Assembly (NCBI GenBank): GCA_024679065.1
Contig: JAGIQG010000021.1
Coordinates: 30,256,001-30,320,000, forward strand
Direction of reading: 5' to 3'
DNA from: Sphyrna mokarran
Lineage: Eukaryota
Length of the DNA: 64,000 nucleotides
Notes under the pieces: generated by a model
Databases searched by the model: none
The model's input: only the letters and a program-made list of their open reading frames with translations
Told to the model about the DNA's origin: nothing
Shown here: positions 1-64,000 of the stretch, in pieces
How positions within the stretch are numbered: position 1 is the stretch's first letter
Layout of the letters: each line of letters begins with the position of its first letter
Translations under genes and position numbers: made by a program

Positions 1-1174
1 CCAAAATTAATCTCACCATTTTTGCAGAGCATTATAACAGGAGGCAAAAAGTGCAACATGATCTGTTCATAGGATTAAAGGAAACAAACTCAATCCATAT
101 TATGGAAATGTAAAGTCTCTCCTCCATCTTAACTCAGAACAGTCTCAGCTTCTTCTGGATGAATTTCCCACAAGCATTGAGGCTCAGGTTGTAGGCAATA
201 GAATCCATTCTTTTCGCTCCTGTGCTCAGTGACCTCTTACTGGCTTTGTGATTAATTCTAGATAGTGATGCTTCTTTACATCAGGATTCTGTGCTTTTTA
301 CATTGTTTACCACACAACCATTCATTTTGAAGTCTTGGTGGGCCCACATATAGCGTGAGGTCAAGCTTCCGCGATGAGTCTCATTCATAGAGAATGGATA
401 GGTAGACATTGCCTTTAGTTCAGGGGGGTTGTTACAGATGAACAGAGATGGGGAAAGGTGGAAGGATTTAGATCAGGATCTTTTTCAGAGTCTAAGAACG
501 GTGTTTGAAGGTTTTATCACCCTTGATGGGATGGTCAGAGGAAGATACTGAAATAAGTGGCAGAGACTCAGTATCAGTATTTCCTCAGTTTTTGTTTCCT
601 TTGAGAAAGATTACCATATAAAGTGAAACATTTTCATTTTGTGATAGTTACCAGATATGCAAAGTCCCTTCTCCCGCATATTTTAAAACAATGACAGGAA
701 TAAAAAGTAACTTTGTGTTATATCCGAATTTGCACTAAATTGGGGCACAAGAAACTGGAGTTTCTCTGTAATAGTTTGCGAGAAAGTAAGGATTTAAAAA
801 TGAAAATGTTGTTGGACAAATTGCTTTGAACATTCTTTTATCTGGTGATAATGGAAATGTGACACTGCCTGTAAAGGTGTTGGGGGGGGCGGTGGGGGCA
901 GGATCTGTTCTCCACATGGCTCACATAGAAAGCAGTGCTGGAGGGAGGATGTGCAGATAGAGCTATGCTGCATTTTCTGTATGCCCCAGGCACTCATGCC
1001 TCACCACCACAACTCAAACTCAGCCCACGCCTTGTTAATAGCAAATCTGCTTTGCCTCAGATAACAAGGAAACATTTGGAAAGGGATAAAATGGCTGGAA
1101 GCCCATTAAGAACCATTGATGCCATTTTTGAGGTCCTGCTTCAACTATCAGCAGAAGAAAGGGGTTTTCTCAGA

Positions 1175-1425
1175 GGGGTAGCAGGGCCGGGAGGATGGGG
1201 GAATGGGAGATGGGGTGGTGTGAGTGAGGAGTGAGAGATGGGGTGGGTGGGGGTGTTGGGAAATGGGGTGGGGGAGAACCGGGAGGGGGTTTGGGGGAAA
1301 TTGGGGTGGCAAGGGGGAATGGGGACTTGGTTTGGGTGTGAGGCCAGAGTGGGGGCAGGGATCGAGAGTTGGTGATTGGGTAAGGGGAGCGGTGAGTGGG
1401 GGTGGGAGGGAGAAAAGGGATGGAG
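1175..1425 (+). repeat. G-rich low-complexity tract
   Basis: Many GGG-GGGGG runs; source of spurious Pro/Gly-rich ORFs. Confidence 0.8.
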
Positions 1426-2993
1426 ATAATGACCCTGGCAATTGGGTAACATGGTTCATATAAACAGCTCTTGTCTGCCTAACGATTTGCTGCTAATGCT
1501 CTTTCTCCTTTTCTGTGTCGCTTCCGCGTCTTACTGTCCTGCTCATGTTAAGGAATGCAGCGTGCAACTAAATATCTAAAGACACTGTCAAAGCTGTGCA
1601 GAACAAGCTCCTCCATTTTAGAGACAGCAAAAGCATCACCAATAGTCTGTTCATTGATGCTCTTGGTGGGGGTTGTGGTTGGGTTCTTGACATGGGCCAC
1701 GAACATTGCTCAGAGAGATTCACACCAATTAGCCAACCTGAGATTCCATTGCCTGATTTAAATAGAGGCTGCACAGAAGATTGGCTCAGGATGCATTAAC
1801 CATGCCTGCTGGTGAGAAACCTGGCATAGACCTGGAGAGATGCAGCACTTCAGGCTGAGCAAAGCAGGATTCCTCTTTATTCAGCAAAACTGCAGCATGC
1901 TGATGGTAAAGCAGGCAATGGCTCAGTGTATGGAGTTGGAGAGATGAAATGTACTGCTCCATGATCTCACCTCAATCTGCGAAAGTAATACAGGGGCACT
2001 CCCAGCACAGAGAACATTGGAGACCTCCCAGATGCAGTGAAATGCAGCAAATTAGACAAGCAGCTGACCTCACCCTCCTGCAGCCTGGAAGGTGTCAACC
2101 ACATGAAGTTAAACTGCGCTGTGACCTTAAATGTTAATAGTCAATGCTACAGATGCCCCAGTACAAGTCTCACATTGTGGTTGTTATCGGTGATATAGCT
2201 CACCCAGTAACCTCATTGGTGAAGCAGTAACACTACATGCTGTCATTTAATGAATGTCAAGAGAAGAAAATGACTCTAGGTGAGGTGTTGTTTCACCCAC
2301 CACCTCCACTTCCCCCCCACCCCTCATCCCCTCATGTTCTCCCATGTCTGCTGATTGCACAATTTTTCATGGCTTGCCTGTCCTGCCACCAGAGAGCCCT
2401 TGCTGGCGGGAAAGGGCATAAAATCCCACTCTCTGTGTGTATGACCTTCCCCACAGTACTTTATCTATCACCTGCCCTCTCCTGCACTGCACTCCCTCAT
2501 CTTTCAGCCTCAAAGCAGACCACCCAGGCAATAATGAATGTTTTGTAAGCTTGCTTGGAACATATAACTGCTCTTTAATTCCTTTTGCACAACTGTACAT
2601 GGGGTAACATAAAGGGACCAACTTGTTTGTGGTCCAAGCAGGGACCTTTGGGTTGGAATGCAATAGCTTGGAGTGCAATAGAAATATATTGAAGGCAAAT
2701 CAAAACAGCTTAGTGAAAACATGGCCAAATGTCAGAATTCTGTTGGAAAACGTGGGACAAGAATACTTAGACGTATTAACCAGCAGCTTTATTTGTGAGA
2801 GAAACAGAAACTTACCCATGGCAGAGTGAATGAATGATGTGGAGATGCTGGCGTCGAAATAAACCCTTTGCTTGGTATTGTGCAGGCTCCATACTTGCTA
2901 ATAGCATTGGGACTTGCTGCATGAGTTTATCAGATATAATTAAACTAGTCAAGGGACACTGTTGTTTAGCAACAACAAATCTATTAAATTGTG

Positions 2994-3174
2994 TAGAACA
3001 TAGAACATTACAGCGCAGAACAGGCCCTTCGGCCTTCGATGTTGCGCTGACCAATTAGGAAAAAGCAATGACCCTCTAACCTAAACCATTCCCTTACCAC
3101 CCTTTGGGTAAAGAACCTACCTCTGACATCCGTCCTATAACTACCACCCCTTAATTTAAAGCTATGTCCCCTCG
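2994..3174 (-). mobile_element. Short CR1 3' fragment
   Basis: RGHSFKLRGG..FFTQRVV plus the ggccgaagggcctgtt tail on the minus strand. Confidence 0.8.
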
Positions 3175-3220
3175 TATATATATATGTATATGTATATATA
3201 TACATATATATATATGTGTA
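3175..3220. repeat. (TA)n-type microsatellite
   Basis: Direct reading. Confidence 0.9.
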
Positions 3221-4112
3221 TTTTGATAAGAGAAGTTATTTTTCTTTGGCATTCTTAATATTGCAGATTACATTTAGAAATGGTTACATGTCTAAAAGGT
3301 GTATTGTTTAATATGCATCATCTATATGAGGGAGAAACTTCTGCTTCAGAAAGCAGCATATGATGTACCTAGACAAAGAAAAATGTGTTTTTAAGATATA
3401 GTACAACAGCCATCTGCAGATAGAAATCAAATCTATAAACACAAAAATAATGATTAACATCAAACATATCAAAAGCACTGACCTTGATTTTTCTGTCAGG
3501 GTCTTTGTGCGTTATTAGATTTAACAGTAACTATTAATGAGGACAAAATCTCTCAACTGGAGTTAATGGTGATGACCAGAAAAAGTGAGGAGAAGTTTAC
3601 CCGTTATCTGACATGGCAAGTTCCTTGAAATCAAATATTTCAACAATTTTCGTCAGAAATGCCTATGGTTTTTAAAAATAATTTCTGAAAGGACAATTGT
3701 CAGAAAATGAAGTGTAATTTAGTCGCAGTCATTTCTGCTTTGGATGTTTGGTGTCCTTAAAATGAAGGTCCCCAAATTTATCTTTCTCATCCTCATTTAT
3801 GCAGCAAACAACCTACAATCTCTACCCCTAATCCCATTAAAGGCAACAAAATATTCATCCAACTCAACCTTTCACTCATCTAAATTCTGACCTCCTATCA
3901 CTGTGTGAGTGTCCATTTGATATCCCCATACCAAATTCATCATTTACTGACACCTGTCTTTGCCGCAGTCTCCCTGAAATTGCTAAGAGCTCAATTTACA
4001 TTGGCCACTTCTGTGCTCCTTTCAGATCTTTCCCCAGTCACACCTTCGTAAAAATGTCATCTTTAAACCCTTTGCCTCTGTCAACAATTATCAGAAGTTG
4101 AACCAACAGAAG

Positions 4113-4330
4113 AGTGTGCATATGTGTATGAGGTTGTGTGTGAGTGATGAGATTGTGTGTTATGAGAGTGTGTGTGCATGTGCATGTGTATGTGTGTGTG
4201 TGTGTGTGTGTGAATGAGAGTGTGTTGTGAATGTATGTGAGAGCAAGTGTGTCTGTGAGTGAGTGTGTGTGTATAGGTGAGTGTGCATGTCCAGGTGAGA
4301 GTTTGTGTGGCTGAATGAGAGTGTGTGAGA
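4113..4330. repeat. Degenerate (GT/GA)n tract
   Basis: Direct reading. Confidence 0.9.
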
Positions 4331-5000
4331 TTCCAGATCCGTAGGACTCTTAAATTGACCTCGTAGGTAGAGGATGTGATTAAGAAGCTATGGTGTACTG
4401 GCCTTCATCAATCAAGGGATTGAATTTAGGAGTCAGGAGATAATGCTGCACCTTTATAAGACCCTTGCCAGACCCCACCTGGAGTACTGTGCTCAATTCT
4501 GGTCACCTCATTACAGGAGGGATGTGGAAGCTATTGAAAGGGTGCAGAGGAGATTTACAAGGATGTTGCCTGGATTGGGTGGCATGCCTTTTGAAGATAG
4601 GTTGAGGGAACTCGGTCTTTTCTCCTTGGAGAGACGAAGGATGAGAGGTGATAGAGTGTATAAGATGTTGAGAGGTATTGATCGAGTGGATTCTCAGAGA
4701 CTTTTTCCCAGGACTGAAATGGTTGTTATGACAGGACATAGGTTTAAGGTGTAGGGGAGGAGGTACAGAGGAGATGTCAGGAGTAAGTTTTTCACTCAGT
4801 GACGGGTGAGTGCATGGAATTGGCTGCCATCGGTGGTGGTGGAGACTAATCTGATATGGTCTTTTAAGAGACTTCTGGATGAGTACATGGGACTTAATAG
4901 GATTGAAGGTTATAGATAAGCCTAGTAGGCAGCGATATGATTGGTGCAACTTGTGTGCAGAAGGGCCTGTTTGTGCTGTAGTTTTTCTATGTTCTATGTT
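4328..5000 (+). mobile_element. CR1 3' fragment
   Basis: ORF 4443-4754 RPHLEYCAQFWSP..RVQRRFTRM; ttctatgttctatg tail. Confidence 0.92.
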
Positions 5001-5006
5001 TTACTG

Positions 5007-5134
5007 TGGAGTGAATTTTCCCATTCTACCCGCCACAGGAATCATAGCGGGTGAGAGGCGGATCACGCAAAGATCCATTGACCTCAGGTGTAATTTTCCA
5101 GTTTCAGTGTGAGCGCAGCCGGAAAATTCCACCC
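5007..5134. mobile_element. MITE-like element of about 125 bp with short TIRs (relatives at about 5190-5295 and 13438-13549)
   Basis: ggagtgaattttcc ... ggaaaattccaccc termini and shared ccattgacct core. Confidence 0.6.
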
Positions 5135-5294
5135 TGTGTGTGAGTAAGAGTCAGTTTGGATGTATGAGCAAGAGTATGTTTGAGACTGTGGGGCAAATTT
5201 TTCTCTTCTGCTCACCACAGGAATTGGAGCAGGAGAGCGACAGATCATGGCAAGGTCCATTGACCTCAGGTGGGATTTTCCGGTTTTGGAGCGA

Positions 5295-5780
5295 GTGTTG
5301 TTGGAGCTGTACCCATCTAGGCAAATGAGGAGTATCCCATCACAGTCTTGACTTGTGCCTTGTAGATGATTGACAGGCTTTGGGGAATCAGAAAGTGAGT
5401 TACTCGCTGGAATATTCTTAGCCTGTGACCTGCTGTTGGAGCCACCGTATTTATGTAATGAGTCCAGTTGATTTTCTGGTCAATGGTAACCCCAAAATAT
5501 TGACAGTGTGGGATTCAGTGATAGTTACACCATTGAATGTCAAGAGAAAGCGGTTAGTATGTCTTTTTTTGGTGATGATCAATTGGCTGGCATTTATGTG
5601 GTATGAGTATTACTTGTCACCCCAAGCCTGGATGTTGTCCAGACTTGTTGCATTTAAACATGGACTGCTTCATTATCTAAGGAGTCATGAATAGCGCTGA
5701 ACATTGTGCAATCATTGGCAAACATCCCACTTCTGACCTTATAACAGAAGGAAGCAGCTGAAGGTGGTTGCGTCGAGGAC
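5295..5780 (-). mobile_element. Old non-LTR RT fragment (YKAQVxxVMxYS type); related pieces at about 14070-14270, 14780-15950 and 16760-16950
   Basis: Reverse complement encodes IYKAQVKTVMGYSSFA..GTAPT and NILGLPLTR-like remnants. Confidence 0.65.
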
Positions 5781-5909
5781 ACATATCTTTTTGGTAGCTG
5801 TCAAGTGAAAGAAGTAATGGCAGCTCAGAATTCACACTTGGTACAAATGTAGTTAAGTTTAAATGAGGATAGTTTCTTCCTTGTAATTTATTTCATTAAC
5901 AGTGAGAGG

Positions 5910-6212
5910 ATGGCAGCACGGTGACACAGTCATTAGCACTGCTGCCTCACCAGTGATCCAGGTTCAATTCTGATCACTATCTGTGTGGAGTTTGTACATT
6001 CTGCCTGTTTCTGCGTGAGTTTCCTCCAGTGCTCCGGTTTCCTCTCATACTCCAAAGATGTATAAGTTGAGTTGCTTGGCCATGCTAAATTGACCTAGTG
6101 ACAGGTGGATTAGCAGGTTAAATATGTGGGATTGCGGAGGTATGGCCTGGATGGGACTGTGGCCAGTGTAGAGTCGATAGGTCAAATGGCCTCCTTCTGC
6201 ACTATGGGGATT
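5910..6212 (+). mobile_element. HE1/V-SINE-type tRNA-derived SINE
   Basis: ggcagcacggtg.cacagt head, B-box-like ggttcaattc, gtgtggagtttg..ggtttcctc core, CR1-like tail. Confidence 0.85.
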
Positions 6213-6254
6213 GAATAAAATGGAGATTGTTCTCCCTGGAAAGATGGGGAATAT

Positions 6255-6600
6255 GAGGGGTATAGATTGGGTGAAAAGTTGGAAGCTTTTTCCCAGGGTA
6301 GAAATGACAATTACAAGGCACAAAAGCTGAAGATAAATGAGGGGAGGGAGAGAAGGTTGAGTGGAGATGTGTGGGGGACGTTTTTTACACAGAGAGTGAT
6401 GAGAATCTAGAATGCACTGCCAAATGAGGTGGTTAAGCCAGTTGCGTTAGCCACATTTAAGATTTATCTTGATAGGCATATGAACAAATGGGGAATAGAG
6501 GGATATAAGTGGTTGCTTTAGATAGATAAACACGGCTGGCGCAGACTTGGAGGGTCAAAGGATCTGTTCCTGTGCTGTTCTGTTCTTTGTTCTTGTCCTT
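6255..6600 (+). mobile_element. CR1 3' fragment
   Basis: FFTQRV..NALP coding remnant and tgttct tail. Confidence 0.75.
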
Positions 6601-7961
6601 TGATTCTATGCTTTGAATTGCACAAATTTGAATTGCAGTAGATGAAAGAACTATGTGGCCACATTGTGTCGCTCTGTAGCATGTCAACAGGAAACATCTG
6701 AGAAGTGTGGAATATGATGCTGGTACATGATGAGCTTTTAGTTTTGGGCAGGTTGCTTGGGGAGATTTTGGTCAGGCATTAACTCTACTGTTGGAAGTTT
6801 GGAATACTAACCATTCTGTTCTTTGTGCATATTCTGCCCTTTAACTCATCAGCAACTCCAGCAAGACAATTAAGAGGCATGGATCCTTCCGTTTTGCTGA
6901 AGGAGTTGTTATGTCAAAAAGAAATTAAAATTGGTTAAGAATTGTAAATAATATAGAATAGTTCAACCTTCATGTTGCATGCAAAAGCAAAACTCTGTGT
7001 GACTCTTTCACAAACTAACAAATTGGAACCAAATGCAGATTGGTCAGAATGTGTCAAAGTTAAATTCCTTTTTGTCACCAAACGGTGATAATAAACTAAA
7101 GTGATAATCTGATGTAATCCACCTTGCTCAGTGTTTAGATCAAAAATAACTCCACCCTCTGTACTTCTCACATTTCTAAGGAAAATCACATAAACCCCTT
7201 GTTGAAGACATTATGAAAAGAAATCATTAGTTTATTTTATTTTACCTTTGCAAAGCACTCAAAATGTGTTAATACATTAAGTGGACTACAACAGGAAAAT
7301 ATATCACTGCAAGTATGCTCAAAAAGTATTTAGAATTAGAACACTGATGTCTGATAGCAAGATGCCAGTTAAAAAAGTCATCTTAAAAACATTGCATGGA
7401 AAAAGGAAACCACAGCTAGCTCAGAGCTAATGAGAGTTCATGATTGACTGTAAAGCTTGACTATCTTCTCTGCAAGAAAACATTACCACAGAACACTCGA
7501 ATTTTTATTTTTTGTTAGCCACTTTGATTGCCTCTCAGTAAGAAACGTAACAGATATGGAAAGGGCAAATGTTGTATCTATGCAATTATTATACATGTAG
7601 ATACAGAGAGTTTCCATGGTGATTGCTCACCCCCTTGACTACTTGTCAGGTAAAACAGAGTGGTTTTCTTCTCAAACCGGAGATTACAGCAATATTAAAA
7701 GTTTCCAAACCCACAGCACGTTTGTGGTTGATTTGCTATTGGGTCACTATATGTAGTGTGAAGGTATCAGGAGAGACGCAATACATTGATGTACTAGTTT
7801 AGTCTACTGAAGATCAGGAGGATGCAGGTTTATCTTTCTAAAGATGGCCCTGAGCTTAGCTCTGGTGTCTATCAGTGAGAGAACGTGAATAAAAAGTGCT
7901 TTCCTGTACAATGGGAGCAAAATCAAATCACAAGCTTTTTCTAGTCACAAGTCCTGCAATA

Positions 7962-8255
7962 TCATAGAATTTTTATTTTGCAGAGGGAGGCCATTCAGTC
8001 CATCGAGACTGTATTGACAACAATCCCACCTAGGCCTAACCCTACAACATCATTTATTTATGTTGCTAATACCCTTGACATTAATTTATCATGGTCAATC
8101 TACCGAACTGGCACATTTTTGGACTGTGGGAGGAAACTCATGCAGACATGTGGAGAAATGTGCAAGCTCTACACAGATAGTTACCCTGGACTGGAACTAA
8201 GCCGGGTGTCTGGCACTGTGAGACAGCAGGCCTGGTCACTATGCCACCATACTGC
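7962..8255 (-). mobile_element. HE1/V-SINE-type SINE
   Basis: Reverse-complement core tttggactgtgggaggaaac. Confidence 0.75.
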
Positions 8256-9516
8256 TCTTAGCACAAATCCCAAAAGAGGTTGCAGTTTCTATGTTAGTTC
8301 AGAGAGGTATGTGGGAGTGACAGAGGAAAAAATCTGCATTTAGCAAAAAATAATACATTTTTATATCATAATACTTAAAGGTGATTATTTCTTCTAAATC
8401 TGATAGGTTAGGCTGAATGTAGTTGATAAAGTAATGTTATGTTAAAGCATAAAACATGCTGCACATGAAAAGACAAGATACATACAAAAGTTCACATAGT
8501 TACTGACACTAATAGCACAATGCAGACATTGCATAGGAAGTAAAAAGAAAATGTAATTTAAATTAAACAAGGACACCACTGAGAAATTGTGGTATGGCTG
8601 ACATTTTGCAGTTAGCTTCAACAACACACTAGTTGTCATTACTGATGTCCACATTTCCTGAACTTGTTTTTCAATGCCATTCTATACAATGTCATTCTTC
8701 TATACAGTTTTTGCACAAGCCTCCAAAGTAACAATGACTTTGGTTTCTAATTCAGTAAATTCTTAATATACTCTTTGGATATTAAGAACAAAGAAATTTT
8801 GTTAACAAGCTTATAAAACTCCTCAAAACTGCAGCTTTTAAAACTCCTATAAAACTCCTTATAAAACTCTCAAAACTACAGGTAGATATTGGTTGTTCAG
8901 TCCGCCTGCAGTACTATAGAGTTTTTTTTTCAAATCAGGCCGTTGTTGAGATGTACCTTTTGAATTAAATGGAGAAACCTCGTGAAGCATGAAAGGCATT
9001 TGCTCAAGGAATCAGCGAGGTGTAAAAGATTCTGACTCACAGTATAAGGGGGCATCAATCTGAGCTTTTTAAACAGCATTAGATTCTCGATGAAGGGAGG
9101 AAATGGAAGAGTCAAGAAATGCTACAATTTTGGTATTGTGGAAAAGGAATGAGAGAAGATTCTATAATAAATGGTGCGTCAATGTTGGAGAGCATGAATG
9201 AAATTGAGAAAGGTCACTAGCTGTAATATATCTGGGGATTGAGAGACAAATAGCTAATTCAAAGAAGCTATGATAGAGCAATAATAAGAGGAAGATGACA
9301 AATTGGAGATGAAACAAACAACACAATGCAGTTATAATTGAAATAAATATCCCAATTGAAATATTTTCAAAATTTAAAGTTATCCAACCATTTCCATTTT
9401 AAAATGCAAACTTCTGAGTAGGCCGCAGAGATTTATTTAATTAGTTTCCATTACCTGAATCACAAAAAAAACACAAAAACTTTAAGTTTTAAATTAATTT
9501 AAGTTTATCATCAGCA

Positions 9517-9852
9517 TCATAGATTCCTTACATTGCAGAAGGAGGCTATTCGGCCATTGTGTCTGCACCAACTCGCAAAGAGAGCATTTTATCTGGCCTA
9601 TTCCCGTAACTTAATTTATTCCGATAATCCCCCTAATCTGCATTTCTTTGAATACTAAATGGCAATTGAGGGTGGCCAATCCACCTAATCTGCATATCTT
9701 TGGACTGTGGAAGGAAACTGGAGCACCGGGAGGAAACCCATGCAGACTCAGGGAGAATGTGTAAACTCCACACAGTCACCCAAGGCTAGAATAGAATGAG
9801 AGTCCCTGATGCTGTGAGGTGCGAGTGTTAACCATGTGCCATCATGATGCCT
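9517..9852 (-). mobile_element. HE1/V-SINE-type SINE
   Basis: Same core and head in reverse orientation. Confidence 0.8.
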
Positions 9853-10420
9853 AGTTCATGATTGATTAATGAAGCAAGTTATCTACCACCTAAAGTATAC
9901 GTCTCACATATATTACTTGAAAGTTTATTTAGCATATTTGCGTGTCAGTTTACATCCACTATTCTTCAAGAAGTCGATTAAGGATTCTTGTGCTACTGAC
10001 AATAGGCACAGATTAAAGATTAGATATTTTTCAAAGGCTTCTGTGACATCCTTTATAAAAAGTGTGGAGATGCCTGACAACAGAAGAGACTTAAAAGCAG
10101 TGAGAGGAGAGGAAAGGGGAGAGAAAGAGAATTTTTCAGTGAGATATGAATAACATTTGCTCCCTCCCCTCCTGTTCAAATTGTATGTTGTTCTATCATA
10201 ATATACTTGTGACATATGTACAAGCGGCAGCTTCTATTAAGCAGGCAGCACTGCTGTATGGAAATAGTACTTGATTTGACTTTAACAAACTCTTATATTG
10301 CAAAAAGAGTTGCATAAGAATGTTATGACTACATTGATATACTTTAGCTAATAACAAAAGTACTGTCCGTGCTCCAGGTTGATGTTTCTTGCAAGGAAAT
10401 TAACATAATTCATCTGAAGA

Positions 10421-10522
10421 TTAACGTCCTGTGCTTTGAGTTCGCACCAGGTTCATATCTTCATACACTGAGTTTGGAACTCTTGCACGCATTGGCTGGT
10501 CATGATGGCACTTTCTCTTCAA
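10421..10522 (-). CDS. CD7: CD7-like exon 4, cytoplasmic tail (LKRKCHHDQPMRARVPNSVYEDMNLVRTQSTGR*)
   Basis: Acceptor gttttcttctttag|, phase 0, YEDM (YxxM) motif, TAA at 10423-10421; candidate AATAAA at 9929-9924. Confidence 0.88.
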   Translation of the reverse strand: MKRKCHHDQPMRARVPNSVYEDMNLVRTQSTGR

Positions 10523-13500
10523 CTAAAGAAGAAAACACATTTTTAGAAAAACAACATTTCTTTGAATTGTTATTTCAATTTCTAATTGGAGAACACTGGT
10601 CCCAAGAGAAAACTGAAAGATCCCAGAAATGTTCATTCAAGGGTAGCACTATAGCTATTGATGTATTCTACTTTATCGTAAAAAGACAAATTTCCACGTT
10701 ATTTACCATTGCCTTTGTAATGTTACAGGGAGTCCCTAGAGATTCACAGCTACAGTGTGCCCCCAAGACAGAAATGTTTGAGATTCACAGAATTAAACAT
10801 CTGTATAAATGACACAAGGAATTGCAGGAATCAGAATGAGCATTGCAGTTGAAGACACTCTCACCCTCTCCACCCATATCAATCAGAAAGCAGTGAGGTT
10901 CTGAGGAGAGGAGAATTGCCATACTTAGCTTACCTAACTGTAAAATGCTCATTCCTTATTTTATGTCCCCGGAATCTTTAATTTTCAACAATGAGTTCAG
11001 CAGTAAATCAAATCCTATGTTCAATAATAGTGAGGCAGACACACTTGTGGGTGTGTACTATGGGCTCCCCAACAAGCAGGATTGAAGATTAAATATGTAA
11101 TCAAATTTCAGAAATGTGTTGGAACATTAGAGCAGCAAATTTTAGAGGATTTTAACTACCCAAGTATTAACTGGGACAGTTTTAGTGTGCAAGGTAGGAA
11201 GGGAGCAAAATTCTTAACTTGCATCAGGAGAACTTTTTAAGCCAGTACATAGAAAGCCCAACAAGTCAAGGAGCAATTCTGGACTAAATATTTGGAAATG
11301 AGCCCGGGTAGGTGAAAGGTCTATCAGACAGTGATCACAATTCAACTAGATTTAGAATGGTTATGGAAAAGGATTAGGAAGGGCTGGAAATAAAAGTTCT
11401 TAAATGGAGAAAATCTAATTTAATTAAGGTAAAATACAATTTGACACAAGTGTATTGGGAGCAGTTACTTAGAGATAAAACTTTGTCAGAGCAGTGGGAA
11501 GAGATAGAATATAGGGCATATATGTTCCCACAAAGGCAAAGAACATGACAAAGAGCAGAGAACCTTTGATATCAAGAGACTTCATCAGCTTCAAAACCTC
11601 TCTAGTCACAGGTGAAGTGAGAACTCAGTAAGAATTTAGCAACACCAATTTTTAATCCAACCAATTTATTTGATAGTAAAATTGCGAGCTTTCAACACTC
11701 TGTGTCTTCCTCAGGCAAATGCAGTGTTCTGAGGAAGACACAGAGTGTTGAAAGCTCGCAATTTTACTATCAAATAAATCGGTTGGATTAAAAATTGGTG
11801 TTGCTAAATTCTTACTGAGTTCTTACCACCTCAATCCAACGCCGGCATCTTTACATCACAGGTGAAGTGTCAGAGAATTGCAAATGTTGTCCCATTAAAA
11901 AAAATAGGGAGATAGGGGTAGACCAGGAAATTACAAGCCAGTCAAGCTAACCTCAGTGTTAGAGAAGTTACAAAAAATAATTCTGAGGGACAGAATTTAT
12001 TGCCCTTGGATAAACATGAATTAATCTGGGATAGTTAGCATGGATTTTGTTAAAGGAGTGTCATTTTTAACAAATTTAATTGAATTTTTTGAAGAAGTAA
12101 CCAGGATTATTGATGAGGGTGATGCATTTAATGCTGTCTGTATGGACTTCAACAAAGTTTTAGATAAAATCCTTCATGGCAGATTATCAAGAAAGTAAAG
12201 GGCCATGGGATCCAAGGTAAAGTAATACATTGGACCCAAGATCTGCTGAGTGATAGGAAGCAGAAGGTGGTGGCTGAGGACTGCTTCTGTGACTGGAAGT
12301 CCGTTTCCAGTAGGCTTCTGCAGAGCTCGATGCTGCGGCCCTTGTTACTGTGATGCAGATTACTGATTTGGACTTAAATGTATGGGCTATAATTACAAAG
12401 TTCATGAATGACATGAAAATTGGTGGGGTGGTAAAAAATGAGGAGGATAACCATAGACTGCAACATGATATCAAAGACTGGGCAGAACAGTGGCAAATGA
12501 AATTCAACCTAGAAAAGTGTGAAGTAATGCACTTGGGGAGAGCTAACAAGCCAAAAGATTACACTACGAATGGTAGGACTATGGAAATTACTGATGATCA
12601 GAGGTGCATTGGAGTGCATGTTCACAGATCCCTGATTGTGGCAGGGCATGTGGATGAGATTGTTAATATGGAATATGGGATACTTGTCTTTATTAGATGA
12701 GGTATAGAATACAAGAGAAGGAAGGTCATTCTGGAAGTGTATAAAATGTTGATAGGACTACATCTGGCATACTGTGTGATGTTCTGGACACCACATTATA
12801 GGAAGGTTGTGATTGCACTGGAAAGGATGCAAAAGAGATGTTGCCTGAGTTATGAGGAAAGATTGGATAGGCTGAGGTTATTTTCCTTGGAGCAGTGAAG
12901 ATTGAGGGGAGACCTGATGGATGTGTATAAAAGTATGAAGGGCTTAGATAGAGTGGATAGGAAGGCACTTTTTCCATCAGGGGAGATTTCAATAACCAGG
13001 GGGTATAATTTTAAGTTAAGAGGTAAAAGTCTAAGAGTGGAGTTGAGGAGAAACTGTGGTGAGAGTCTGGAACTCATTGCCTGAAAGGATGATTGAGTCA
13101 GAAACTCTTTTGCCATTTAACGGGTATTTAGATATTCACTTGATATTCAACAATCCATATCATCATGCCCAGAATTGCACTCCACAGATTATTTTTGAAT
13201 TCTTTCATGGTACGTTGATGAGAATGATACATCGAGCATTTGTTGCTCAAATTCTTAATTTTCAAGGTATTGAGATAGTCAGTCAGACTCTTGTCTAAGA
13301 CTGGTTTGTTTTTCTTTGATTTCATGTGGGTTAGGTTCATTTCTCAATCACAAATCTGTTGTTTAAAAAGGATGGAGTTTTGAGAGCAACAAAAGATTTG
13401 GGCTGCTAGAAATTTTTAGAAATGATTCAGACAAAGTGGGCGAGATTTTCCAAGCGTGCTTGCCCCGAAACCAGAAAATCTCACCCAAGGTCAATAGATT

Positions 13501-16500
13501 TTTCCATGATCATCTCTTGCCTGCTGGGCGGCAGGGGAAAATCTATCCCAACGTATGTGTCTCAGACAGGTATGAGGTGAAGCAGGTGATAATGCATACA
13601 TAGATTGTCATTTTCAAATAGATGGCAAAGTTCATATAATGTATGCTTTTACCAACTGAACATTCTGTATAATTGTTTCACAGCACTAATTGAATTTAAT
13701 TTTACTTAATTTGTTTCACTTTTACTGGTTGCTATCTATGAAGTTTAAGATGTATTACAAAAATATTAGGAACTTACACGCCAGAGTAACAGAGCCAGTG
13801 CACAGATAACGACAACAATTGAAGAAACGACCACACCCATTATTAATGGATCCGTATATAAACCTTTTCTGCATTTTTCTGCTTCTATACAGTCCCCTTT
13901 ACAATGTTCTTGTTTGGACTCTGAAAAGATATAAAACAGTTTTGATAAAAGGATTGCACATTTTATATCTTCACATTGTCATGAAATTATTTTCACCTTC
14001 TACCATCTTCCTGTGTTCTTTACAGAAAGTAAAAATCAAATCATTTGTTCACACAGTATGTGTGTCCCTGGTTCGGCCAGCACTTGTTGTCTAACCATAA
14101 TTATCCTTGAGAAGTTGGTGGTGAACCACGTTCTTGAATCTCTGCTGTTCATTGATATAGGTACACCCATGGGTGCTTTTTGGAAGGCAATTTGAGGTTT
14201 TTGACTCAGCAACTGTGAAGGAATGGTGACATAATTCCAAGTCAGGACAGTGTGCAGATTGCAAAGTGTGGGATCCTTTGCATGGTTTGCTTCAGTTAAA
14301 ATATTTTATTTTAAGATATTTCTGCCTCTGCCAAGCTTTAAAGCTAATGTGGCCATATTTTAAACTCAGCTGGGAATTGTTGAGTTAACTTGGAAAGTTG
14401 ACTGCATTTTTTGAAAGTAAACTTGAAAGCCCAAATAGCTGCTAATTGTTAACGAAAGTTGGTACCAGCAATTTCAATAACAGGAATAAGGATTCATATA
14501 TTGTAGCAACTGTTATCTGTTTAGTTAGTTCAATACTGCGCGAGGTTTAAATCGAGGATTTAAATAAATATGAGGATTAACTTCTGCTGGTCCCTTTCTC
14601 TTTCTCTCTCTCTCTTTCTCTCTCAAGTAATCCTTTTTCGATTTCTAATGTGTTAATTTTAAATGATGCTCAATAAAAGAATTTCAACGTTGGACCAGTG
14701 CTGCCATCTTTATTCTAGAAAGTGAACAGACACAACACAAGGGAATCTGAAGTTGTTCTTTTGCATATGCTGCCTTTCTCTTTCTGGGTTGAAAAGCAAT
14801 GGGTTTGGAGGGTGCTATCAAAATAGGCTTGATGATTTGCTGCTGCACATCTTGTAGATAGTACACACTTTTGTCACTGTGTGCCAGCGGTGGATGGAGT
14901 GAAACCTTAAGGTGGTGGATGGATTGCCAGTCAAGCAGGCTGCTTCATCCTGAATGGTGTCAAACTTTTTGAATGTTGTTGGATCTGCATAATCCAGGCA
15001 AATGTAGAGTACTTAAACTCTTAACTTATGCCTTGTAGATGGGGGACACCCTTTGGAGAGTCACAAAATGAGTTACTTGTTACTAGGTATTCAGCCTCTA
15101 ACCTCCATTTGTAGCAACAATATTTATTTGGCTAGTGCAGTTAAGTTTCTGGTCAATGGTAACTCCATGGGCATTGACAGTGTGGGATTCAATGATGACA
15201 ATGTGAACATGAAAGGGAGGTGGTTAGATTCTCATCTTGGTGAAGATGACAATTGGCAGGCATTTGTGTGGCATGAATAAGGTCTTGTGAAAATCCAGTT
15301 GTAACGAAGCGCTTTCGCACACATCATTTGAAGCACAAAAGACATTTATTAATAAGAAAAACCATTCAGCAGTACAGCAGCCACCTGCTCCCCCTACGTG
15401 TCTAATACCTAAGAGAGATCTCCAACTCCTGAGTGATAATCGATTCTGAATCACGAGCCAGGTGACCCTTACTCCTATTTTTGTCCTTAAAGGGGCAATC
15501 AGTACAAAGCACCACACCAATTATGAGCTGCTGTATTTGTCCTGAATCTAATACATTGAGTATTGTGATTGTGCCACACTGCACAATTTGTGGTATCAGT
15601 GTAAAGATAGGACTTCATCTCACAACGACTGTGCCATGGCCATTCATAACAATATTGTCACATACAGACAAATCTGCAACAGGTAGGTTTGTGATGAATT
15701 TTCCTTTCTGTTCTCTCACCACCTATCACATGTCCAGTCTGGTAGATTAATCCTTTAAGATTTGGCCAACTTGTTCATGTTGGTACTGCCGAGCCACTTT
15801 CAGTGATGAACATTGAAGTCCCCATGACCGTAATCATTGTCTACACTGTGCTGCCAATGGGACATTATATACCCAGTGATGGTGATGAAGAAGCCCTGGA
15901 CATTGACTGTAACCATAATTCATGAACAGGACCATGTTCAAGTGTTACTTGACTATTCTGTGTGTTGGCTCTCATGTCTTGCATATGTCCACAGATGTTA
16001 ACAAGGACGATTTGCAGGGTTAGCTGGATTGAGTGTGAATATATTATTATCTGTGCCTAGACAATACAGGGTGGCACAAAACATCTGTATTTAATATTCT
16101 GTGAACACTTGTAAATTTATAATGCAAGAAGTCTTCTAACAAATGTCAATGGCTGAAATGATGCTTATGCACAAACCAAAGCCACTTAATTTTGGAGGGC
16201 AGGTTAGTTGATGCACATCTACAAAAGAAGCATAGAAAAAATGCAACCTTGTTTTGTTTATAACTGAATAATCATGTTGTAATTATTTTCAGAGAAAGCT
16301 AAACCCTAAAGCAGCATATAAAAGGAGAAAAAAGCAAAATGGTGTGGATGCTGGAATCTGAAACAAAAAATAGAGAAAATCTCAGCAGGTCTAACAGCAT
16401 CTGTGGAGAGTCTGGGTGATCCTTTGTCAGAGCTGAGGAGAAGGGAGAAAAACTGAAATACTTTTACAAGGGAAGATCTCCTAGATAGATTTTCAGGCTA

Positions 16501-19500
16501 AATCAAAACATGCTCCACATGTTCTATTCAAGAATGCTTATAAAGTGGACTGAGGGAATTTCTAATTTCCTCACTGGTACTATTCAAATTTCTTGTGCAT
16601 AGGGCCATGCCTAATCTTCCACAATGCCAAGTATGACTCTAACGAATGCATATTTTCTGCCTGAAACTGATTGACTCCAATTTTGGTGCTGCACTCAGTC
16701 AAGTGCTGCCTCACTTGTAGAGTTTAAATCTTTTGCCTGTAGTTGAACCAATGCTACAATTAGTTCAGGTTCCGAGTGGTCCTGGCAAAACCCAAACTGG
16801 GCATCAGTGAGAAGGCTATTTCTAAGCAAGTGCCACTTGATACACTGTAGATGCCCCTTTCCATCACTTTGCTGATGATCTGGAATAGACTGATGGAGCA
16901 GTGATTGGCCAGGTTGGTTTTCATGTGCAGAACATACCTGGACAATATTACGCTGAGTGGGTTGTTGGGTGGAGGGTGGGGTGGTGGAGCACGGTGGTTG
17001 GAGGGAGGGCCCATGGGTGATAGTTGGCCACGTTCAACTCAGTAAATATGCACCAGGAAGAAGTGGTGAATCGTGAATCTCTTGCTGGGGCCTGCAGGAA
17101 GTCAATGCCCCTCCCCGCCAACCACCACCACCACCACCACCACACACCATCACGTCATGGAGTTAATGGTCTTGACAAGGGCTGCATGATGGCATAGCGG
17201 TCAGCACTGCTCCCTCACAGTGCCAGGGACTCAGATTCGATTCCGGCTTGAATCGCTGTATGTGTGGAGTTAGCACATCCCCTACCCCCATGTCTGCATG
17301 GATTTTCTCTGGGTACTCCGATTTCCTCCCACAGTCCAATGAAGGGCGTGTTGGGTGGATTGGCAATGCTAAATTAACCCTTGTGTCAGGGAGACTAAGG
17401 AGATTAGAGTAAATGTATGGGGTTGCAGGAATAGGATTTGGATGGGAATGTGGTTAGTGTAGACTTGATGGGCCAACTGGCCTCCTTCTGCACTATAGAA
17501 TTCTATAATTCTAAGAACAACAAAAATGACATATGGTCTCACATAGTCATTCTTTATGTATAATTGTTAAGCAGTAATTTTTTTTTCAGTAAATTACATT
17601 GGATGAAAACTTGAAAGAAACATACCTGACACAAACAACATTGTTCCTTGTGCAAATACATCTGATACTGTAACCTTTCGTATTCCAAACACACAATAGT
17701 AAAAATCAGTGTCATTTTCCTGGAGATTTTTGAGGGTTACAGTGAAATTCTTTTTGTTTCCTTTAAACTCAATGCGGTTGACATATGATTCGTGCACCGT
17801 ATTATTATGATCGTGGACGTAGATCAGATCAGCGAAAGAGGAAAGATTTTTTCTTAAATAGGTGCCCACAAAGCTACCATCTTCAGATGAAAATCTGCAG
17901 TTTATTGAAACAGATCCTCCCTTTTTCACTTGTTGAACAAAAGTAGACTGGAAAATGCAATTCTCTGCAAAATGTAAAATTAAAGATAAAGTCAATGCGG
18001 TTATAATGCTCTGAATGTGATCAATGGTCAAATAAAACGTTTTCTTCATGTAAATAATATCATAATCATTACATTTCATGAGTCATATTAATATTTTAGA
18101 GGATTTTTAGCTTTGGGAAGAATAAAATTAGACTGTGGAATCTTGTAGCTTAATTTTTTTCAGCAACTAATGGAATTTTGAATTTCTTTTCAAATATTAT
18201 AGGTCTCTGTGATAACAATATGTTATTAATTAAAGGAGAATAGAGATGTAGAAAGCAGGGGTCATTTTGTGTAATGTCTAACACTCCATGTTATAGGAGA
18301 AAGGTGTCTGCCTTTCAACAGCTGAATCTAGAAACTAAAATTTCGTTCAGGCCTGAAGCAGGCACAGGTAGTAAGATGCACAAGTACCCCACACCTAATT
18401 TTGGTGATACAGGTGACATGAAGGCACAGTGGTTAACATTGCTGCCTCATGCTGCCAGGCCCGAGTTCGATTCCCAGCTTGTGTCACTGGCTGCGAGGAA
18501 TCTGTGTGGGTTTCCTCCGGATGCTCCGGTTCCTCCCACGATCTGAAAGGTGTGCTGGTTATATGCATTAACTATACTAAATTCTTCCTCAGTGTACCTG
18601 AACAGGTGCTGGAGTTTGACAAATTGGGGATTTTCAAAGTAGCTTCATTGTAGTGTTAATGTAAGCCAACTTGTAACATTAATAAATAATAAAAGCAGTA
18701 CAAATGTCATGCTGCCTGCTCATCTCAATGATAGTCGTGTGCAGATCAGTGCAAAATACATAGTTGCAGGGGCCTGACCATCTGTGGCCAGCACAGTTTA
18801 AAGCTAACCTGCAACTATAAAAGACAGCTTGTTTCTCTTAAAGTGTAAATGCATTTTGGCTGCAACAGTTGGTGGAGCTGATCTTAAAGTATGTAACTGA
18901 AGGAAAAAGACTATTAGTGGAACATTGGCCAGAGAGAAGACTCCCAGGTTTGCTGATCTAGTTTTAGAGTCCTTATGCCAGAAGATCAAAATTCTTGTCA
19001 GAGGTTAGAAGGTTTTGAATATAGGCTGCATAAAGGGAATAGGATCAGGAACAAGGGAGATGAATTCCGGGATTCAGGCTAACATATTGGAAAAATTTCA
19101 TAGATCTCCAAAGTGGCCAAAGTCAGTAATTTATCTTCCACATCTCCTACTCTTCACACCATCAACTTCCCTGCATTCAGTGGTGAGGAATGGGCACTTG
19201 ATGCTCCATCTTATTCTCAAACAATAATCACTGCTGCAAGCCTCATATTCATATCTTGAGTTCCAGCTATTCAGCTATGACAGGTACATTATCTAATCAT
19301 GATGCAGCACAGTCACTAACGCTCTTCTCTTTCTCTTTTGCATGAAATGATCATACGTAACAGGAGGAAGCAGCAGATAATGCTTAAGGAACAGCATTAA
19401 TCTCCATCTCCTGAGTCCTTTGAAGGAGATAGTGCAACATATTATAAGTCCAGCAGTGACAGCAACTAATGCATCCATAACTACTGAACACATTCAGGAT

Positions 19501-21930
19501 GATGGTATGTTCCTGCCTTATGCAATTTTTCAAATTCCACACCACTTTCATCCTGCAATCTAGTGCAAAATGCAACCTACAGATAGTTTGACAATGAATT
19601 TCTTGCATTCTACACAATGCTCTACCCTCACTCCAACTTTCCCCATCTACAATTTTATTTTCTGATACTAAATAATTGCTGCCTGCCCTCTAGTGCAGCC
19701 TCATCATGAATGTTATGGGCAAGAACTGAAGATGCACCATTACTTGATCTGATACTTGCAGCCACCAATTTAGAAGTTGGCACTGGGTGTATTTCAGGGA
19801 TGCACGCACTATGGTTAAATCACGTAACTTATACATCTTTGGACACTAAAGAGTAATTTAGCATAGCCGATCCACCTAACATGCACATCTTTGGACTGTA
19901 GGAAGAAGCTGGAGCACCTGGAGGAAACCCACACAAACATGGCGAGAATGTGCAAACTCCAAACAGAATCTAAAAATTTAAAATGGCTGACTTGGGGCAA
20001 TGAGAGATAGACATTGTCACTGATGTCCTTCCCAGAAAACTATTTTAAAAAGCCCCTTTATAATCGAGTTGCTGCCCGATTACCCTCAGGTCATGCATCA
20101 TCTCATTCTAAGGTAGCAGTGCATGCTTTCTAATCACACACAGCTATCAATATTGACACCCTCGGCAACCACAAGGAGGTACGTCTGTACAATCTTGCCA
20201 AGAACTCCTTTTTAATTTACTTTCCCATTCTTGTACAGCTCTACAAGCATTTTTGACTGTCAAATTTGAAAATATGTCAGTATTTTCTTACATATATCTC
20301 TATGATGGAAAGATTACAAGATCTTTTTCTATGGCTGATTTTAAATCTCACAGATTCTCAGTTATTTTAAGAGCTGTGAATCTAAAAAAAAATAGTACAG
20401 GGCTAACTCATGGTGGCTTTTGGTTGCAGCAATGCTTTGTGCACGTCTTCAGTTATTGAAAAAAGAATATAAAACTTTTGCTCCAATATAAAGGTTGCCT
20501 CACCTTTTGGATTGTATGCTGACAACATCTTCAGAAGGGATATAAGGCACAGATTCACTGACAGCACTTACAGGTTTTCAAATTGTCCACCATATTTTTA
20601 ACCATAATCTGCAATCGGTGTGTAGATTGAACTCATAACCCGATATTAGATAAGAAAGATGTAAACATGCTTTCGCATTTGTCTAAAAAATTGTGTCAAC
20701 TGTGTGAATTTTCTGAGACAAATTGTCAATTTTTTGAAAATTTCTGCAAGTTACAAATGATCAATTAAACCCATCATTATGTTGAAGATGATGGTTAGGT
20801 ATATAGTTGCAGACATAAAATATACAGTCGGATTTAAGTCATTGCATTAAAAGAATTTGTGAAGCTAATCAAAACTATTTTGAAGCGACTCATCAATTAA
20901 TCTATAGGAACGCACATATTGATGTTCATTTGTATTCTCCAAAAATGTTCAAAACTGGGATTGAAATCACTTTGAAAATATTTTTGATCAAAAATTTTAA
21001 ACGAAAGAAATATGAACCAACTTTTTTGACCCTTTTGAATTGACTATTATCCGATTGAGAGCAAATGAGGCTATTGAAGCTCTGATTAATTTTAGTTGCA
21101 GCACTCCAGTAATGATGCAAATATACTCTGCAGTTTGAAAGAGTGTTTTGTAATAATGAAAACCTTTACACGCTGAATGTAATTCAAATTTTTTAAGAAG
21201 CTGAAAGGCCAACCAGTCTTGTTAAATCAAGATTTATGTTTAAACCTCTTCACCGCTCAAAGATCTCCATTAGTTCAATGCTGTTCTGACAAAATCTGTA
21301 ATTATATATTTTCACAGTAATTTGCAGTAAAAGTCACGGGAATTTCACAGGAGTTTAATTGCAGTGATAATGTAAGCCTTACTTTGACTAATAAATCAAT
21401 TTTGATTCTTTAACTTTTTTTTGTATATAAATTGCAATTATTTTAACACCAAAATGTTTTCTTTCATCATTTTTTTAAATAAAATTTATGTTAAAGTTAT
21501 CACATTGTCACCTAATAAAACATTTGCATGCATTTCTGTAAGTTCCTTCTGAGATAGAAACATGTTCCCAGAGAATGCTGCAGAGGCCTGAGGAAATTCT
21601 ATGCCATGTCAAAGAACAGAGAAATAATCCAAAACTTAAAGAGATAGGTTTGAAGGGGAATTTTAAAGTTAAAGTGAAGCATGGAGGGAATACATTTGAG
21701 GAGACTTTCAAAGACACATCGAATATATAAGATAACTTCAGCCTCATGTACTTTATAAAACAGATCTTGGATATTTTCTTTGTGCTAAAAAGCACTAAAG
21801 TTTGTGTTAACACACCACAATTCTTAAACGATTAAAAGACTTCACAGAAAAACCTCTTCCTACCTGCGCTTGATCCTGAAATCATTAAAAAAACGAGAAT
21901 CTGTAGGGTGTGAACTGTTCGCGCAGCCAT
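10421..21930 (-). CDS. CD7: T-cell antigen CD7-like gene, 4 coding exons (21930-21864, 17964-17626, 13920-13778, 10522-10421), 216 aa
   Basis: Exons of 67+339+143+102 = 651 nt join in frame with GT-AG junctions (phases 1,1,0). The V domain resembles CD7 (GGSVSINC..GTYLRK..DLIY..RIEFKG..NFTVTLKNLQENDTDFYYC..VFAQGTMLFV; YL in place of the C-strand Trp). Single TM; tail has VYEDM as in mammalian CD7. Confidence 0.9.
11030..13145 (+). mobile_element. Degenerate, internally deleted CR1 in CD7 intron 3
   Basis: Endonuclease and RT fragments (ORFs 12350-12700 WQMKFNLEKCEVMHLG, 12902-13084). Confidence 0.9.
11620..11855. mobile_element. Penelope-derived hairpin element, 95-bp inverted arms, 14-bp TSD
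   Basis: Arms 11620-11714 and 11729-11823 (1 mismatch seen); TSD tcacaggtgaagtg at 11606-11619 and 11856-11869. Confidence 0.85.
13778..13920 (-). CDS. CD7: CD7-like exon 3, stalk + transmembrane (ESKQEHCKGDCIEAEKCRKGLYTDPLIMGVVVSSIVVVICALALLLWR)
   Basis: Acceptor tatcttttcag|, donor |gtaagt; phase 1 in, phase 0 out; about 21-aa hydrophobic helix. Not in the ORF track. Confidence 0.88.
17183..17512 (+). mobile_element. HE1/V-SINE-type SINE
   Basis: Head, core and CR1-type tail. Confidence 0.8.
17626..17964 (-). CDS. CD7: CD7-like exon 2, Ig V-set domain
   Basis: Lies within ORF 17594..18079; acceptor ttttgcag|, donor |gtatgt; B- and F-strand Cys, DxxxYYC motif, J-like FAQGT G strand; sequons NLS, NNT, NFT, NDT. 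Confidence 0.93.
18412..18692 (+). mobile_element. SINE with same head/core but an alternative tail (..gtgttaatgtaagcc..aataaataa)
   Basis: Tail shared with copies at about 53580-53855, 57455-57740, 58165-58372 and 61372-61630. Confidence 0.8.
21864..21930 (-). CDS. CD7: CD7-like exon 1, signal peptide MAARTVHTLQILVFLMISGSSA
   Basis: ATG at 21930-21928 (aagaATGG), hydrophobic core, phase-1 donor CAG|gtagga; joins exon 2 in frame. Confidence 0.82.
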
Positions 21931-22204
21931 TCTTAATGTTCACAATATTTTCCTGTTAACACATTTTACTGAGCTCTGATGCACATCTAAATTTCCGCTT
22001 CAGTGTCATTCAACCCACATAAAGAGAAAGATAAAAAAAACTGCACATTTCATTTAGACATAGAAAAGTAGAATGCAGTGAATCCAGTCAACAGAAATAC
22101 AATATAAATATTTTACAATCAGCTGATAATAATGCTTGTGCATAATTTCATATGTGCATTGGGCTGAAAATTGTGCATCTTGTAATTATGTCATCAAACA
22201 GAAT

Positions 22205-22570
22205 CATAGTGCATTAATCATAATCACCAACAATGCAGAAATAGGCCAGTTGGCCCACTGAGTGTGCACTAACAACAATCCCAACTAGGCCATATCCCCA
22301 CATATTTATCCTGCTAATCCCCTTGACCGTAAGGAACAGTGGCCAATCCATGTAACCGACACATCTTAGGAAAGTAAGGGATAATTTAGCATGGCAAATC
22401 CATCTAACCTGCACATTTTTGGAGTGTGGGAGGAAACCAGAGCATTCAGAAGAAATTGACGCAGACACATGGAGAATGTGCAAACACCACTCAATCACTC
22501 AAGGCTGGAATTGAACCCAGGCCCCTGGTGCTGTGAGGCAGCAATGCTAACCAATGTGCCACCATGCCAT
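22205..22570 (-). mobile_element. HE1/V-SINE-type SINE just upstream of CD7 exon 1
   Basis: Complete head, core and tail in reverse orientation. Confidence 0.85.
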
Positions 22571-22891
22571 CATTTGTGAGCTGAATTTCCAGTAAACATA
22601 GTATAATAACTCCATGGAGGTGCAAGTCCCGTCACCAAGTTACTTTATTTACACCATACACCTATACATAGCCAGCTCTCCAGTTGCTGTTTGCTGAATG
22701 CAGGCTGGGAGCCTGACACACCTGCTTTAAATAGGAATATGGGACTCCCTGATTTAACCATCAATTAGGATTCGTCAGCTATCTCTTTTAAGGTACCAGC
22801 TTAATAAACAAAACTCAGATTAACTTAGGACAAATTAAAAGGGGCAGTTCCTCAAAAGGAAGAGGGTCAGCCCAAACAAAAGACAAAGTCG

Positions 22892-25142
22892 AAAGGAAAG
22901 GGGAACTGTGCTTAGAGCCCGAGGGAATGGCGGAGATCCTGAATGAATACTTTGCGTCGGTATTCACGAAGGAGAGGGGCTTGTTGACAGCTCCTATCTC
23001 TGAGGGAGCTGTGGACCAGTTGAGGGAAATATCCATACTGAGGGAGGAAGTGTTAGAGCTTCTAGGTAGCATTAAAACTGATAAATCTCCGGGGCCTGAT
23101 GGCATTTATCCCAGGCTGCTTAGGGAGGTGTGAGGTGAAATTGCTGGGACTCTGATGCAAATCTTTCTCTCTTCTTCGGACACAGGTGAGGTCCCAGAGG
23201 ACTGGAGAATAGGTACTGTTGTACCGTTGTTTAAAAAGGGTAGTAGGGATAACTCTGGAAATTATAGGCTGGTGAGTTTGACGTCAGTGGTAGGGAAGCT
23301 GTTGGAGGGGATTCTTAGAGATAGGATGTATAGGCACTTAGAGCGTTGTGATCTGATTAGGGAGACGCAGCATGGATTTGTTAAGAGGAGGTCGTGCCTT
23401 ATGAATCTGGTAGAATTTTTTGAGCATGTGACGAAAACGGTGGACAAAGGGCGAGCCGTTGATGTCGTCTATATGGATTTTAGTAAGGCGTTTGACAAAG
23501 TCCCTCATGGGAGGTTAATTGAGAAGGCTCATGAGGTCAAGGCTCATGGGATACAAGGACAGGTAGCTAGATGGATAAGTAACTGGCTTGGTAATAGAAG
23601 ATAGAGAGTAATAGTGGAAGGGTGTTTTTCTAGCTGGAGATCGGTCACTAGTGGTGTGCCGCAGGGCTCGGTACTGGGACCTCTTCTATTTGTAATATAT
23701 ATAAATGACTTGGAAGAGGGAGTAAGTGGAGTGATCAGCAAGTTTGCAGACGATACAAAGATGGCTGGACTTGCGGATAGTGAGGAGTATTGTCAAGCGA
23801 TGCAGCAGGGCATAGGCTGGTAACTTGGGCAGACAGATGGCAGATGGAATTCAATCCTGATAAATGTGAGGTGATGCATTTCGGAAGAAATAATGTAGGG
23901 GGGAGGTATTTGATAAAGGGTAGACCTATTAAGAGTATAGAAACGCAGAGGGACCTGGGGGTGCAGGTGAACAAGTCTCTGAAGGTGGCAGAGCAAGTGG
24001 AGAAGGTTGTGAAGAAAGCATATAGTATGCTAGCCTTTATAGGAAGGGGTATAGAGTACAAGAGCTGGCCTTTAATGTTGCAGTTGTATAAAACGTTGGT
24101 TAGACCTCATTTGGAATACTGCATCCAGTTCTGGTCGCCTTACTACCGGAAGGACGTGGAGACTCTGGAGAGAGTGCAGAGGAGGTTTACCAGGATGCTG
24201 CCTGGTATGGAAGATCTGAGTTACGAGGAGAGGTTAGGCAAATTGGGACTGTTTTCCTTAGAAAGACATAGACTTAGAGGAGATCTGATAGAGGTGTACA
24301 AGATTATGAGAGGTATAGATAGAGTAAACAGGGTTAAGCTTTTTCCTAGATGGACTCGAATAGCATGAGGGGTCATGGGCTTAGGTTGAAGGGGGTAAGG
24401 TATAATTTGGATGCTAGAAGGAGTTTTTTCACACAGTGGGTGGTGGGGGTATGGAATGCACTGCCAAGTAAAGTGGTGGAGGCAGGTACTCTGGAGTTAT
24501 TTAAGAAATACTTAGATGGGCACATGAACAGAATGGGAATGGAGGGGTATAGAAAACTGATTTAAAATAGGGATCATGAGCCTTGGGAGTCCCTGGGAAG
24601 TGTGTAAATAGATGATGATATTGATGTACTTGTTTTTATCCTACAGGTGCTTTGGTCCACCTTGTTGTCTAACGAGGGGCATACACGCGATGGGTCGTGA
24701 GAGGGCTGCTCTTGGATTTTTTTCGAGAGTATCCTAGTGCTTCACGTCGTTAGTGTACGCTTGACCTGGACCATTTGATGGGCAACACGACAGCTCAGTG
24801 ACTATCGCTGTGCTGTGCAGATACATGGATTTGGGCCTGTGTCTGTGGGAGTTTGCGCATTCTCCCCGTGCTTGCGCGGGTTTTCTCCGGGTGCTCCGGT
24901 TTCCTCCCACATCCCAAAGATGTGCTCTTAGGCTAATTGGTAAAACAAATTCTCCTAAATTGTCTCAAATTTGGTTTTTAATTCATAGGTCTATAAACAT
25001 AGACAGAGATCACAGGTACAGGTGGGAACATCGGGGTGGCGGCACGGGCTTGTTGGGCCGAAGGGCCTGTTTCCCGTGCTGTTTTGTTCTTTGATCTGTA
25101 CTGCGTGTACTGCGCTGAAATGTTCTATGTTCTATGTTCTAT
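22892..25142 (+). mobile_element. Young 5'-truncated CR1 LINE (RT) with a SINE body in its 3' UTR
   Basis: ORFs 22927-24565 with SPGPDG, NYRxVSLTS, DFSKAFD, GVPQGS, FADD, RPHLEYC; few stops or frameshifts; (GTTCTAT)n tail. Confidence 0.95.
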
Positions 25143-25689
25143 GAATCAGTGGCAGTTTTCATATGCAGAACAAATTATCAAGAAAACAGAGATGTGGACC
25201 AGACCACTTGGTAATTATGACTCCTTTGTGATTTCTGGTCATGGCAGAAATGCTGCTTCCAAACAGTGTGAATACCATAAGTCCATAAGTCATAGGAGCA
25301 GATAAGCCACTTGGCAATGTAACAAGAACAATCATTGACTGAGTACAAGATTTTCCATTCCCTCCTCTCTTATTTGCCCAAGGATTGTGTTGTTTGGACC
25401 ATGTGGAGCGCTGCTTTCTTCACTCTTCCAATTTCAGATATGGAGGGAGGCTGCTGGAGTGTAAGTAAGGTAAATCCAGTACCTCTATCGTTGCTTTATT
25501 CCCAAAAAGCCCTTGGCTTCCCAACCTCTCCTCCAGGACCTTCCTCAGTCAGTTATGCCTATGGCCCTTTCTCCATCCTTTCCTTCTCAGCTTCTCCTCA
25601 GACAGATATTGTGGCCCTGTCTCAGGGTTCCCCTGAGTGTGATGAGAAAATCAATGAGCTTGTGAGAAAGAATGAAGATGTGTGTTCAC

Positions 25690-25969
25690 ACAAGTGAATG
25701 TATGCACAATAGTGAGTGCATGCCTAGGAGTAAGCATGTGTAAGAGAGAGCACCTGAAAGAGATAATGAGTTTGCACGTGTGTTTGTGTGTGTGTGTGTG
25801 TGTGTGTATGAGAGAGTGTGCACTTGAGGATGAATGTCTGCATAAGAATCAGTGTGTGTGAGAGAGTGCATGTGATTTAGAGAGAGTCTATGCATGAGAG
25901 CGTGTGTGAGAATGGATGTGTATGTGAGGGTAAGTATATGAATCTGTTTATGTGAGTGAGAGAGTTCTG
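25690..25969. repeat. Degenerate (GT/GA)n tract running into the assembly gap
   Basis: Direct reading. Confidence 0.9.
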
Positions 25970-26296
25970 NNNNNNNNNNNNNNNNNNNNNNNNNNNNNNN
26001 NNNNNNNNNNNNNNNNNNNNNNNNNNNNNNNNNNNNNNNNNNNNNNNNNNNNNNNNNNNNNNNNNNNNNNNNNNNNNNNNNNNNNNNNNNNNNNNNNNNN
26101 NNNNNNNNNNNNNNNNNNNNNNNNNNNNNNNNNNNNNNNNNNNNNNNNNNNNNNNNNNNNNNNNNNNNNNNNNNNNNNNNNNNNNNNNNNNNNNNNNNNN
26201 NNNNNNNNNNNNNNNNNNNNNNNNNNNNNNNNNNNNNNNNNNNNNNNNNNNNNNNNNNNNNNNNNNNNNNNNNNNNNNNNNNNNNNNNNNNNNNNN
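25970..26296. other. Assembly gap (327 N)
   Basis: Run of n. Confidence 1.
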
Positions 26297-26459
26297 GTAA
26301 GCTTCCATTATTAAGATCTGCAACATAGCACTATTCAATTGTTGTTTATATTGATTGCTTATTTTTAAATCATTAATTTATTGCTTTGACATTGATTTTT
26401 TTTGCCCAGCAAGATTAATACTTACTTTTTTAAAAGTAAGTATGTTTAACGTTGTGTTA

Positions 26460-26870
26460 ATCAGAGACAGCTGCTGTTTGGTTTGTTACTGATGGAGAAT
26501 CAAAAGCTCACAGGAAGCCTAATCGTTTTTTGCAAAGGATCAAAAATTTGAGCAACAGGTGAAGCTAGCAGTTATTAAACAATAGCAATTCAAGTGACAT
26601 TTCCCACTCACAGATTGTTGCCATCAAGCCAAAAACATGTTCTGCCTAGCACACAGAGTAATGTGGTAGATAAATTTCTGTGCTATGTCTTATCTGCTGT
26701 GTAGGCGGTACGTTCCAGCATCTGGTGGATTGTATCAACAGCACAGCTGTTCACAACACTGACATTCTGCAACCAACTTGTGCTTGGAAAAGTCAGAATG
26801 TAATGTCCAACATTAGATGTGATTTTGCAATTAGATAACATTTACTTCCCAGTGCTGATTGTGAGAAGGA
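26460..26870. promoter_or_regulatory. Candidate lymphoid enhancer about 4.6 kb upstream of the CD7 ATG
   Basis: Non-repeat segment with clustered E-boxes, ETS, RBPJ, RUNX and GATA motifs; motif evidence only. Confidence 0.3.
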
Positions 26871-28264
26871 TTACACCAGCAACCAATTTAAGATTGTCAT
26901 TTGTTGTCACAGTGTAGCTCAATTATGTATGCTAGAAGCTACGTATATATTCACACACACCCCAGCCCTTTACAAACATAAAGAACAAGTCCATGCCTTT
27001 TTCAGAGAAACAAAAAGTTAGGGCACAGCCATTCGTTAGTCCATTCTTCATATTCTATACTACCAAGTGACTTACTCATTTGTACATAGCATTGCTTTCA
27101 GTTTGGATGTTGCTGTCCAGATATTGTATAGGGTCAGGATCAAAGGAGAGCTGGTTACATAATATGAATGACCAGGGTTGTGTGTAATTGTCTAGCAAAC
27201 CTGTGATTGCAAACCTGGGCTTTTGTGTTCTTTACAAATATAGTCAGTGAGTATGCAAGCCAGGAACTTTTGCTCAACCTATGAAAAACAGTTTGAACCC
27301 ACTCTGACTATGGTTCCCAATTCTGGGCACCCAAGGGATATGAAGGGGAGAGATTAAGGGGCCTAGAAACAGATTTATGACCTTGGTCCTGCGTCTTCCT
27401 TACCAGTTCTCCACTACTTCTATGTTTATATGTGACCTTATTCTGGAAAAGAGAAGCAAATTGCCAGTGAGTACTGAGGTTTCTGCCATAGATAAATAGA
27501 TTGAAGTATATTGCTTGCATTTTGTTGCCCATTCCTAATTGCCCTGATAGGCCATTTCAGAGGGCATTTAAGAGTCATCTACATTGCTGTAGATCTGGAA
27601 TCACGTGAAGGCCAGACCAGATAAAGACAGAAGATTTCCTTTCCTAAAGGACATTAGTGAACCAGATGAGTTTTTATGACAATTGACAGTGGTTTGATGA
27701 TCCTAGCCATTTGCTGAATTCAGATTTCACCATCTACCGTGGCAGGATTAGAACCCATTTCTCCAGATCTCTGGATTACTCATCCAGTGACAATATCACT
27801 ATGCTACCGTCTCACCCCTTGTAACTGTGCCATGAGGCAAGCTCATTGTAGGTGAGCATCCCTAACCTGTTCAATGAAGTCTTTCACTGAGAACACACTG
27901 ATGAAGCATTGCTTTCCTTATACATGAGATAGTGTGGAAGCTGCAATAAGTGGGTGTGAGGCTGAGAGTATTACCGTGAGCATGAAGTGGAAGATCTGAA
28001 TTTTTGGCATAAACCCTGACCTCTGATAAGTGATTGATGGAATGATTAGCAGCACAAAAGACTGGTGTTGCATTGGGTAGAGCATTTGAAGAAGAATTCA
28101 CTGGTCTTAACCATTCACGTGAAGTCACTGATCTCTGTGCAGCACTGTAAATAGGTCCTTAGGGCGATTCTTGTGCAATTTCCCAAAAAGGTTTACAAAT
28201 ATTTCTTCTTCCATCACAACCCATTTCTTCTGAGATCTTCTGATTCTGACTGAAGCAGAAATGG

Positions 28265-28479
28265 TGCAGAGATGCCAGTGTTGGACTGGGGTAAGAAGCC
28301 TCACAACACCAGGTTAAAGTCCAACAGGTTTATTTGGTCGCAAAAGCCACTAGCTTTCGGAGTGTCGGCTGCCTCAGCCACTCACCTGATGAAGGGGCAG
28401 CAGCGCTCTGAAAACTAGTGGCTTTTGCTACCAAATAAACCTGTTGGACTTTAACCTGGTGTTGTGAGACTTCTCAGTG
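28265..28479. mobile_element. Penelope-derived hairpin element, 14-bp TSD
   Basis: Inverted arms (ctcacaacaccaggttaaagtccaacaggtttatttgg and its reverse complement); TSD tgaagcagaaatgg at 28251-28264 and 28480-28493. Confidence 0.85.
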
Positions 28480-28565
28480 TGAAGCAGAAATGGGCAGCAA
28501 AGCATGCCAGGAAAAGTGCAGTGAACATAGGCGAATAATTTTCTTGAACCAATATTTGTTAACAC

Positions 28566-29690
28566 TTCTCTGAAGGTGGCAAAGCAAGTGGAGAAGGTTG
28601 TGAAGAAAGCATATGGTATGTTAGCCTTTATAGGAAGGGGTATAGAGTACAAGAGCTGGCCTTTAATGTTGCAGTTGTATAAAACGTTGGTTAGACCTCA
28701 TTTGGAATACTGCGTCCAGTTCTGGTCGCCTTACTACCGGAAGGACGTGGAGAGTCTGGAGAGAGTGCAGAGGAGGTTTACCAGGTTGCTGCCTGGTATG
28801 GAAGGTCTGAGTTACGAGGAGAGGTTAGGCAAATTGGGACTGTTTTCCTTAGAAAGACATAGACTTAGAGGAGATCTGATAGAGGTGTACAAGATTATGA
28901 GAGGTATAGATAGAGTAAACAGGGTTAAGCTTTTTCCTAGATGGACTCGAATAGCACGAGGGGTCATGGGCTTAGGTTGAAGGGGGTAAGGTATAATTTG
29001 GATGCTAGAAGGAGTTTTTTCACACAGTGGGTGGTGGGGGTATGGAATGCACTGCCAAGTAAAGTGGTGGAGGCAGGTACTCTGGAGTTATTTAAGAAAT
29101 ACTTAGATGGGCACATGAACAGAGTGGGAATGGAGGGGTATAGGAAACTAATTTAAAATAGGGATCATGAGCCTTGGGAGTCCCTGGGAAGTGTGTAAAT
29201 AGATGATGATATTGATGTACTTGTTTTTATTCTACAGGTGCTTTGGTCCACCTTGTTGTCTAACGAGGGGCATACACGCGATGGGTCGTGAGAGGGCTGC
29301 TCTTGGATTTTTTTCGAGAGTATCCTAGTGCTTCACGTCATTAGTGTACGCTTGACCTGGACCATTTGATGGGCAACACGACAGCTCAGTGACTATCGCT
29401 GTGCTGCGCAGATACATGGATTTGGGCCTGTGTCTGTGGGAGTTTGTGCATTCTCCCTGTGCTTGCGTGGATTCTCTCCGGGCGCTCCAGTTTCCTCCCA
29501 CATCCCAAAGATGTGCTCTTAGCCTAATTGGCAAAACAAATTCTCCCTAAATTGTCTCAAATTTGGTTTTTAATCCATAGATCTATAAACATGGACAGAG
29601 ATCACGGGTAGAGGTGGGAACATTGGGGTGGCGGCACGGGCTCGTTGGGCCGAAGGGCCTGTTTCCCGTGCTGTTTTGTTCTTTGTTCTA
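28566..29690 (+). mobile_element. 5'-truncated CR1, near-identical sibling of about 23976-25092
   Basis: ORFs 28576-29156 are almost identical to those at 23790-24565; same 3' UTR including the SINE segment. Confidence 0.95.
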
Positions 29691-30449
29691 TTTTATTACA
29701 ATGGATTCAAAAATTTGATGTTATCCTAAATAGAATTAGCACATTATAACTAGCTTTAACTATTATTTAGACATGATGTAAATCTTCTCCAAAAAATGTA
29801 ATCTATAATTGTTTTAATAAACAAATGTAAAAACGTAGAAGCCTTCACTAGCCCATATAAAACAACAACATTGTAGGATTTTAAGTTCGGATTCTAAGTG
29901 TTGATATTCATAAACTTATTAGAGGGTTTATTCTATTATAAAATACCATTAGGCATACTCTATCCTGAGATAATTATGCTGGTTTTGGAAACTCCTGGGA
30001 GGAAGGAGATTTCATTTTAGATCCAGTCTATAGATGGCTATGCTGCCTATAATGATTTGAAATTTCTTTTAAGTTGAGGTTTTAAGAAAACAATAATTTA
30101 AATAATCCTGCCGCGGAGTAAAGATAGAGGAATCATTAACAGGAGTAGATGCCCATTATCTCTACTTTTTGTCTGCTGTTGCTCAGCCAATTTCTTAGGT
30201 AGTTCAATGATTGTCTTTAGTTCTATAAATGTCAATTTTAGTTGACAGCATGAAGAGGATTAAGCAAGGTCAGCTTAGTGAGCACCTCTGGGATGTAATG
30301 TGAGTGGTAGAATTTTGGATAAGCTGAGGTTTATATGGTAAAGAAAAGGAGACAAGGAAACATTGGAATAATCATTGCGGCAGAAGCAGCAACAAGATCA
30401 GGAATAATAAAGATAAGTAGTAAGGAAATAAATGATGGATCTGACAGTA

Positions 30450-30945
30450 TAGATTCATAAAGTCATAGATATATACGGCATGGAAGCAAACTCTTTGGCC
30501 CAATTCATCCATGCCAACCAGATTTCCTAACCTGAACTTGTTCCATTTGCCTGCATTTGGCCCATACCCCTCTATCCATGTATCTGGCCAAATGTTATTT
30601 ATATTATATAAATTTACCCACTTCTACCACCTCCATTGTCAGCTTATTCTATATTTGCACCACCCTCTGTGTGAAAAGGCTGTCACTCAGGTCCCTTTTA
30701 AATCTTTCCCCTCTCACCTTAAATCTATGTTCTCTCATTCTGGACTCCCCTGCTCTAGGGAAAAGATTCAACTCATCTAAGCCTCTCATGATTTTATAAA
30801 CCTCTATAAGATCACCCCTTGTTGTCTATAAGGCCTTTACAGCCTCCTCTTATAATTCAAACCTTCCGGTCGTGGTAACATCCTTGTAAATCCTTGTTGC
30901 ACCCTTTCCATGTTTAACAACATCCTTCCTATAGCAGGGCAACCA
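30450..30945 (-). mobile_element. CR1 3' fragment
   Basis: Reverse complement gives YRKDVV..RVQ, RGDLIEVYKIMRG and FTQRVV remnants. Confidence 0.75.
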
Positions 30946-32304
30946 AAGGATGGAGTTAGGATGGGTAAATGGCGGGATGTCCAGATGAGCTGTGATGGCA
31001 GAGAAAAATCATGTGTTGGATATTCTATTCCAATGACAATAACCTGCTCCTTACTAAATGGATTAGCGAATAATTAGTGATTACAATTAGTTTATGAATG
31101 TGTGTAGGAACATTATTTTTATATATCTTAACTAAATGGCAACACTGAGTGTTACGATATCTACTCTGATGTGGTATAAATTATGTTGCACGTCAGTTTG
31201 ATGCACTTTTATTTTCCAAGCGCATTCTCTTCCAGGAAGTTACCCTCCTAAAATGTCCCCAACCACCACTGTAATTCCCCCAGAGTTATTTTAGAATAGA
31301 CAGCAGCATAATAATATTCTGTCTGTATTCAATGTTGTTTTTGAAGTATCATTTCACTGGATTAATATTTAAAATCATGAAAATACAAGTGCCACACACA
31401 AAATACAGATTGTTTACATCTGTTGAGTGAGACTGTGACCTCAATGAAGGATAGGAATGTAGTTTCTCAGGCTGAATGGGAATCGGTAGGATGTTATCAA
31501 AGACTTGAACATATAAAAACCATTGAATAAAATATTGTTTTGTATGTAGGTCATAGGATTCAGCTCTGTAGTCTTGATTACAGCTGATGGGTTTGATGTT
31601 ATGACTGCTGGTTTAGGTAAAAGTGATGGCCAGCACCCAATTTCATGAAGGCAACAGCATGGGCAATACCAGCATGCAGATGCTTGACCTGTCATTTTTG
31701 AGCTTACCACTTCAGCTAATATTTTGTCTGAAACATTCGCAAGTAAACTCCTCCATCAGCGCCATTTGTAACTTCATCGTCCAACTCACAGGTTGCTTGC
31801 TTATTGTGATCAACTGGTTCTTGTTGAAGTGTGAAAGTAATGAGTGTTTGAAGGAGTTGCGGAAGGTTGGTAAAGCTGGAAGAGAGTAGTACTGGATATT
31901 AGAAGCTGCTGGAAAAACTGTAAATCTATCGCTTCCTTCCAACATGGGGGATTTCACTGAAGTCCTTCTTGGGCTGCAGCATCAGAGGAAGGTGAAACAG
32001 AGGCAGCAACAAAGGCAACGGAAAGTGCTAGAAGAAATTGGCAGCATTTTTGGAGAGTTAACATTTCAAGTCGAACATGATTGTACTTTGGAACAAGGAA
32101 CTAGCATCCAAAGAAGCTGCTGGTTTCAAAGAATCATCATATTGGTCATGAGAAAAGAACTCTCCACAATTGCTGCCCAACCTGCTGAATATTTCCAGCG
32201 AGCTCTGTTTTCATTTCAGATTTCTGGCACTTGCAGTATTTTGCTTTTAGCAAAGGCTAATCATAGAAGGAGGAGGAAGGATTTCAGCAGGGGTCTTTCC
32301 CCAC

Positions 32305-32678
32305 ATAGAGTGATAAAGGTCTACAGTTCAGCAAAAGTCTTTTGGCCCATTATGGCTGCAACAGTCAAAAACAATACTTCTTAAATTTTATGAGTGTTTC
32401 TACCTCCATCACACTTTCAGATGGTGAATTTCTTACTCCCACCTCCCTTTGGGTGAAAATGTTTTTCCTCACGTCCTTTCTAAACCTCCTGTCCCTTACC
32501 TTAAATCTATGCTCCTAATCATTGATCCCCCCACTAAGGGGAAAAGTTTCTTCCTGTCTATAATATCTATGCCCCTCAAAATATAATACATCTCAATCAT
32601 GGCCCACCTCAGTCTCTCTGCTTCAAGGAAAACAACCCCAGTCTATCCAATCTCTCTTCATAACTAAAACTCTCCAGG
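32305..32678 (-). mobile_element. CR1 3' fragment
   Basis: Reverse complement gives YEERLDRLGLFSL and FFTQR remnants. Confidence 0.7.
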
Positions 32679-33582
32679 GAACACTTTCATATCTGCACCT
32701 AAGCCGGTGACAGCATCGGTTTATTGACTGCAATTTACCAAGGAGGTGGTCGCCCACGTATGTTATACCTGGGCATCAGGCCTGCAGCCTCATTGTGAGT
32801 ATTTGTTACCATTGACCACTGCTCCCGGAATAGAAAAGAGAGTACAAAAAATATTGGGCTATTTACTCTCTACTGCTGCAGCCACACCAGTCACAGAGAC
32901 TTTATGTTCCAGAAATAGAGTTAATTCTCTAGAAGCAGCAAGATGAAAGAGGATTATCATAGAATAGAATTCCTACAGCACAGAATCACTAAACTTTACA
33001 AATGTCAGATAACCTCTTCTATTCTGATCAGCGAAATTTCATGGGTCTGATGTAATGATTCCAAGTGGCTGCCAATATCCACAAGGATTCCAGTCAAAAT
33101 GATATAACTTTGTAAAAATTATAATCCATGGATGGAGTTGATGCTACGAATCACTTCTCAAAGATCCTTAATATAGTTTGTTTTTAATTTGTTTTTTCAA
33201 CTCTCTCTTACTGTCATCCTCTTCCGCAAGTAGTAATTTTTCAACATTTGTTCACAACATTCTGATCTCGCCCAAACTGCTATTTCTTTGCATGGTGAAT
33301 GTCGGAAGACTGTTTATCATTAAAACTGTCACCCGATAGCCACACGTATGCATGTTCAACCAGGGTTTAGCTTTGGGAACTAAGTGAGGCAGTTGAAGTT
33401 AATTATAGGGCTATTGCTATGACTTTCAGAGCACCACACAAACAGGATTAACCACACCTTTTCGATCCACATGTTCTGTATTACATCATGTAGTGTTCTA
33501 ACTGTATGAGAGCTTGGTAGTGTTAGTATTACAGTTCATTTAGAGAGTTCTGAATTGCTATGTAAACTTACATATATATGGG

Positions 33583-34000
33583 GTGGTATATTGGCACAGT
33601 GATTAGCACTGATGCCTCAGGACCTGGGCTCAATTTCATCAATGGGTGACTGTCTGTGTGGAGTTTGCACACTCTCCCTGTGTCTTCATGAAATTCTTCT
33701 AGGTGCTCTGGTTTCCTCCCACAGTCTAAAGATGTGCAGGTTAGGTGAATTGGCTATGCCAAATTTATGCTTAGTATTCAAAGATACGTAGATTAGGGGG
33801 AATCAGCAAATTGCTCCTTAGTGTCCAAAGATGTGTAAGTTAGGTTGATTGGCCATGAAAAACTTACACTTAGTGTTCTATGATATATAGTTTAGGAGGG
33901 TCAGCAGTGTATTGACATGGAGTCACAGAGTAAGCCTGGGTAAGAGTTGGTGCACTCAATGGGCTGAATGGCCATCTTCTGTACTGTATGATTCTATGAT
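33583..34000 (+). mobile_element. HE1/V-SINE-type SINE with internal tandem repeats
   Basis: Repeated aaagatgtg..gttagg..attggc unit. Confidence 0.8.
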
Positions 34001-35105
34001 ATATATGCATGTTATAATATGAAACTATGGATAGTCATTGTAGGGGCACCAACTTTTGTTCCATTGCAAGGCTGACCAAGAATTTATCCTTGTCTTGCCA
34101 TTTAGCATGGATATATGTTGGACGATACTCAACCTCTTCCAAATGCATAATGGACTTCCTTTTCCATAAAGCCCTGGAATGAGCCTGGAATTTGGAGCTT
34201 TTGGCTCAAAGTCAGGGGCACTATCCATTCTTCCACAACCTGCCCCAAGTCTGAGAGCTTTAACTCACTTAAATCTCATCCTCATGTTGAAAATGTCTCC
34301 TGAACAGACTGCTTACAACGTTCCATGCTGATATTTATTATTCATAATCACAATGGTGAATTGCAGTAAGTCTTTCACTTGGTAAATAACACAATTTTTC
34401 CACAATAGATTTATAATAAAAATGTTGGCAGAGCGTTCCATAATAACCAGCCTGCCTGCCACTTGAAGGCAATAGTTTCACTGTTTTCAGTGAAGAAATG
34501 ACTCAAATAGACAATTAAAGAGAAAAACATCATGAACAGTCATTCCACGCACGGGGGTGTGGAAACCTTAAAAGCCCCACATAAAATTAAAACGAAACAG
34601 AACGCGACTGGGAAAACAATAAACTCAACTGAACAACTAGACTGAAGGAAAGCAAGCAAGTGAAACAACTCCCCCATTCTGTTCTGCTTACAATAGCTGT
34701 GCTTTTACTATTGGAAAGTCTGTTAAAAGTTTTGCACATCTTGGCTGGTGGAGGAGGAAGGAAGGACATAATAATGTCTGAAGTATCTTACAGTTTCAAA
34801 ACAACTTTCACTTCAGTTGAGATGCAAGCAGCTAAGCTGTGAAAATTTAGAAATGTACAATTAAAAATCACTTTTGATGTCAGCAATCTTTCCATCATCT
34901 ACTCATGCAGCAATCAACATGTTGCAAAGGATATTAATTCTTTGCCAACTCTTGGTGAAACTGGGTTTGCAATTTTCAACACCAAAGAATTAGGAGAATT
35001 TAGGCAATGGTAAATAAAATGTTACAACTTTATTAGAAGTACCTCAACAGTTTAAAAAAAAGAAAGCCAATCTCAAGGTACCCTGAAGCAATTGATAGTC
35101 AACGA

Positions 35106-35145
35106 ATCACTTCTTGGCCTTTTGGCTAAGATCAAGTGTAGTATC
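35106..35145 (+). pseudogene. U2 snRNA 5' fragment (nt 1-40)
   Basis: atcacttcttggccttttggctaagatcaagtgtagtatc matches U2 nt 1-40 with two CpG-type transitions; the rest of U2 is absent. Confidence 0.9.
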
Positions 35146-35382
35146 GACATGCTGTGCTTGGTTGAAGTCATTACGTTACATTTTAGCTTCATTTGAAGAA
35201 ATTTTTAAAAGCGGCATCTCGGCCTTTTGGCAAGATGCAAATGAGATCAAGCCTTGGAGGAGGAGTTATGCATAATCCAATCAGCTTGGATCATGTAAGC
35301 AAACCCAAGACAGAAGGTGAGAGCCCTCTCTTGTCAGCTTGAATCGGGAATGTCTCAACTTGTTGGACTTGATTTGACTGCT
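35106..35382 (+). mobile_element. U2-headed repeat of about 275 bp (Keno-like 5' end or SINEU-like)
   Basis: Body is homologous to the inverted copy at about 36762-37030. Confidence 0.7.
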
Positions 35383-35399
35383 CTTCCTTAAAGATGGCT

Positions 35400-35900
35400 A
35401 GGATCCCCTAATGTCCCCAAACACATCTGTCATGGACATTCCCTGGGAAACAGGTACAGACCTGCATGATGCATCTGATATTGTAGTCATTGATGGACTG
35501 GTATCCCTCGTGGCCCTATGCTACCCTGGAGACTGCAGGGTCACATGGGTGGTAGTCAATGACATCCTGCACCCAGGGCATGGTTGCTAATCGGGTGAAT
35601 CTAGTCCTGGTCCAAGTTGGTGTAAACATTGGCTGTGGCAAATACCTATGCGTGGCTAACTGGGAAAGACCCTCAGGTCGCCCATGCTGCATTGTAATGA
35701 ACCACTGGCATAGAAATTCAGAGCAGCAGCAACTTTAAGGGAAACAGACAATCGCTGATCTCCCAGTCCATGTGGTGCCAACTCTTGCATAACTTGGCAA
35801 AGGTGATCCATCATTCCCCCGGGACAGATGCAGTCTTCTCCAGCACTACAGCTCTGATATCTGGATGCAGGATGTTCAATGTTAGAAGGCTCTTTGTCAG
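35400..35900 (-). mobile_element. PIF/Harbinger transposase remnant
   Basis: LSVSLKVAAALNFYASGSLQCSMGDL (ORF 35656-36009) and a frameshifted VQxVIDxTHVxL motif near 35570-35535, both HARBI1-like. Confidence 0.75.
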
Positions 35901-36761
35901 TAGTATCATCTCTAAGGCTCCACCATCTGTGGTTCTTCTGTTGGAAGAGCAATGGGCTCAGCCTCCCCATCGTCTTCACGACGCTGGTGCTGTCTGTGTG
36001 CAGCAGCACATCAATGTTACTGTTATTGGTCGATCGTAATCAATAGAATTATCAGCTCAATTGGTTCCATGATTGTCCAGAATAGTAAACTGAAGGAAGA
36101 GAACTTCAAAGTGAGCGATGAATATTCCTGACTGTATTCTCAGCCCTCTTACACTTCTGAGATATCCACCCATGTGCTTCCCCTTCTGTGAGCGCTTCTC
36201 CACTAAGCCTCACTCTCTCCCGCCCTCCCCTTTCACGCAACACTCACTTCCCCACAGTTGTTTCTCTCACCTGAAGGAAGCTCAACAATCTCAGTGGCAA
36301 CTGATACCCTCTGACTACGCCCCACTCCTCACCCAACCCAAGCATTAGAGGACAGTACAATTAAGTACGTGCATTGGGTCAGTGTTTGAACCTCACAGGG
36401 TCCTCAAGGGTGTCTCATGTTATGACCTTGAATGTGATATTGAGTTCCACATCAATGTGATCACTCTAAACAGATGTAAGAATGAGCATTGGAGTTCTAT
36501 GCTTGGAATCAACGCTTTTGGATAAACAAGTTAAATTAATTCAAATAAAATGTTGGACCAAGTAAAAGGTGCAGCCCCTTAAAGCAATAGGCCAATATTT
36601 TCAAAAGGTTAAGAGCTTGGCTCCAATCAGCAAAGGGGACATGGGAGTGTTGCCTGAATGCCTGCTGCCAGACTCCTTTAAACCAAGGGACAGCCTGGCA
36701 TGAAGGGAAAGTAAGGCCTATAAGCAACTGCCTCCCTCTGAGATGACAATTTTTTTTAACC

Positions 36762-37030
36762 TAATTCAGTCCAATCCAAAGTTTCACCAGTGAGACATTT
36801 CAGATCCTAGCTGACAAAACAAGCTGACCGCTTCCTGTCTTGGTCTTGATCTACATGATCCAAGCAGATAGGAGCAGGCAATGTACCCCCTCCAGTGTTT
36901 AATCTCATTTGCATCTTATCCAAAAGACCTAGATGCTGTTTTAAAAAATTGCTTCTAATGAAGCCTCAGTGTAACCTCATTGACTTCTATCAAGTGCAGA
37001 ACTGCCGATATTACCTTTGATCTTAGCCAA
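36762..37030 (-). mobile_element. Second U2-headed repeat copy (U2 nt 17-40 at 37030-37007)
   Basis: ttggctaagatcaaaggtaatatc followed by the shared body (gcttcattagaag..aagatgcaaatgaga..gcttggatcatgta..ccaagacag..ttgtcagct..aatgtctca). Confidence 0.7.
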
Positions 37031-39305
37031 TTTTTTTAATTTCAAAAATATACTTTATTCATAAATACTCTGAAATAAACCAATGCAAAATAACATTTCT
37101 GATAATTACAAACAATGCGAAAAAAAGACAATCATATGTCCAATACTTTACGGTTTTCCGTTAGAAGACATTACATTCATTACTGTTCAGTTCTTCAAAC
37201 TATATACATTCATTACATTTCACTGTGCGCTGTTGTTGTTACACATTGGCACAGCTACACAGTCCAAGGGTGTTCTACAGTTACTGGGCCCTCGGTCTGC
37301 TTTGGGTGAAAGACTTTAAACTGTGGCCTTTTCCCATTGTGCTTCTGCAGCGATTGCCCCAAGCTTGAGACCATCCCTCAGCACATAGTCCGGGACCTTG
37401 ATATGTGCCAGCCTGCAACACTTGGTCAAGGACAAATGTTTGCACTGGAAGATTGGGCAGACCAATGTACATACTTCAGCAAGTTGATGACTCTCCAGCA
37501 GCAGTTGATACTTGTCTCAGTGTGCATCCCTGAGAACAGCCCGTAGAGCACAGAGTTTTGTGTTACCACACTGCTGGGAATGAAGCTTGAGAAATACTAC
37601 TGCATCTCACTCCAGACCTTCTATGCTAAGGCACATTCTACAGGCAAGTGTGTGACCATCTCATCACCTCCGCAGCCACTTCGACGGCAGCGTGTGGTAG
37701 TGTTGAAGCTTGAAGCATGCATAAAGGATCTGACAGGAAGCGCCCTTCTCACTACCAAACGAGCCAGGTTTTGTTATTTATTTGTAAGTTCTGATGATGA
37801 AGCATTCTGCCAGATGACACTGATAGTTTGCACAGGAAACCATCTGACAGGATCCACCATTTCCTTTTCTCTCAGGGTTTCAAAGACATGACACTGCTTG
37901 ATCGCCATTTTGTCAAAGGTGGAAAAATTTCTCCACGAAGGACAAGTGCTGCAGTAAGACTGAACACTTAGTGTTATGGCCAGACCCATCATCCGTAACA
38001 TTTGGGACAGGTACAACCTCAAAAGGTATTGGCATTTGGTGTGTGCATTGCAAGGCTCTACACACATCTAGATGCAGCCGCACACAAAAGTGGCCATCAG
38101 GATGAGAGTGGTGTTGGGAACATTTTTCCTTCATTCTCCAGAGGTTTATGCATTGCTTCTCTCTGGACACGATCCATCTTTGATCTCAAGATAAATTTGA
38201 AGGTGGCCTGCGTCACTGCTGCTGTGCAAGACTTGGAGAAGGACCAGACCTATGCCACATACAACAAAACAGACAGTAACTTACATTGGATGATCAGGTT
38301 TTTACCAGTGATAAAGAGAGACTGTTGTTCCCACAAGCCCAATTTCTGCCTTACTTGATGATGTGCTCTTCCCAGTTTCTGTCTCACGCCGCCACCGCAC
38401 CAAACCATAACGGTGAAGGGGACAAAGGATCTGTCGGCCCAGTTCCCAAAGAACATAGTTTCACTCTTGCTCCGATTGACTTGGTCTCCAGCCTAGTTCG
38501 AATTGCTCACAGACTTGGAGGATCTTGCGAATAGATGACAGGTCTGAGCAGAAGATGGCCAAGTCATCCATGCAGAGCAGGATTTGACCTGCGTGTCTCC
38601 GCTGCTTGGGATGGGAACCCCTTTAATGCCTGAGTCCTTTCTGATGGACTCAGCAAGGGATTCAATGCAACACACAAAAAGGATGAATGAGAGAGGGCAG
38701 CCCTGCCTGACTCCAGACTTGATCTGAAAACTATCTGACTCCCACCCTTTGACTGAGGCTGCACTACTGACGTCTGTGTAGAGCAGTTGGATCTAATTGC
38801 TGATTCCCTCCCTAAAGCCTATTTTGGAGAGCACATCCATCATATTTCTGTGTGATATTCTGTCAAACGCCTTCTTCTGGTCTAGGCTGATGAGGCCGCT
38901 TTCCACCTGCCTGTCGTGCATGTAGGTAATTGTATCCCTGAGCAGCACAAGGCTATCAGTGATCTTTCTGCCAAATTTGATTAGGATGGATCACTGACTC
39001 CAGAGCAAACTTGACCCGGTTGGCAATGACCTTGGCTAGAATTTTGTAGTCCGCGTTCAACAGTGAAATGGGTCACCAATTTCTAATTTCTTCCCTTTCC
39101 CCCTTTTGCTTGTTGATGAGGGTAATGATGTCTTTCCTCATGAATTCTGCCTTCCAGAAGCATACTCTCGGTATACTTCTAGCAGGACTGGGCCTGTCAC
39201 CTCCCACAACGCCGTTACTTGTGGGAGTTTTACGCTTTGAAAGTACTTGATGGCCTTTGTCAGCTCATCCAGAGATAACAGTCTGCCCAGACTCTCTCGC
39301 TTGCT
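37031..39305 (-). mobile_element. Tx1-clade (Keno-like) non-LTR retrotransposon, degenerate ORF2 3' half with poly(A)
   Basis: Reverse-strand motifs PISLLNADYKILAKVIANRVK (about 39070-39010), SLDQKKAFDRISH, GVRQGCPLS, CCIESLAESIRKDSGIKGV, CMDD, ITGKNLII; AATAAA and A-run at about 37059-37031 abutting a U2 fragment. Confidence 0.85.
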
Positions 39306-39759
39306 GAACACACTGCACCCAGCCCCAAACTGAACTTATTTGAGTCCCTCCTGTGTCCTCTTCACTGCCCCCTCTGTGACTGGCACCAGTAAGGTAAAGG
39401 TGACCTGAGTGTTTACTTCCAATAGCCCCTTTGAAGATGAAGTTGCCTGGTTCACGTTTTTGTAAAACTGTTATAAAGCCACAGCTGTGATGTCACTGAC
39501 TAAATATTCAGTGAAGAGGGAAGGTCTCAGAGTGTGTGACCACTAATCACGTGCCAATGAATTAAATTAAGATTCCTGGACTCCTGCAGCCTTCTCCAGT
39601 TATTCCATTAGCAAATGTCATTGAAAATTGGAAATCATAATCTTGCCAGCGAGGTTCATGTTTTCCGATTCTCTCCAGGTTTTGCACTCGAGTCAGCGAT
39701 TCTGTATACAGCTAACACTGGCTCAAAATCGCCCACATTAAGAGTGGAAAATGTGGCTA

Positions 39760-42675
39760 AGCAAAGAAGTTAAATGTAACATAACGGCAAAAACTAAGGC
39801 AAACAATATTGCAAAGATCAGTGGCAGGCAAGAGGGTTGGAAAACTTTTAAAGATCAACAAAGGGTTACTAAAAAAGTAATAAAATGAGCAAATATAAGC
39901 TATGAAAGAAATATAGTGCAAAAAAAGTAAAATTTTCTATAAGTATGTAAAAAAGAAGAGACTAGTTGAATTCAACATTGTTCCTCGAGAGGACATGACT
40001 GGGGAACACAGAAAGTGGAGATGTCGGCGTTGGGCTGGGGTAAAACAGAAAGAAATCCCACAACACCGGTTTAAAGTCCAAACAGGTTTATTTGTAGCAA
40101 ACGCCACAAGCTTTCGGGTGGGATGACAAAAGAGGGGATAGGCTGTCCTGAAAGCTTGCAGCTTTTGCCACAAGTTAAACTGGTGGGATTTCTTTCTGTT
40201 AAACACAGAAAGAACAGAGACACAAAATCAATATTCTGCCTTGGTTTTCATGGAGGACACTAGAACCATCCCAACAGGTAAAGCAGAGGTTATTGAAAAG
40301 GAGAAATTAAAAGCAATCACCATCACGAAGGAAAAAGTAGTGAGCAAACTATTTGGATAAAAGGCAGACAAGTCCTCAGGTGCTGATGGCCTTCATCCGC
40401 GGATCTTAAAGGAAATGGCAGCAGAGATAGTGAAGGCATTGGTTATACTATTCCAAAAATTTCTGGATTCTGAATGGGTTCCAGTGGATTAGAAAAAAAG
40501 CTAATGTAACTACCGTGTTCAAAAAGACAGAGAGAAGGGAACTATAGTCCAGTTAGCTTAATATATGTCATTGCTGGGATCCATTATTAAGGAAATAATA
40601 ACATGACATTTGACAAGTCAAACCGCAATCCATCCAGCATGATTTTATGAAGGGTAAATCATGTTTGATTAATTTGATAGAGTTAATTGAAGGTGTAATA
40701 AGCAGAGTGGATAAGAGGGATCCTGTAAATGCAGCATATCTGGACTTCTAAAAGGCTTCTGATAAAGTGCTGCATAAAAGGGATGATATAAGGTAAGGTC
40801 CCATGGGTCTGGGTTTAATATATTGTTTTGATAAAGCGTTGGCTAACCAGGAAGCAGAAAGTGAGGATAAATGAGTTTATTTCGGGTTAGCAAGCTGTAC
40901 AAATTGTGTGCCACAGGTGTGTCCTTGGGTCCCAACCATTTGCTATCCATGTTCATGTCATAGTAGCAAGGATAGAATGTACTATAGCCAAATTTGCAGA
41001 TGACAATAAAATAGATGGGAAAGTAAATTTTAAAGTGGAAATATATTTACAAATTGATATGGATAGATGACTGAGACAAAATTTAGCAGGTAGAATGAGA
41101 GAGTATCCATTTTGGTCAAAGGAATAAAAAGACAACTTTTTATCTAAATGGAAAGAAATTTCAAAATATTTCAATGCAGAGGGATCTGAGTGTCCTCAGG
41201 CATGAACTGCAGAAAGTTAGTATGCAGGTGGAGTTTAATTTGGATATGATTAAGGTGATGCATTTTGGCAGATTGAACTAGGACAGGACCTACTCAGTTA
41301 ATGGTAGGGCATTGAGGAGAGTTATAGAACAAAGATCTCAGATACATGTTCATAACTTTTTGAAAATGGAGTCACAGGTGGACAGAGTGCTGAAGAAGGC
41401 ATTCAGCATGCTTGGTTTCATAGGTCAGAACATTGAATACAGGAGTTGGGTCATCTTGTTGAAGTTGTACAAGACAACAGTGTACAGTTCTGGTCACCCT
41501 ATTATAGAAAGGATATTATTAAACTAGAAAGAATGCAGAAAAGATTTATTAGGATGCTACCAGGACTTGGTGGTTTGAGTTATAGGAGGGGCTGGATAGA
41601 CTAGAACTTTTTTCTCTAGAGTGTAGAAGGCTGAGAGGTGATCTTACAGAGACCTATAAAATAATGAGGGGCATAGATCAGCTAGTTAGTCAACATCTTT
41701 TCCCAAAGGTAGAGGAGTCTAAAATTAGAGTGCATAGGTTTAAAGTGAGAAGGAAGAAATACAAAAGTGTCCAGAGGGGCATTTTTTTCACACAGAGGAT
41801 GGTGAGTGTCTGGAATAAGCTGCCAGAGGTACTAGTAGAGGCAAGTGCGATTTTGTTTTTCAAAAAACATTTAGACAGTTACATGGGTAAGATAGGTATG
41901 GAGCAACATGGACCAAATGCAGACAACTGGGACTAGTTTTGCCGTTTAAAAAAAAAGGTGCCATGGACAAGTTGGACCAGAGAGCCTGTTTCCATGCTGT
42001 AAACCTCTATGACTCTATAAGGTGCAGCAAGTAATAAGGAAGGAAAATGGAATTTTGGCATTCATTGCTAATGGAATAGAATATAAAAGCAGGGAAGTGC
42101 TGTTGCAACTGTATACGGCATTGGTGAGACTGCATCTGGAGTACTGCACCCAGTTTTAGTCACCTTATGTAAGGAAAGATGTAAAATACATTAAAGGTGA
42201 CTTAGAAAATATTCACTAGATTGCTCCAGGCATGAAGGACTTGTTTTATGAAGAGAGATTGAACAGTTTAGGCCCATACATGTTGGGGTTTAGAAGAATG
42301 TGAGGAAATCTGTAAGATGCTAAAAGGGATTGACAGGGTAGACATAAAGTAGGTGTTTCTCCTTGTTGGATATTGTAGAATAGTTTCAGGCTGAGCAGTG
42401 GCAGATTTAAAACATAAATGAGAAGGAACTGCTTCCCTCAAAGAGTTCTGAATCTGTGGAATTCTCTACTCCATAGTATAGTGGACACCAGAACACTGAA
42501 CAAATTGAAGGAGGAGATAGATAGGTTTTTGGTTAGTTTTGGGATTAAGGGTTGTGGGGAGTGGACAAGAAATTGGAGATGAGGCTGAGATGAGATCAGC
42601 TATGAGTGTATTGAATGGCAGAGCAGATTCAAAAGGCTGAATTGCCTGCTGCTGCCCCTAGTTCTTATATTCTTA
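39760..42675 (+). mobile_element. Old CR1 with a nested younger CR1 3' fragment (about 41232-42019) and a hairpin element (40016-40201)
   Basis: RT motifs (DKSSGADG, KFADD). The outer element reads gttagtatgcaggtg|...|aggtgcagcaagtaataagg across the nested copy (ORFs 41312-41527, 41664-41936). Confidence 0.85.
40016..40201. mobile_element. Older hairpin element of the same family, 11-bp TSD
   Basis: TSD aacacagaaag at 40005-40015 and 40202-40212; shares the ggagatg.cggcgttgg.ctgggg tail. Confidence 0.75.
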
Positions 42676-43664
42676 TAAGAGGGAAGATATATTTTTAAAT
42701 TCCAATACAATTATGTTAAATAGTTTTCTCCATTTGTACCTTTTTGAGATGTTTGGGCATTTTAAAGGAACTTTAGTATATCTGACACTTTCTATTGGCA
42801 AGTAGCTAATCCGGAACAGATATTTCATATAACTGCTGCCCTCTGCCAGCTGTTTATGTTACTGCAGGCACCTATAGGCACAATAATAAAATTTCGGATT
42901 GATTTACAAGTTTCCACTGCTCATCCACAGTATTATATCCCATGTTCGATTATGCACAAAGGCACGGAACTTTTCATAACATCTTTTTGACTCATGCAAA
43001 TCTTACGGGTTTTTCCCAGAACACATCCCGTAATGAGACAACTGTTCACTTACATCAGTGGAAGCAACATAGATGACAGAGGGAATGAGCAGGAGAGGAG
43101 CCTGAGGAAAGACGTGAATCGGGCAAAAGGAGCCTCAAGCATTTAGGAAGTTGGACAAAATCTGGAGATGAGGAGTACGGGGAAGATTTGATAGTCAGAG
43201 TATGCCAGTGTGATGGTCATATTAGTATACCAGCTATTCAGACTTTGAAACTAAATCCATACATCTGCTAAATTGTTGGGTTAGCAACCGATAGGAAGTA
43301 TTAGCCTGATCTTTTCTCGTCAATATATGAGTCTATCGTACAGTCTGTGATTGACTTATTTACTATCACCGTCATTAGGCAAGCAAAGACAAGGCAATAA
43401 GATGACTTGTCATATCAATCTTCCCCCTATTTTCTTTTGTGGGGTGTAGCCTCTTATTCTCTAGATATAGTATCTTTATTTTTATTTGCACTTCTCACAA
43501 ATGAACTTTGGTCCGGATCCTGAGGTTGATTGGAATCAATGGAAAATTCCCGATGTATTTCTTATGATTGCTCTCCAGTGTTGACTGTAGTTCATGGTTT
43601 GTAAATCATTGTTATTTATGTGCATTTTGAGGCGTGGTCCAGGCGATCTCTGACTTCTTTCCCC

Positions 43665-43883
43665 TAAACTAATTACAACACTAAGGTGCAATTTAGCATG
43701 GCTAATTGATCTAACCCGCCCATCTTTTGAGTGTGGGAGGAAACGGGAGCATGCGGAGAAACACACTCAGTCACAGGGAGAAAGTGCAAACTCCACACAG
43801 TCACCCAAGGCTGGAATTGAACTTGGATGTCTGGCGCAGTGAGAGAACTGTTAGCAATGCTAATTGCTGTGCCACTGCACCAG
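43665..43883 (-). mobile_element. HE1/V-SINE-type SINE
   Basis: Core and head in reverse orientation. Confidence 0.75.
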
Positions 43884-46756
43884 CTTGGTTCCCTAAAAAA
43901 CTAAAAATGTCAAGCTCAGCCATAACTGTACTCAATGATGGAGCACTCACAATCCTCTAGGATAGAAAATTCCCAAGATTCAATGCCCTAAGAGTGAAAT
44001 CTCTCTTCATCTGTCCTAAATGATTGCCCAGATCAGCTACCAGTGTAATGATCTCCCAGTGTCTCCCAATTCAGCCACCAGTGAAATAATCTCCCAGAAC
44101 AAAACCTTGGCTAACAATAACAAGGTGTTTTTTTCTCCTGCTCTCCAATCCCTTTGCACTAAAAGCTAAAATGCCCGTTGCCTTTTGCATTGATTATATG
44201 AGCACCCCTATGTCTCTTTGAACATCGATATTTAGAAGTTTTACACCTTTTAAAAAATATATTTGAGTCTCAGCCCAGGACTTGATGATCGAGGAAGTTG
44301 TGTTCATATCATGGTCAAACAGGTTCAGTGTATCAACTTGCAAATCCTTATAAACAGGTCAATGACTGATGATAAGAGTGGGAGAGATGGCTGGGCAGCC
44401 TTGCTTGATGTGGAGTGGCATGCAGACTTGTGGTCTGTTCCAACAATTACTAGCTATGGAGACAGACAATGGTCTGCCTTAGTGCACCAGTAGGTGCGAG
44501 AAAAGAATTGGAATTTGAAAAATATTTTGCTTTTATATTCCTATGACCATTTGTCTATTTTAGCCTCCATCTGATATCTTATTTTCACTCACTTGACCTA
44601 TCTAAATTTCTATATATAACCTATTAGGTTATTATAGGTAACCTATCTATATATCTCTGTCCTCCCCACAGCTTATCTTCTTGGCTAGCTTAGTTTATCA
44701 ACAAACTTAGACAAACTCTCTGTTCATTCATCTAAGTCATCAATATAAATTATAAATAGCTGAGGCCCCAGCACTTGTATTTACAGCACTCCACTAGTCA
44801 CGGCTTGTGAACTTGAAAATGGCTCACTTACGCCCTTTATTTTTCTTCTAGTCTGTTAACCCATACTGGACATGTGCTAATATATGACCCATCTCTGTCA
44901 GCCCATATTTTGCCTTTTGGAAATCCAGGAATATTAAATGTAAAGGTTCTCCTTTATCTACCTTTATCATGGGTAGAGGTGGGAACATCAGGGTGGCGGC
45001 GCGGGCTCGTTGGGCCGAAGGGTCTGTTTCCTGTGCTGTTTTGTTCTTTGTACTTGCACTAGTTACATCCTCAGAAAACTCAAATAAATACAAGGAACAA
45101 AATTCCCTTTTTCTAAAACCTTGCAACCTTTTATGTATTCATGGGAATATTACCTCAGGCTCAAATTGGTGAGATGAAACAAGTCAGGTTGGTTCCATAG
45201 AGCAGGACAACAAAGAGAAGCACTGAAAGAGTGTGTTAATGACTGCATTGAACCTGATTTTTCATCAATGAAAATTAATGTACTGAGGTCACAGTCACTA
45301 AAAATTTCATTCAATAATAGGGTCAAACTATTCTGAAACTGTGAGAGTTAGAAAATTAATATTCATAGAGTGAGCTGGGAGATGACAACATATTGAATAA
45401 CTGTGCAGAGAATGGGGAACTTAGGGTTTGGCAAAAGTTAGCAAGGACTAAGTGAGTAAACAGCGAGTAATTTGAGAAGGTGAGTGACTAAAAGTCATTC
45501 ACTAAAAGAACATCACTTCTAAATATTGATGTTCAAAGAGTGAGCAGAGTGGAGGGTGTGGGATCATGGCCAATGCTTGAAGGGAAAGTGAAATGTGCAA
45601 TCGCTGAAGAGAGATAATTATTTACAATGTTATTTACAAAGATAGAAAGGCAATTATACATCAGGAACTTAGTGAGAATGGAGATAAGGGAGGGAGCATT
45701 ATAATTATAGATATCAGCTGAAATAAGCTTGGGTAAGTCAAAGTGAGGATATCAGAACACAGACATCCGTTCATGGTTTGAATGAAAAAGAGAAATCCAG
45801 CTTCATTTAATTTCCTTGCTTTTGGTCTTACAGGTTCAAACACACATCTAAGTTTCTTAAGTAGGGAGAGATGGTAGTAATACTTTTGAATTAGTAATAT
45901 AGAGACACAGGTTGACTAATGCTTTGGGGACATGGGTTCAGATCCCACCATGACAGCTCGTGGGTGGAATTTGAATTCAATTAATAGAATCCGGAATTGA
46001 AAACTTATCTCAGTATGGTGACCATGACAACTATGACCAATTGTTGGAAAATGTTTTTGGATTACCAACTGCCTTGTGGTGAAGAACATCTGCCATGCTG
46101 TCCTAGTCCTGCTCTGGCTGACATGTGACTCCAGATCCACAGCAATGTGATTAACTCTTAATACCTCTAGTGTTGGACAGGTGTAATATCATTTGGTCAG
46201 TCCAAAGATTATGCAGGTTAGGTAGATTGACCATCCTAAATTATCCTTTGGTGTCCAAAGACGTATAGTTGAGGTGGATGAGCCATGGCAAATGTGTGAA
46301 GTTTCAGGGAATGGGGCAGAGGGAGCGGTAGCCTGGGAAAGATGCTCTTTCAGAGAGCTTGTGCAGGTTCAATGGGCCAAATGGCGTCTTTCGGCACTGT
46401 TAAGGTTTCTATAGTTCTACGGCTCAAAGCTTAGGAGGGAGAGAAAACATGATTGGAGAGGAGAGAGGCAGAGATAGAAGTCCAGGAAAGCAGAAGCCCT
46501 AATTTATTTTCTGCTCTGGAAAAGCCCTTCCTTTCCCTTGCGAAAATAATTCAAAGCATATTTTTTGCCCATTTTCAACTGTACTGACATTAAATGTACA
46601 CACTTGGACTCAATAAGTTTGATCTAAAATGGCAATCTATGTCCTAGGCCTGTCATTGGACTCCAATTTATATAATAAAAGAGGTCTGTTGCTTAAAACA
46701 ATGAACTTCAACAATCCATTGATAGGTCCTTGGAAAAATAGTGGAGATCAAAAAAC

Positions 46757-46881
46757 ATTAATATTATTAGGAAACTGTTTATAAACCATGATTATGCCAT
46801 AACAGACCTAGTATATTAATAGCATTAATATTCTTAGGACATTGTTTATAAACCATGATTAATCCATAACAGAGCTAATAG
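46757..46881. repeat. Two-copy direct repeat of about 57 bp
   Basis: attaatatt.ttagga.a.tgtttataaaccatgatta..ccataacaga.cta occurs twice. Confidence 0.85.
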
Positions 46882-47689
46882 TGAGCTGAGACAGTCATGC
46901 CAGGCTTAAATAACCTGCTCACATTCATAGTTCAGGCTGATATGAATGGATATAGGTGGATATAGAATCTTTGTGGGTAAGTTATCAAAGATGGTTTGAC
47001 CCCCCAATGCATCTTGGCACAATGAGAATTCAGTGATAAGGCAGAGGTAGCATGTATTAAAAGGAAAGCCACCAAAAACATAAGAGGAACTATGGATGGG
47101 ATTTTTCCATCTTGCTCTTTTGGTTGAGTAGTGGGGCAGGAAATATAAGTGAGAGGGGACAGATCAGGTTTGCGTTGGTTTATCACCTCTTGCAATATTC
47201 CTAGCCTCACTTTCTACCAGCAGAATCAGCCTCGCACAAGGGAAGGGAGTAAGATGAATTTAAATATTCATGACATGTTTTATAATCATCCAGGCTCACC
47301 TACCTTTCTCAGCTTGCTGATTGAGGACCTCACCAGAGACAAGCATAGATGATTCTCGCCAACAGGGACCAGTTGTAATGGCCTTGTTGGTGGGACCGGA
47401 GGCCATTTAAGCCCCAATGGTGGAGGGAGCAGGGTTGGGCAATGGCCCTTGGGCAGTGCCAACCTGGCACCCTGGCAGTGCCAAGGAGGCAGAGCATGAG
47501 GGGGCAGAGAGAGAGGGGAGTGACAGATCTCCTAGTATATTGTGTATACAGGGTACACATTCTATTGGGAGATCTCTTCAGCTAACAGCTTCGGACGAGC
47601 TGAAACTCTACACCCTCCTACTAGCAAGATTCACATTATGGCCTCTGTATTGCACAGAGTGCCATAAATTACCATAACCATTACTATTA

Positions 47690-50600
47690 ACATAGAACAC
47701 TACAGCACAAACAGGCCCTTCGGCCCACGAGTTACGCCGATCACATCTATACCTCCCAATCCACAGACCTATCTATAACCCCCTATCCCATTAGTTCCCA
47801 TATACTCATCCAGAAGTCTTTTAAAAGACCCCAGCAAGTTGACCTTTACCACCCCTGACGGCAGCTGATTCCATTCACTCACTATCCTCTGAGTGAAAAA
47901 CTTACCCCTAACATCCCCCCTGTATTTGCTTCCCTGCACCTTAAATCTGTGTCTTCTCGTAGTGACCATTTCAGCTCGGGGAAATAGCCTCTGAGAATCC
48001 ACCCTATCTATTCCTCTCAACATTTTATGAACCTCTATCAGGTCACCTCTCAACCTACGTCTCTCCAGGGAGAAGAGTCCCAGCTCCCTCAACCTATCTT
48101 CATAAGGCCTGCCTCCCAATCCAGGCAGCATCCTTGTAAATCTCCTCTGCACCCTTTCAATAGCCTCTACATCCTTCCTATAGTGAGGCGACCAGAACTG
48201 CGCACAGTACTCCAAGTGGGGTCTGACAAGGGTCTTATAAAGCTGCATCATTACCTCCCGACTCCTAAACTCAATTCCTCGATTAACGAAGGCCAGTACA
48301 CCATACGCCTTCTTGACCACTTCCTCCACCTGTGAGGCCGATTTAAGAGTCCTATGGACCTGGACACCAAGATCCTTCTGCTCTACAACACAGCTAAGAC
48401 TCCTACCCTTGATATTGTATTCCTTCATCCCATTATTCTTGCCAAAATGGACCACTACACATTTATCCGCGTTGAAGTCCATCTGCCACTTCTCCGCCCG
48501 GTCTTGCATCCTGTCTATGTCCCGCTGCAACTTTTGACATCCCTCCAGACCATCACAACACCACCAACCTTTGTATCATCGGCAAACTTACTAACCCATC
48601 CCTCCACTTCCTGATCCAGGTCATTTATGAAAATGACAAACAGCAAGGGTCCCAGAACAGATCCCTGGGGCACTCCACTGGTGACCGACCTCCATTCAAA
48701 AAAAGACCCATCCACAACCACTCTCTACCTTCTGCCGGCAAGCCAGTTCTGGATCCACAAGGCCAAAGCCCCTTGGATCCCATGCCCTCTCACCTTCTCA
48801 AGAAGCCTTGCGTGGGAGGACCTTATCAAACGCCTTGCTAAAGTCCATGTACACCATGTCCACCGCTCTTCCTTCGTCAATGTGTTCAGTCACATTTTCA
48901 AAGAACTCAACTAGGCTCGTAAAGCACGACCTGCCCTTGACAAAACCATGCTGACTATTTCTGATCATTCTAAACTTCTCCAAATGCTCTTAAATCTTGT
49001 CCCTCAGAAGCCTCTCCATCAGCTTACCAACCACTGAGGTCAGACTCACTGGTCGGTAATTTCCTGGACTATCCTTGTTCCCTTTCTTAAAAATAGGAAC
49101 CACATCCGCAATCCTCCAATACTCTGGAACCTCTCCCGTTTCCATGGACAATGCAAAGATCACCGCCAGGGGCTCTGCAATCACTTCCCACAATAACCTG
49201 AGGTACATCCCATCCGGTCCCGACGACTAGTCTATCTTGATAGAATTTAACAGGTCTAACACATCCTCTTTCCTAACATCCACATACTCAATCTTTTCCG
49301 TTTGCCTCAAACCTGCAGTGCAATCTCCCAGTTCACTTTCCACTGTGAATACCGAGGCAAAGTACTCATTAAGCACCTCTGCCATTTCTTCTGGATTCAC
49401 ACAGACTTTTCCCCCTTCACCTTTTATAGGCCCTATTCCTTCTCTTCTCATCCTTTTACTTTTCACATATTTGTAGAAGGCCTTGGGATTCTCCTTAATC
49501 TTACCTGCCAAGGCCTTCTCATGACCCCTCTGGCTCTCCTAATTTCCTTTTTAAGCTCCCTTCTACACACCTTATACTCCTCTAGATCCCTAACATCTCC
49601 TAGCTCTCTGAACCTTTTATACATCTTTCTTTTCTTCCTGACTAGATTCACCACAACCTTTGTGCACCACAGTTCCCGCATCCTACTAAAACCTCCTTGT
49701 CTCCTTGGAACGTTGTCTTGCAGAGCCCCAGACAAACATTCCTTGAATATCCGCCACTTTCCACTCTTCCCCAAGAACGCCTCCTTCCAGTTTATACGTC
49801 CAATTACTTGCCTAATGTTTTCATATTTCCTCTTACTCCAGATAAACACCTTCCTAACCTGCCTGATCCTATCTCTTTCCATTGCTATTGTGAAGGAGAT
49901 AGAATTATGATCTCCATCCCCAAGATGCTCTCCTACCGAGAGATCCGACACCTGTCCTGGCTCATTAGCCAGCACCAGGTCAAGTACAGCCTCTCCACTC
50001 GTAGGCTTATCCACGTACTGTGTCAGGAAACCTTCCTGAACACACCTAACAAACTCTTCCCCATCCAAACTCCTTACCCTTGGGATATTCCAGTCAATGT
50101 TTGGGAAATTGAAATCTTCCATCACGACAACTCTGTTATTTCTACATCTTTCTAGGATCTGTTTCCCTATCTGCACCTCAACTTCCCTGTCACTATTGGG
50201 CGGCCTATAGAATACACCCAGTAGTTATTGACCCTTTGCTGTTCGTAACTTCCACCCACAGGGACTCCGTAGACATTCCCTCCCACCTTCTCTGCAGCCA
50301 TGACACTGTCCTTGATCAACAGTGCCACTCCACCACCTCTTTTGCCCCCAACCCTGTCCCTCCTGAAGCATCTGAATCCCAGCACCTGAAGTACCCAGTC
50401 CTGTCCCTGAGACAACCAAGCTTCAGTAATGGCCACCACATCACACTCCCAAGCAGCAATCCACGCCTTAAGCTCATCTACCTTATTTCCTACACTCCTG
50501 GTGTTAAAATAGACACACCTCAGCCCCTCAGTAAGGATATTTCCCTTTTCCACCACCCGTCTAACCCCCCCCTCATACTGTCTACAGTCCTTCCCTACCT

Positions 50601-51917
50601 GGGAGCTAACTTCCTTGTTCTCAGTCTCATCGATAATCCCACCCCTCAGCCTTTCTGGTTTAAAGTTCCCCCAGAAGTCCTAGCCAGTCTTTCCACCAAG
50701 ATATTAGTCCCCCTAGAATTCAAGTGCCACCCGTCCTTACTGTACAGGTCGCACCTGCCCCTAAAGAGGTCCCAATGATCTATGAACCTGAATCCCTGCT
50801 CCCTGCTCCAGTCCCTCAGCTATGCATTCATCTTGCACCTCATTCTATTCCTGCTCTCACTTTCCCGTAGCGCAGGCAGCAATCCTGAGATTACTACCTT
50901 CGCTTTCTTCTTTTTCAGCTTCCTACCCAGTTCCCTATAATCCCTTTTCATGACTGTCTCCCTCTTCCTGCCTATGTCTGTAGTACCCATATGCACTACA
51001 ACTTCAGATTCCTCACCCTTCCCTTTCAGGATGTCTGGGAGGTGTCCAGAGACATCCTGGATCCCAGCTCCAGGAAGACAAACCACCATCTGCAACTCTC
51101 GCCTGCGTCCACAAAAACGCCTGTCTGAACCCCTCACAGTGGAGTCCTCCTACTGCCTTGCCTCTGTCTTCCTTAGATTTTTGGCATACTGGCTCAGCTT
51201 TAGAGAGCGGGCCACCGCTGCCTCCCTCGGATGAGTTGTCCCCCCTAGTAGTACACAGGCAGGAGTACTTATTATGAAGGGGGACACCCTCCAGTGTGCT
51301 CTCCATCACCCGAGGTTTCCCCTTCCTAATAGTTACCCACGTGCCTTCTTCCTGTTGCCCTGGTGTGACCACCTGCTGATAGCTCTTATCAATTATCTCC
51401 TCATTCTCCCTAATGAGACGAAGATCCTCAAGCTGCATCTCCAGTTCTTTAACCTTGTCCCGTAGGGACTGCAGCTCCACACACTGAGCACAGGTATGGA
51501 TGTCTGGGAGACCAGTAGCCTCCAAGACCTCCCACATCTGGCACTGGCAACAACATACCGGTCTCACATCCATTATTTGCCCCCTTTTAGAAACCCAGAG
51601 GAAAAAGTAATAAAAACTTATAACTTATGCTGTCTCACCCTTCTGGCTTAGGCCTGTGAGCCAAAGCCCTTACAGCCACACAAAAAACAAAAAGCAAAAC
51701 AATCTTACCTGCTCTCTCTCTCTCTCTCTCACCGCTCCATTTTATAGTAAGGTTAAAAAAAACTCTACCCAAGTGTCTTTGCGACACTTTCCGGCATCCG
51801 GTAAATGTTTTAAAAAAAACTAGTAAAAATTAGTTTTAAAAAAAATCGCTCTACTCACCCACAAGCTCTCCTGTCAGAAATTGCTGCCTCTCTTCAGTGC
51901 CCCCAAGGAACAATGAG
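47690..51917 (-). mobile_element. Full-length but frameshifted CR1/HER1-type LINE (5' UTR, ORF1 zinc finger/coiled coil/SGNH esterase, ORF2 APE endonuclease + RT)
   Basis: ORF1 pieces 51013-51573 and 50820-51137 (CxxC..CxxC, VCLPGA, VVVHMGTTD); ORF2 pieces 50556-47769 ([39 protein letters not shown]); GTTCTAT tail; 13-bp TSD accatta(c/t)tatta at 47677-47689 and 51918-51930. Confidence 0.95.
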
Positions 51918-54900
51918 ACCATTATTATTATTTGTGAGAAACGCTGCTCACGATCAAACAATTTAGTTGAGTCAAATTCCAAAGGAGCAAGATATGTTAT
52001 TTAACGTTCTTGCAAGACAGGGTGTCCGAAAGATTGGCACGCTCACCTCAAGTTTGAGCAGGCATTTTATACTATTTCACAATCATATTAATCAATTACA
52101 CAATACTTTGCTCTCCCCTAATTGGTGGTCTTTGTCCCACTAGTGTGTTGTCATTCCCCTATTGGCTCATGGTGCCCCACATTCCTATCTCCTTTAACTC
52201 CCCTCCCCACTTCTAGCCATGTTCCCTGTTCTCGCAAGAGTGTGTATGTAGTGTTGATGTAATATTCTTTCTCAAGGGAACTCATCTGTTTTATCCAGGA
52301 CTATTAACGTGTCCAGTTCAGACCAGCTGTAATCAATCTTCTGCTAACTTAATTACTGATGTCCCAACTATCTCAGTGTCCTTCATCCCCCTGTAGTTGG
52401 AAAATATACTTAGTTGCAGAAACAACACTTTTTGCTTATCATTTGTCTCACAGTCTGAACCTCATACATTCCTACAGAATGTGGTGTCTGTGCCTTACTG
52501 CACACTGCACATCTATGTTATTCTTACACAATGGGCAGTTTCTTCACTGTCCTTGATTAATTTTCTGTTAGCATCAGCGAGTCTGTGTTTGTGACTAAAA
52601 CCACAGTTGTTCCCATAAGGTGGCTTGGCAATGTGCCTTAGTCGAGTCTACCTAACTTTTAGGCTATTTCTCTATAGTGTGCAGATATGTGTTAACAGCA
52701 TCTATACCTGTTGTTTACATATTGAAAAAAACAGACAAGAAATTTTCCCGTTTTCTTGCCCATTTTACACCTGGAATTTTTCTGAGAAAATTCTGATCAG
52801 GATAGAATTAGCCACCCAATTATCTGTACTATAATGAACCTTTATACATGCATGTTCCAAAGGCTGGATGTAAATTTGCATGAAATGGAACCAACGTTAT
52901 AGAATTCTTACTTGAGAAGTGCCCTACTCAGAAACACTGGTAAGCAATCATGTTGGACTGTTATCTTGCCCTGTAATTATATACATTTTCCCAACTTACT
53001 GATGTTCAATATTGGACTGATTTATAATATAAGGAAGGAGGAGTGTGTTAAACAATCTCACAGTTAGAAGTAATTAATTGACCTGGGGCCTTATGACACC
53101 ATGAAATCAGTGTCAGAATTTAATAAACTGCAACCCATTGATGAGAAAGTTATGGATCCATCAAATTTAGTTTGCATTAAAAGCAAAATTGAGTCTCAAA
53201 ACTGATGGGTCTCTTGAGATATTTTGAATTCCTATTGCTATTTACCTGCAGCAAATGCAAAATCCCAGCCACTGATTTTACTGGATGGGAGTGAATGCCT
53301 GTTGAAATATGGCACCTGGACCTTTGAACCCATGAGCTAATAATGGGGCTGGTGACTTCTTGTCCGTCCTTGTCACATGATTGCCCAGTGCCCTTGCCTC
53401 TGCATAGCTAAATCACATGTGATTACGCATGGCAAATTGTCCCATCAACAAGCAGAAACACCTTAAAGCTCTGTTCCTGTCATTGGGAGTCATAATGCTA
53501 GAAGATTCCACCTAAAACTGGATTATTCCTTTCCAATTCCACTGTCAATTCAGAGGATATATTCCCAAAAATGTAACTGGCACAATGGTTAACTTTGCTG
53601 CCTCACAGCACCAGGGTACAATTCTGTGCTTGTGTCACTCTGTGAAGTGTGCAAGTTCTCCTCTGGCCTGCGTGGTTTTTCTCTGGGTGCTCCAGTTTCC
53701 TACCACAGTCCGAAAGAAATGCTGGTTAGCTGTACTGGCCATGCTTAATTCTTCCTCAGTGTACCCAAAGGGTGCAAGAATGTGGTGACTAAGACATTTT
53801 AGTAACTTCAGTGCAATGTTAATGTAAGCCTCCTTCTGACTAATAAAGAAATAATAAATATTTTTAATGCATAGAAATTAGAGGAATATCAGTCTTTAAC
53901 AAAATACCAACTTGCAATGATGCAAATTTTAACCTCAACTTTAATTGGAGACTACCAAAGATCTTTGTGATAAGCTTTGTCTAAGTATTTAGAGAGGATT
54001 AACTAGTCGAGCAATATATTTATTGAATGGATGTAGGCCAGAATATCAGCAAATAAAAAATTAGCTGAAACAAGAAACTTTATAAGGTGCAATATTTTTA
54101 TTTTATATAAAATAAGGTATAAAATCATCACTTAACATTTGTGCTAAGCACAAAATGTGGAACCCAGTATCTTAAACTAGTTTTTAACAATAAAATGATA
54201 ATTTATTAACTTGTATCAATGGCTCTGTTATAGGGAATAAAGTAATGAAGCAACCTGTTAGAGGGTCAATTTGTTTCACATTATAGTAATTTACAATAAT
54301 TAGTGTGTTAATGACCAATTTTCACAACTTTGCAAAGTTTCAGTTTTTCATTGTTGGTGCCTGCAATTCCTTTTTAATTGAATGAGAAATACAACCCCAG
54401 CAGAGAAACATCTTTGGAATATTTCTGTAATCATCCAGCAGGAATACATTTTGTTTTGTACAACTGGGTTAATAATGTTCTTCTTTTTCAGAATGCCGTG
54501 GTATCACTCAATAACCATACCCTATCCAGCTGTGAAGCAGAGATACTCTTTGAAAGGCACTATGTTAGATTGAGGGCCAGGCCCTCTTATGTGCAGTTTT
54601 TTGTTTAGTGTTTTACCAAATGTGCCAGTGGACAACCAATGTGTAGCATTGATTCTTAACAGAGGAAACAGTAAGAAATCATCGCATTAGGACAATCAGA
54701 TGTCTTCTCTTCTTTGGCAATTCCTCAGGATGAAGGAAGATTTGCTATCATTCCGGTTCCATTCGTTCTGAGATGGCTGATCTATCGAATGCACAATCTG
54801 TAGATTCTACTACATGGAGAGTAGATGGGCCAACTAGATGGGTTGCCTAGAGGTTTATGTACCAGCTCCAATGCATCAATGCTACCTTTGTCCCTGACAA

Positions 54901-54934
54901 AGTCTCTCAATGTATTCGCTGCCTTTTTTTTTTA

Positions 54935-56105
54935 AGAGCAACACAGCACGGGAAACAGGCCCTTCGGCCCAACGAGCCCGCGCCGCCATCATAACTATAT
55001 AGTAGCAATTCCATTATCCTAATATAGATTTAGATTATTCCTAATATGGAAGACTCTCACTATAGGGACAATTTGTTTCCCAATCAGCCTAAGAGCGAAT
55101 TTTTGGGTTGTGGGAGGAAACCGGAGTGCCCGGAGAAAACCCACGCAACCATGGGGAGAACGCACAAACTCCCGCAGACACTGGCCCAATTCCAAGTGTC
55201 TGCACAGCCACATCGATAGTCTCTGAGCTGTCATGGTGCCCTTCAGATGGTCCACATAAAGCACTCATTTACGACATGAAGTACCAGGCAACCCATGAAT
55301 CAACATCCAAGAGCTGTCCTCGCAACACCTGCCGAATGCATGCTCATTGTTGGTCAAGTATGGACCGAATTACCTGTGGAAAAAAAGCCGTAGTTAAACA
55401 GTCCTACTATATCCCTCTATCTGCATACCGCTAATGTGGCTGTCCAAGAGACCCTTAAACAGCCCCAGCGTGCCTGCTCCCACCACCTTAATCGGCAGTG
55501 CATTCCACACCCCCACTACCCTTTGTGTGAAAAACTGCCCTCTAATATTCGTCCTATACATAGCCCCCCTCACCCTATGGCCATGACCCCTCGTCCTATC
55601 CATTTCTGAAGGTGGAAAAAGTTTACCTCCATTTACTCTATCTATACTCCTTATAATCTTATACACCTCTATGAGATCCCCTCTAAGCCGACGTCTTTCA
55701 AGGGAAAACAACCCCAGTCTATTTCATCGTTCCTCATAAGACAGTCCTTCCATACCAGGCAGCATCCTGGTAAACCTCCTCTGCACTCTCCCCAAGGACT
55801 CCACATCCTTCCGATAGTACGGAGACCAGAACTGGGCGCAGTATTCCAAGTGAGGCCTAACCAAAGTTCTATACAACTGCAACATCAAACTCCTACTCTT
55901 GTATTCCATACCCTTTTCTATGAAAGCTAACATACTATACGCCTTCTTTATCACCTTCTCCACCTGTGAGGACACCTTCAGAGACTTGTGAACCTGCACC
56001 CCCAATCTCTCTGCGTCTCTATGCTCCGTATAGTTTTACCTTTTATCCTATAATTCTCTTCTACATTTTTCCGGCCAAAATGCATCACCTCGCATTTGTC
56101 CGGAT
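54935..56105 (-). mobile_element. 5'-truncated CR1 (diverged subfamily, also with a SINE in its 3' UTR) inserted in an RTE remnant
   Basis: ORFs 55724-56005 and 55394-55711; SINE-like segment 55080-55245. Confidence 0.9.
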
Positions 56106-56144
56106 TAATTCCATTTGCTCCGGATTAAATTCCATTTGCAAACC

Positions 56145-56470
56145 ATTTCCATGCCTTCCCAAACGCATCTTTGACATTTTAGTTGTCCACAAGCTAGGAT
56201 CTCTTGCGAGATGACAGGGATGTTTGACTCCCTTCAAGTATACTTTGAGACTAGCCCTAAAGTATTTCTGATGTCCTTTGGGGAGTATCCTACTATGGCT
56301 GAGTTCCACATATAGTAATTGCTTCAGGAATCTGTTGTCAGATGTATGAGTGTCCTGTCCTGGCCAACTCAGCTTGTTTTGACTGACCTGCACCTTGAAG
56401 CTTGGTGAGTCAGTTTGGGAGAGAACACTGCTGCTGGATTTGGAGTAATTTGTGAAGGCACCATCAGTGA
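56145..56470 (-). mobile_element. RTE-clade LINE C-terminal remnant (probably continues at about 54700-54925)
   Basis: Translation SDNRFLKQLLYVELSHSRILPKGHQKYFRASLK matches the RTE motif DxRxPKQLLYxEL..GxQxKRxxDxLK. Confidence 0.65.
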
Positions 56471-57186
56471 TTTTTTTTATACAAGTTCTTTGAAAGATCT
56501 GCTATAGGGTTCAAGTTTCAAAAGCACATATTGGCATGAGGAAAATGGAGAGAAAAGAGTTTGTGCAATAACGTAGCCTTCATGTCTCTCATTTTGGTGG
56601 AAGAACACATGCTTGAGATCTCAGGAATACTGTGTGGTTTATTAAAGATGGGAGACAAGTTCAATTGCAGTTACTATAGAGGAATTTCCTACAGACTGCT
56701 ACAGGGCAGTTAATTACAAAGCTCCTCCTTAAGTCTCTCTGCCCCATGTCCAGGAAGCTTCTGCCAGTTGCACGATGTTTTCATCCACCAGGAAGAATGA
56801 CATGACACTCACTGCACAGAAAAATGCAAGGAACAGTTCCAGCTGATGTAAATGGTCTTTTTTGATCTTATAAAAGGCTTTTTTCTCTCTCAACCATGAA
56901 GATTTATAGGGTATATTCCTCATATTTTACTGCCCTCACGTATTTGTCACTCAGCTTACTTAACGATGTTATGCAAGATGGATCCTCACCAGCACAAGCT
57001 CTATCTCAGATGAAAACTGCGCCCAATGAGACTGATGCAATATTCTGCACCCAAAATAATTCAGTTTCCAGATAGACACTGAAGTGGAAAATGACATTGC
57101 CTAAAATAGTGTGTGGTTTCAATTCACCTTGCTTCATTTGCATGATCCAAATGGACATGGATGAGCTTAACAATTGCTGTTAAACA

Positions 57187-57209
57187 TCAAGCGACCAGAG
57201 GATTGATAT
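57187..57209 (-). CDS. Probable terminal coding exon (DINPLVA*)
   Basis: Strong acceptor tttttgttttctcttaacag| 84 nt after the previous donor; phase 1; TGA at 57189-57187. Confidence 0.6.
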
Positions 57210-60200
57210 CTGTTAAGAGAAAACAAAAATCTTAATTGATAACAGAAGACACAAGACTTTGAAAAATAGGCTAACTTTTGTAAATGTACCTACCCTTCAG
57301 ATTCTGCATACACTTTCTAACTGCTGAAATAAAAACAAAACAATAATTAATCCACTGTTGAGGCACGTAATACTTAATATGAATTAACCTGCCCGGCTGT
57401 GAAAATTTGCTGTTCATTATTCCTTATATTTCTAAAATTCTGAATCAAAATTTATTTCTTTATTTATTAATCATAAGTAGGCTTACATTAACACTGCAAT
57501 GAAGTTACTATGGAAATCTGCTGGTTGCCATACTCCAGTGCCTGTTTGGGTACACTGAGGGAGAAAGTAGCATGACCAATGCACCTAACTGGACTGTGGG
57601 AGGAAACCTGAGCACCTGGAGGAAACCCACACAGATACGAAGAATGTGCAAACTCCACACCGACAGTGACCCAAGCTGGGAATTGAACCCGGGTCCCTGG
57701 CACTGAAGCATCAGTGCTAATCACTGTGCCACTATACCATCTAATAATATACTAAAGGCAGTAATCTCAGTACAGTTGCCATCATATTGACAGTTATATG
57801 CAATATTCACATTTTCCTTAATGACCATTCAAATAATTTCTGCTACTTCTTTAGCCATAAACCATAAAAAACTTCATAACCAAACTCATGCAAATTAAGT
57901 TCAATCATAATTCTGTACCAAAGATTACAGCCCTCTGATTTGACAAGGAATGCACTGATTATGTTACCAAATTAGTAAATCCAGAAACTATAGATTTATA
58001 TACCAACTGTACAAGTTCTAAAACTTAATAAAGATGAAGAATCTTGAATATTCTGAAGTCTAGATTCGTAGTTCAAATTCCAACATCACAAAGTGAGCAT
58101 TCAAGTTCAGATATTTCTTTTAAAAACAAGGCTGCGACCACTACCCTGAAGAATGGGCAGCACAGTGACCTGTGTAGAGACTGCACATTCTCTCCATGTC
58201 TGCATGGATTTCCTCCGAGTGCTCTAGTTTACTCCCACAGTCCAAAAGATGTTCTAATTAGATTAAATTCTCCCTCAGTGTACATGAATAGGTACTGGAG
58301 TGCAGCGATGAGGGGATTTTCACAGGATCTTTATTGCAATGTTAATGTAAGCTTGTGACACTAATAAATAAAATTCAGTCATTTTTACAACAGCGTCCTC
58401 AAAAATGTTTTGTAGGAAGGAAAACTGTAGTCTTCTACTTGTAGCACACTCATGTGGTTGCCCCAGCCTTTTTCCAAATTATTGATTTATTACATGACAA
58501 TGGGGATGGTCTACCATCAAGTCATAACAACTCTAAAATAAATACTAACATTGCCAGAGATGGACATATCTAAAGATTTATTTGTTTCCTTCCTTTCTTT
58601 TCCTTCATCCATTCATGTCTCCCTTTACCAAACACCATAACTTGGCGGGTGGGGAACTGCCAAGATAACTAATTCCACACACCTCTGCCAATGTTGCTTG
58701 CTGAATGTGTCTTAATAGAAGGTGCTCAGAGCAGTTCCGTTTGCCTCATCTATGCTTTTCTTCATTGAGAAGCAGAAAAATGTAAATTATGATTTGTTTC
58801 TTGTCTCTCTGCTCATCACCCAACTAAATCTAAAGGTTGTAACTCATTAGAGACAGCTTAAGGTGTCTATAGAAGTCTCCTGAGCAAGCTAATCAGCAAA
58901 CATTTTCCTGATCAATAACGGTATTTGGTTTGGCAGGTCAGCCAAGAGCTTGCTAGTGAATTAGAATGGCAGACAGAATCTGAAACTGCTCAGAATATTT
59001 GAGATTCTTCATCTTTATTAAGTTTTGGAACTTGTACAGTTGGTACACAAGTCTATAGTTTCTGGAGCAGCAGAGGCTGAGGGGAGACCTGATCGAAGTC
59101 TTTAAAATTTTGAGAGGATAGATAGGGTTGACCGTCAGAATCTTCTTCCCAGAATTGAATTGCCTCATACTAGAGAGTCTGCACATAAAGTAGGAAGGAG
59201 AAAGTTCAAAGGAGATTTGAGGGGCAACTTTGTTTTTTTACAGAGTCGTAGGTTTCTGGAACACTCTGCCGTTTACAAAATTACTTGTTGTAATTATTTG
59301 AAGAATAAGTAATATAAACTTACTCTGAAACTGTCTGTGGATCTCATATTCATTTTTGTCTGCTATATTCCACACAGTAAGAAGTCTCACAACACCAGGT
59401 TAAAGTCCAACCAGTTTATTTGATAGTAATCCCACAAGCTTGTAGGATTAGTATCAAATAAACTGGGTGGACTTTAATCTGGTATTGTGAGACTTCTTAC
59501 TGTGTTTAGCCTAGTCCAATGCCAGCATCTCTATGTCATATTCCACACAGCACAGGTATAATTGTCTTTAGGGATATGAGAGGGACATTTAAAGGTTTTT
59601 AGATAAACACATGAATATGCGAGGCACAGAGAAGTATGCACCAAGGGAAGGCAGAAGGTATTAGATTAATTCGGCATCATGTGGGCACAACATAGTGGGC
59701 TAAAGGGCCTGCTCCCATGCTATATGGTTTTATGTTCTATGTTCTATGTTCTATAATTGAATTGGTTACCAGATTATAGGCACGTGCAAAGGCTGAGGAA
59801 AAGTATTTTCAACAGAAGCTGATATAATCATTCTTGCAATAATTACAACTTTTAAAAGGGGCCAGAAACATTTTCTATGATCACCGTACCTGGCTGACTT
59901 GTTTTCTGCAGTTGCAAAATGACCAAGACTGCTAGTGCAAGAAAACCTACTCCAATAATCACAAAGACAGCAACGAGATTTGATTTCTTCCTTTTTACTG
60001 GTTGAGTTGATTTCAAGTCTGAAAATGAAAATGCATTGGTAGTTGCGGGGGGAGAACAATTTAATTAATTGTTAATTCTAGCATCAATCTTTGTATGCAT
60101 AACTTATTTCTATGTTTCCATGACTAAGACAACAGCAAAGTCGACATTCAAACAATACTCTGAGATAAAAGACAACAAGAGTTTATAAAGATCCACAAGC

Positions 60201-62529
60201 TTCTAAGAGGATATAGTCATGAGTATTAAATAGTCATGTGGCATTATTCACATATTGAGAGAAAATAGAATGAATTTAAGTTTTTAAATATTAATTATTC
60301 ATTAAAATTAATAATTAAAAAAGAATTTGTTGAAATGATTTGAAGAATAAGTGCTATGAACTTACCCCAAAGTTGTCCCTGGATCTCATATACATTCTTG
60401 TCAATATTCCACACAGCACAAGTATAATTGTCTTCCGAGGTAATTTGCCTTTTATTGATTTGAAGTATGCTGGTGATCTTCATTAGTCCTGCTGGGGTTT
60501 TATTACTGTAACTATTAGACTCAGATGTGAGATTTCCATTGACAAACCAATGTATCTGTGCCTGTGGATATCCAGTTGTTTCACAATTTAGATTTATAGT
60601 GCTCATCGTATTTGAGTGTAAGGTCACTTCTGGCAAACTGTATGGAGCTAAACATGATTATGCTATTATTATTGTGAAGAAAAAACATTTCTGCACCCAG
60701 TAAAAAACAACAGTTCTCAGTCAATAGTAATTCTGAGATTTACCACAATAAATTAATTACAATTAGATCAGCTTTACACTGAAATTACTTTGATAGTTAT
60801 AATGGAGAAAATATTTAGTGGTGTCACTTTGTGATTTTGACCTGTGCTCTTAATATTTCAATTCAAAACTCATTAGTCAGATTTTGTTTTGCCTTTCTTT
60901 CTATGTTTTGTGTCAAATATATGCTTGTATAGAAATCTTGGATATTTTTGTAGAAAACATCTGCAACCTCTGCAAATCAAGCTTATTTAGTATTGATAGA
61001 CTGGATATTGAGTTTGATTACATAGTAAGTAGGGAGTGTGCATCAAATCATAGAACATAGAAATTGGAAGCAGGGCCGAATGGCCTATTCCTTCCAGCCT
61101 GCTCCACCATTCATTTTAGCCATGGCTGATCATCAAATTTAATATCCTGATTTCCCTCTTCCTCCCATATCCCCTTTGCACCAAAAGCAATATCTAATTT
61201 CTTCAAATCAGACAATGTCTTGGCCTCAATTATATTCTGTGGTACTCACTAGATGAAGAAATTTCTTCTCACCTCATTCTAATAGATTCACCCCTTATCC
61301 CTAGTTCTGGATTCCCCTACCAAAGGGAACATTTTTTCTGAATCTACACTGTCTAACCCTCTTTAGAGAGTTTAAAAGTTTATTTATTGGTGTCACCAAT
61401 AGGCTTACATTAACTCTACAATGATGTTACTGTGAAAATCCCCTCAATACCACACTCCAGCATCTGTTCAGGTACACTGAGAAAGGTTTAGCATGGCCAA
61501 TGCACCTAACCACCACATCTTACGGTCTGTGGGAAGAAACCCACTCTGATACAGTGAAAATGTGCAGACTCTACACAGACAGTGACCCAAGTCCCTGATG
61601 CTGTAAGGCAGCAGCGTGAACCACTGTGCCAATTTTATAAGTTTCTAGGAGATCCTTTCACTTTTCTAAACTCCAATGAATACAATCCTAACCTTCTCAG
61701 TCTCTCCTCATATGACAGACCTGCCATTCTTGATATCAGCCTGGCAGCCTTTCACCGTACTCCCTCTGTACCAAGCAAACCCTGATTATCCTGCCTTACA
61801 ATGTGATCACCTAAATCATCAATGCACCCTCCTCTAAGTTAATGGCTAAAATATGTTTTGAGATGTTCCAAAGACATGAAAGGTTTTCTAGAAGTGCACA
61901 ATCACGATTTCTTCTCTCAACACGATTCAGGTTATAGCTTACATTTTGCCTATCTCACATGTCAAGATTTTAGATGCGAGAATAAAATAAGAATTTGATG
62001 CTAATTAAAGGCAACCAATACAAGGGAGAATATGAGAAAAAGGATAATCTTACTCACCTTTAACCCTGAATATGATGTATTCATATGTGTGACCGGAAGT
62101 TGTTTGCAAATAATATCGATAAGTCCCTTCATCTGTCAGTTGTGTTTCCTGGATTAACAGTGATACATCATCTGAATTTGGATGAACTAATTTAATTCGA
62201 CTTGGAGATACCGTATTATCTGAACTGAATACGAGACTTCTATTGTCCTCCGTTTTACTCAGTTCAATGCGAATATATGTTTGTACTATTGATGATTTGA
62301 TTGAGCATGTTAGTTTAGTGTCTTCATTTAATATTCCTGTCACTACATCCTCACAATCTAACGTCACAAAGTCTGAAAAACAAGAATTTCCATTAGTTCA
62401 CATTGCCTGAGTGATAATCGGTGTTCGATGAAGTATAAACTGAGGAACACTTTAGTACTTACTCTGTGTAAAGGATGGACTTGCGCATACGATAATATTA
62501 AGGAAAATTATTGCACGGTGTAAACCCAT
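57187..62529 (-). CDS. SECTM1-like / B7-family type I membrane protein (leader-V-C-TM-short tail), about 281 aa, 6 coding exons
   Basis: Exons 62529-62463, 62372-62058, 60647-60366, 60018-59890, 57323-57294 and 57209-57187 total 846 nt, all phase 1 with GT-AG. The V domain has a SECTM1-type Cys pattern and the C domain has B7-family motifs. The last two exons are less certain. Confidence 0.82.
57294..57323 (-). CDS. Probable 30-nt cytoplasmic exon (AVRKCMQNLK)
   Basis: Strong acceptor ttgttttgtttttatttcag| (NAGNAG), donor AAGG|gtaggt, phase 1-1. Confidence 0.62.
57455..57740 (-). mobile_element. SINE, alternative-tail subfamily
   Basis: Well-preserved head, core and tail. Confidence 0.85.
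57980..59066. repeat. Inverted duplicate pair of about 76 bp (57980-58055 and 58991-59066)
   Basis: tccagaaactataga..accaactgtacaagtt..aaacttaataaagatgaagaatct..aatattctg and its reverse complement; about 6 mismatches. Confidence 0.85.
59283..59568 (-). pseudogene. Relic duplicate of the 3' end of the C-domain exon plus splice donor and intron start, split by a hairpin element
   Basis: With 59378-59537 and one TSD copy removed it reads KDNYTCAVWNIADKNEYEIHRQFQ|gtaagt, versus EDNYTCAVWNIDKNVYEIQGQLW|gtaagt in the real exon. Similarity continues about 40 nt into the intron (acttattcttcaaat..caacaa). Confidence 0.85.
59378..59537. mobile_element. Hairpin element of the same family, 13-bp TSD
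   Basis: Imperfect palindrome centred on aagctt; TSD atattccacacag at 59365-59377 and 59538-59550. Confidence 0.85.
59890..60018 (-). CDS. Stalk + transmembrane exon (DLKSTQPVKRKKSNLVAVFVIIGVGFLALAVLVILQLQKTSQP)
   Basis: Acceptor ttttcattttcag|, donor CAG|gtacgg, phase 1-1, 21-aa hydrophobic helix. Confidence 0.86.
60366..60647 (-). CDS. B7-type Ig C-domain exon (APYSLPEV..LNCETTGYPQAQIHW..ITSIL..NYTCAVWN)
   Basis: ORF 60295..60636; acceptor catgtttag|, donor |gtaagt. The APY linker and CxxxGYPxAxIxW are characteristic of PD-L1/PD-L2/B7-H3 membrane-proximal domains. Confidence 0.9.
61048..61785 (-). mobile_element. CR1 3' fragment with nested SINE (about 61372-61630) in the V-C intron
   Basis: catagaacatagaa tail, YEERLRRLGLYSLEF remnant, SINE body. 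Confidence 0.75.
62058..62372 (-). CDS. Atypical Ig V-like exon (NFVTLDCEDVVTGILNEDTKLTC...DVSLLIQETQLTDEGTYRYYLQT...IFRVK)
   Basis: ORF 62050..62367; acceptor ttgtttttcag|, donor |gtgagt; E/F-strand V motif SLLIxxTQLxDEGTY, but Tyr in place of the F-strand Cys. Confidence 0.9.
62463..62529 (-). CDS. SECTM1/B7-like signal peptide exon MGLHRAIIFLNIIVCASPSFTQ
   Basis: ggtaATGG start, hydrophobic core, donor A|gtaagt, 90-nt intron to the V exon. An upstream acceptor-like tattagcag suggests a 5' UTR exon further upstream. Confidence 0.85.
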
Positions 62530-62990
62530 TACCGGAATTCAGTTCACCTGCTAATATGAAGATAATAGAGAAAAATCACTAAAAACACGAGGCTTTTGTT
62601 TCACACACAAAAGGATCAAGTCTTGTTAATGGGTCAGAAAGCGGCAGACAAACTTATTCAGGGAGGGCAGTGGGACCCAGGCATTAACATCATTTGAGGA
62701 CAGTGGTCTGTCCCTTTCAACCATTTCCCCCCAGTGTAGATTTCATCGGGAATTTCATGGGAGGATGGAAGCATTCAAATTCACCTCAGATATATTTGCA
62801 TTGCTGGGAACGTTAGCTTTACACAAATGTCAACAAAATAATTCTTAAGTTTCTGAAAGTCAAACTGTACCTTTTGTGCTCAGCAAAATGCCGACCTGTC
62901 CAACCAGTTCAAACTAACTCAAGGGAAATCAACAATACAACATCCCACACTTGGTGAAAGTGTTTCAGGGATCCGGACACCGCTGGAATC

Positions 62991-63000
62991 GGAAGCGAAA
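62991..63000 (+). promoter_or_regulatory. ETS-IRF composite element-like GGAAgcGAAA
   Basis: Exact GGAANNGAAA match in the 5' region of the gene; motif evidence only. Confidence 0.3.
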
Positions 63001-63224
63001 GCTGGGATCTGCGGGGAGAGAGTTGAGGCAGTCGGCTCTTGATCTGTTGAGCAATCTGGGAAAGTTACCAGTGTCTGTTAGCTGGTGTTGACAACAAACA
63101 GCGAACAAAGGTTATCTCTGGTTCCTATAAGAAGTCTCACAACAGGTTAAAATCCAACCAGTCCTACAATCGGCTCAGTGCAAATACAGGGAACAACTGG
63201 CGCTCCCTGTTTTCTTGCCTCGCC

Positions 63225-63252
63225 TTTAAACTTTCCCTTTCGTTATGATTGG
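63225..63252 (-). promoter_or_regulatory. Candidate promoter of the SECTM1/B7-like gene: CCAAT, ISRE (cGAAAggGAAAgt), TTTAAA
   Basis: On the minus strand: ccaatc 63252-63247, GAAANNGAAA within 63242-63229, tttaaa 63230-63225, in a locally CpG-richer region about 700 bp upstream of the ATG. Confidence 0.45.
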
Positions 63253-63737
63253 ATGTTTGGCGAGTTGGCAAAGAAGAGGGATTAAAAAAAGCCAGATGTG
63301 CCTGATATCACCGACTTTTCCCTTCCAGCCACAAAAGCACATTCAAACGCTGCCAAGTACAGCATTTTTTAAAAACTATTTAAGTAAGGGATTTTTTAAT
63401 TGCGAATAAAACTTATTATCAGTCTTAAGTCCAGGAAGAATTTTTTTTTAATGCAGCGAAGGAACTGTTTCAAACACTAGATGGAGTGTAAACTCAATTT
63501 ACCCAAACTGTGGGATGGGAGAAAGTAGTATAAAAGGGACAGCACATGAGATTTGGGATGATTGAGATACTGATATGGATTGAGAATTTAACAAAGTAGG
63601 AATAAATTAATCATTCTCAGGTTGAAGATTGTAACTAATGGGGTGGGTGGGGGGAGGGACGGTGAACAGAAAGGATCAGCACTTCACTCCCAAAGCATGC
63701 CAGAAACAATCCTTTTCACTATATATTAATACATTCA

Positions 63738-64000
63738 TGGAGTGATAGCCTAGCGGTGTTTATCGCTAGACTATTAATCCAGAAACTCAGTTAATGTTCT
63801 GGGGTCGTGGGTTTGAATCCTGGTGGAATTTGAATTCAAAAAAAATCTGGAATTAAGATTATACTGATGGCCATGAAACCATTGCTTCAGTTATGTCCCT
63901 TAAGGAAGGAAATCTTCCATATTTACCCCATCTGGTCTACATGTGATTCCAGAGCCACAACAATGCAGTTGGTGCTCCACTGTTCTCTAAGAGCAAGTAG
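63738..64000 (+). mobile_element. Second tRNA-SINE family (relatives at about 45865-46165 + and 27490-27815 -)
   Basis: Shared gacta.taatccaga..gggtt.gaatcc..ggtggaatttgaattcaa..gtgactccaga.ccaca motifs. Confidence 0.7.

What the first reader, a model, noticed from the sequence alone, without database searches (positions are those of the whole stretch)
10421..62529. Linked CD7 + SECTM1-like locus in a shark: candidate ancient costimulatory receptor-ligand pair
Seen: the only two genes found in 64 kb are co-oriented on the minus strand, with a SECTM1/B7-like gene upstream of a CD7-like gene and only repeats between them. Established: in human, SECTM1 (K12) is the CD7 ligand and lies directly upstream of CD7 in the same orientation. 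Inference: the receptor-ligand cassette predates the cartilaginous/bony fish split. CD7 here has a CD28-like layout (single V, stalk Cys, YxxM, 4 exons) and its neighbour has a B7 layout (V+C), so CD7-SECTM1 may be a divergent CD28/B7-type pair kept in cis. I cannot check whether this has been published.
Basis: partly seen in the sequence, partly recalled or inferred. Interest (0 to 1): 0.92.

Follow-up and report, generated by a model that had tools for sequence, protein, structure and literature searches.

The report
Shark CD7 beside a B7-like gene
A shark DNA segment carries the T-cell surface gene CD7 and, just upstream, an expressed B7-like surface-protein gene with the unusual cysteine pattern published for SECTM1, CD7's mammalian partner, so this receptor-partner pair may be far older than thought, although common descent and binding are not yet shown.

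Summary
The window holds two co-oriented minus-strand genes.

- **Gene A (21930-10421):** four coding exons, 216 aa. It has one VJ-type V domain, a three-Cys stalk, a TM segment and a YEDM tail. Its best solved single-domain match is human CD7.
- **Gene B (62552 to about 56227):** six coding exons, 281 aa, laid out as V-C-TM. A spliced, mismatch-free transcript contig supports it. It belongs to a multigene B7-like family found in 16 elasmobranch species.
- **Between the genes:** only LINE debris, a U2-like element and the N gap, which touches neither gene.

**Linkage is conserved.** CD7-like and B7-like proteins sit on same-length records in 8 of 8 shark species. They carry consecutive or near-consecutive accessions in several. 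One alligator-gar gene model fuses a B7-like part, two CD7-like V domains and septin 9, a 17q25 gene in human.

**The SECTM1 link is positional and structural only.** The family's V domain has Cys at positions 6 and 22 and an aromatic residue where the F-strand Cys should be. Published SECTM1 features correspond to positions 6, 23 and a Trp. No search returned SECTM1 itself, and no SECTM1 sequence was available to compare.

Estimates: CD7 orthology about 0.8, SECTM1 homology about 0.45, binding untested. Other notes of this scan touch the same genes on this window and on DNA just beyond it.

The parts
21864..21930 (-). Gene A (CD7-like) exon 1: start codon and signal peptide, phase-1 donor
   Evidence: Sequence read. 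tblastn with four shark CD7-like proteins finds it. Per-exon translation.
17626..17964 (-). Gene A exon 2: VJ-type Ig V domain, 339 nt, phase 1-1
   Evidence: Pfam V-set E 1.9e-11. 66% identical to the Scyliorhinus torazame protein. Human CD7 scores 40.7 bits alone and 48.5 bits against the shark profile. AF2 model pLDDT 86.
13778..13920 (-). Gene A exon 3: stalk with three Cys, plus the transmembrane segment
   Evidence: Hydrophobicity scan, sequence, tblastn, translation.
10421..10522 (-). Gene A exon 4: cytoplasmic tail with the YEDM motif, and the stop codon
   Evidence: ORF list and sequence. The tail block around YEDM is kept in 7 of 8 shark proteins aligned.
62463..62552 (-). Gene B (B7-like) first coding exon: 5' UTR and signal peptide, ATG at 62529
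   Evidence: Sequence. A contig of run X1 covers 62463-62552 with 0 mismatches. Translation.
62058..62372 (-). Gene B V exon: V-set domain with Cys at positions 6 and 22, Tyr where the F-strand Cys normally is, and no C-strand Trp
   Evidence: Pfam V-set E 1e-9. Family alignments. Transcript contig.
60366..60647 (-). Gene B C exon: B7-type Ig C domain, phase 1-1
   Evidence: Pfam Ig_3 1.8e-11, C2-set_3 3.5e-7, CD80-like C2-set 7e-6. Best solved matches are CD276, PD-L2 and PD-L1. The exact borders are given by the transcript contig.
59890..60018 (-). Gene B transmembrane exon
   Evidence: tblastn with Mustelus asterias P0007, 81% identity. Contig joints. Translation.
57294..57323 (-). Gene B 30-nt cytoplasmic micro-exon
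   Evidence: Found only through the transcript joints 57323>59890 and 57209>57294. Canonical splice sites.
56601..57209 (-). Gene B last exon. The coding part ends at 57187 and the rest is 3' UTR. By its length the contig runs on to about 56227, outside the stretch laid.
   Evidence: Contig record 1, positions 680-1288 of 1662. Translation.
21931..56600 (.). Intergenic space: LINE fragments, other repeats and no further gene found
   Evidence: Pfam RVT_1 and endonuclease hits in 4 of 20 ORFs, 1 sub-threshold RVT_1 hit, nothing in 15. tblastn with all 70 proteins held at that point found no other Ig exon at E <= 1e-5.
25970..26296 (.). Assembly gap (N), intergenic. It was not filled or looked up.
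   Evidence: N run located. The flanks gave no evidence for or against continuity.
59537..59569 (-). Short relic of a C-domain exon inside the intron after gene B's TM exon
   Evidence: tblastn matches of 11-14 residues to the F-strand region of family C domains. E values are weak (0.035-0.08).

Best explanation
The window holds an ancient two-gene cassette.

Gene A is the shark orthologue of CD7. It is a type I membrane receptor with one VJ-type V domain, a cysteine-bearing stalk and a cytoplasmic YEDM motif. In human CD7 that motif recruits PI3-kinase.

Gene B lies about 34 kb upstream on the same strand. It is an expressed member of an elasmobranch multigene family of B7-like membrane proteins (signal, IgV, IgC, TM, short tail).

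The pairing is inherited, not accidental. It recurs across sharks and in a gar, where it lies beside septin 9, which suggests the chromosome region that carries CD7 and SECTM1 in human.

Gene B therefore sits where mammals have SECTM1, the CD7 ligand. It is most likely SECTM1's distant counterpart, still carrying the IgC domain that SECTM1 lacks.

By inference only, gene B proteins on other cells engage CD7 on lymphocytes through the V domain and trigger signalling through the YEDM tail.

Shown: the gene models, the transcript of gene B, the family memberships and the conserved linkage. Inferred: homology with SECTM1, binding and signalling.
For: Gene A:
- Against the shark profile, human CD7 is the best single-domain solved match: 48.5 bits, i-E 5.3e-12. 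The best domain of each of the four higher-ranked antibody constructs scores 18.6-23.7 bits.
- Gene A and human CD7 share Y-L-R where V domains normally have the C-strand Trp, and share a J-like G-x-G-T motif.
- The YEDM tail is kept in 7 of 8 shark proteins. A CD7 YEDM/PI3K link is given by a reference title in PMC2193045.
- NCBI names relatives in four species (five protein clusters) 'T-cell antigen CD7-like'.
- In the Atlas structure search, rows 1-2 are CD7 clusters.

Gene B:
- A spliced contig matches with 0 mismatches.
- The C exon's best solved matches are CD276, PD-L2 and PD-L1.
- The profile search found 27 relatives at E <= 1e-68: 25 elasmobranch proteins plus Amia and gar.

Linkage:
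- CD7-like and B7-like proteins lie on same-length records in 8 of 8 shark species.
- The Chiloscyllium punctatum draft has three consecutive accessions: GCC35554 (CD7-like, locus tag chiPu_0014039), GCC35555 (B7-like) and GCC35556 (B7-like, chiPu_0014041).
- Heterodontus XP_067914191 (B7-like) and XP_067914192 (CD7-like) are consecutive.
- Scyliorhinus torazame GCB61899 and GCB61903 are four apart.
- Alligator gar model P0086 holds a B7-like part at residues 1-278, 93% identical to spotted gar 'CD276 antigen homolog'. It also holds two V domains matching the shark CD7-like profile (hhalign probability 97.1%, E 6e-11) and a septin domain (E 1e-115).

SECTM1:
- The published features are two invariant Cys at 38 and 55, the motif G113xY115xW117xL119, and a domain starting at W33 (PMC4603632). 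These correspond to domain positions 6, 23, 81, 83, 85 and 87.
- Gene B's V exon has 6, 22, 82, 84, 86 (Tyr) and 88.
- The pattern holds in 35 of 35 elasmobranch rows and in 7 of 7 V domains of two characiform teleost proteins.
Against: - No search returned SECTM1. This covers the all-against-library HMMER search with the V exon (33 hits, of which 16 were named and none is SECTM1; the 17 unnamed are 365-2476 aa), the profile search, the Atlas and the solved-chain searches.
- The last two positions of the SECTM1 motif (G121, Q123) are not matched.
- SECTM1 has one Ig domain, whereas gene B has V plus C.
- The nearest holostean and eel relatives keep the canonical F-strand Cys and the Trp (3 of 3). 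Amia P0036 scores 61-63 bits per unit on CD276. The family may therefore be a B7-H3 offshoot, and the Cys loss may have happened more than once.
- PMC4603632 found no Sectm1 in zebrafish, chicken, platypus, wallaby or opossum. That search used tBLASTn only.
- Accession numbers are hundreds apart in Stegostoma, S. canicula and the RefSeq sets of S. torazame and C. punctatum.
- A γδ TCR Vδ1 chain scores 45.6 bits in total against the CD7-like profile, close to CD7's 48.6.
- The gar V domain's best solved matches are antibody kappa chains. CD7 ranks 16th at 25.9 bits, although it is the first non-antibody chain.
- The gar evidence rests on a fused, probably erroneous, gene model.
- The septin in P0086 is called SEPT9 by the depositor's name only. 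The Pfam match is to the septin family, and fish may carry more than one septin-9 copy, so the 17q25 equivalence is tentative.
- No CD7-like protein was returned from rays, chimaeras or tetrapods (that search is limited to proteins sharing words with the query).
Confidence: 0.5

Rival explanations
1. The B7-like family has been a neighbour of CD7 since early jawed vertebrates, but it is not the source of SECTM1. It would be a divergent B7-H3/PD-L-type ligand family that binds some other receptor. It was lost on the way to mammals, and SECTM1 arose separately from another Ig gene. On this reading the shared cysteine pattern is convergent.
For: - NCBI names for the family are CD276, PD-L1/2-like and BTN1A1-like, never SECTM1.
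- The best solved single-unit matches of Mustelus P0007 are PD-L2 at 41.0, PD-L1 at 40.4, CD276 at 34.3 and CD80 at 32.8 bits.
- Amia P0036 matches CD276 at 61-63 bits per unit.
- Gar, Amia and eel relatives keep the canonical Cys and Trp, so the loss of the F-strand Cys recurred within the family.
- No SECTM1 hit appeared in any search.
- Sectm1 was reported absent outside eutherians (PMC4603632).
Against: - It needs a coincidence. The slot directly upstream of CD7, on the same strand, would be filled in sharks, gar and eutherians by Ig genes that all carry an extra Cys 16-17 residues before the B-strand Cys.
- Domain positions agree within one residue.
- The reported absence rested on tBLASTn with a fast-evolving protein, included no cartilaginous fish and did not inspect synteny.
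Confidence: 0.35
2. Gene A is not the CD7 orthologue but another single-V lymphocyte receptor that merely resembles CD7. Candidates are a CD28-family member such as CD28X, an NKp30-like receptor or a CD300/CMRF35-like molecule.
For: - CD28X also carries a conserved YEDM-type tail and exists in sharks (PMC11599192).
- One relative is named 'CMRF35-like molecule 1'.
- The Atlas feature search lists ICOS, CTLA4-like, NCR3-like and CD83 clusters at scores of 0.96.
- Fold searches are not specific: the top rows are TCR V-delta, antibodies and nectins, and CD7 is not listed.
- No bony-vertebrate CD7 sequence was retrieved, so no tree could be built.
Against: - The CD28X signature Y-x-C-x6-P-P-P-x4/5-G-x-G is absent, and the residue before YEDM is Val, not Glu.
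- The TM segment has no charged residue of the NKp30 kind. The NKp30 feature is recalled, not tested.
- Human CD7 is the top non-antibody solved match, with a shared Y-L-R in place of the C-strand Trp.
- The gar relatives lie in one gene model with septin 9.
Confidence: 0.1
3. The linkage in this window is an assembly artefact. The two genes would have been joined across the N gap at 25970-26296 and not be neighbours in this species.
For: The gap lies between the genes. Its flanks show no repeat continuity, and no reads were laid across it.
Against: Independent assemblies of eight other shark species put the two kinds of gene on the same-length record, and several give them consecutive or near-consecutive accessions.
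Confidence: 0.03

Closest known systems
CD7 (human and mouse T/NK-cell antigen)
   Same: - A single VJ-type V domain, a stalk, a TM segment and a cytoplasmic YEDM motif.
- Y-L-R in place of the C-strand Trp, and a J-like G-x-G-T motif.
- Four coding exons.
- An Ig-type ligand-like gene directly upstream.
   Different: - V identity to human CD7 is low; the match scores 48.5 bits against the shark profile.
- The stalk is short and Cys-rich, not the proline-rich repeat stalk of human CD7 (recalled).
- TM and tail are in separate exons here, whereas human CD7 has TM plus tail in exon 4 (recalled).
- Expression and function are untested.
SECTM1 (K12), the CD7 ligand, published as eutherian-specific
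   Same: - Its position next to CD7 on the upstream side, and its orientation (the human orientation is recalled).
- Type I membrane protein with an N-terminal Ig V-like domain.
- Two Cys 16-17 residues apart at domain positions 6 and 22/23.
- An aromatic residue instead of the F-strand Cys within G-x-Y-x-[W/Y]-x-L.
- In mouse Sectm1a a skippable 'stalk' exon sits where gene B has its C exon (PMC3769348).
   Different: - Gene B keeps a full B7-type IgC domain.
- The G121/Q123 part of the motif is not matched.
- No detectable pairwise or profile similarity was obtained here.
- Gene B is one of a multigene family.
- CD7 binding is unknown.
B7 family ligands (CD276/B7-H3, PD-L1, PD-L2, CD80)
   Same: - Signal-IgV-IgC-TM-short tail, with one phase-1 exon per domain.
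- An A-P-Y-S junction between V and C, as in the CD276 chains aligned.
- The C domain's best solved matches are these proteins.
   Different: - The V domain lacks the canonical disulfide and the Trp.
[quoted passage not shown]
- No single B7 member is a clear orthologue.
- The genomic place is beside CD7, not in the known B7 locations.
CD28X and the CD28 family (PMC11599192)
   Same: A single V receptor with a YEDM-type PI3K motif, present in sharks and presumed to pair with a B7-type ligand.
   Different: - No P-P-P loop motif.
- V-Y-E-D-M rather than E-Y-E-D-M.
- The CD28X marker genes (pudp, sts, anos1, nlgn4x) are not in the window.
NKp30 and B7-H6 (co-evolving Ig receptor-ligand pair known from sharks; Flajnik et al. 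2012, seen only as a citation in PMC11599192)
   Same: A VJ-type single-V receptor paired with a V-C B7-type ligand, with ancient origin.
   Different: Gene A has a signalling tail and an uncharged TM segment rather than an adaptor-dependent TM segment (the NKp30 feature is recalled). Gene B's C domain is B7-H3/PD-L-like.

Membership tests
CD7 | One VJ-type Ig V ectodomain with a J-like motif | tested here: met
   Pfam V-set 1.9e-11. AF2 pLDDT 86 with nine strands. The G-x-G-T-type motif aligns to human CD7.
CD7 | Closer to CD7 than to other V domains by sequence | tested here: met
   Against the shark profile, human CD7 scores 48.5 bits in one domain, versus 18.6-23.7 bits for the best domain of each higher-ranked antibody construct. 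The margin over a γδ TCR Vδ1 chain (45.6 bits in total) is small. No tree was possible.
CD7 | Cytoplasmic YEDM (PI3-kinase motif) | tested here: met
   Present in exon 4 and kept in 7 of 8 shark proteins. The human motif is known from a reference title only.
CD7 | Neighbourhood of human 17q25.3 (SLC16A3, CSNK1D, CD7, SECTM1, TEX19, UTS2R) | tested here: inconclusive
The only indirect clue is a gar fused model holding CD7-like V domains together with a septin that the depositor names SEPT9. The human gene order is from PMC10334611.
CD7 | Expression on T and NK cells | not tested
   The one read-laying run was used on gene B.
SECTM1 | Lies next to CD7, upstream on the same strand | tested here: met
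   Gene B is 34 kb upstream of gene A on the minus strand. Adjacency in mammals is from PMC4603632. The human strand orientation is recalled.
SECTM1 | Two invariant N-terminal Cys about 17 apart and no classical B-F disulfide | tested here: met
   Cys 6 and Cys 22, with Tyr or Phe at the F-strand place, in 35 of 35 elasmobranch rows. The SECTM1 description is from PMC4603632 section 18.
SECTM1 | Invariant motif G-x-Y-x-W-x-L-x-G-x-Q | tested here: inconclusive
   G-x-Y-x-Y-x-L is present. The G and Q positions are not matched, though an invariant Gly follows three residues later.
SECTM1 | Detectable sequence similarity to SECTM1 proteins | tested here: not met
   No SECTM1 among 33 hits of the full-library HMMER search (16 named; the rest are 365-2476 aa). 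None among the 29 profile hits, the Atlas rows or the solved chains shown. A direct comparison was impossible because no SECTM1 sequence was available from a tool.
SECTM1 | Single Ig domain followed by stalk and TM | tested here: not met
   Gene B has V plus a full C domain. A V-only relative does exist in a skate (P0014).
SECTM1 | Binds CD7 | not testable with these tools
   Needs protein binding assays or a complex prediction, and neither was offered.
B7 family | Signal, IgV, IgC, TM and short tail, with one phase-1 exon per Ig domain | tested here: met
   Exon borders and phases come from the transcript contig and the per-exon translation.
B7 family | C domain most like B7 C domains | tested here: met
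   CD276 1.5e-10, PD-L2 1.1e-6 and PD-L1 about 7e-3 for the exon alone. The same ranking holds for full-length P0007.
B7 family | Canonical V-domain disulfide and C-strand Trp | tested here: not met
   Absent in 35 of 35 elasmobranch rows and present in 3 of 3 ray-finned relatives.
CD28X (rival for gene A) | Y-x-C-x6-P-P-P-x4/5-G-x-G in the V domain and E-Y-E-D-M in the tail | tested here: not met
   There is no P-P-P after the F-strand Cys, and the tail reads V-Y-E-D-M. The motifs are from PMC11599192.

The most novel reading that the evidence does not exclude
SECTM1 is not a eutherian invention. It would be the trimmed descendant of an ancient B7-like (V-C) ligand gene that has sat directly upstream of CD7 since before cartilaginous and bony fishes split. 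CD7 and its ligand would then be a primordial, cis-linked costimulatory pair on a par with CD28/B7 and NKp30/B7-H6. Sharks would have expanded the ligand side into a family with fast-changing V domains.
Probability: 0.45. Interest if true: 0.82.

Novelty: new variant of a known kind. Interest (0 to 1): 0.68.

Why it matters
CD7 is a major T/NK-cell marker and a therapy target, yet its biology is poorly understood. Its only established ligand, SECTM1, is described in print as eutherian-specific (PMC4603632).

A conserved CD7 plus B7-like cassette in sharks and gar would give the pair a 450-million-year history. It would place SECTM1 in or beside the B7 family. It would also explain SECTM1's strange cysteine pattern as an inherited feature.

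The idea is directly testable, through binding of shark or gar CD7 to its neighbour. It would also add a missing receptor-ligand axis to the picture of early costimulation drawn by recent CD28-family and PD-1 surveys.

If the SECTM1 link fails, the finding still defines an unstudied, expressed, rapidly diversifying B7-like family linked to CD7.

Tried and rejected
Searches for SECTM1 itself all came back empty:
- Solved-chain sequence searches with the V exon, its first 32 residues and a ten-sequence V profile (only 60 of 412 hits are shown). I do not know whether any SECTM1 chain is in the PDB.
- The Atlas with the V exon gave only generic V-set clusters.
- Foldseek with the gene B V model (pLDDT 61, too low to trust) gave generic Ig hits against viral and solved structures. 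I had hoped to hit the poxvirus SECTM1-like protein mentioned in PMC13223139.
- A viral-contig scan with the V profile found nothing.

Fold searches with the good gene A model were not family-specific.

Similarity searches for gene B's tail exons failed. The transcript contig solved this.

Self-BLAST of the gap flanks said nothing about continuity.

Readings rejected:
- Gene A as CD28X, because the motif is absent.
- Gene A as NKp30-like, because the TM segment is uncharged and there is a signalling tail. The NKp30 feature is recalled.
- Gene B as a plain PD-L or B7-H3 orthologue, because the V domain does not fit and the matches are spread over several B7 members.
- A PDZ-ligand C-terminus as a family trait, because the window's gene ends P-L-V-A.

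Paper search was badly framed and gave nothing on CD7. The PD-1 paper (PMC12151841) holds none of the four family accessions I looked for.

Supplements were closed. The CD28-family paper's data sheets and the SECTM1 alignment on figshare may hold sequences that bear on both orthology claims.

Full report
**What is there**

The window has two protein-coding genes, both on the minus strand.

Gene A has four coding exons:
- 21930-21864: signal peptide.
- 17964-17626: V domain.
- 13920-13778: stalk with three Cys, plus the TM segment.
- 10522-10421: tail with YEDM, and the stop codon.

All splice sites are canonical, the phases fit (1, 1, 0) and the product is 216 aa, the same length as four shark relatives.

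Gene B starts at ATG 62529 and has six coding exons:
- Leader, ending at 62463.
- V: 62372-62058.
- C: 60647-60366.
- TM: 60018-59890.
- A 30-nt exon: 57323-57294.
- A last exon from 57209, with the stop ending at 57187.

Together they encode 281 aa. I searched every exon on its own. Where a whole protein was needed I used natural relatives.

**Transcript evidence**

One public run (coded X1, labelled 'RNA?' by the tool) held 24% of the sampled words of a 2.7-kb stretch, roughly what the exons make up. When laid on 56601-62600, one 1662-nt contig matched with no mismatch. It joined V, C, TM, the micro-exon and the last exon, skipping exactly the predicted introns, each bounded by GT..AG.

A second contig covers the leader exon and 23 nt of 5' UTR without mismatch. 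A third matches the leader with 8 differences and is probably an expressed paralogue.

Contigs cannot give expression level or strand. Gene A's expression was not tested.

**Between the genes, and the gap**

Twenty further ORFs were scanned against Pfam. Four hit reverse transcriptase or endonuclease families, one hit reverse transcriptase below Pfam's cut-off, and fifteen hit nothing. Rfam finds one U2-like element at 35106-35303. tblastn with all 70 proteins then held found no further Ig exon at E <= 1e-5. A short relic of a C exon lies at 59569-59537.

The N gap (25970-26296) is intergenic and interrupts no reading frame. Continuity across it is untested. The 34-kb spacing is therefore an estimate.

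**Gene A is most likely CD7**

- The V exon alone matches the solved human CD7 chain at E 2.1e-9 in one stretch.
- A profile of four shark relatives scores human CD7 at 48.5 bits in one domain. The four higher-ranked entries are antibody constructs with several V domains, whose best single domains score 18.6-23.7 bits.
- A γδ TCR Vδ1 chain totals 45.6 bits, so the margin is modest.
- The alignment shows two shared oddities: Y-L-R where V domains normally have the C-strand Trp, and a J-like G-x-G-T followed by V-[ST]-E.
- The tail block around YEDM is kept in 7 of 8 shark proteins. A CD7 YEDM/PI3K interaction is cited in PMC2193045; I saw only the reference title.
- NCBI names relatives in four species (five protein clusters) 'T-cell antigen CD7-like', and one 'CMRF35-like'.
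- The Atlas structure search lists two CD7 clusters first. Its feature search is unspecific.
- Fold searches with a good model (pLDDT 86) return V domains of many families and do not list CD7.
- The CD28X signature from PMC11599192 (passages read) is absent.
- The word-limited profile search returned only eight shark proteins and no bony-vertebrate CD7, so I could not build a tree.

**Gene B is a B7-like family member with an unusual V domain**

The C exon's best solved matches are CD276, PD-L2 and PD-L1. The full-length Mustelus relative P0007 gives PD-L2 41.0, PD-L1 40.4, CD276 34.3 and CD80 32.8 bits for single units, with alignments starting only in the second half of the V domain. The V exon alone has no solved match better than E 0.037. 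A V profile hits NCAM, JAML, sodium-channel beta-2, BTN1A1, CD276 and B7-H4 at 1e-6 to 3e-5.

The full-library HMMER search found 33 proteins at E <= 1e-3. The profile search found 27 at E <= 1e-68: 25 elasmobranch proteins plus Amia and gar. Together with the named cluster members, the family covers 16 elasmobranch species, often with several copies on one chromosome record. Source names vary: CD276, PD-L1-like, PD-L2-like and BTN1A1-like.

In a 38-row alignment, all 35 elasmobranch rows have Cys at positions 6 and 22 of the V exon. At the place of the F-strand Cys, 33 have Tyr and 2 have Phe, and none has a C-strand Trp. Some rows are isoforms or near-duplicates. The three ray-finned rows (Amia, gar, eel) keep the classical Cys and Trp and also have the extra Cys at position 6. 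Two characiform teleost proteins show the shark-type pattern in 7 of 7 V domains.

Against Mustelus P0007, the V domain is 64% identical, the C domain 87% and the TM segment 81%.

**The linkage is conserved**

- In all 8 shark species for which a CD7-like protein was returned, a B7-like family member lies on a record of exactly the same length. The species are Scyliorhinus torazame, S. canicula, Stegostoma, Rhincodon, Chiloscyllium plagiosum, C. punctatum, Hemiscyllium and Heterodontus.
- In the C. punctatum draft, the three proteins carry consecutive accessions GCC35554 (CD7-like, locus tag chiPu_0014039), GCC35555 (B7-like) and GCC35556 (B7-like, chiPu_0014041). The first and third are on a 1.1-Mb scaffold.
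- In Heterodontus, XP_067914191 (B7-like) and XP_067914192 (CD7-like) are consecutive.
- In the S. torazame draft the accessions are four apart.
- In C. plagiosum, Rhincodon and Hemiscyllium they are about ten apart.
- In Stegostoma, S. canicula and the RefSeq sets of S. torazame and C. punctatum they are hundreds apart.

Accession order is only a proxy for position, which is my inference.

One alligator-gar protein record, named 'SEPT9 protein, partial', is a fused model with three parts:
- Residues 1-278 are 93% identical to spotted gar 'CD276 antigen homolog'.
- Two V domains follow that match the shark CD7-like profile (hhalign probability 97.1%, E 6e-11; BLASTP 3e-10 and 2e-9) and carry Y-V-R-R at the C strand.
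- A septin domain follows (E 1e-115).

The second gar V domain's best solved matches are antibody kappa chains. Human CD7 ranks 16th (25.9 bits) but is the first non-antibody chain.

A fused model implies neighbouring, co-oriented genes in the order ligand-like, receptor-like, septin 9. In human, SLC16A3, CSNK1D, CD7, SECTM1, TEX19 and UTS2R lie together in 17q25.3. SEPT9 is a 17q25 gene (PMC10334611; table passages and reference titles). That the gar septin is septin 9 rests on the depositor's name, since the Pfam match is to the septin family only.

**Comparison with SECTM1**

I had no SECTM1 sequence from any tool, so the comparison rests on a published description. I read the abstract, sections 15 and 18 and other passages of PMC4603632.
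- Its Ig-like region starts at Trp33.
- It has only two invariant Cys, at 38 and 55.
- It lacks the classical disulfide.
- It carries the invariant motif G113-x-Y115-x-W117-x-L119-x-G121-x-Q123.

Counted from Trp33 these are positions 6, 23, 81, 83, 85 and 87. Gene B's V exon has 6, 22, 82, 84, 86 and 88, with Tyr for Trp. The G121 and Q123 positions do not match.

In mouse Sectm1a a skippable 'stalk' exon lies between the Ig and TM exons (PMC3769348 passages), where gene B has its C exon. That this stalk is a decayed C domain is speculation.

Against homology:
- No search returned SECTM1.
- The classical Cys persists in holostean and eel relatives, so its loss recurred.
- Amia's relative looks like B7-H3.
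- The paper reports no Sectm1 in zebrafish, chicken, platypus, wallaby or opossum. That was by tBLASTn only, without cartilaginous fish and without inspecting the CD7 neighbourhood.

**How it probably works**

Gene B proteins are membrane proteins that present a variable V domain on a B7-type C domain. Gene A is a lymphocyte-type receptor with a PI3K-type motif. The conserved cis-linkage, the parallel with SECTM1-CD7 and the fast-changing V domain point to a ligand-receptor relation. This is inference, and no binding evidence exists.

The main rival keeps the ancient linkage but denies descent of SECTM1 from this family.

**What is in print**

- SECTM1 + CD7 + shark gave one paper, a CAR-T review.
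- SECTM1 + 'B7 family' gave nine papers. None concerns evolution by title, and I read passages of one.
- CD7 + shark + 'T cell' as whole words gave 23 papers. The 20 listed are therapy or nanobody reviews and unrelated studies by title.
- A 2026 SECTM1 review mentions no non-mammalian counterpart in the passages I saw.
- The CD28-family survey does not mention CD7 or SECTM1 in its main text.

The library lacks most subscription journals, and supplements were closed.

**Limits**

- There is no direct SECTM1 comparison, no tree and no gene maps.
- The gar evidence comes from an erroneous gene model.
- Adjacency is inferred from accessions.
- Gene A's expression is untested, and so is the continuity of the gap.

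Noticed in passing
window 35106-35303 (+): A full-length U2 spliceosomal RNA match (Rfam RF00004, 57.2 bits, E 1e-8) sits among the intergenic repeats. It may be a gene or a pseudogene copy.
   Followed up: no
window 59537-59569 (-): A short relic resembling the F-strand part of the family's C domain lies inside the intron after gene B's TM exon. It hints at a past exon duplication or decay. The E values are weak (0.035-0.08).
   Followed up: partly
window 62058-62372 versus 60366-60647; Mustelus asterias P0007: Gene B's V domain is 64% identical to its closest relative, while the C domain is 87% and the TM segment 81%. The V domain therefore diverges much faster, or the C exon is homogenised. 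Run X1 also holds a paralogue-like leader with 8 differences.
   Followed up: partly
proteins P0007, P0009, P0012, P0013 versus window 57187-57209: Several shark and ray relatives end in T-D-V, A-D-I or T-Q-V, which look like PDZ-binding ends. The window's gene ends P-L-V-A.
   Followed up: no
proteins P0010, P0014, P0044-P0047 (rays and skates): Batoid relatives vary in layout. There is a V-V-TM form, a V-only-TM form like SECTM1's architecture, and longer forms of 373-392 aa.
   Followed up: no
proteins P0002 and P0067 (Scyliorhinus canicula): The small-spotted catshark has two CD7-like proteins. One is shorter (195 aa) and lacks the YEDM tail.
   Followed up: no
proteins P0005 (eel, 7 V domains), P0006 (Hoplias, 5) and P0030 (Prochilodus, 2): Teleost relatives appear as long multi-V models, possibly tandem arrays merged by annotation. 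The characiform proteins share the shark-type loss of the F-strand Cys, whereas the eel keeps it.
   Followed up: partly
window 57401-57800, 59201-59600, 61401-61600: Run X1 shows very high summed contig depth here (6,700 to 38,000). These stretches lie in gene B's introns and behave as abundant, probably transcribed, repeats.
   Followed up: no
window 23155-24368, 28576-28980, 47769-51573, 55394-56005, 4443-4754: Several copies of one LINE family share a near-identical C-terminal ORF segment. The copy at 47.8-51.6 kb keeps endonuclease parts.
   Followed up: partly

What the first reader, a model, noticed from the sequence alone, without database searches (positions are those of the whole stretch)
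60366..62372. SECTM1-type V domain fused to a B7-type C domain: possible link between SECTM1 and the B7 family
Seen: the V exon has only two Cys, LDCEDVV (A strand) and KLTCSI (B strand), with 15 residues between them. There is no C-strand Trp (YIRIELSK), and the F strand reads DEGTYRYYLQ with no Cys. From memory, human SECTM1 has the same pattern (PICTEGVV..VMSCNI..VNIKLR..AGLYMWHL), implying an A-B disulfide instead of B-F. Mammalian SECTM1 has only this one Ig domain, whereas here it is followed by VKAPYS and a C domain with CETTGYPQAQIHW..NYTCAVWN, very like PD-L1/PD-L2/B7-H3. Inference: SECTM1 may be a B7-family gene that lost its C exon in the mammalian lineage. Automated pipelines would probably label this gene CD276-like or PD-L1-like from the C domain alone.
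Basis: partly seen in the sequence, partly recalled or inferred. Interest (0 to 1): 0.88.

Follow-up and report, generated by a model that had tools for sequence, protein, structure and literature searches.

The report
Shark B7-like gene beside CD7
An expressed shark gene next to CD7 encodes a two-domain, B7-like membrane protein whose outer domain has the same unusual cysteine pattern that is published for SECTM1, the mammalian CD7 ligand, so the two may share an origin, although this could not be tested directly.

Summary
On the minus strand there is an intact gene with leader (62463-62529), V (62058-62372), C (60366-60647) and TM (59890-60018) exons. A spliced contig identical to the window joins V to C to TM, and another joins leader to V.

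The V exon has only two Cys (C6, C22), no Trp, and Tyr at the F-strand Cys position. This is not private to this gene. Both Cys are present in all 46 distinct family V domains from sharks, rays, eels, Amia and characiforms, and 32 of the 46 lack the F-strand Cys.

The C exon is B7-type: B7-H3 is the top hit by sequence and by fold. Public pipelines label relatives CD276-, PD-L1/2- or BTN1A1-like.

The SECTM1 link is only circumstantial:
- A CD7-like gene lies 42 kb downstream on the same strand.
- Published SECTM1 invariants (C38, C55, GxYxWxL) fit the shark spacing (PMC4603632).
- Skates have C-less V-TM relatives.

No SECTM1 sequence could be obtained, so no profile comparison was run. None of the 33 phmmer hits looks like SECTM1, though 13 were not looked up by name.

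First-stage readers noted this locus before on this same genome (s1-886767, s1-886872, s1-886801), not on other DNA.

Verdict: a real, conserved B7-family variant; SECTM1 ancestry is plausible (about 0.5) but unproven.

The parts
62463..62529 (-). Leader exon (coding part): ATG at 62529-62527, 22 codons (MGLHRAIIFLNIIVCASPSFTQ) plus one base; donor GT at 62462-62461.
   Evidence: A spliced joint 62463|62372 is seen in a contig with 0 differences (record 6).
62058..62372 (-). IgV exon, 315 nt, phase 1 at both ends. Cys only at residues 6 (A strand) and 22 (B strand), no Trp, Tyr86 at the F-strand Cys position.
   Evidence: translation; Pfam V-set, 9.8e-10; AF2 pLDDT 89.9 and strand map; joints at both ends.
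60366..60647 (-). IgC exon, 282 nt, phase 1 at both ends. Canonical Cys pair (C21, C76), Trp33 and a GYPQAQIHW motif; B7-type constant domain.
   Evidence: (Ig_3 1e-11, C2-set_3 1e-7, C2-set_2 3e-6, C1-set 6e-6). (CD276 1.5e-10, PD-L2 1e-6, PD-L1 7e-3). (AF2 pLDDT 93.3; Foldseek rank 1 is murine B7-H3, with ICOS-L and human B7-H3 IgC in the top 6). (joints 62058|60647 and 60366|60018).
59890..60018 (-). Stalk plus transmembrane exon, 129 nt, phase 1 at both ends: a basic cluster KRKK followed by a hydrophobic span LVAVFVIIGVGFLALAVLVIL.
   Evidence: (81% identical to P0003 residues 235-271). In one search, record 1 lies on 59890-60018, and about 1 kb more of that contig lies on nothing within the stretch I laid.
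17630..17950 (-). V exon of the neighbouring CD7-like gene. It has the canonical Cys pair and a J-like FAQGTMLFVS end, and lies about 42 kb downstream of the B7-like gene on the same strand.
   Evidence: ORF. (PDB chain 12hp_C, T-cell antigen CD7, 5.8e-9 over residues 6-106; scFv, TCR and pIgR chains score higher). (the only database hit, 63% identical, is named T-cell antigen CD7-like [Scyliorhinus canicula]).
10421..10522 (-). Putative cytoplasmic-tail exon of the CD7-like gene, containing YEDM.
Evidence: Not examined further here.

Best explanation
The locus is an intact, transcribed gene for a type I membrane protein built as leader, IgV, IgC, TM and a short tail. It belongs to a B7-like family found across jawed fishes. 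The family's hallmark is an extra Cys in the A strand, present in every V domain examined, 15-16 residues before the B-strand Cys. In elasmobranchs (including this gene) and characiforms, the canonical F-strand Cys and C-strand Trp have been replaced, so the only possible disulfide within the V domain joins strands A and B of the same sheet. The gene sits directly upstream of a CD7-like gene. The most likely reading is that it encodes the CD7 ligand of sharks and is the positional, and probably evolutionary, counterpart of eutherian SECTM1. On that reading SECTM1 would be a B7-family derivative that kept the modified V domain and lost the C domain. Shown here: the gene model, its expression, conservation of the Cys pattern, the B7-type C domain and the CD7 neighbour. 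Inferred: the A-B disulfide, CD7 binding and common descent with SECTM1. I put about 0.9 on the B7-like family gene; the 0.5 given is for the full statement including SECTM1 ancestry.
For: Gene model and expression: one 1662-nt contig with 0 differences joins V to C to TM with GT..AG introns, and a second contig joins leader to V.

Family: one search gave 33 phmmer hits. Sixteen are family members, from 5 shark, 4 ray or skate, 2 eel, 1 Amia and 2 characiform species (names). One search adds further members.

Cys pattern. Both Cys are present in all 46 distinct family V domains. The F position is Tyr in 30, Phe in 2 and Cys in 14. All 28 distinct non-family V domains in the same hit set keep the F-strand Cys and lack the A-strand Cys.

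B7 type: for the C domain. For the V domain, the profile hits B7-H4 IgV at 5.3e-10, CD276 and BTN1A1, and VIA-align gives Z 12.5-14.1 to B7-H6, BTN, B7-H3, B7-H4, PD-L1 and PD-L2.

CD7 neighbour. The ORFs of 100 aa or more listed between the two genes look like retroelement remains by eye and were not searched.

SECTM1 side, from papers. Human SECTM1 lies close to CD7 on 17q25 and binds it (PMC3769348, passages). SECTM1 has two invariant Cys (38 and 55), a predicted atypical same-sheet disulfide, and G113xYxWxLxGxQ123 (PMC4603632, section 18). The shark has C6 and C22, then G82xY84xY86xL88 60 residues after the second Cys, against 58 in SECTM1.

C-domain loss is possible within the family: skate genes encode V-TM (P0010, P0046; 196-197 aa) and V-V-TM (P0006, P0041) forms.
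Against: There is no direct sequence or profile evidence for SECTM1 homology.
- None of the 33 phmmer hits looks like SECTM1. None of the 20 looked up by name is a eutherian protein or is named SECTM1. The 13 not looked up are all 576 aa or longer, far above the 246 aa that the EMCLV paper gives for a full-length SECTM1 homologue.
- Three word-indexed searches found no tetrapod member: 19 hits of 1252 candidates; 1 of 32; 1 of 21, the query itself.
- The published analysis calls SECTM1 eutherian-specific, absent from zebrafish, chicken, platypus and marsupials (PMC4603632, section 15).
- G-x-Y and the following hydrophobic residue are generic V-set features. The Gly of the FG turn is shifted by 3 residues and the motif's Gln is missing.
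- Eels and Amia keep the canonical Cys and Trp alongside the A-strand Cys, so the loss of the F-strand Cys may be recurrent and could be convergent in SECTM1 too.
- The Cys-Cys distance in the model could not be read, because the tool returns no coordinates.
- This gene has a C domain, which SECTM1 lacks.
Confidence: 0.5

Rival explanations
1. It is a fish-lineage B7-like family with a modified V domain that happens to lie next to CD7 and has no common descent with SECTM1. The two-Cys pattern of SECTM1 arose independently in eutherians from some other IgSF gene.
For: No sequence-level link was found. SECTM1 is reported absent outside eutherians (PMC4603632, section 15). The F-strand Cys is retained in some family branches (eels, Amia) and lost in others, so recurrent loss, and therefore convergence, is plausible. 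Apart from the Cys pair and the aromatic residue, the shared motif residues are generic V-set features. Bianchetti et al. found CD79A, not a B7 protein, by PSI-BLAST.
Against: The rare A-strand Cys at almost the same spacing (16 against 17 residues), an aromatic residue in place of the F-strand Cys, and the same neighbour (CD7) would all have to coincide. An Ig-fold gene cannot arise from nothing in eutherians, and a pre-existing gene linked to CD7 is the most economical source.
Confidence: 0.36
2. It is simply the shark orthologue or co-orthologue of a named B7 gene (CD276, PD-L1 or PD-L2), as public annotation says.
For: Names given by NCBI to relatives. The C domain's best PDB match by sequence and by fold is B7-H3.
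Against: The labels disagree with one another (CD276, PD-L1, PD-L2, BTN1A1, uncharacterized). Per-domain scores to CD276 are low (about 15 bits per domain). The V profile scores B7-H4 above CD276. I recall, from no call, that no named B7 protein has the A-strand Cys. Orthology with CD276 or PD-L was not tested here, because no synteny or tree including true B7 members was possible.
Confidence: 0.1
3. It is a pseudogene or an assembly or annotation artefact.
For: Degenerate C-exon fragments lie just downstream. The last cytoplasmic exon was not located in the window.
Against: All four exons have open frames and GT..AG borders. Spliced contigs match with 0 differences. Full-length relatives exist in many species.
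Confidence: 0.02

Closest known systems
SECTM1 (K12), the eutherian CD7 ligand
   Same: It is next to CD7 (shark; human: PMC3769348 passages). It has two invariant Cys near the N-terminus of a V-like domain at almost the same spacing (16 against 17 residues) and no canonical B-F pair. It has GxYx(aromatic)xL about 58-60 residues after the second Cys (against PMC4603632, section 18). It is a type I membrane protein. Skate relatives share the V-stalk-TM layout.
   Different: This gene has an additional B7-type IgC domain. The aromatic residue is Tyr, not Trp. The FG-turn Gly is shifted by 3 residues and the motif's Gln is absent. SECTM1 is published as eutherian-specific.
CD276 (B7-H3)
   Same: It has V-C-TM architecture, an APYS linker and a GYPxAxIxW motif in IgC. 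It is the best PDB match of the C exon by sequence (1.5e-10) and by fold (4i0k_A, E 1.7e-6, TMq 0.78; 9ly5_C, TMq 0.80). Pipelines use this name for relatives.
   Different: The V domain here lacks the canonical disulfide and Trp and carries an A-strand Cys. Orthology was not tested.
PD-L1 / PD-L2, B7-H4 (VTCN1), B7-H6, butyrophilins
   Same: The same V-C layout, and V domains in the same structural neighbourhood: VIA-align Z 12.5-14.1 at rmsd 2.0-2.5 over 96-104 residues. B7-H4 IgV is the best single-domain profile hit, at 5.3e-10.
   Different: Their Z values are tied with VSIG4 and the nectin/CD155 group, so the V fold alone does not single out B7. All of these keep the canonical B-F disulfide (recalled, apart from what the alignments show).

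Membership tests
B7 family (B7/butyrophilin-like IgSF ligands) | Leader, IgV, IgC and TM exons, one domain per exon, with phase-1 introns | tested here: met
   Exon borders; spliced contigs.
B7 family (B7/butyrophilin-like IgSF ligands) | Membrane-proximal IgC domain of the B7 type | tested here: met
   Pfam C2-set_3 (1e-7) and C2-set_2 (3e-6) are above their cut-offs. PDB sequence search: CD276, PD-L2, PD-L1. Foldseek rank 1 is B7-H3, with ICOS-L at rank 5.
B7 family (B7/butyrophilin-like IgSF ligands) | N-terminal IgV domain related to B7/BTN V domains | tested here: inconclusive
   V-set at 9.8e-10. The profile hits B7-H4, CD276 and BTN1A1 V domains, and B7/BTN V domains reach Z 12.5-14.1, but they are tied with VSIG4 and nectins. 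The canonical B-F disulfide and Trp are absent.
B7 family (B7/butyrophilin-like IgSF ligands) | Binds an IgSF receptor on lymphocytes | not testable with these tools
   Needs a binding assay. The CD7-like neighbour is the candidate receptor.
SECTM1 | Two invariant Cys close together (C38, C55 in human) at the N-terminal side of the Ig-like domain, with no classical inter-sheet pair | tested here: met
   C6 and C22, with no other Cys in the V exon. Both are present in all 46 family V domains. The spacing is 16 residues against 17 in SECTM1 (PMC4603632, section 18).
SECTM1 | Invariant motif GxYxWxLxGxQ | tested here: not met
   The shark reads G82-T-Y84-R-Y86-Y-L88-Q-T-T-S-G93-H. G, Y and L are in register, Trp is replaced by Tyr, the second Gly is displaced by 3 residues, and there is no Gln.
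SECTM1 | Single Ig-like domain followed by stalk and TM | tested here: not met
   This gene has V plus C. Only skate relatives (P0010, P0046) have V-stalk-TM.
SECTM1 | Gene adjacent to CD7 | tested here: met
   A CD7-like V exon lies at 17630-17950 on the same strand. For human adjacency, see PMC3769348 passages.
SECTM1 | Significant sequence or profile similarity to eutherian SECTM1 | not testable with these tools
None of the 33 phmmer hits looks like SECTM1.
SECTM1 | Binds CD7 | not testable with these tools
   Needs an experiment.

The most novel reading that the evidence does not exclude
SECTM1 is not a eutherian invention. It is the truncated survivor of an ancient B7-family ligand gene that has stayed physically linked to its receptor gene CD7 since before sharks and bony vertebrates split. 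The family's extra A-strand Cys allowed the B-strand Cys to change partner (A-B in place of B-F). That change took place in elasmobranchs, in characiforms and on the line to SECTM1. The C domain was lost on the way to eutherians, as it was independently in skates.
Probability: 0.45. Interest if true: 0.75.

Novelty: new variant of a known kind. Interest (0 to 1): 0.6.

Why it matters
If the link holds, it gives an origin and a family (B7) to SECTM1, which the literature I could search treats as a eutherian-specific orphan. It would also add CD7/SECTM1 to the small set of co-stimulatory receptor-ligand pairs whose genes have stayed linked over more than 400 million years.

It offers a natural series for studying how an Ig V domain survives loss of its core disulfide: canonical plus an extra Cys in eels and Amia, swapped in sharks and characiforms.

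Even if the SECTM1 link fails, the family is a distinct and widespread fish B7-like group that public annotation mislabels as CD276, PD-L1, PD-L2 or BTN1A1. That mislabelling matters for comparative work on checkpoint ligands.

Tried and rejected
1. Direct search for SECTM1. phmmer of the V exon against PDB found nothing below 0.03 and no SECTM1 among 41 hits. The profile A1 against PDB gave 1301 hits, of which 60 were shown, with no SECTM1. phmmer against 1.84 billion representatives gave no SECTM1. Two ESM Atlas calls returned only generic V-set or unrelated clusters. Pfam scans of the V exon and of all 15 A1 members at E up to 10 matched only generic Ig families.

2. Word-indexed searches meant to reach tetrapods. 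The profile A2 gave 19 hits of 1252 candidates, all fish. The Amia V region found only itself among 21 candidates. The third search went to the CD7 neighbour.

3. Reaching SECTM1 through the published poxvirus homologue EMCLV007 (PMC8515872). I back-translated the published motif into DNA patterns and scanned viral contigs twice. The 5 and 10 loci returned were not a roughly 166 kb poxvirus genome. I inspected only L001, which looks phage-like; L002-L012 were judged from their contig lengths alone and were not opened.

4. The search for related loci with A1 on viral contigs failed because no stretch was conserved enough.

So CD7 adjacency in other fishes and the CD7-to-SECTM1 walk in mammals were not done.

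6. Foldseek against BFVD. Rank 3, A0A650AIS6, is unnamed and 246 aa long, and has the best TMq (0.79). Its length equals that of the 741-nt EMCLV007 ORF, but I could not verify its identity, so I do not use it as evidence.

7. The last cytoplasmic exon was sought with the tails of relatives. The only candidate lay in a retroelement and was rejected.

8. Tree of V domains (35 of the 84 domain rows plus the window V). Three family clades are each supported, but their order and the family's separation from two long-branch outgroup rows are unresolved. Independent loss of the F-strand Cys is therefore not shown by the tree.

9. Literature. The searches found no paper linking SECTM1 to B7 or to fishes. 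One search was a poorly chosen query and gave nothing useful. CAR-T papers print no SECTM1 sequence. Supplements were closed, and the figshare alignment of 58 SECTM1 proteins cited in PMC4603632 could not be seen; it is exactly what the missing test needs.

Each exon was searched and folded on its own.
Full report
**What is there.** The finding's range (60366-62372) holds two exons of a minus-strand gene.
- I read the sequence and translated each exon on its own.
- The exons are: leader 62463-62529 (ATG at 62529), V 62058-62372, C 60366-60647, and stalk plus TM 59890-60018.
- Every intron is phase 1 with GT..AG ends.

**The gene model is transcribed as read.** The one public run that holds this stretch (X1; kept as contigs and guessed to be RNA) was laid on 59850-62560.
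- One 1662-nt contig with 0 differences lies on 62058-62295, then 60366-60647, then 59890-60018. It skips 1410 and 347 bases, and the ends of both skipped stretches read GT..AG on the minus strand.
- About 1 kb more of that contig lies on nothing within the stretch I laid.
- A second contig (0 differences) joins 62463 to 62372, which is leader to V.
- So V and C are in one spliced molecule of the same species. Contigs cannot give expression level, and the tissue is unknown.
- A further contig joins a leader with 8 differences to the same V-exon start. A 106-nt contig covers 62266-62371. Together these indicate an expressed paralogue that shares the first part of the V exon, in line with earlier notes s1-886872 and s1-886801.

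- The 104-residue V exon has Cys only at 6 and 22, no Trp, and Tyr86 where the F-strand Cys should be.
- It is a V-set domain by Pfam (9.8e-10).
- With a 16-row family alignment, AlphaFold2 gives pLDDT 89.9 and the strand map A 3-6, A' 9-12, B 18-25, C 32-39, C' 45-49, D 59-61, E 71-73, F 82-90, G 93-103. C6 therefore ends strand A and C22 sits in strand B, and both strands belong to the same sheet.
- An A-B disulfide is an inference. The tool returns no coordinates, so I could not measure the distance.

**It is not a private mutation.** phmmer of the V exon against 1.84 billion representatives gave 33 hits at E of 0.001 or better.
- I looked up names for 20 of them. Sixteen are one family:
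  - sharks: Mustelus asterias, Heterodontus, Scyliorhinus torazame, Carcharodon, Chiloscyllium
  - rays and skates: Hypanus, Hemitrygon, Rhinoraja, Amblyraja
  - eels: Anguilla, Synaphobranchus
  - Amia
  - characiforms: Hoplias, Prochilodus
- One search added Leucoraja, more Anguilla and Prochilodus proteins, and three unnamed Logan proteins.
- I aligned every V domain in the stored proteins to the family profile, keeping the 84 domain rows that cover at least 85 profile positions. Of these, 53 rows (46 distinct) carry both the A-strand and B-strand Cys.
- Among those 46, the F position is Tyr in 30, Phe in 2 and Cys in 14. The 14 are eels, Amia and one unnamed skate-like domain.
- A Trp occurs in the C-strand region in 14 domains: 13 from eels or Amia, plus one Hoplias domain.
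- All 28 distinct non-family V domains in the same set have the F-strand Cys and no A-strand Cys.
- All 16 distinct V domains from named sharks and rays lack the F-strand Cys.
- The nearest relative, P0003 of Mustelus asterias, is 64% identical in V, 87% in C and 81% in TM, and is identical over the first 24 V residues. It is probably the paralogue, which suggests the window comes from that species or a close one.

**The C domain is B7-type.**
- Pfam gives Ig_3, C2-set_3 (butyrophilin IgC), C2-set_2 (CD80-like) and C1-set, all above their cut-offs.
- The best PDB sequence hits are CD276 (1.5e-10, summed over repeated domains at about 15 bits each), PD-L2 (1e-6) and PD-L1 (7e-3). They stand among generic I-set proteins.
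- The AlphaFold2 model (pLDDT 93.3) has murine B7-H3 as Foldseek rank 1 (E 1.7e-6, TMq 0.78), ICOS-L at rank 5 and human B7-H3 IgC at rank 6. C1-set domains of IgNAR and MHC class II follow.

**The V domain is not foreign to B7.**
- The family profile's best single-domain PDB hit is B7-H4 IgV (5.3e-10), and CD276 and BTN1A1 V domains are also listed.
- VIA-align gives Z 12.5-14.1 for B7-H6, BTN2A1/3A1, B7-H3, B7-H4, PD-L1, PD-L2 and BTN1A1. These are tied with VSIG4 (14.5) and the CD155/nectin group (Foldseek agrees).
- So the gene reads as one B7-like member with a modified V, not as a fusion of two lineages.

**The neighbour.** About 42 kb downstream on the same strand is a V exon with a J-like end.
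- It matches PDB CD7 over its full length at 5.8e-9, although scFv, TCR and pIgR chains score higher.
- Its only database relative found, at 63% identity, is named T-cell antigen CD7-like [Scyliorhinus canicula].
- A short ORF with YEDM lies at 10421-10522 (note s1-886930).
- Between the two genes, the ORFs of 100 aa or more that I listed look like retroelement remains by eye. I did not search them against any library.
- tblastn with the V, C and TM exons found no further copy in the window apart from the fragments noted below.

**The SECTM1 question.**
- From papers:
  - Human SECTM1 lies close to CD7 on 17q25 and binds it, and in mouse Sectm1a a 'stalk' exon sits between the Ig and TM exons (PMC3769348, passages).
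  - Bianchetti et al. (PMC4603632; abstract, sections 18 and 15 read in full) aligned 58 SECTM1 proteins. They report two invariant Cys (38, 55), a predicted atypical disulfide within one sheet, the invariant motif G113xYxWxLxGxQ123, and absence outside eutherians.
  - A poxvirus homologue keeps the same Cys and motif (PMC8515872, passages).
- Shark against those published features:
  - The Cys are 16 apart, against 17 in SECTM1.
  - G82xY84xY86xL88 starts 60 residues after the second Cys, against 58.
  - An aromatic residue replaces the F-strand Cys in both.
  - The FG-turn Gly is 3 residues later in the shark, and the motif's Gln is absent.
  - G-x-Y and the hydrophobic residue are generic to V-set domains. 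The specific shared characters are therefore only the A-strand Cys, the aromatic in place of the F-strand Cys, and the CD7 neighbour.
- Skates show that this family can lose the C domain. Amblyraja and Leucoraja isoforms are V-stalk-TM proteins of 196-197 aa, and Rhinoraja and Amblyraja also have V-V-TM forms.

**What I could not do.**
- I obtained no SECTM1 sequence from any tool, so the decisive profile-profile test was not run.
- Seven of my eight searches found no paper that relates SECTM1 to the B7 family or reports it in fishes. The eighth was a poorly chosen query. These are negative results from one library only.
- Supplements were closed, and the SECTM1 alignment cited by PMC4603632 could not be seen.

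**How it most likely works.** It is a glycosylated type I membrane protein.
- It has one N-x-S/T sequon in V and three in C (read).
- It presumably presents its V domain on a B7-type C domain and engages an IgSF receptor through the V-domain face. The linked CD7-like protein is the obvious candidate receptor.
- The core of the V domain is held by aromatic and aliphatic packing (Tyr86, and an aliphatic residue at the Trp position), plus, by inference, a same-sheet A-B disulfide.
- Shown: the gene, its splicing, its conservation, the fold class and the neighbour. Inferred: the disulfide, the receptor and the descent of SECTM1.

**Verdict.**
The family is real, old and mislabelled.
- The SECTM1 ancestry is a good, testable hypothesis with positional and signature support, but no sequence-level proof. 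I put it near 0.5.
- The main rival is an unrelated fish B7-like family with convergent Cys loss, at about 0.36.
- Novelty: a new variant of a known kind (B7 family).
- Interest: 0.6, rising to about 0.75 if the SECTM1 link is proven, because it would overturn the published eutherian-specific status and reveal a receptor-ligand gene pair linked since early jawed vertebrates.

Noticed in passing
window 59328-59375 and 59537-59569, minus strand: Two fragments resemble the 3' end of the C exon (KDNYTCAVWNM; VWNIADKNEYEIHRQF followed by a GT donor-like site and sequence like the real intron). They are separated by about 160 bases that start and end with a repeated CTGTGTGGAATAT-like string. This looks like a remnant of a duplicated C exon split by an insertion. 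It lies about 320-560 bases beyond the 3' end of the TM exon.
   Followed up: partly
window 62266-62552 (records 4-6): Run X1 holds a second leader variant (8 differences over 91 bases) spliced to the same V-exon start, and a contig shared by both forms over 62266-62371. This points to an expressed paralogue with an identical 5' part of the V exon and a divergent remainder (compare P0003: 64% identity in V, first 24 residues identical).
   Followed up: partly
window 59890-60018; proteins P0003, P0005, P0007, P0009, P0014: A cluster of basic residues (KRKK here; RKRK, EERKK and KDKKEK in relatives) sits just outside the membrane span on the extracellular side. It could be a processing or shedding site that yields a soluble form, as SECTM1 has; this is speculation. 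Several relatives end in T/D-x-V/I (TDV, ADI, TQV), which looks like a PDZ-binding C-terminus.
   Followed up: no
proteins P0010, P0046, P0006, P0041 (skates): Skate members of the family lack the C domain: V-stalk-TM isoforms of 196-197 aa, and V-V-TM forms in which a second V replaces the C.
   Followed up: partly
BFVD entry A0A650AIS6 (rank 3): An unnamed viral protein of 246 aa has the best TM-score (0.79, rmsd 2.6) to the shark V model. The SECTM1 homologue of equine molluscum contagiosum-like virus is also 246 aa (741-nt ORF, PMC8515872). The identity of the entry was not verified.
   Followed up: no
window 10421-18079, minus strand: A CD7-like gene: a V exon with a J-like FAQGTMLFVS end (about 17630-17950) and a short ORF with YEDM (10421-10522).
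   Followed up: partly
window 61033-61760 (the V-C intron): Very many contigs of run X1 pile up here at 90-95% likeness, with many odd joints and loose ends. This is the behaviour of a dispersed repeat, not of this gene's transcript.
   Followed up: no
window 4443-4949, 12350-12700, 23155-24368, 28576-28980, 47769-51573, 55394-55711: ORFs that look like reverse-transcriptase and endonuclease remains, judged by eye and not searched. They fill most of the space around and between the two genes.
   Followed up: no
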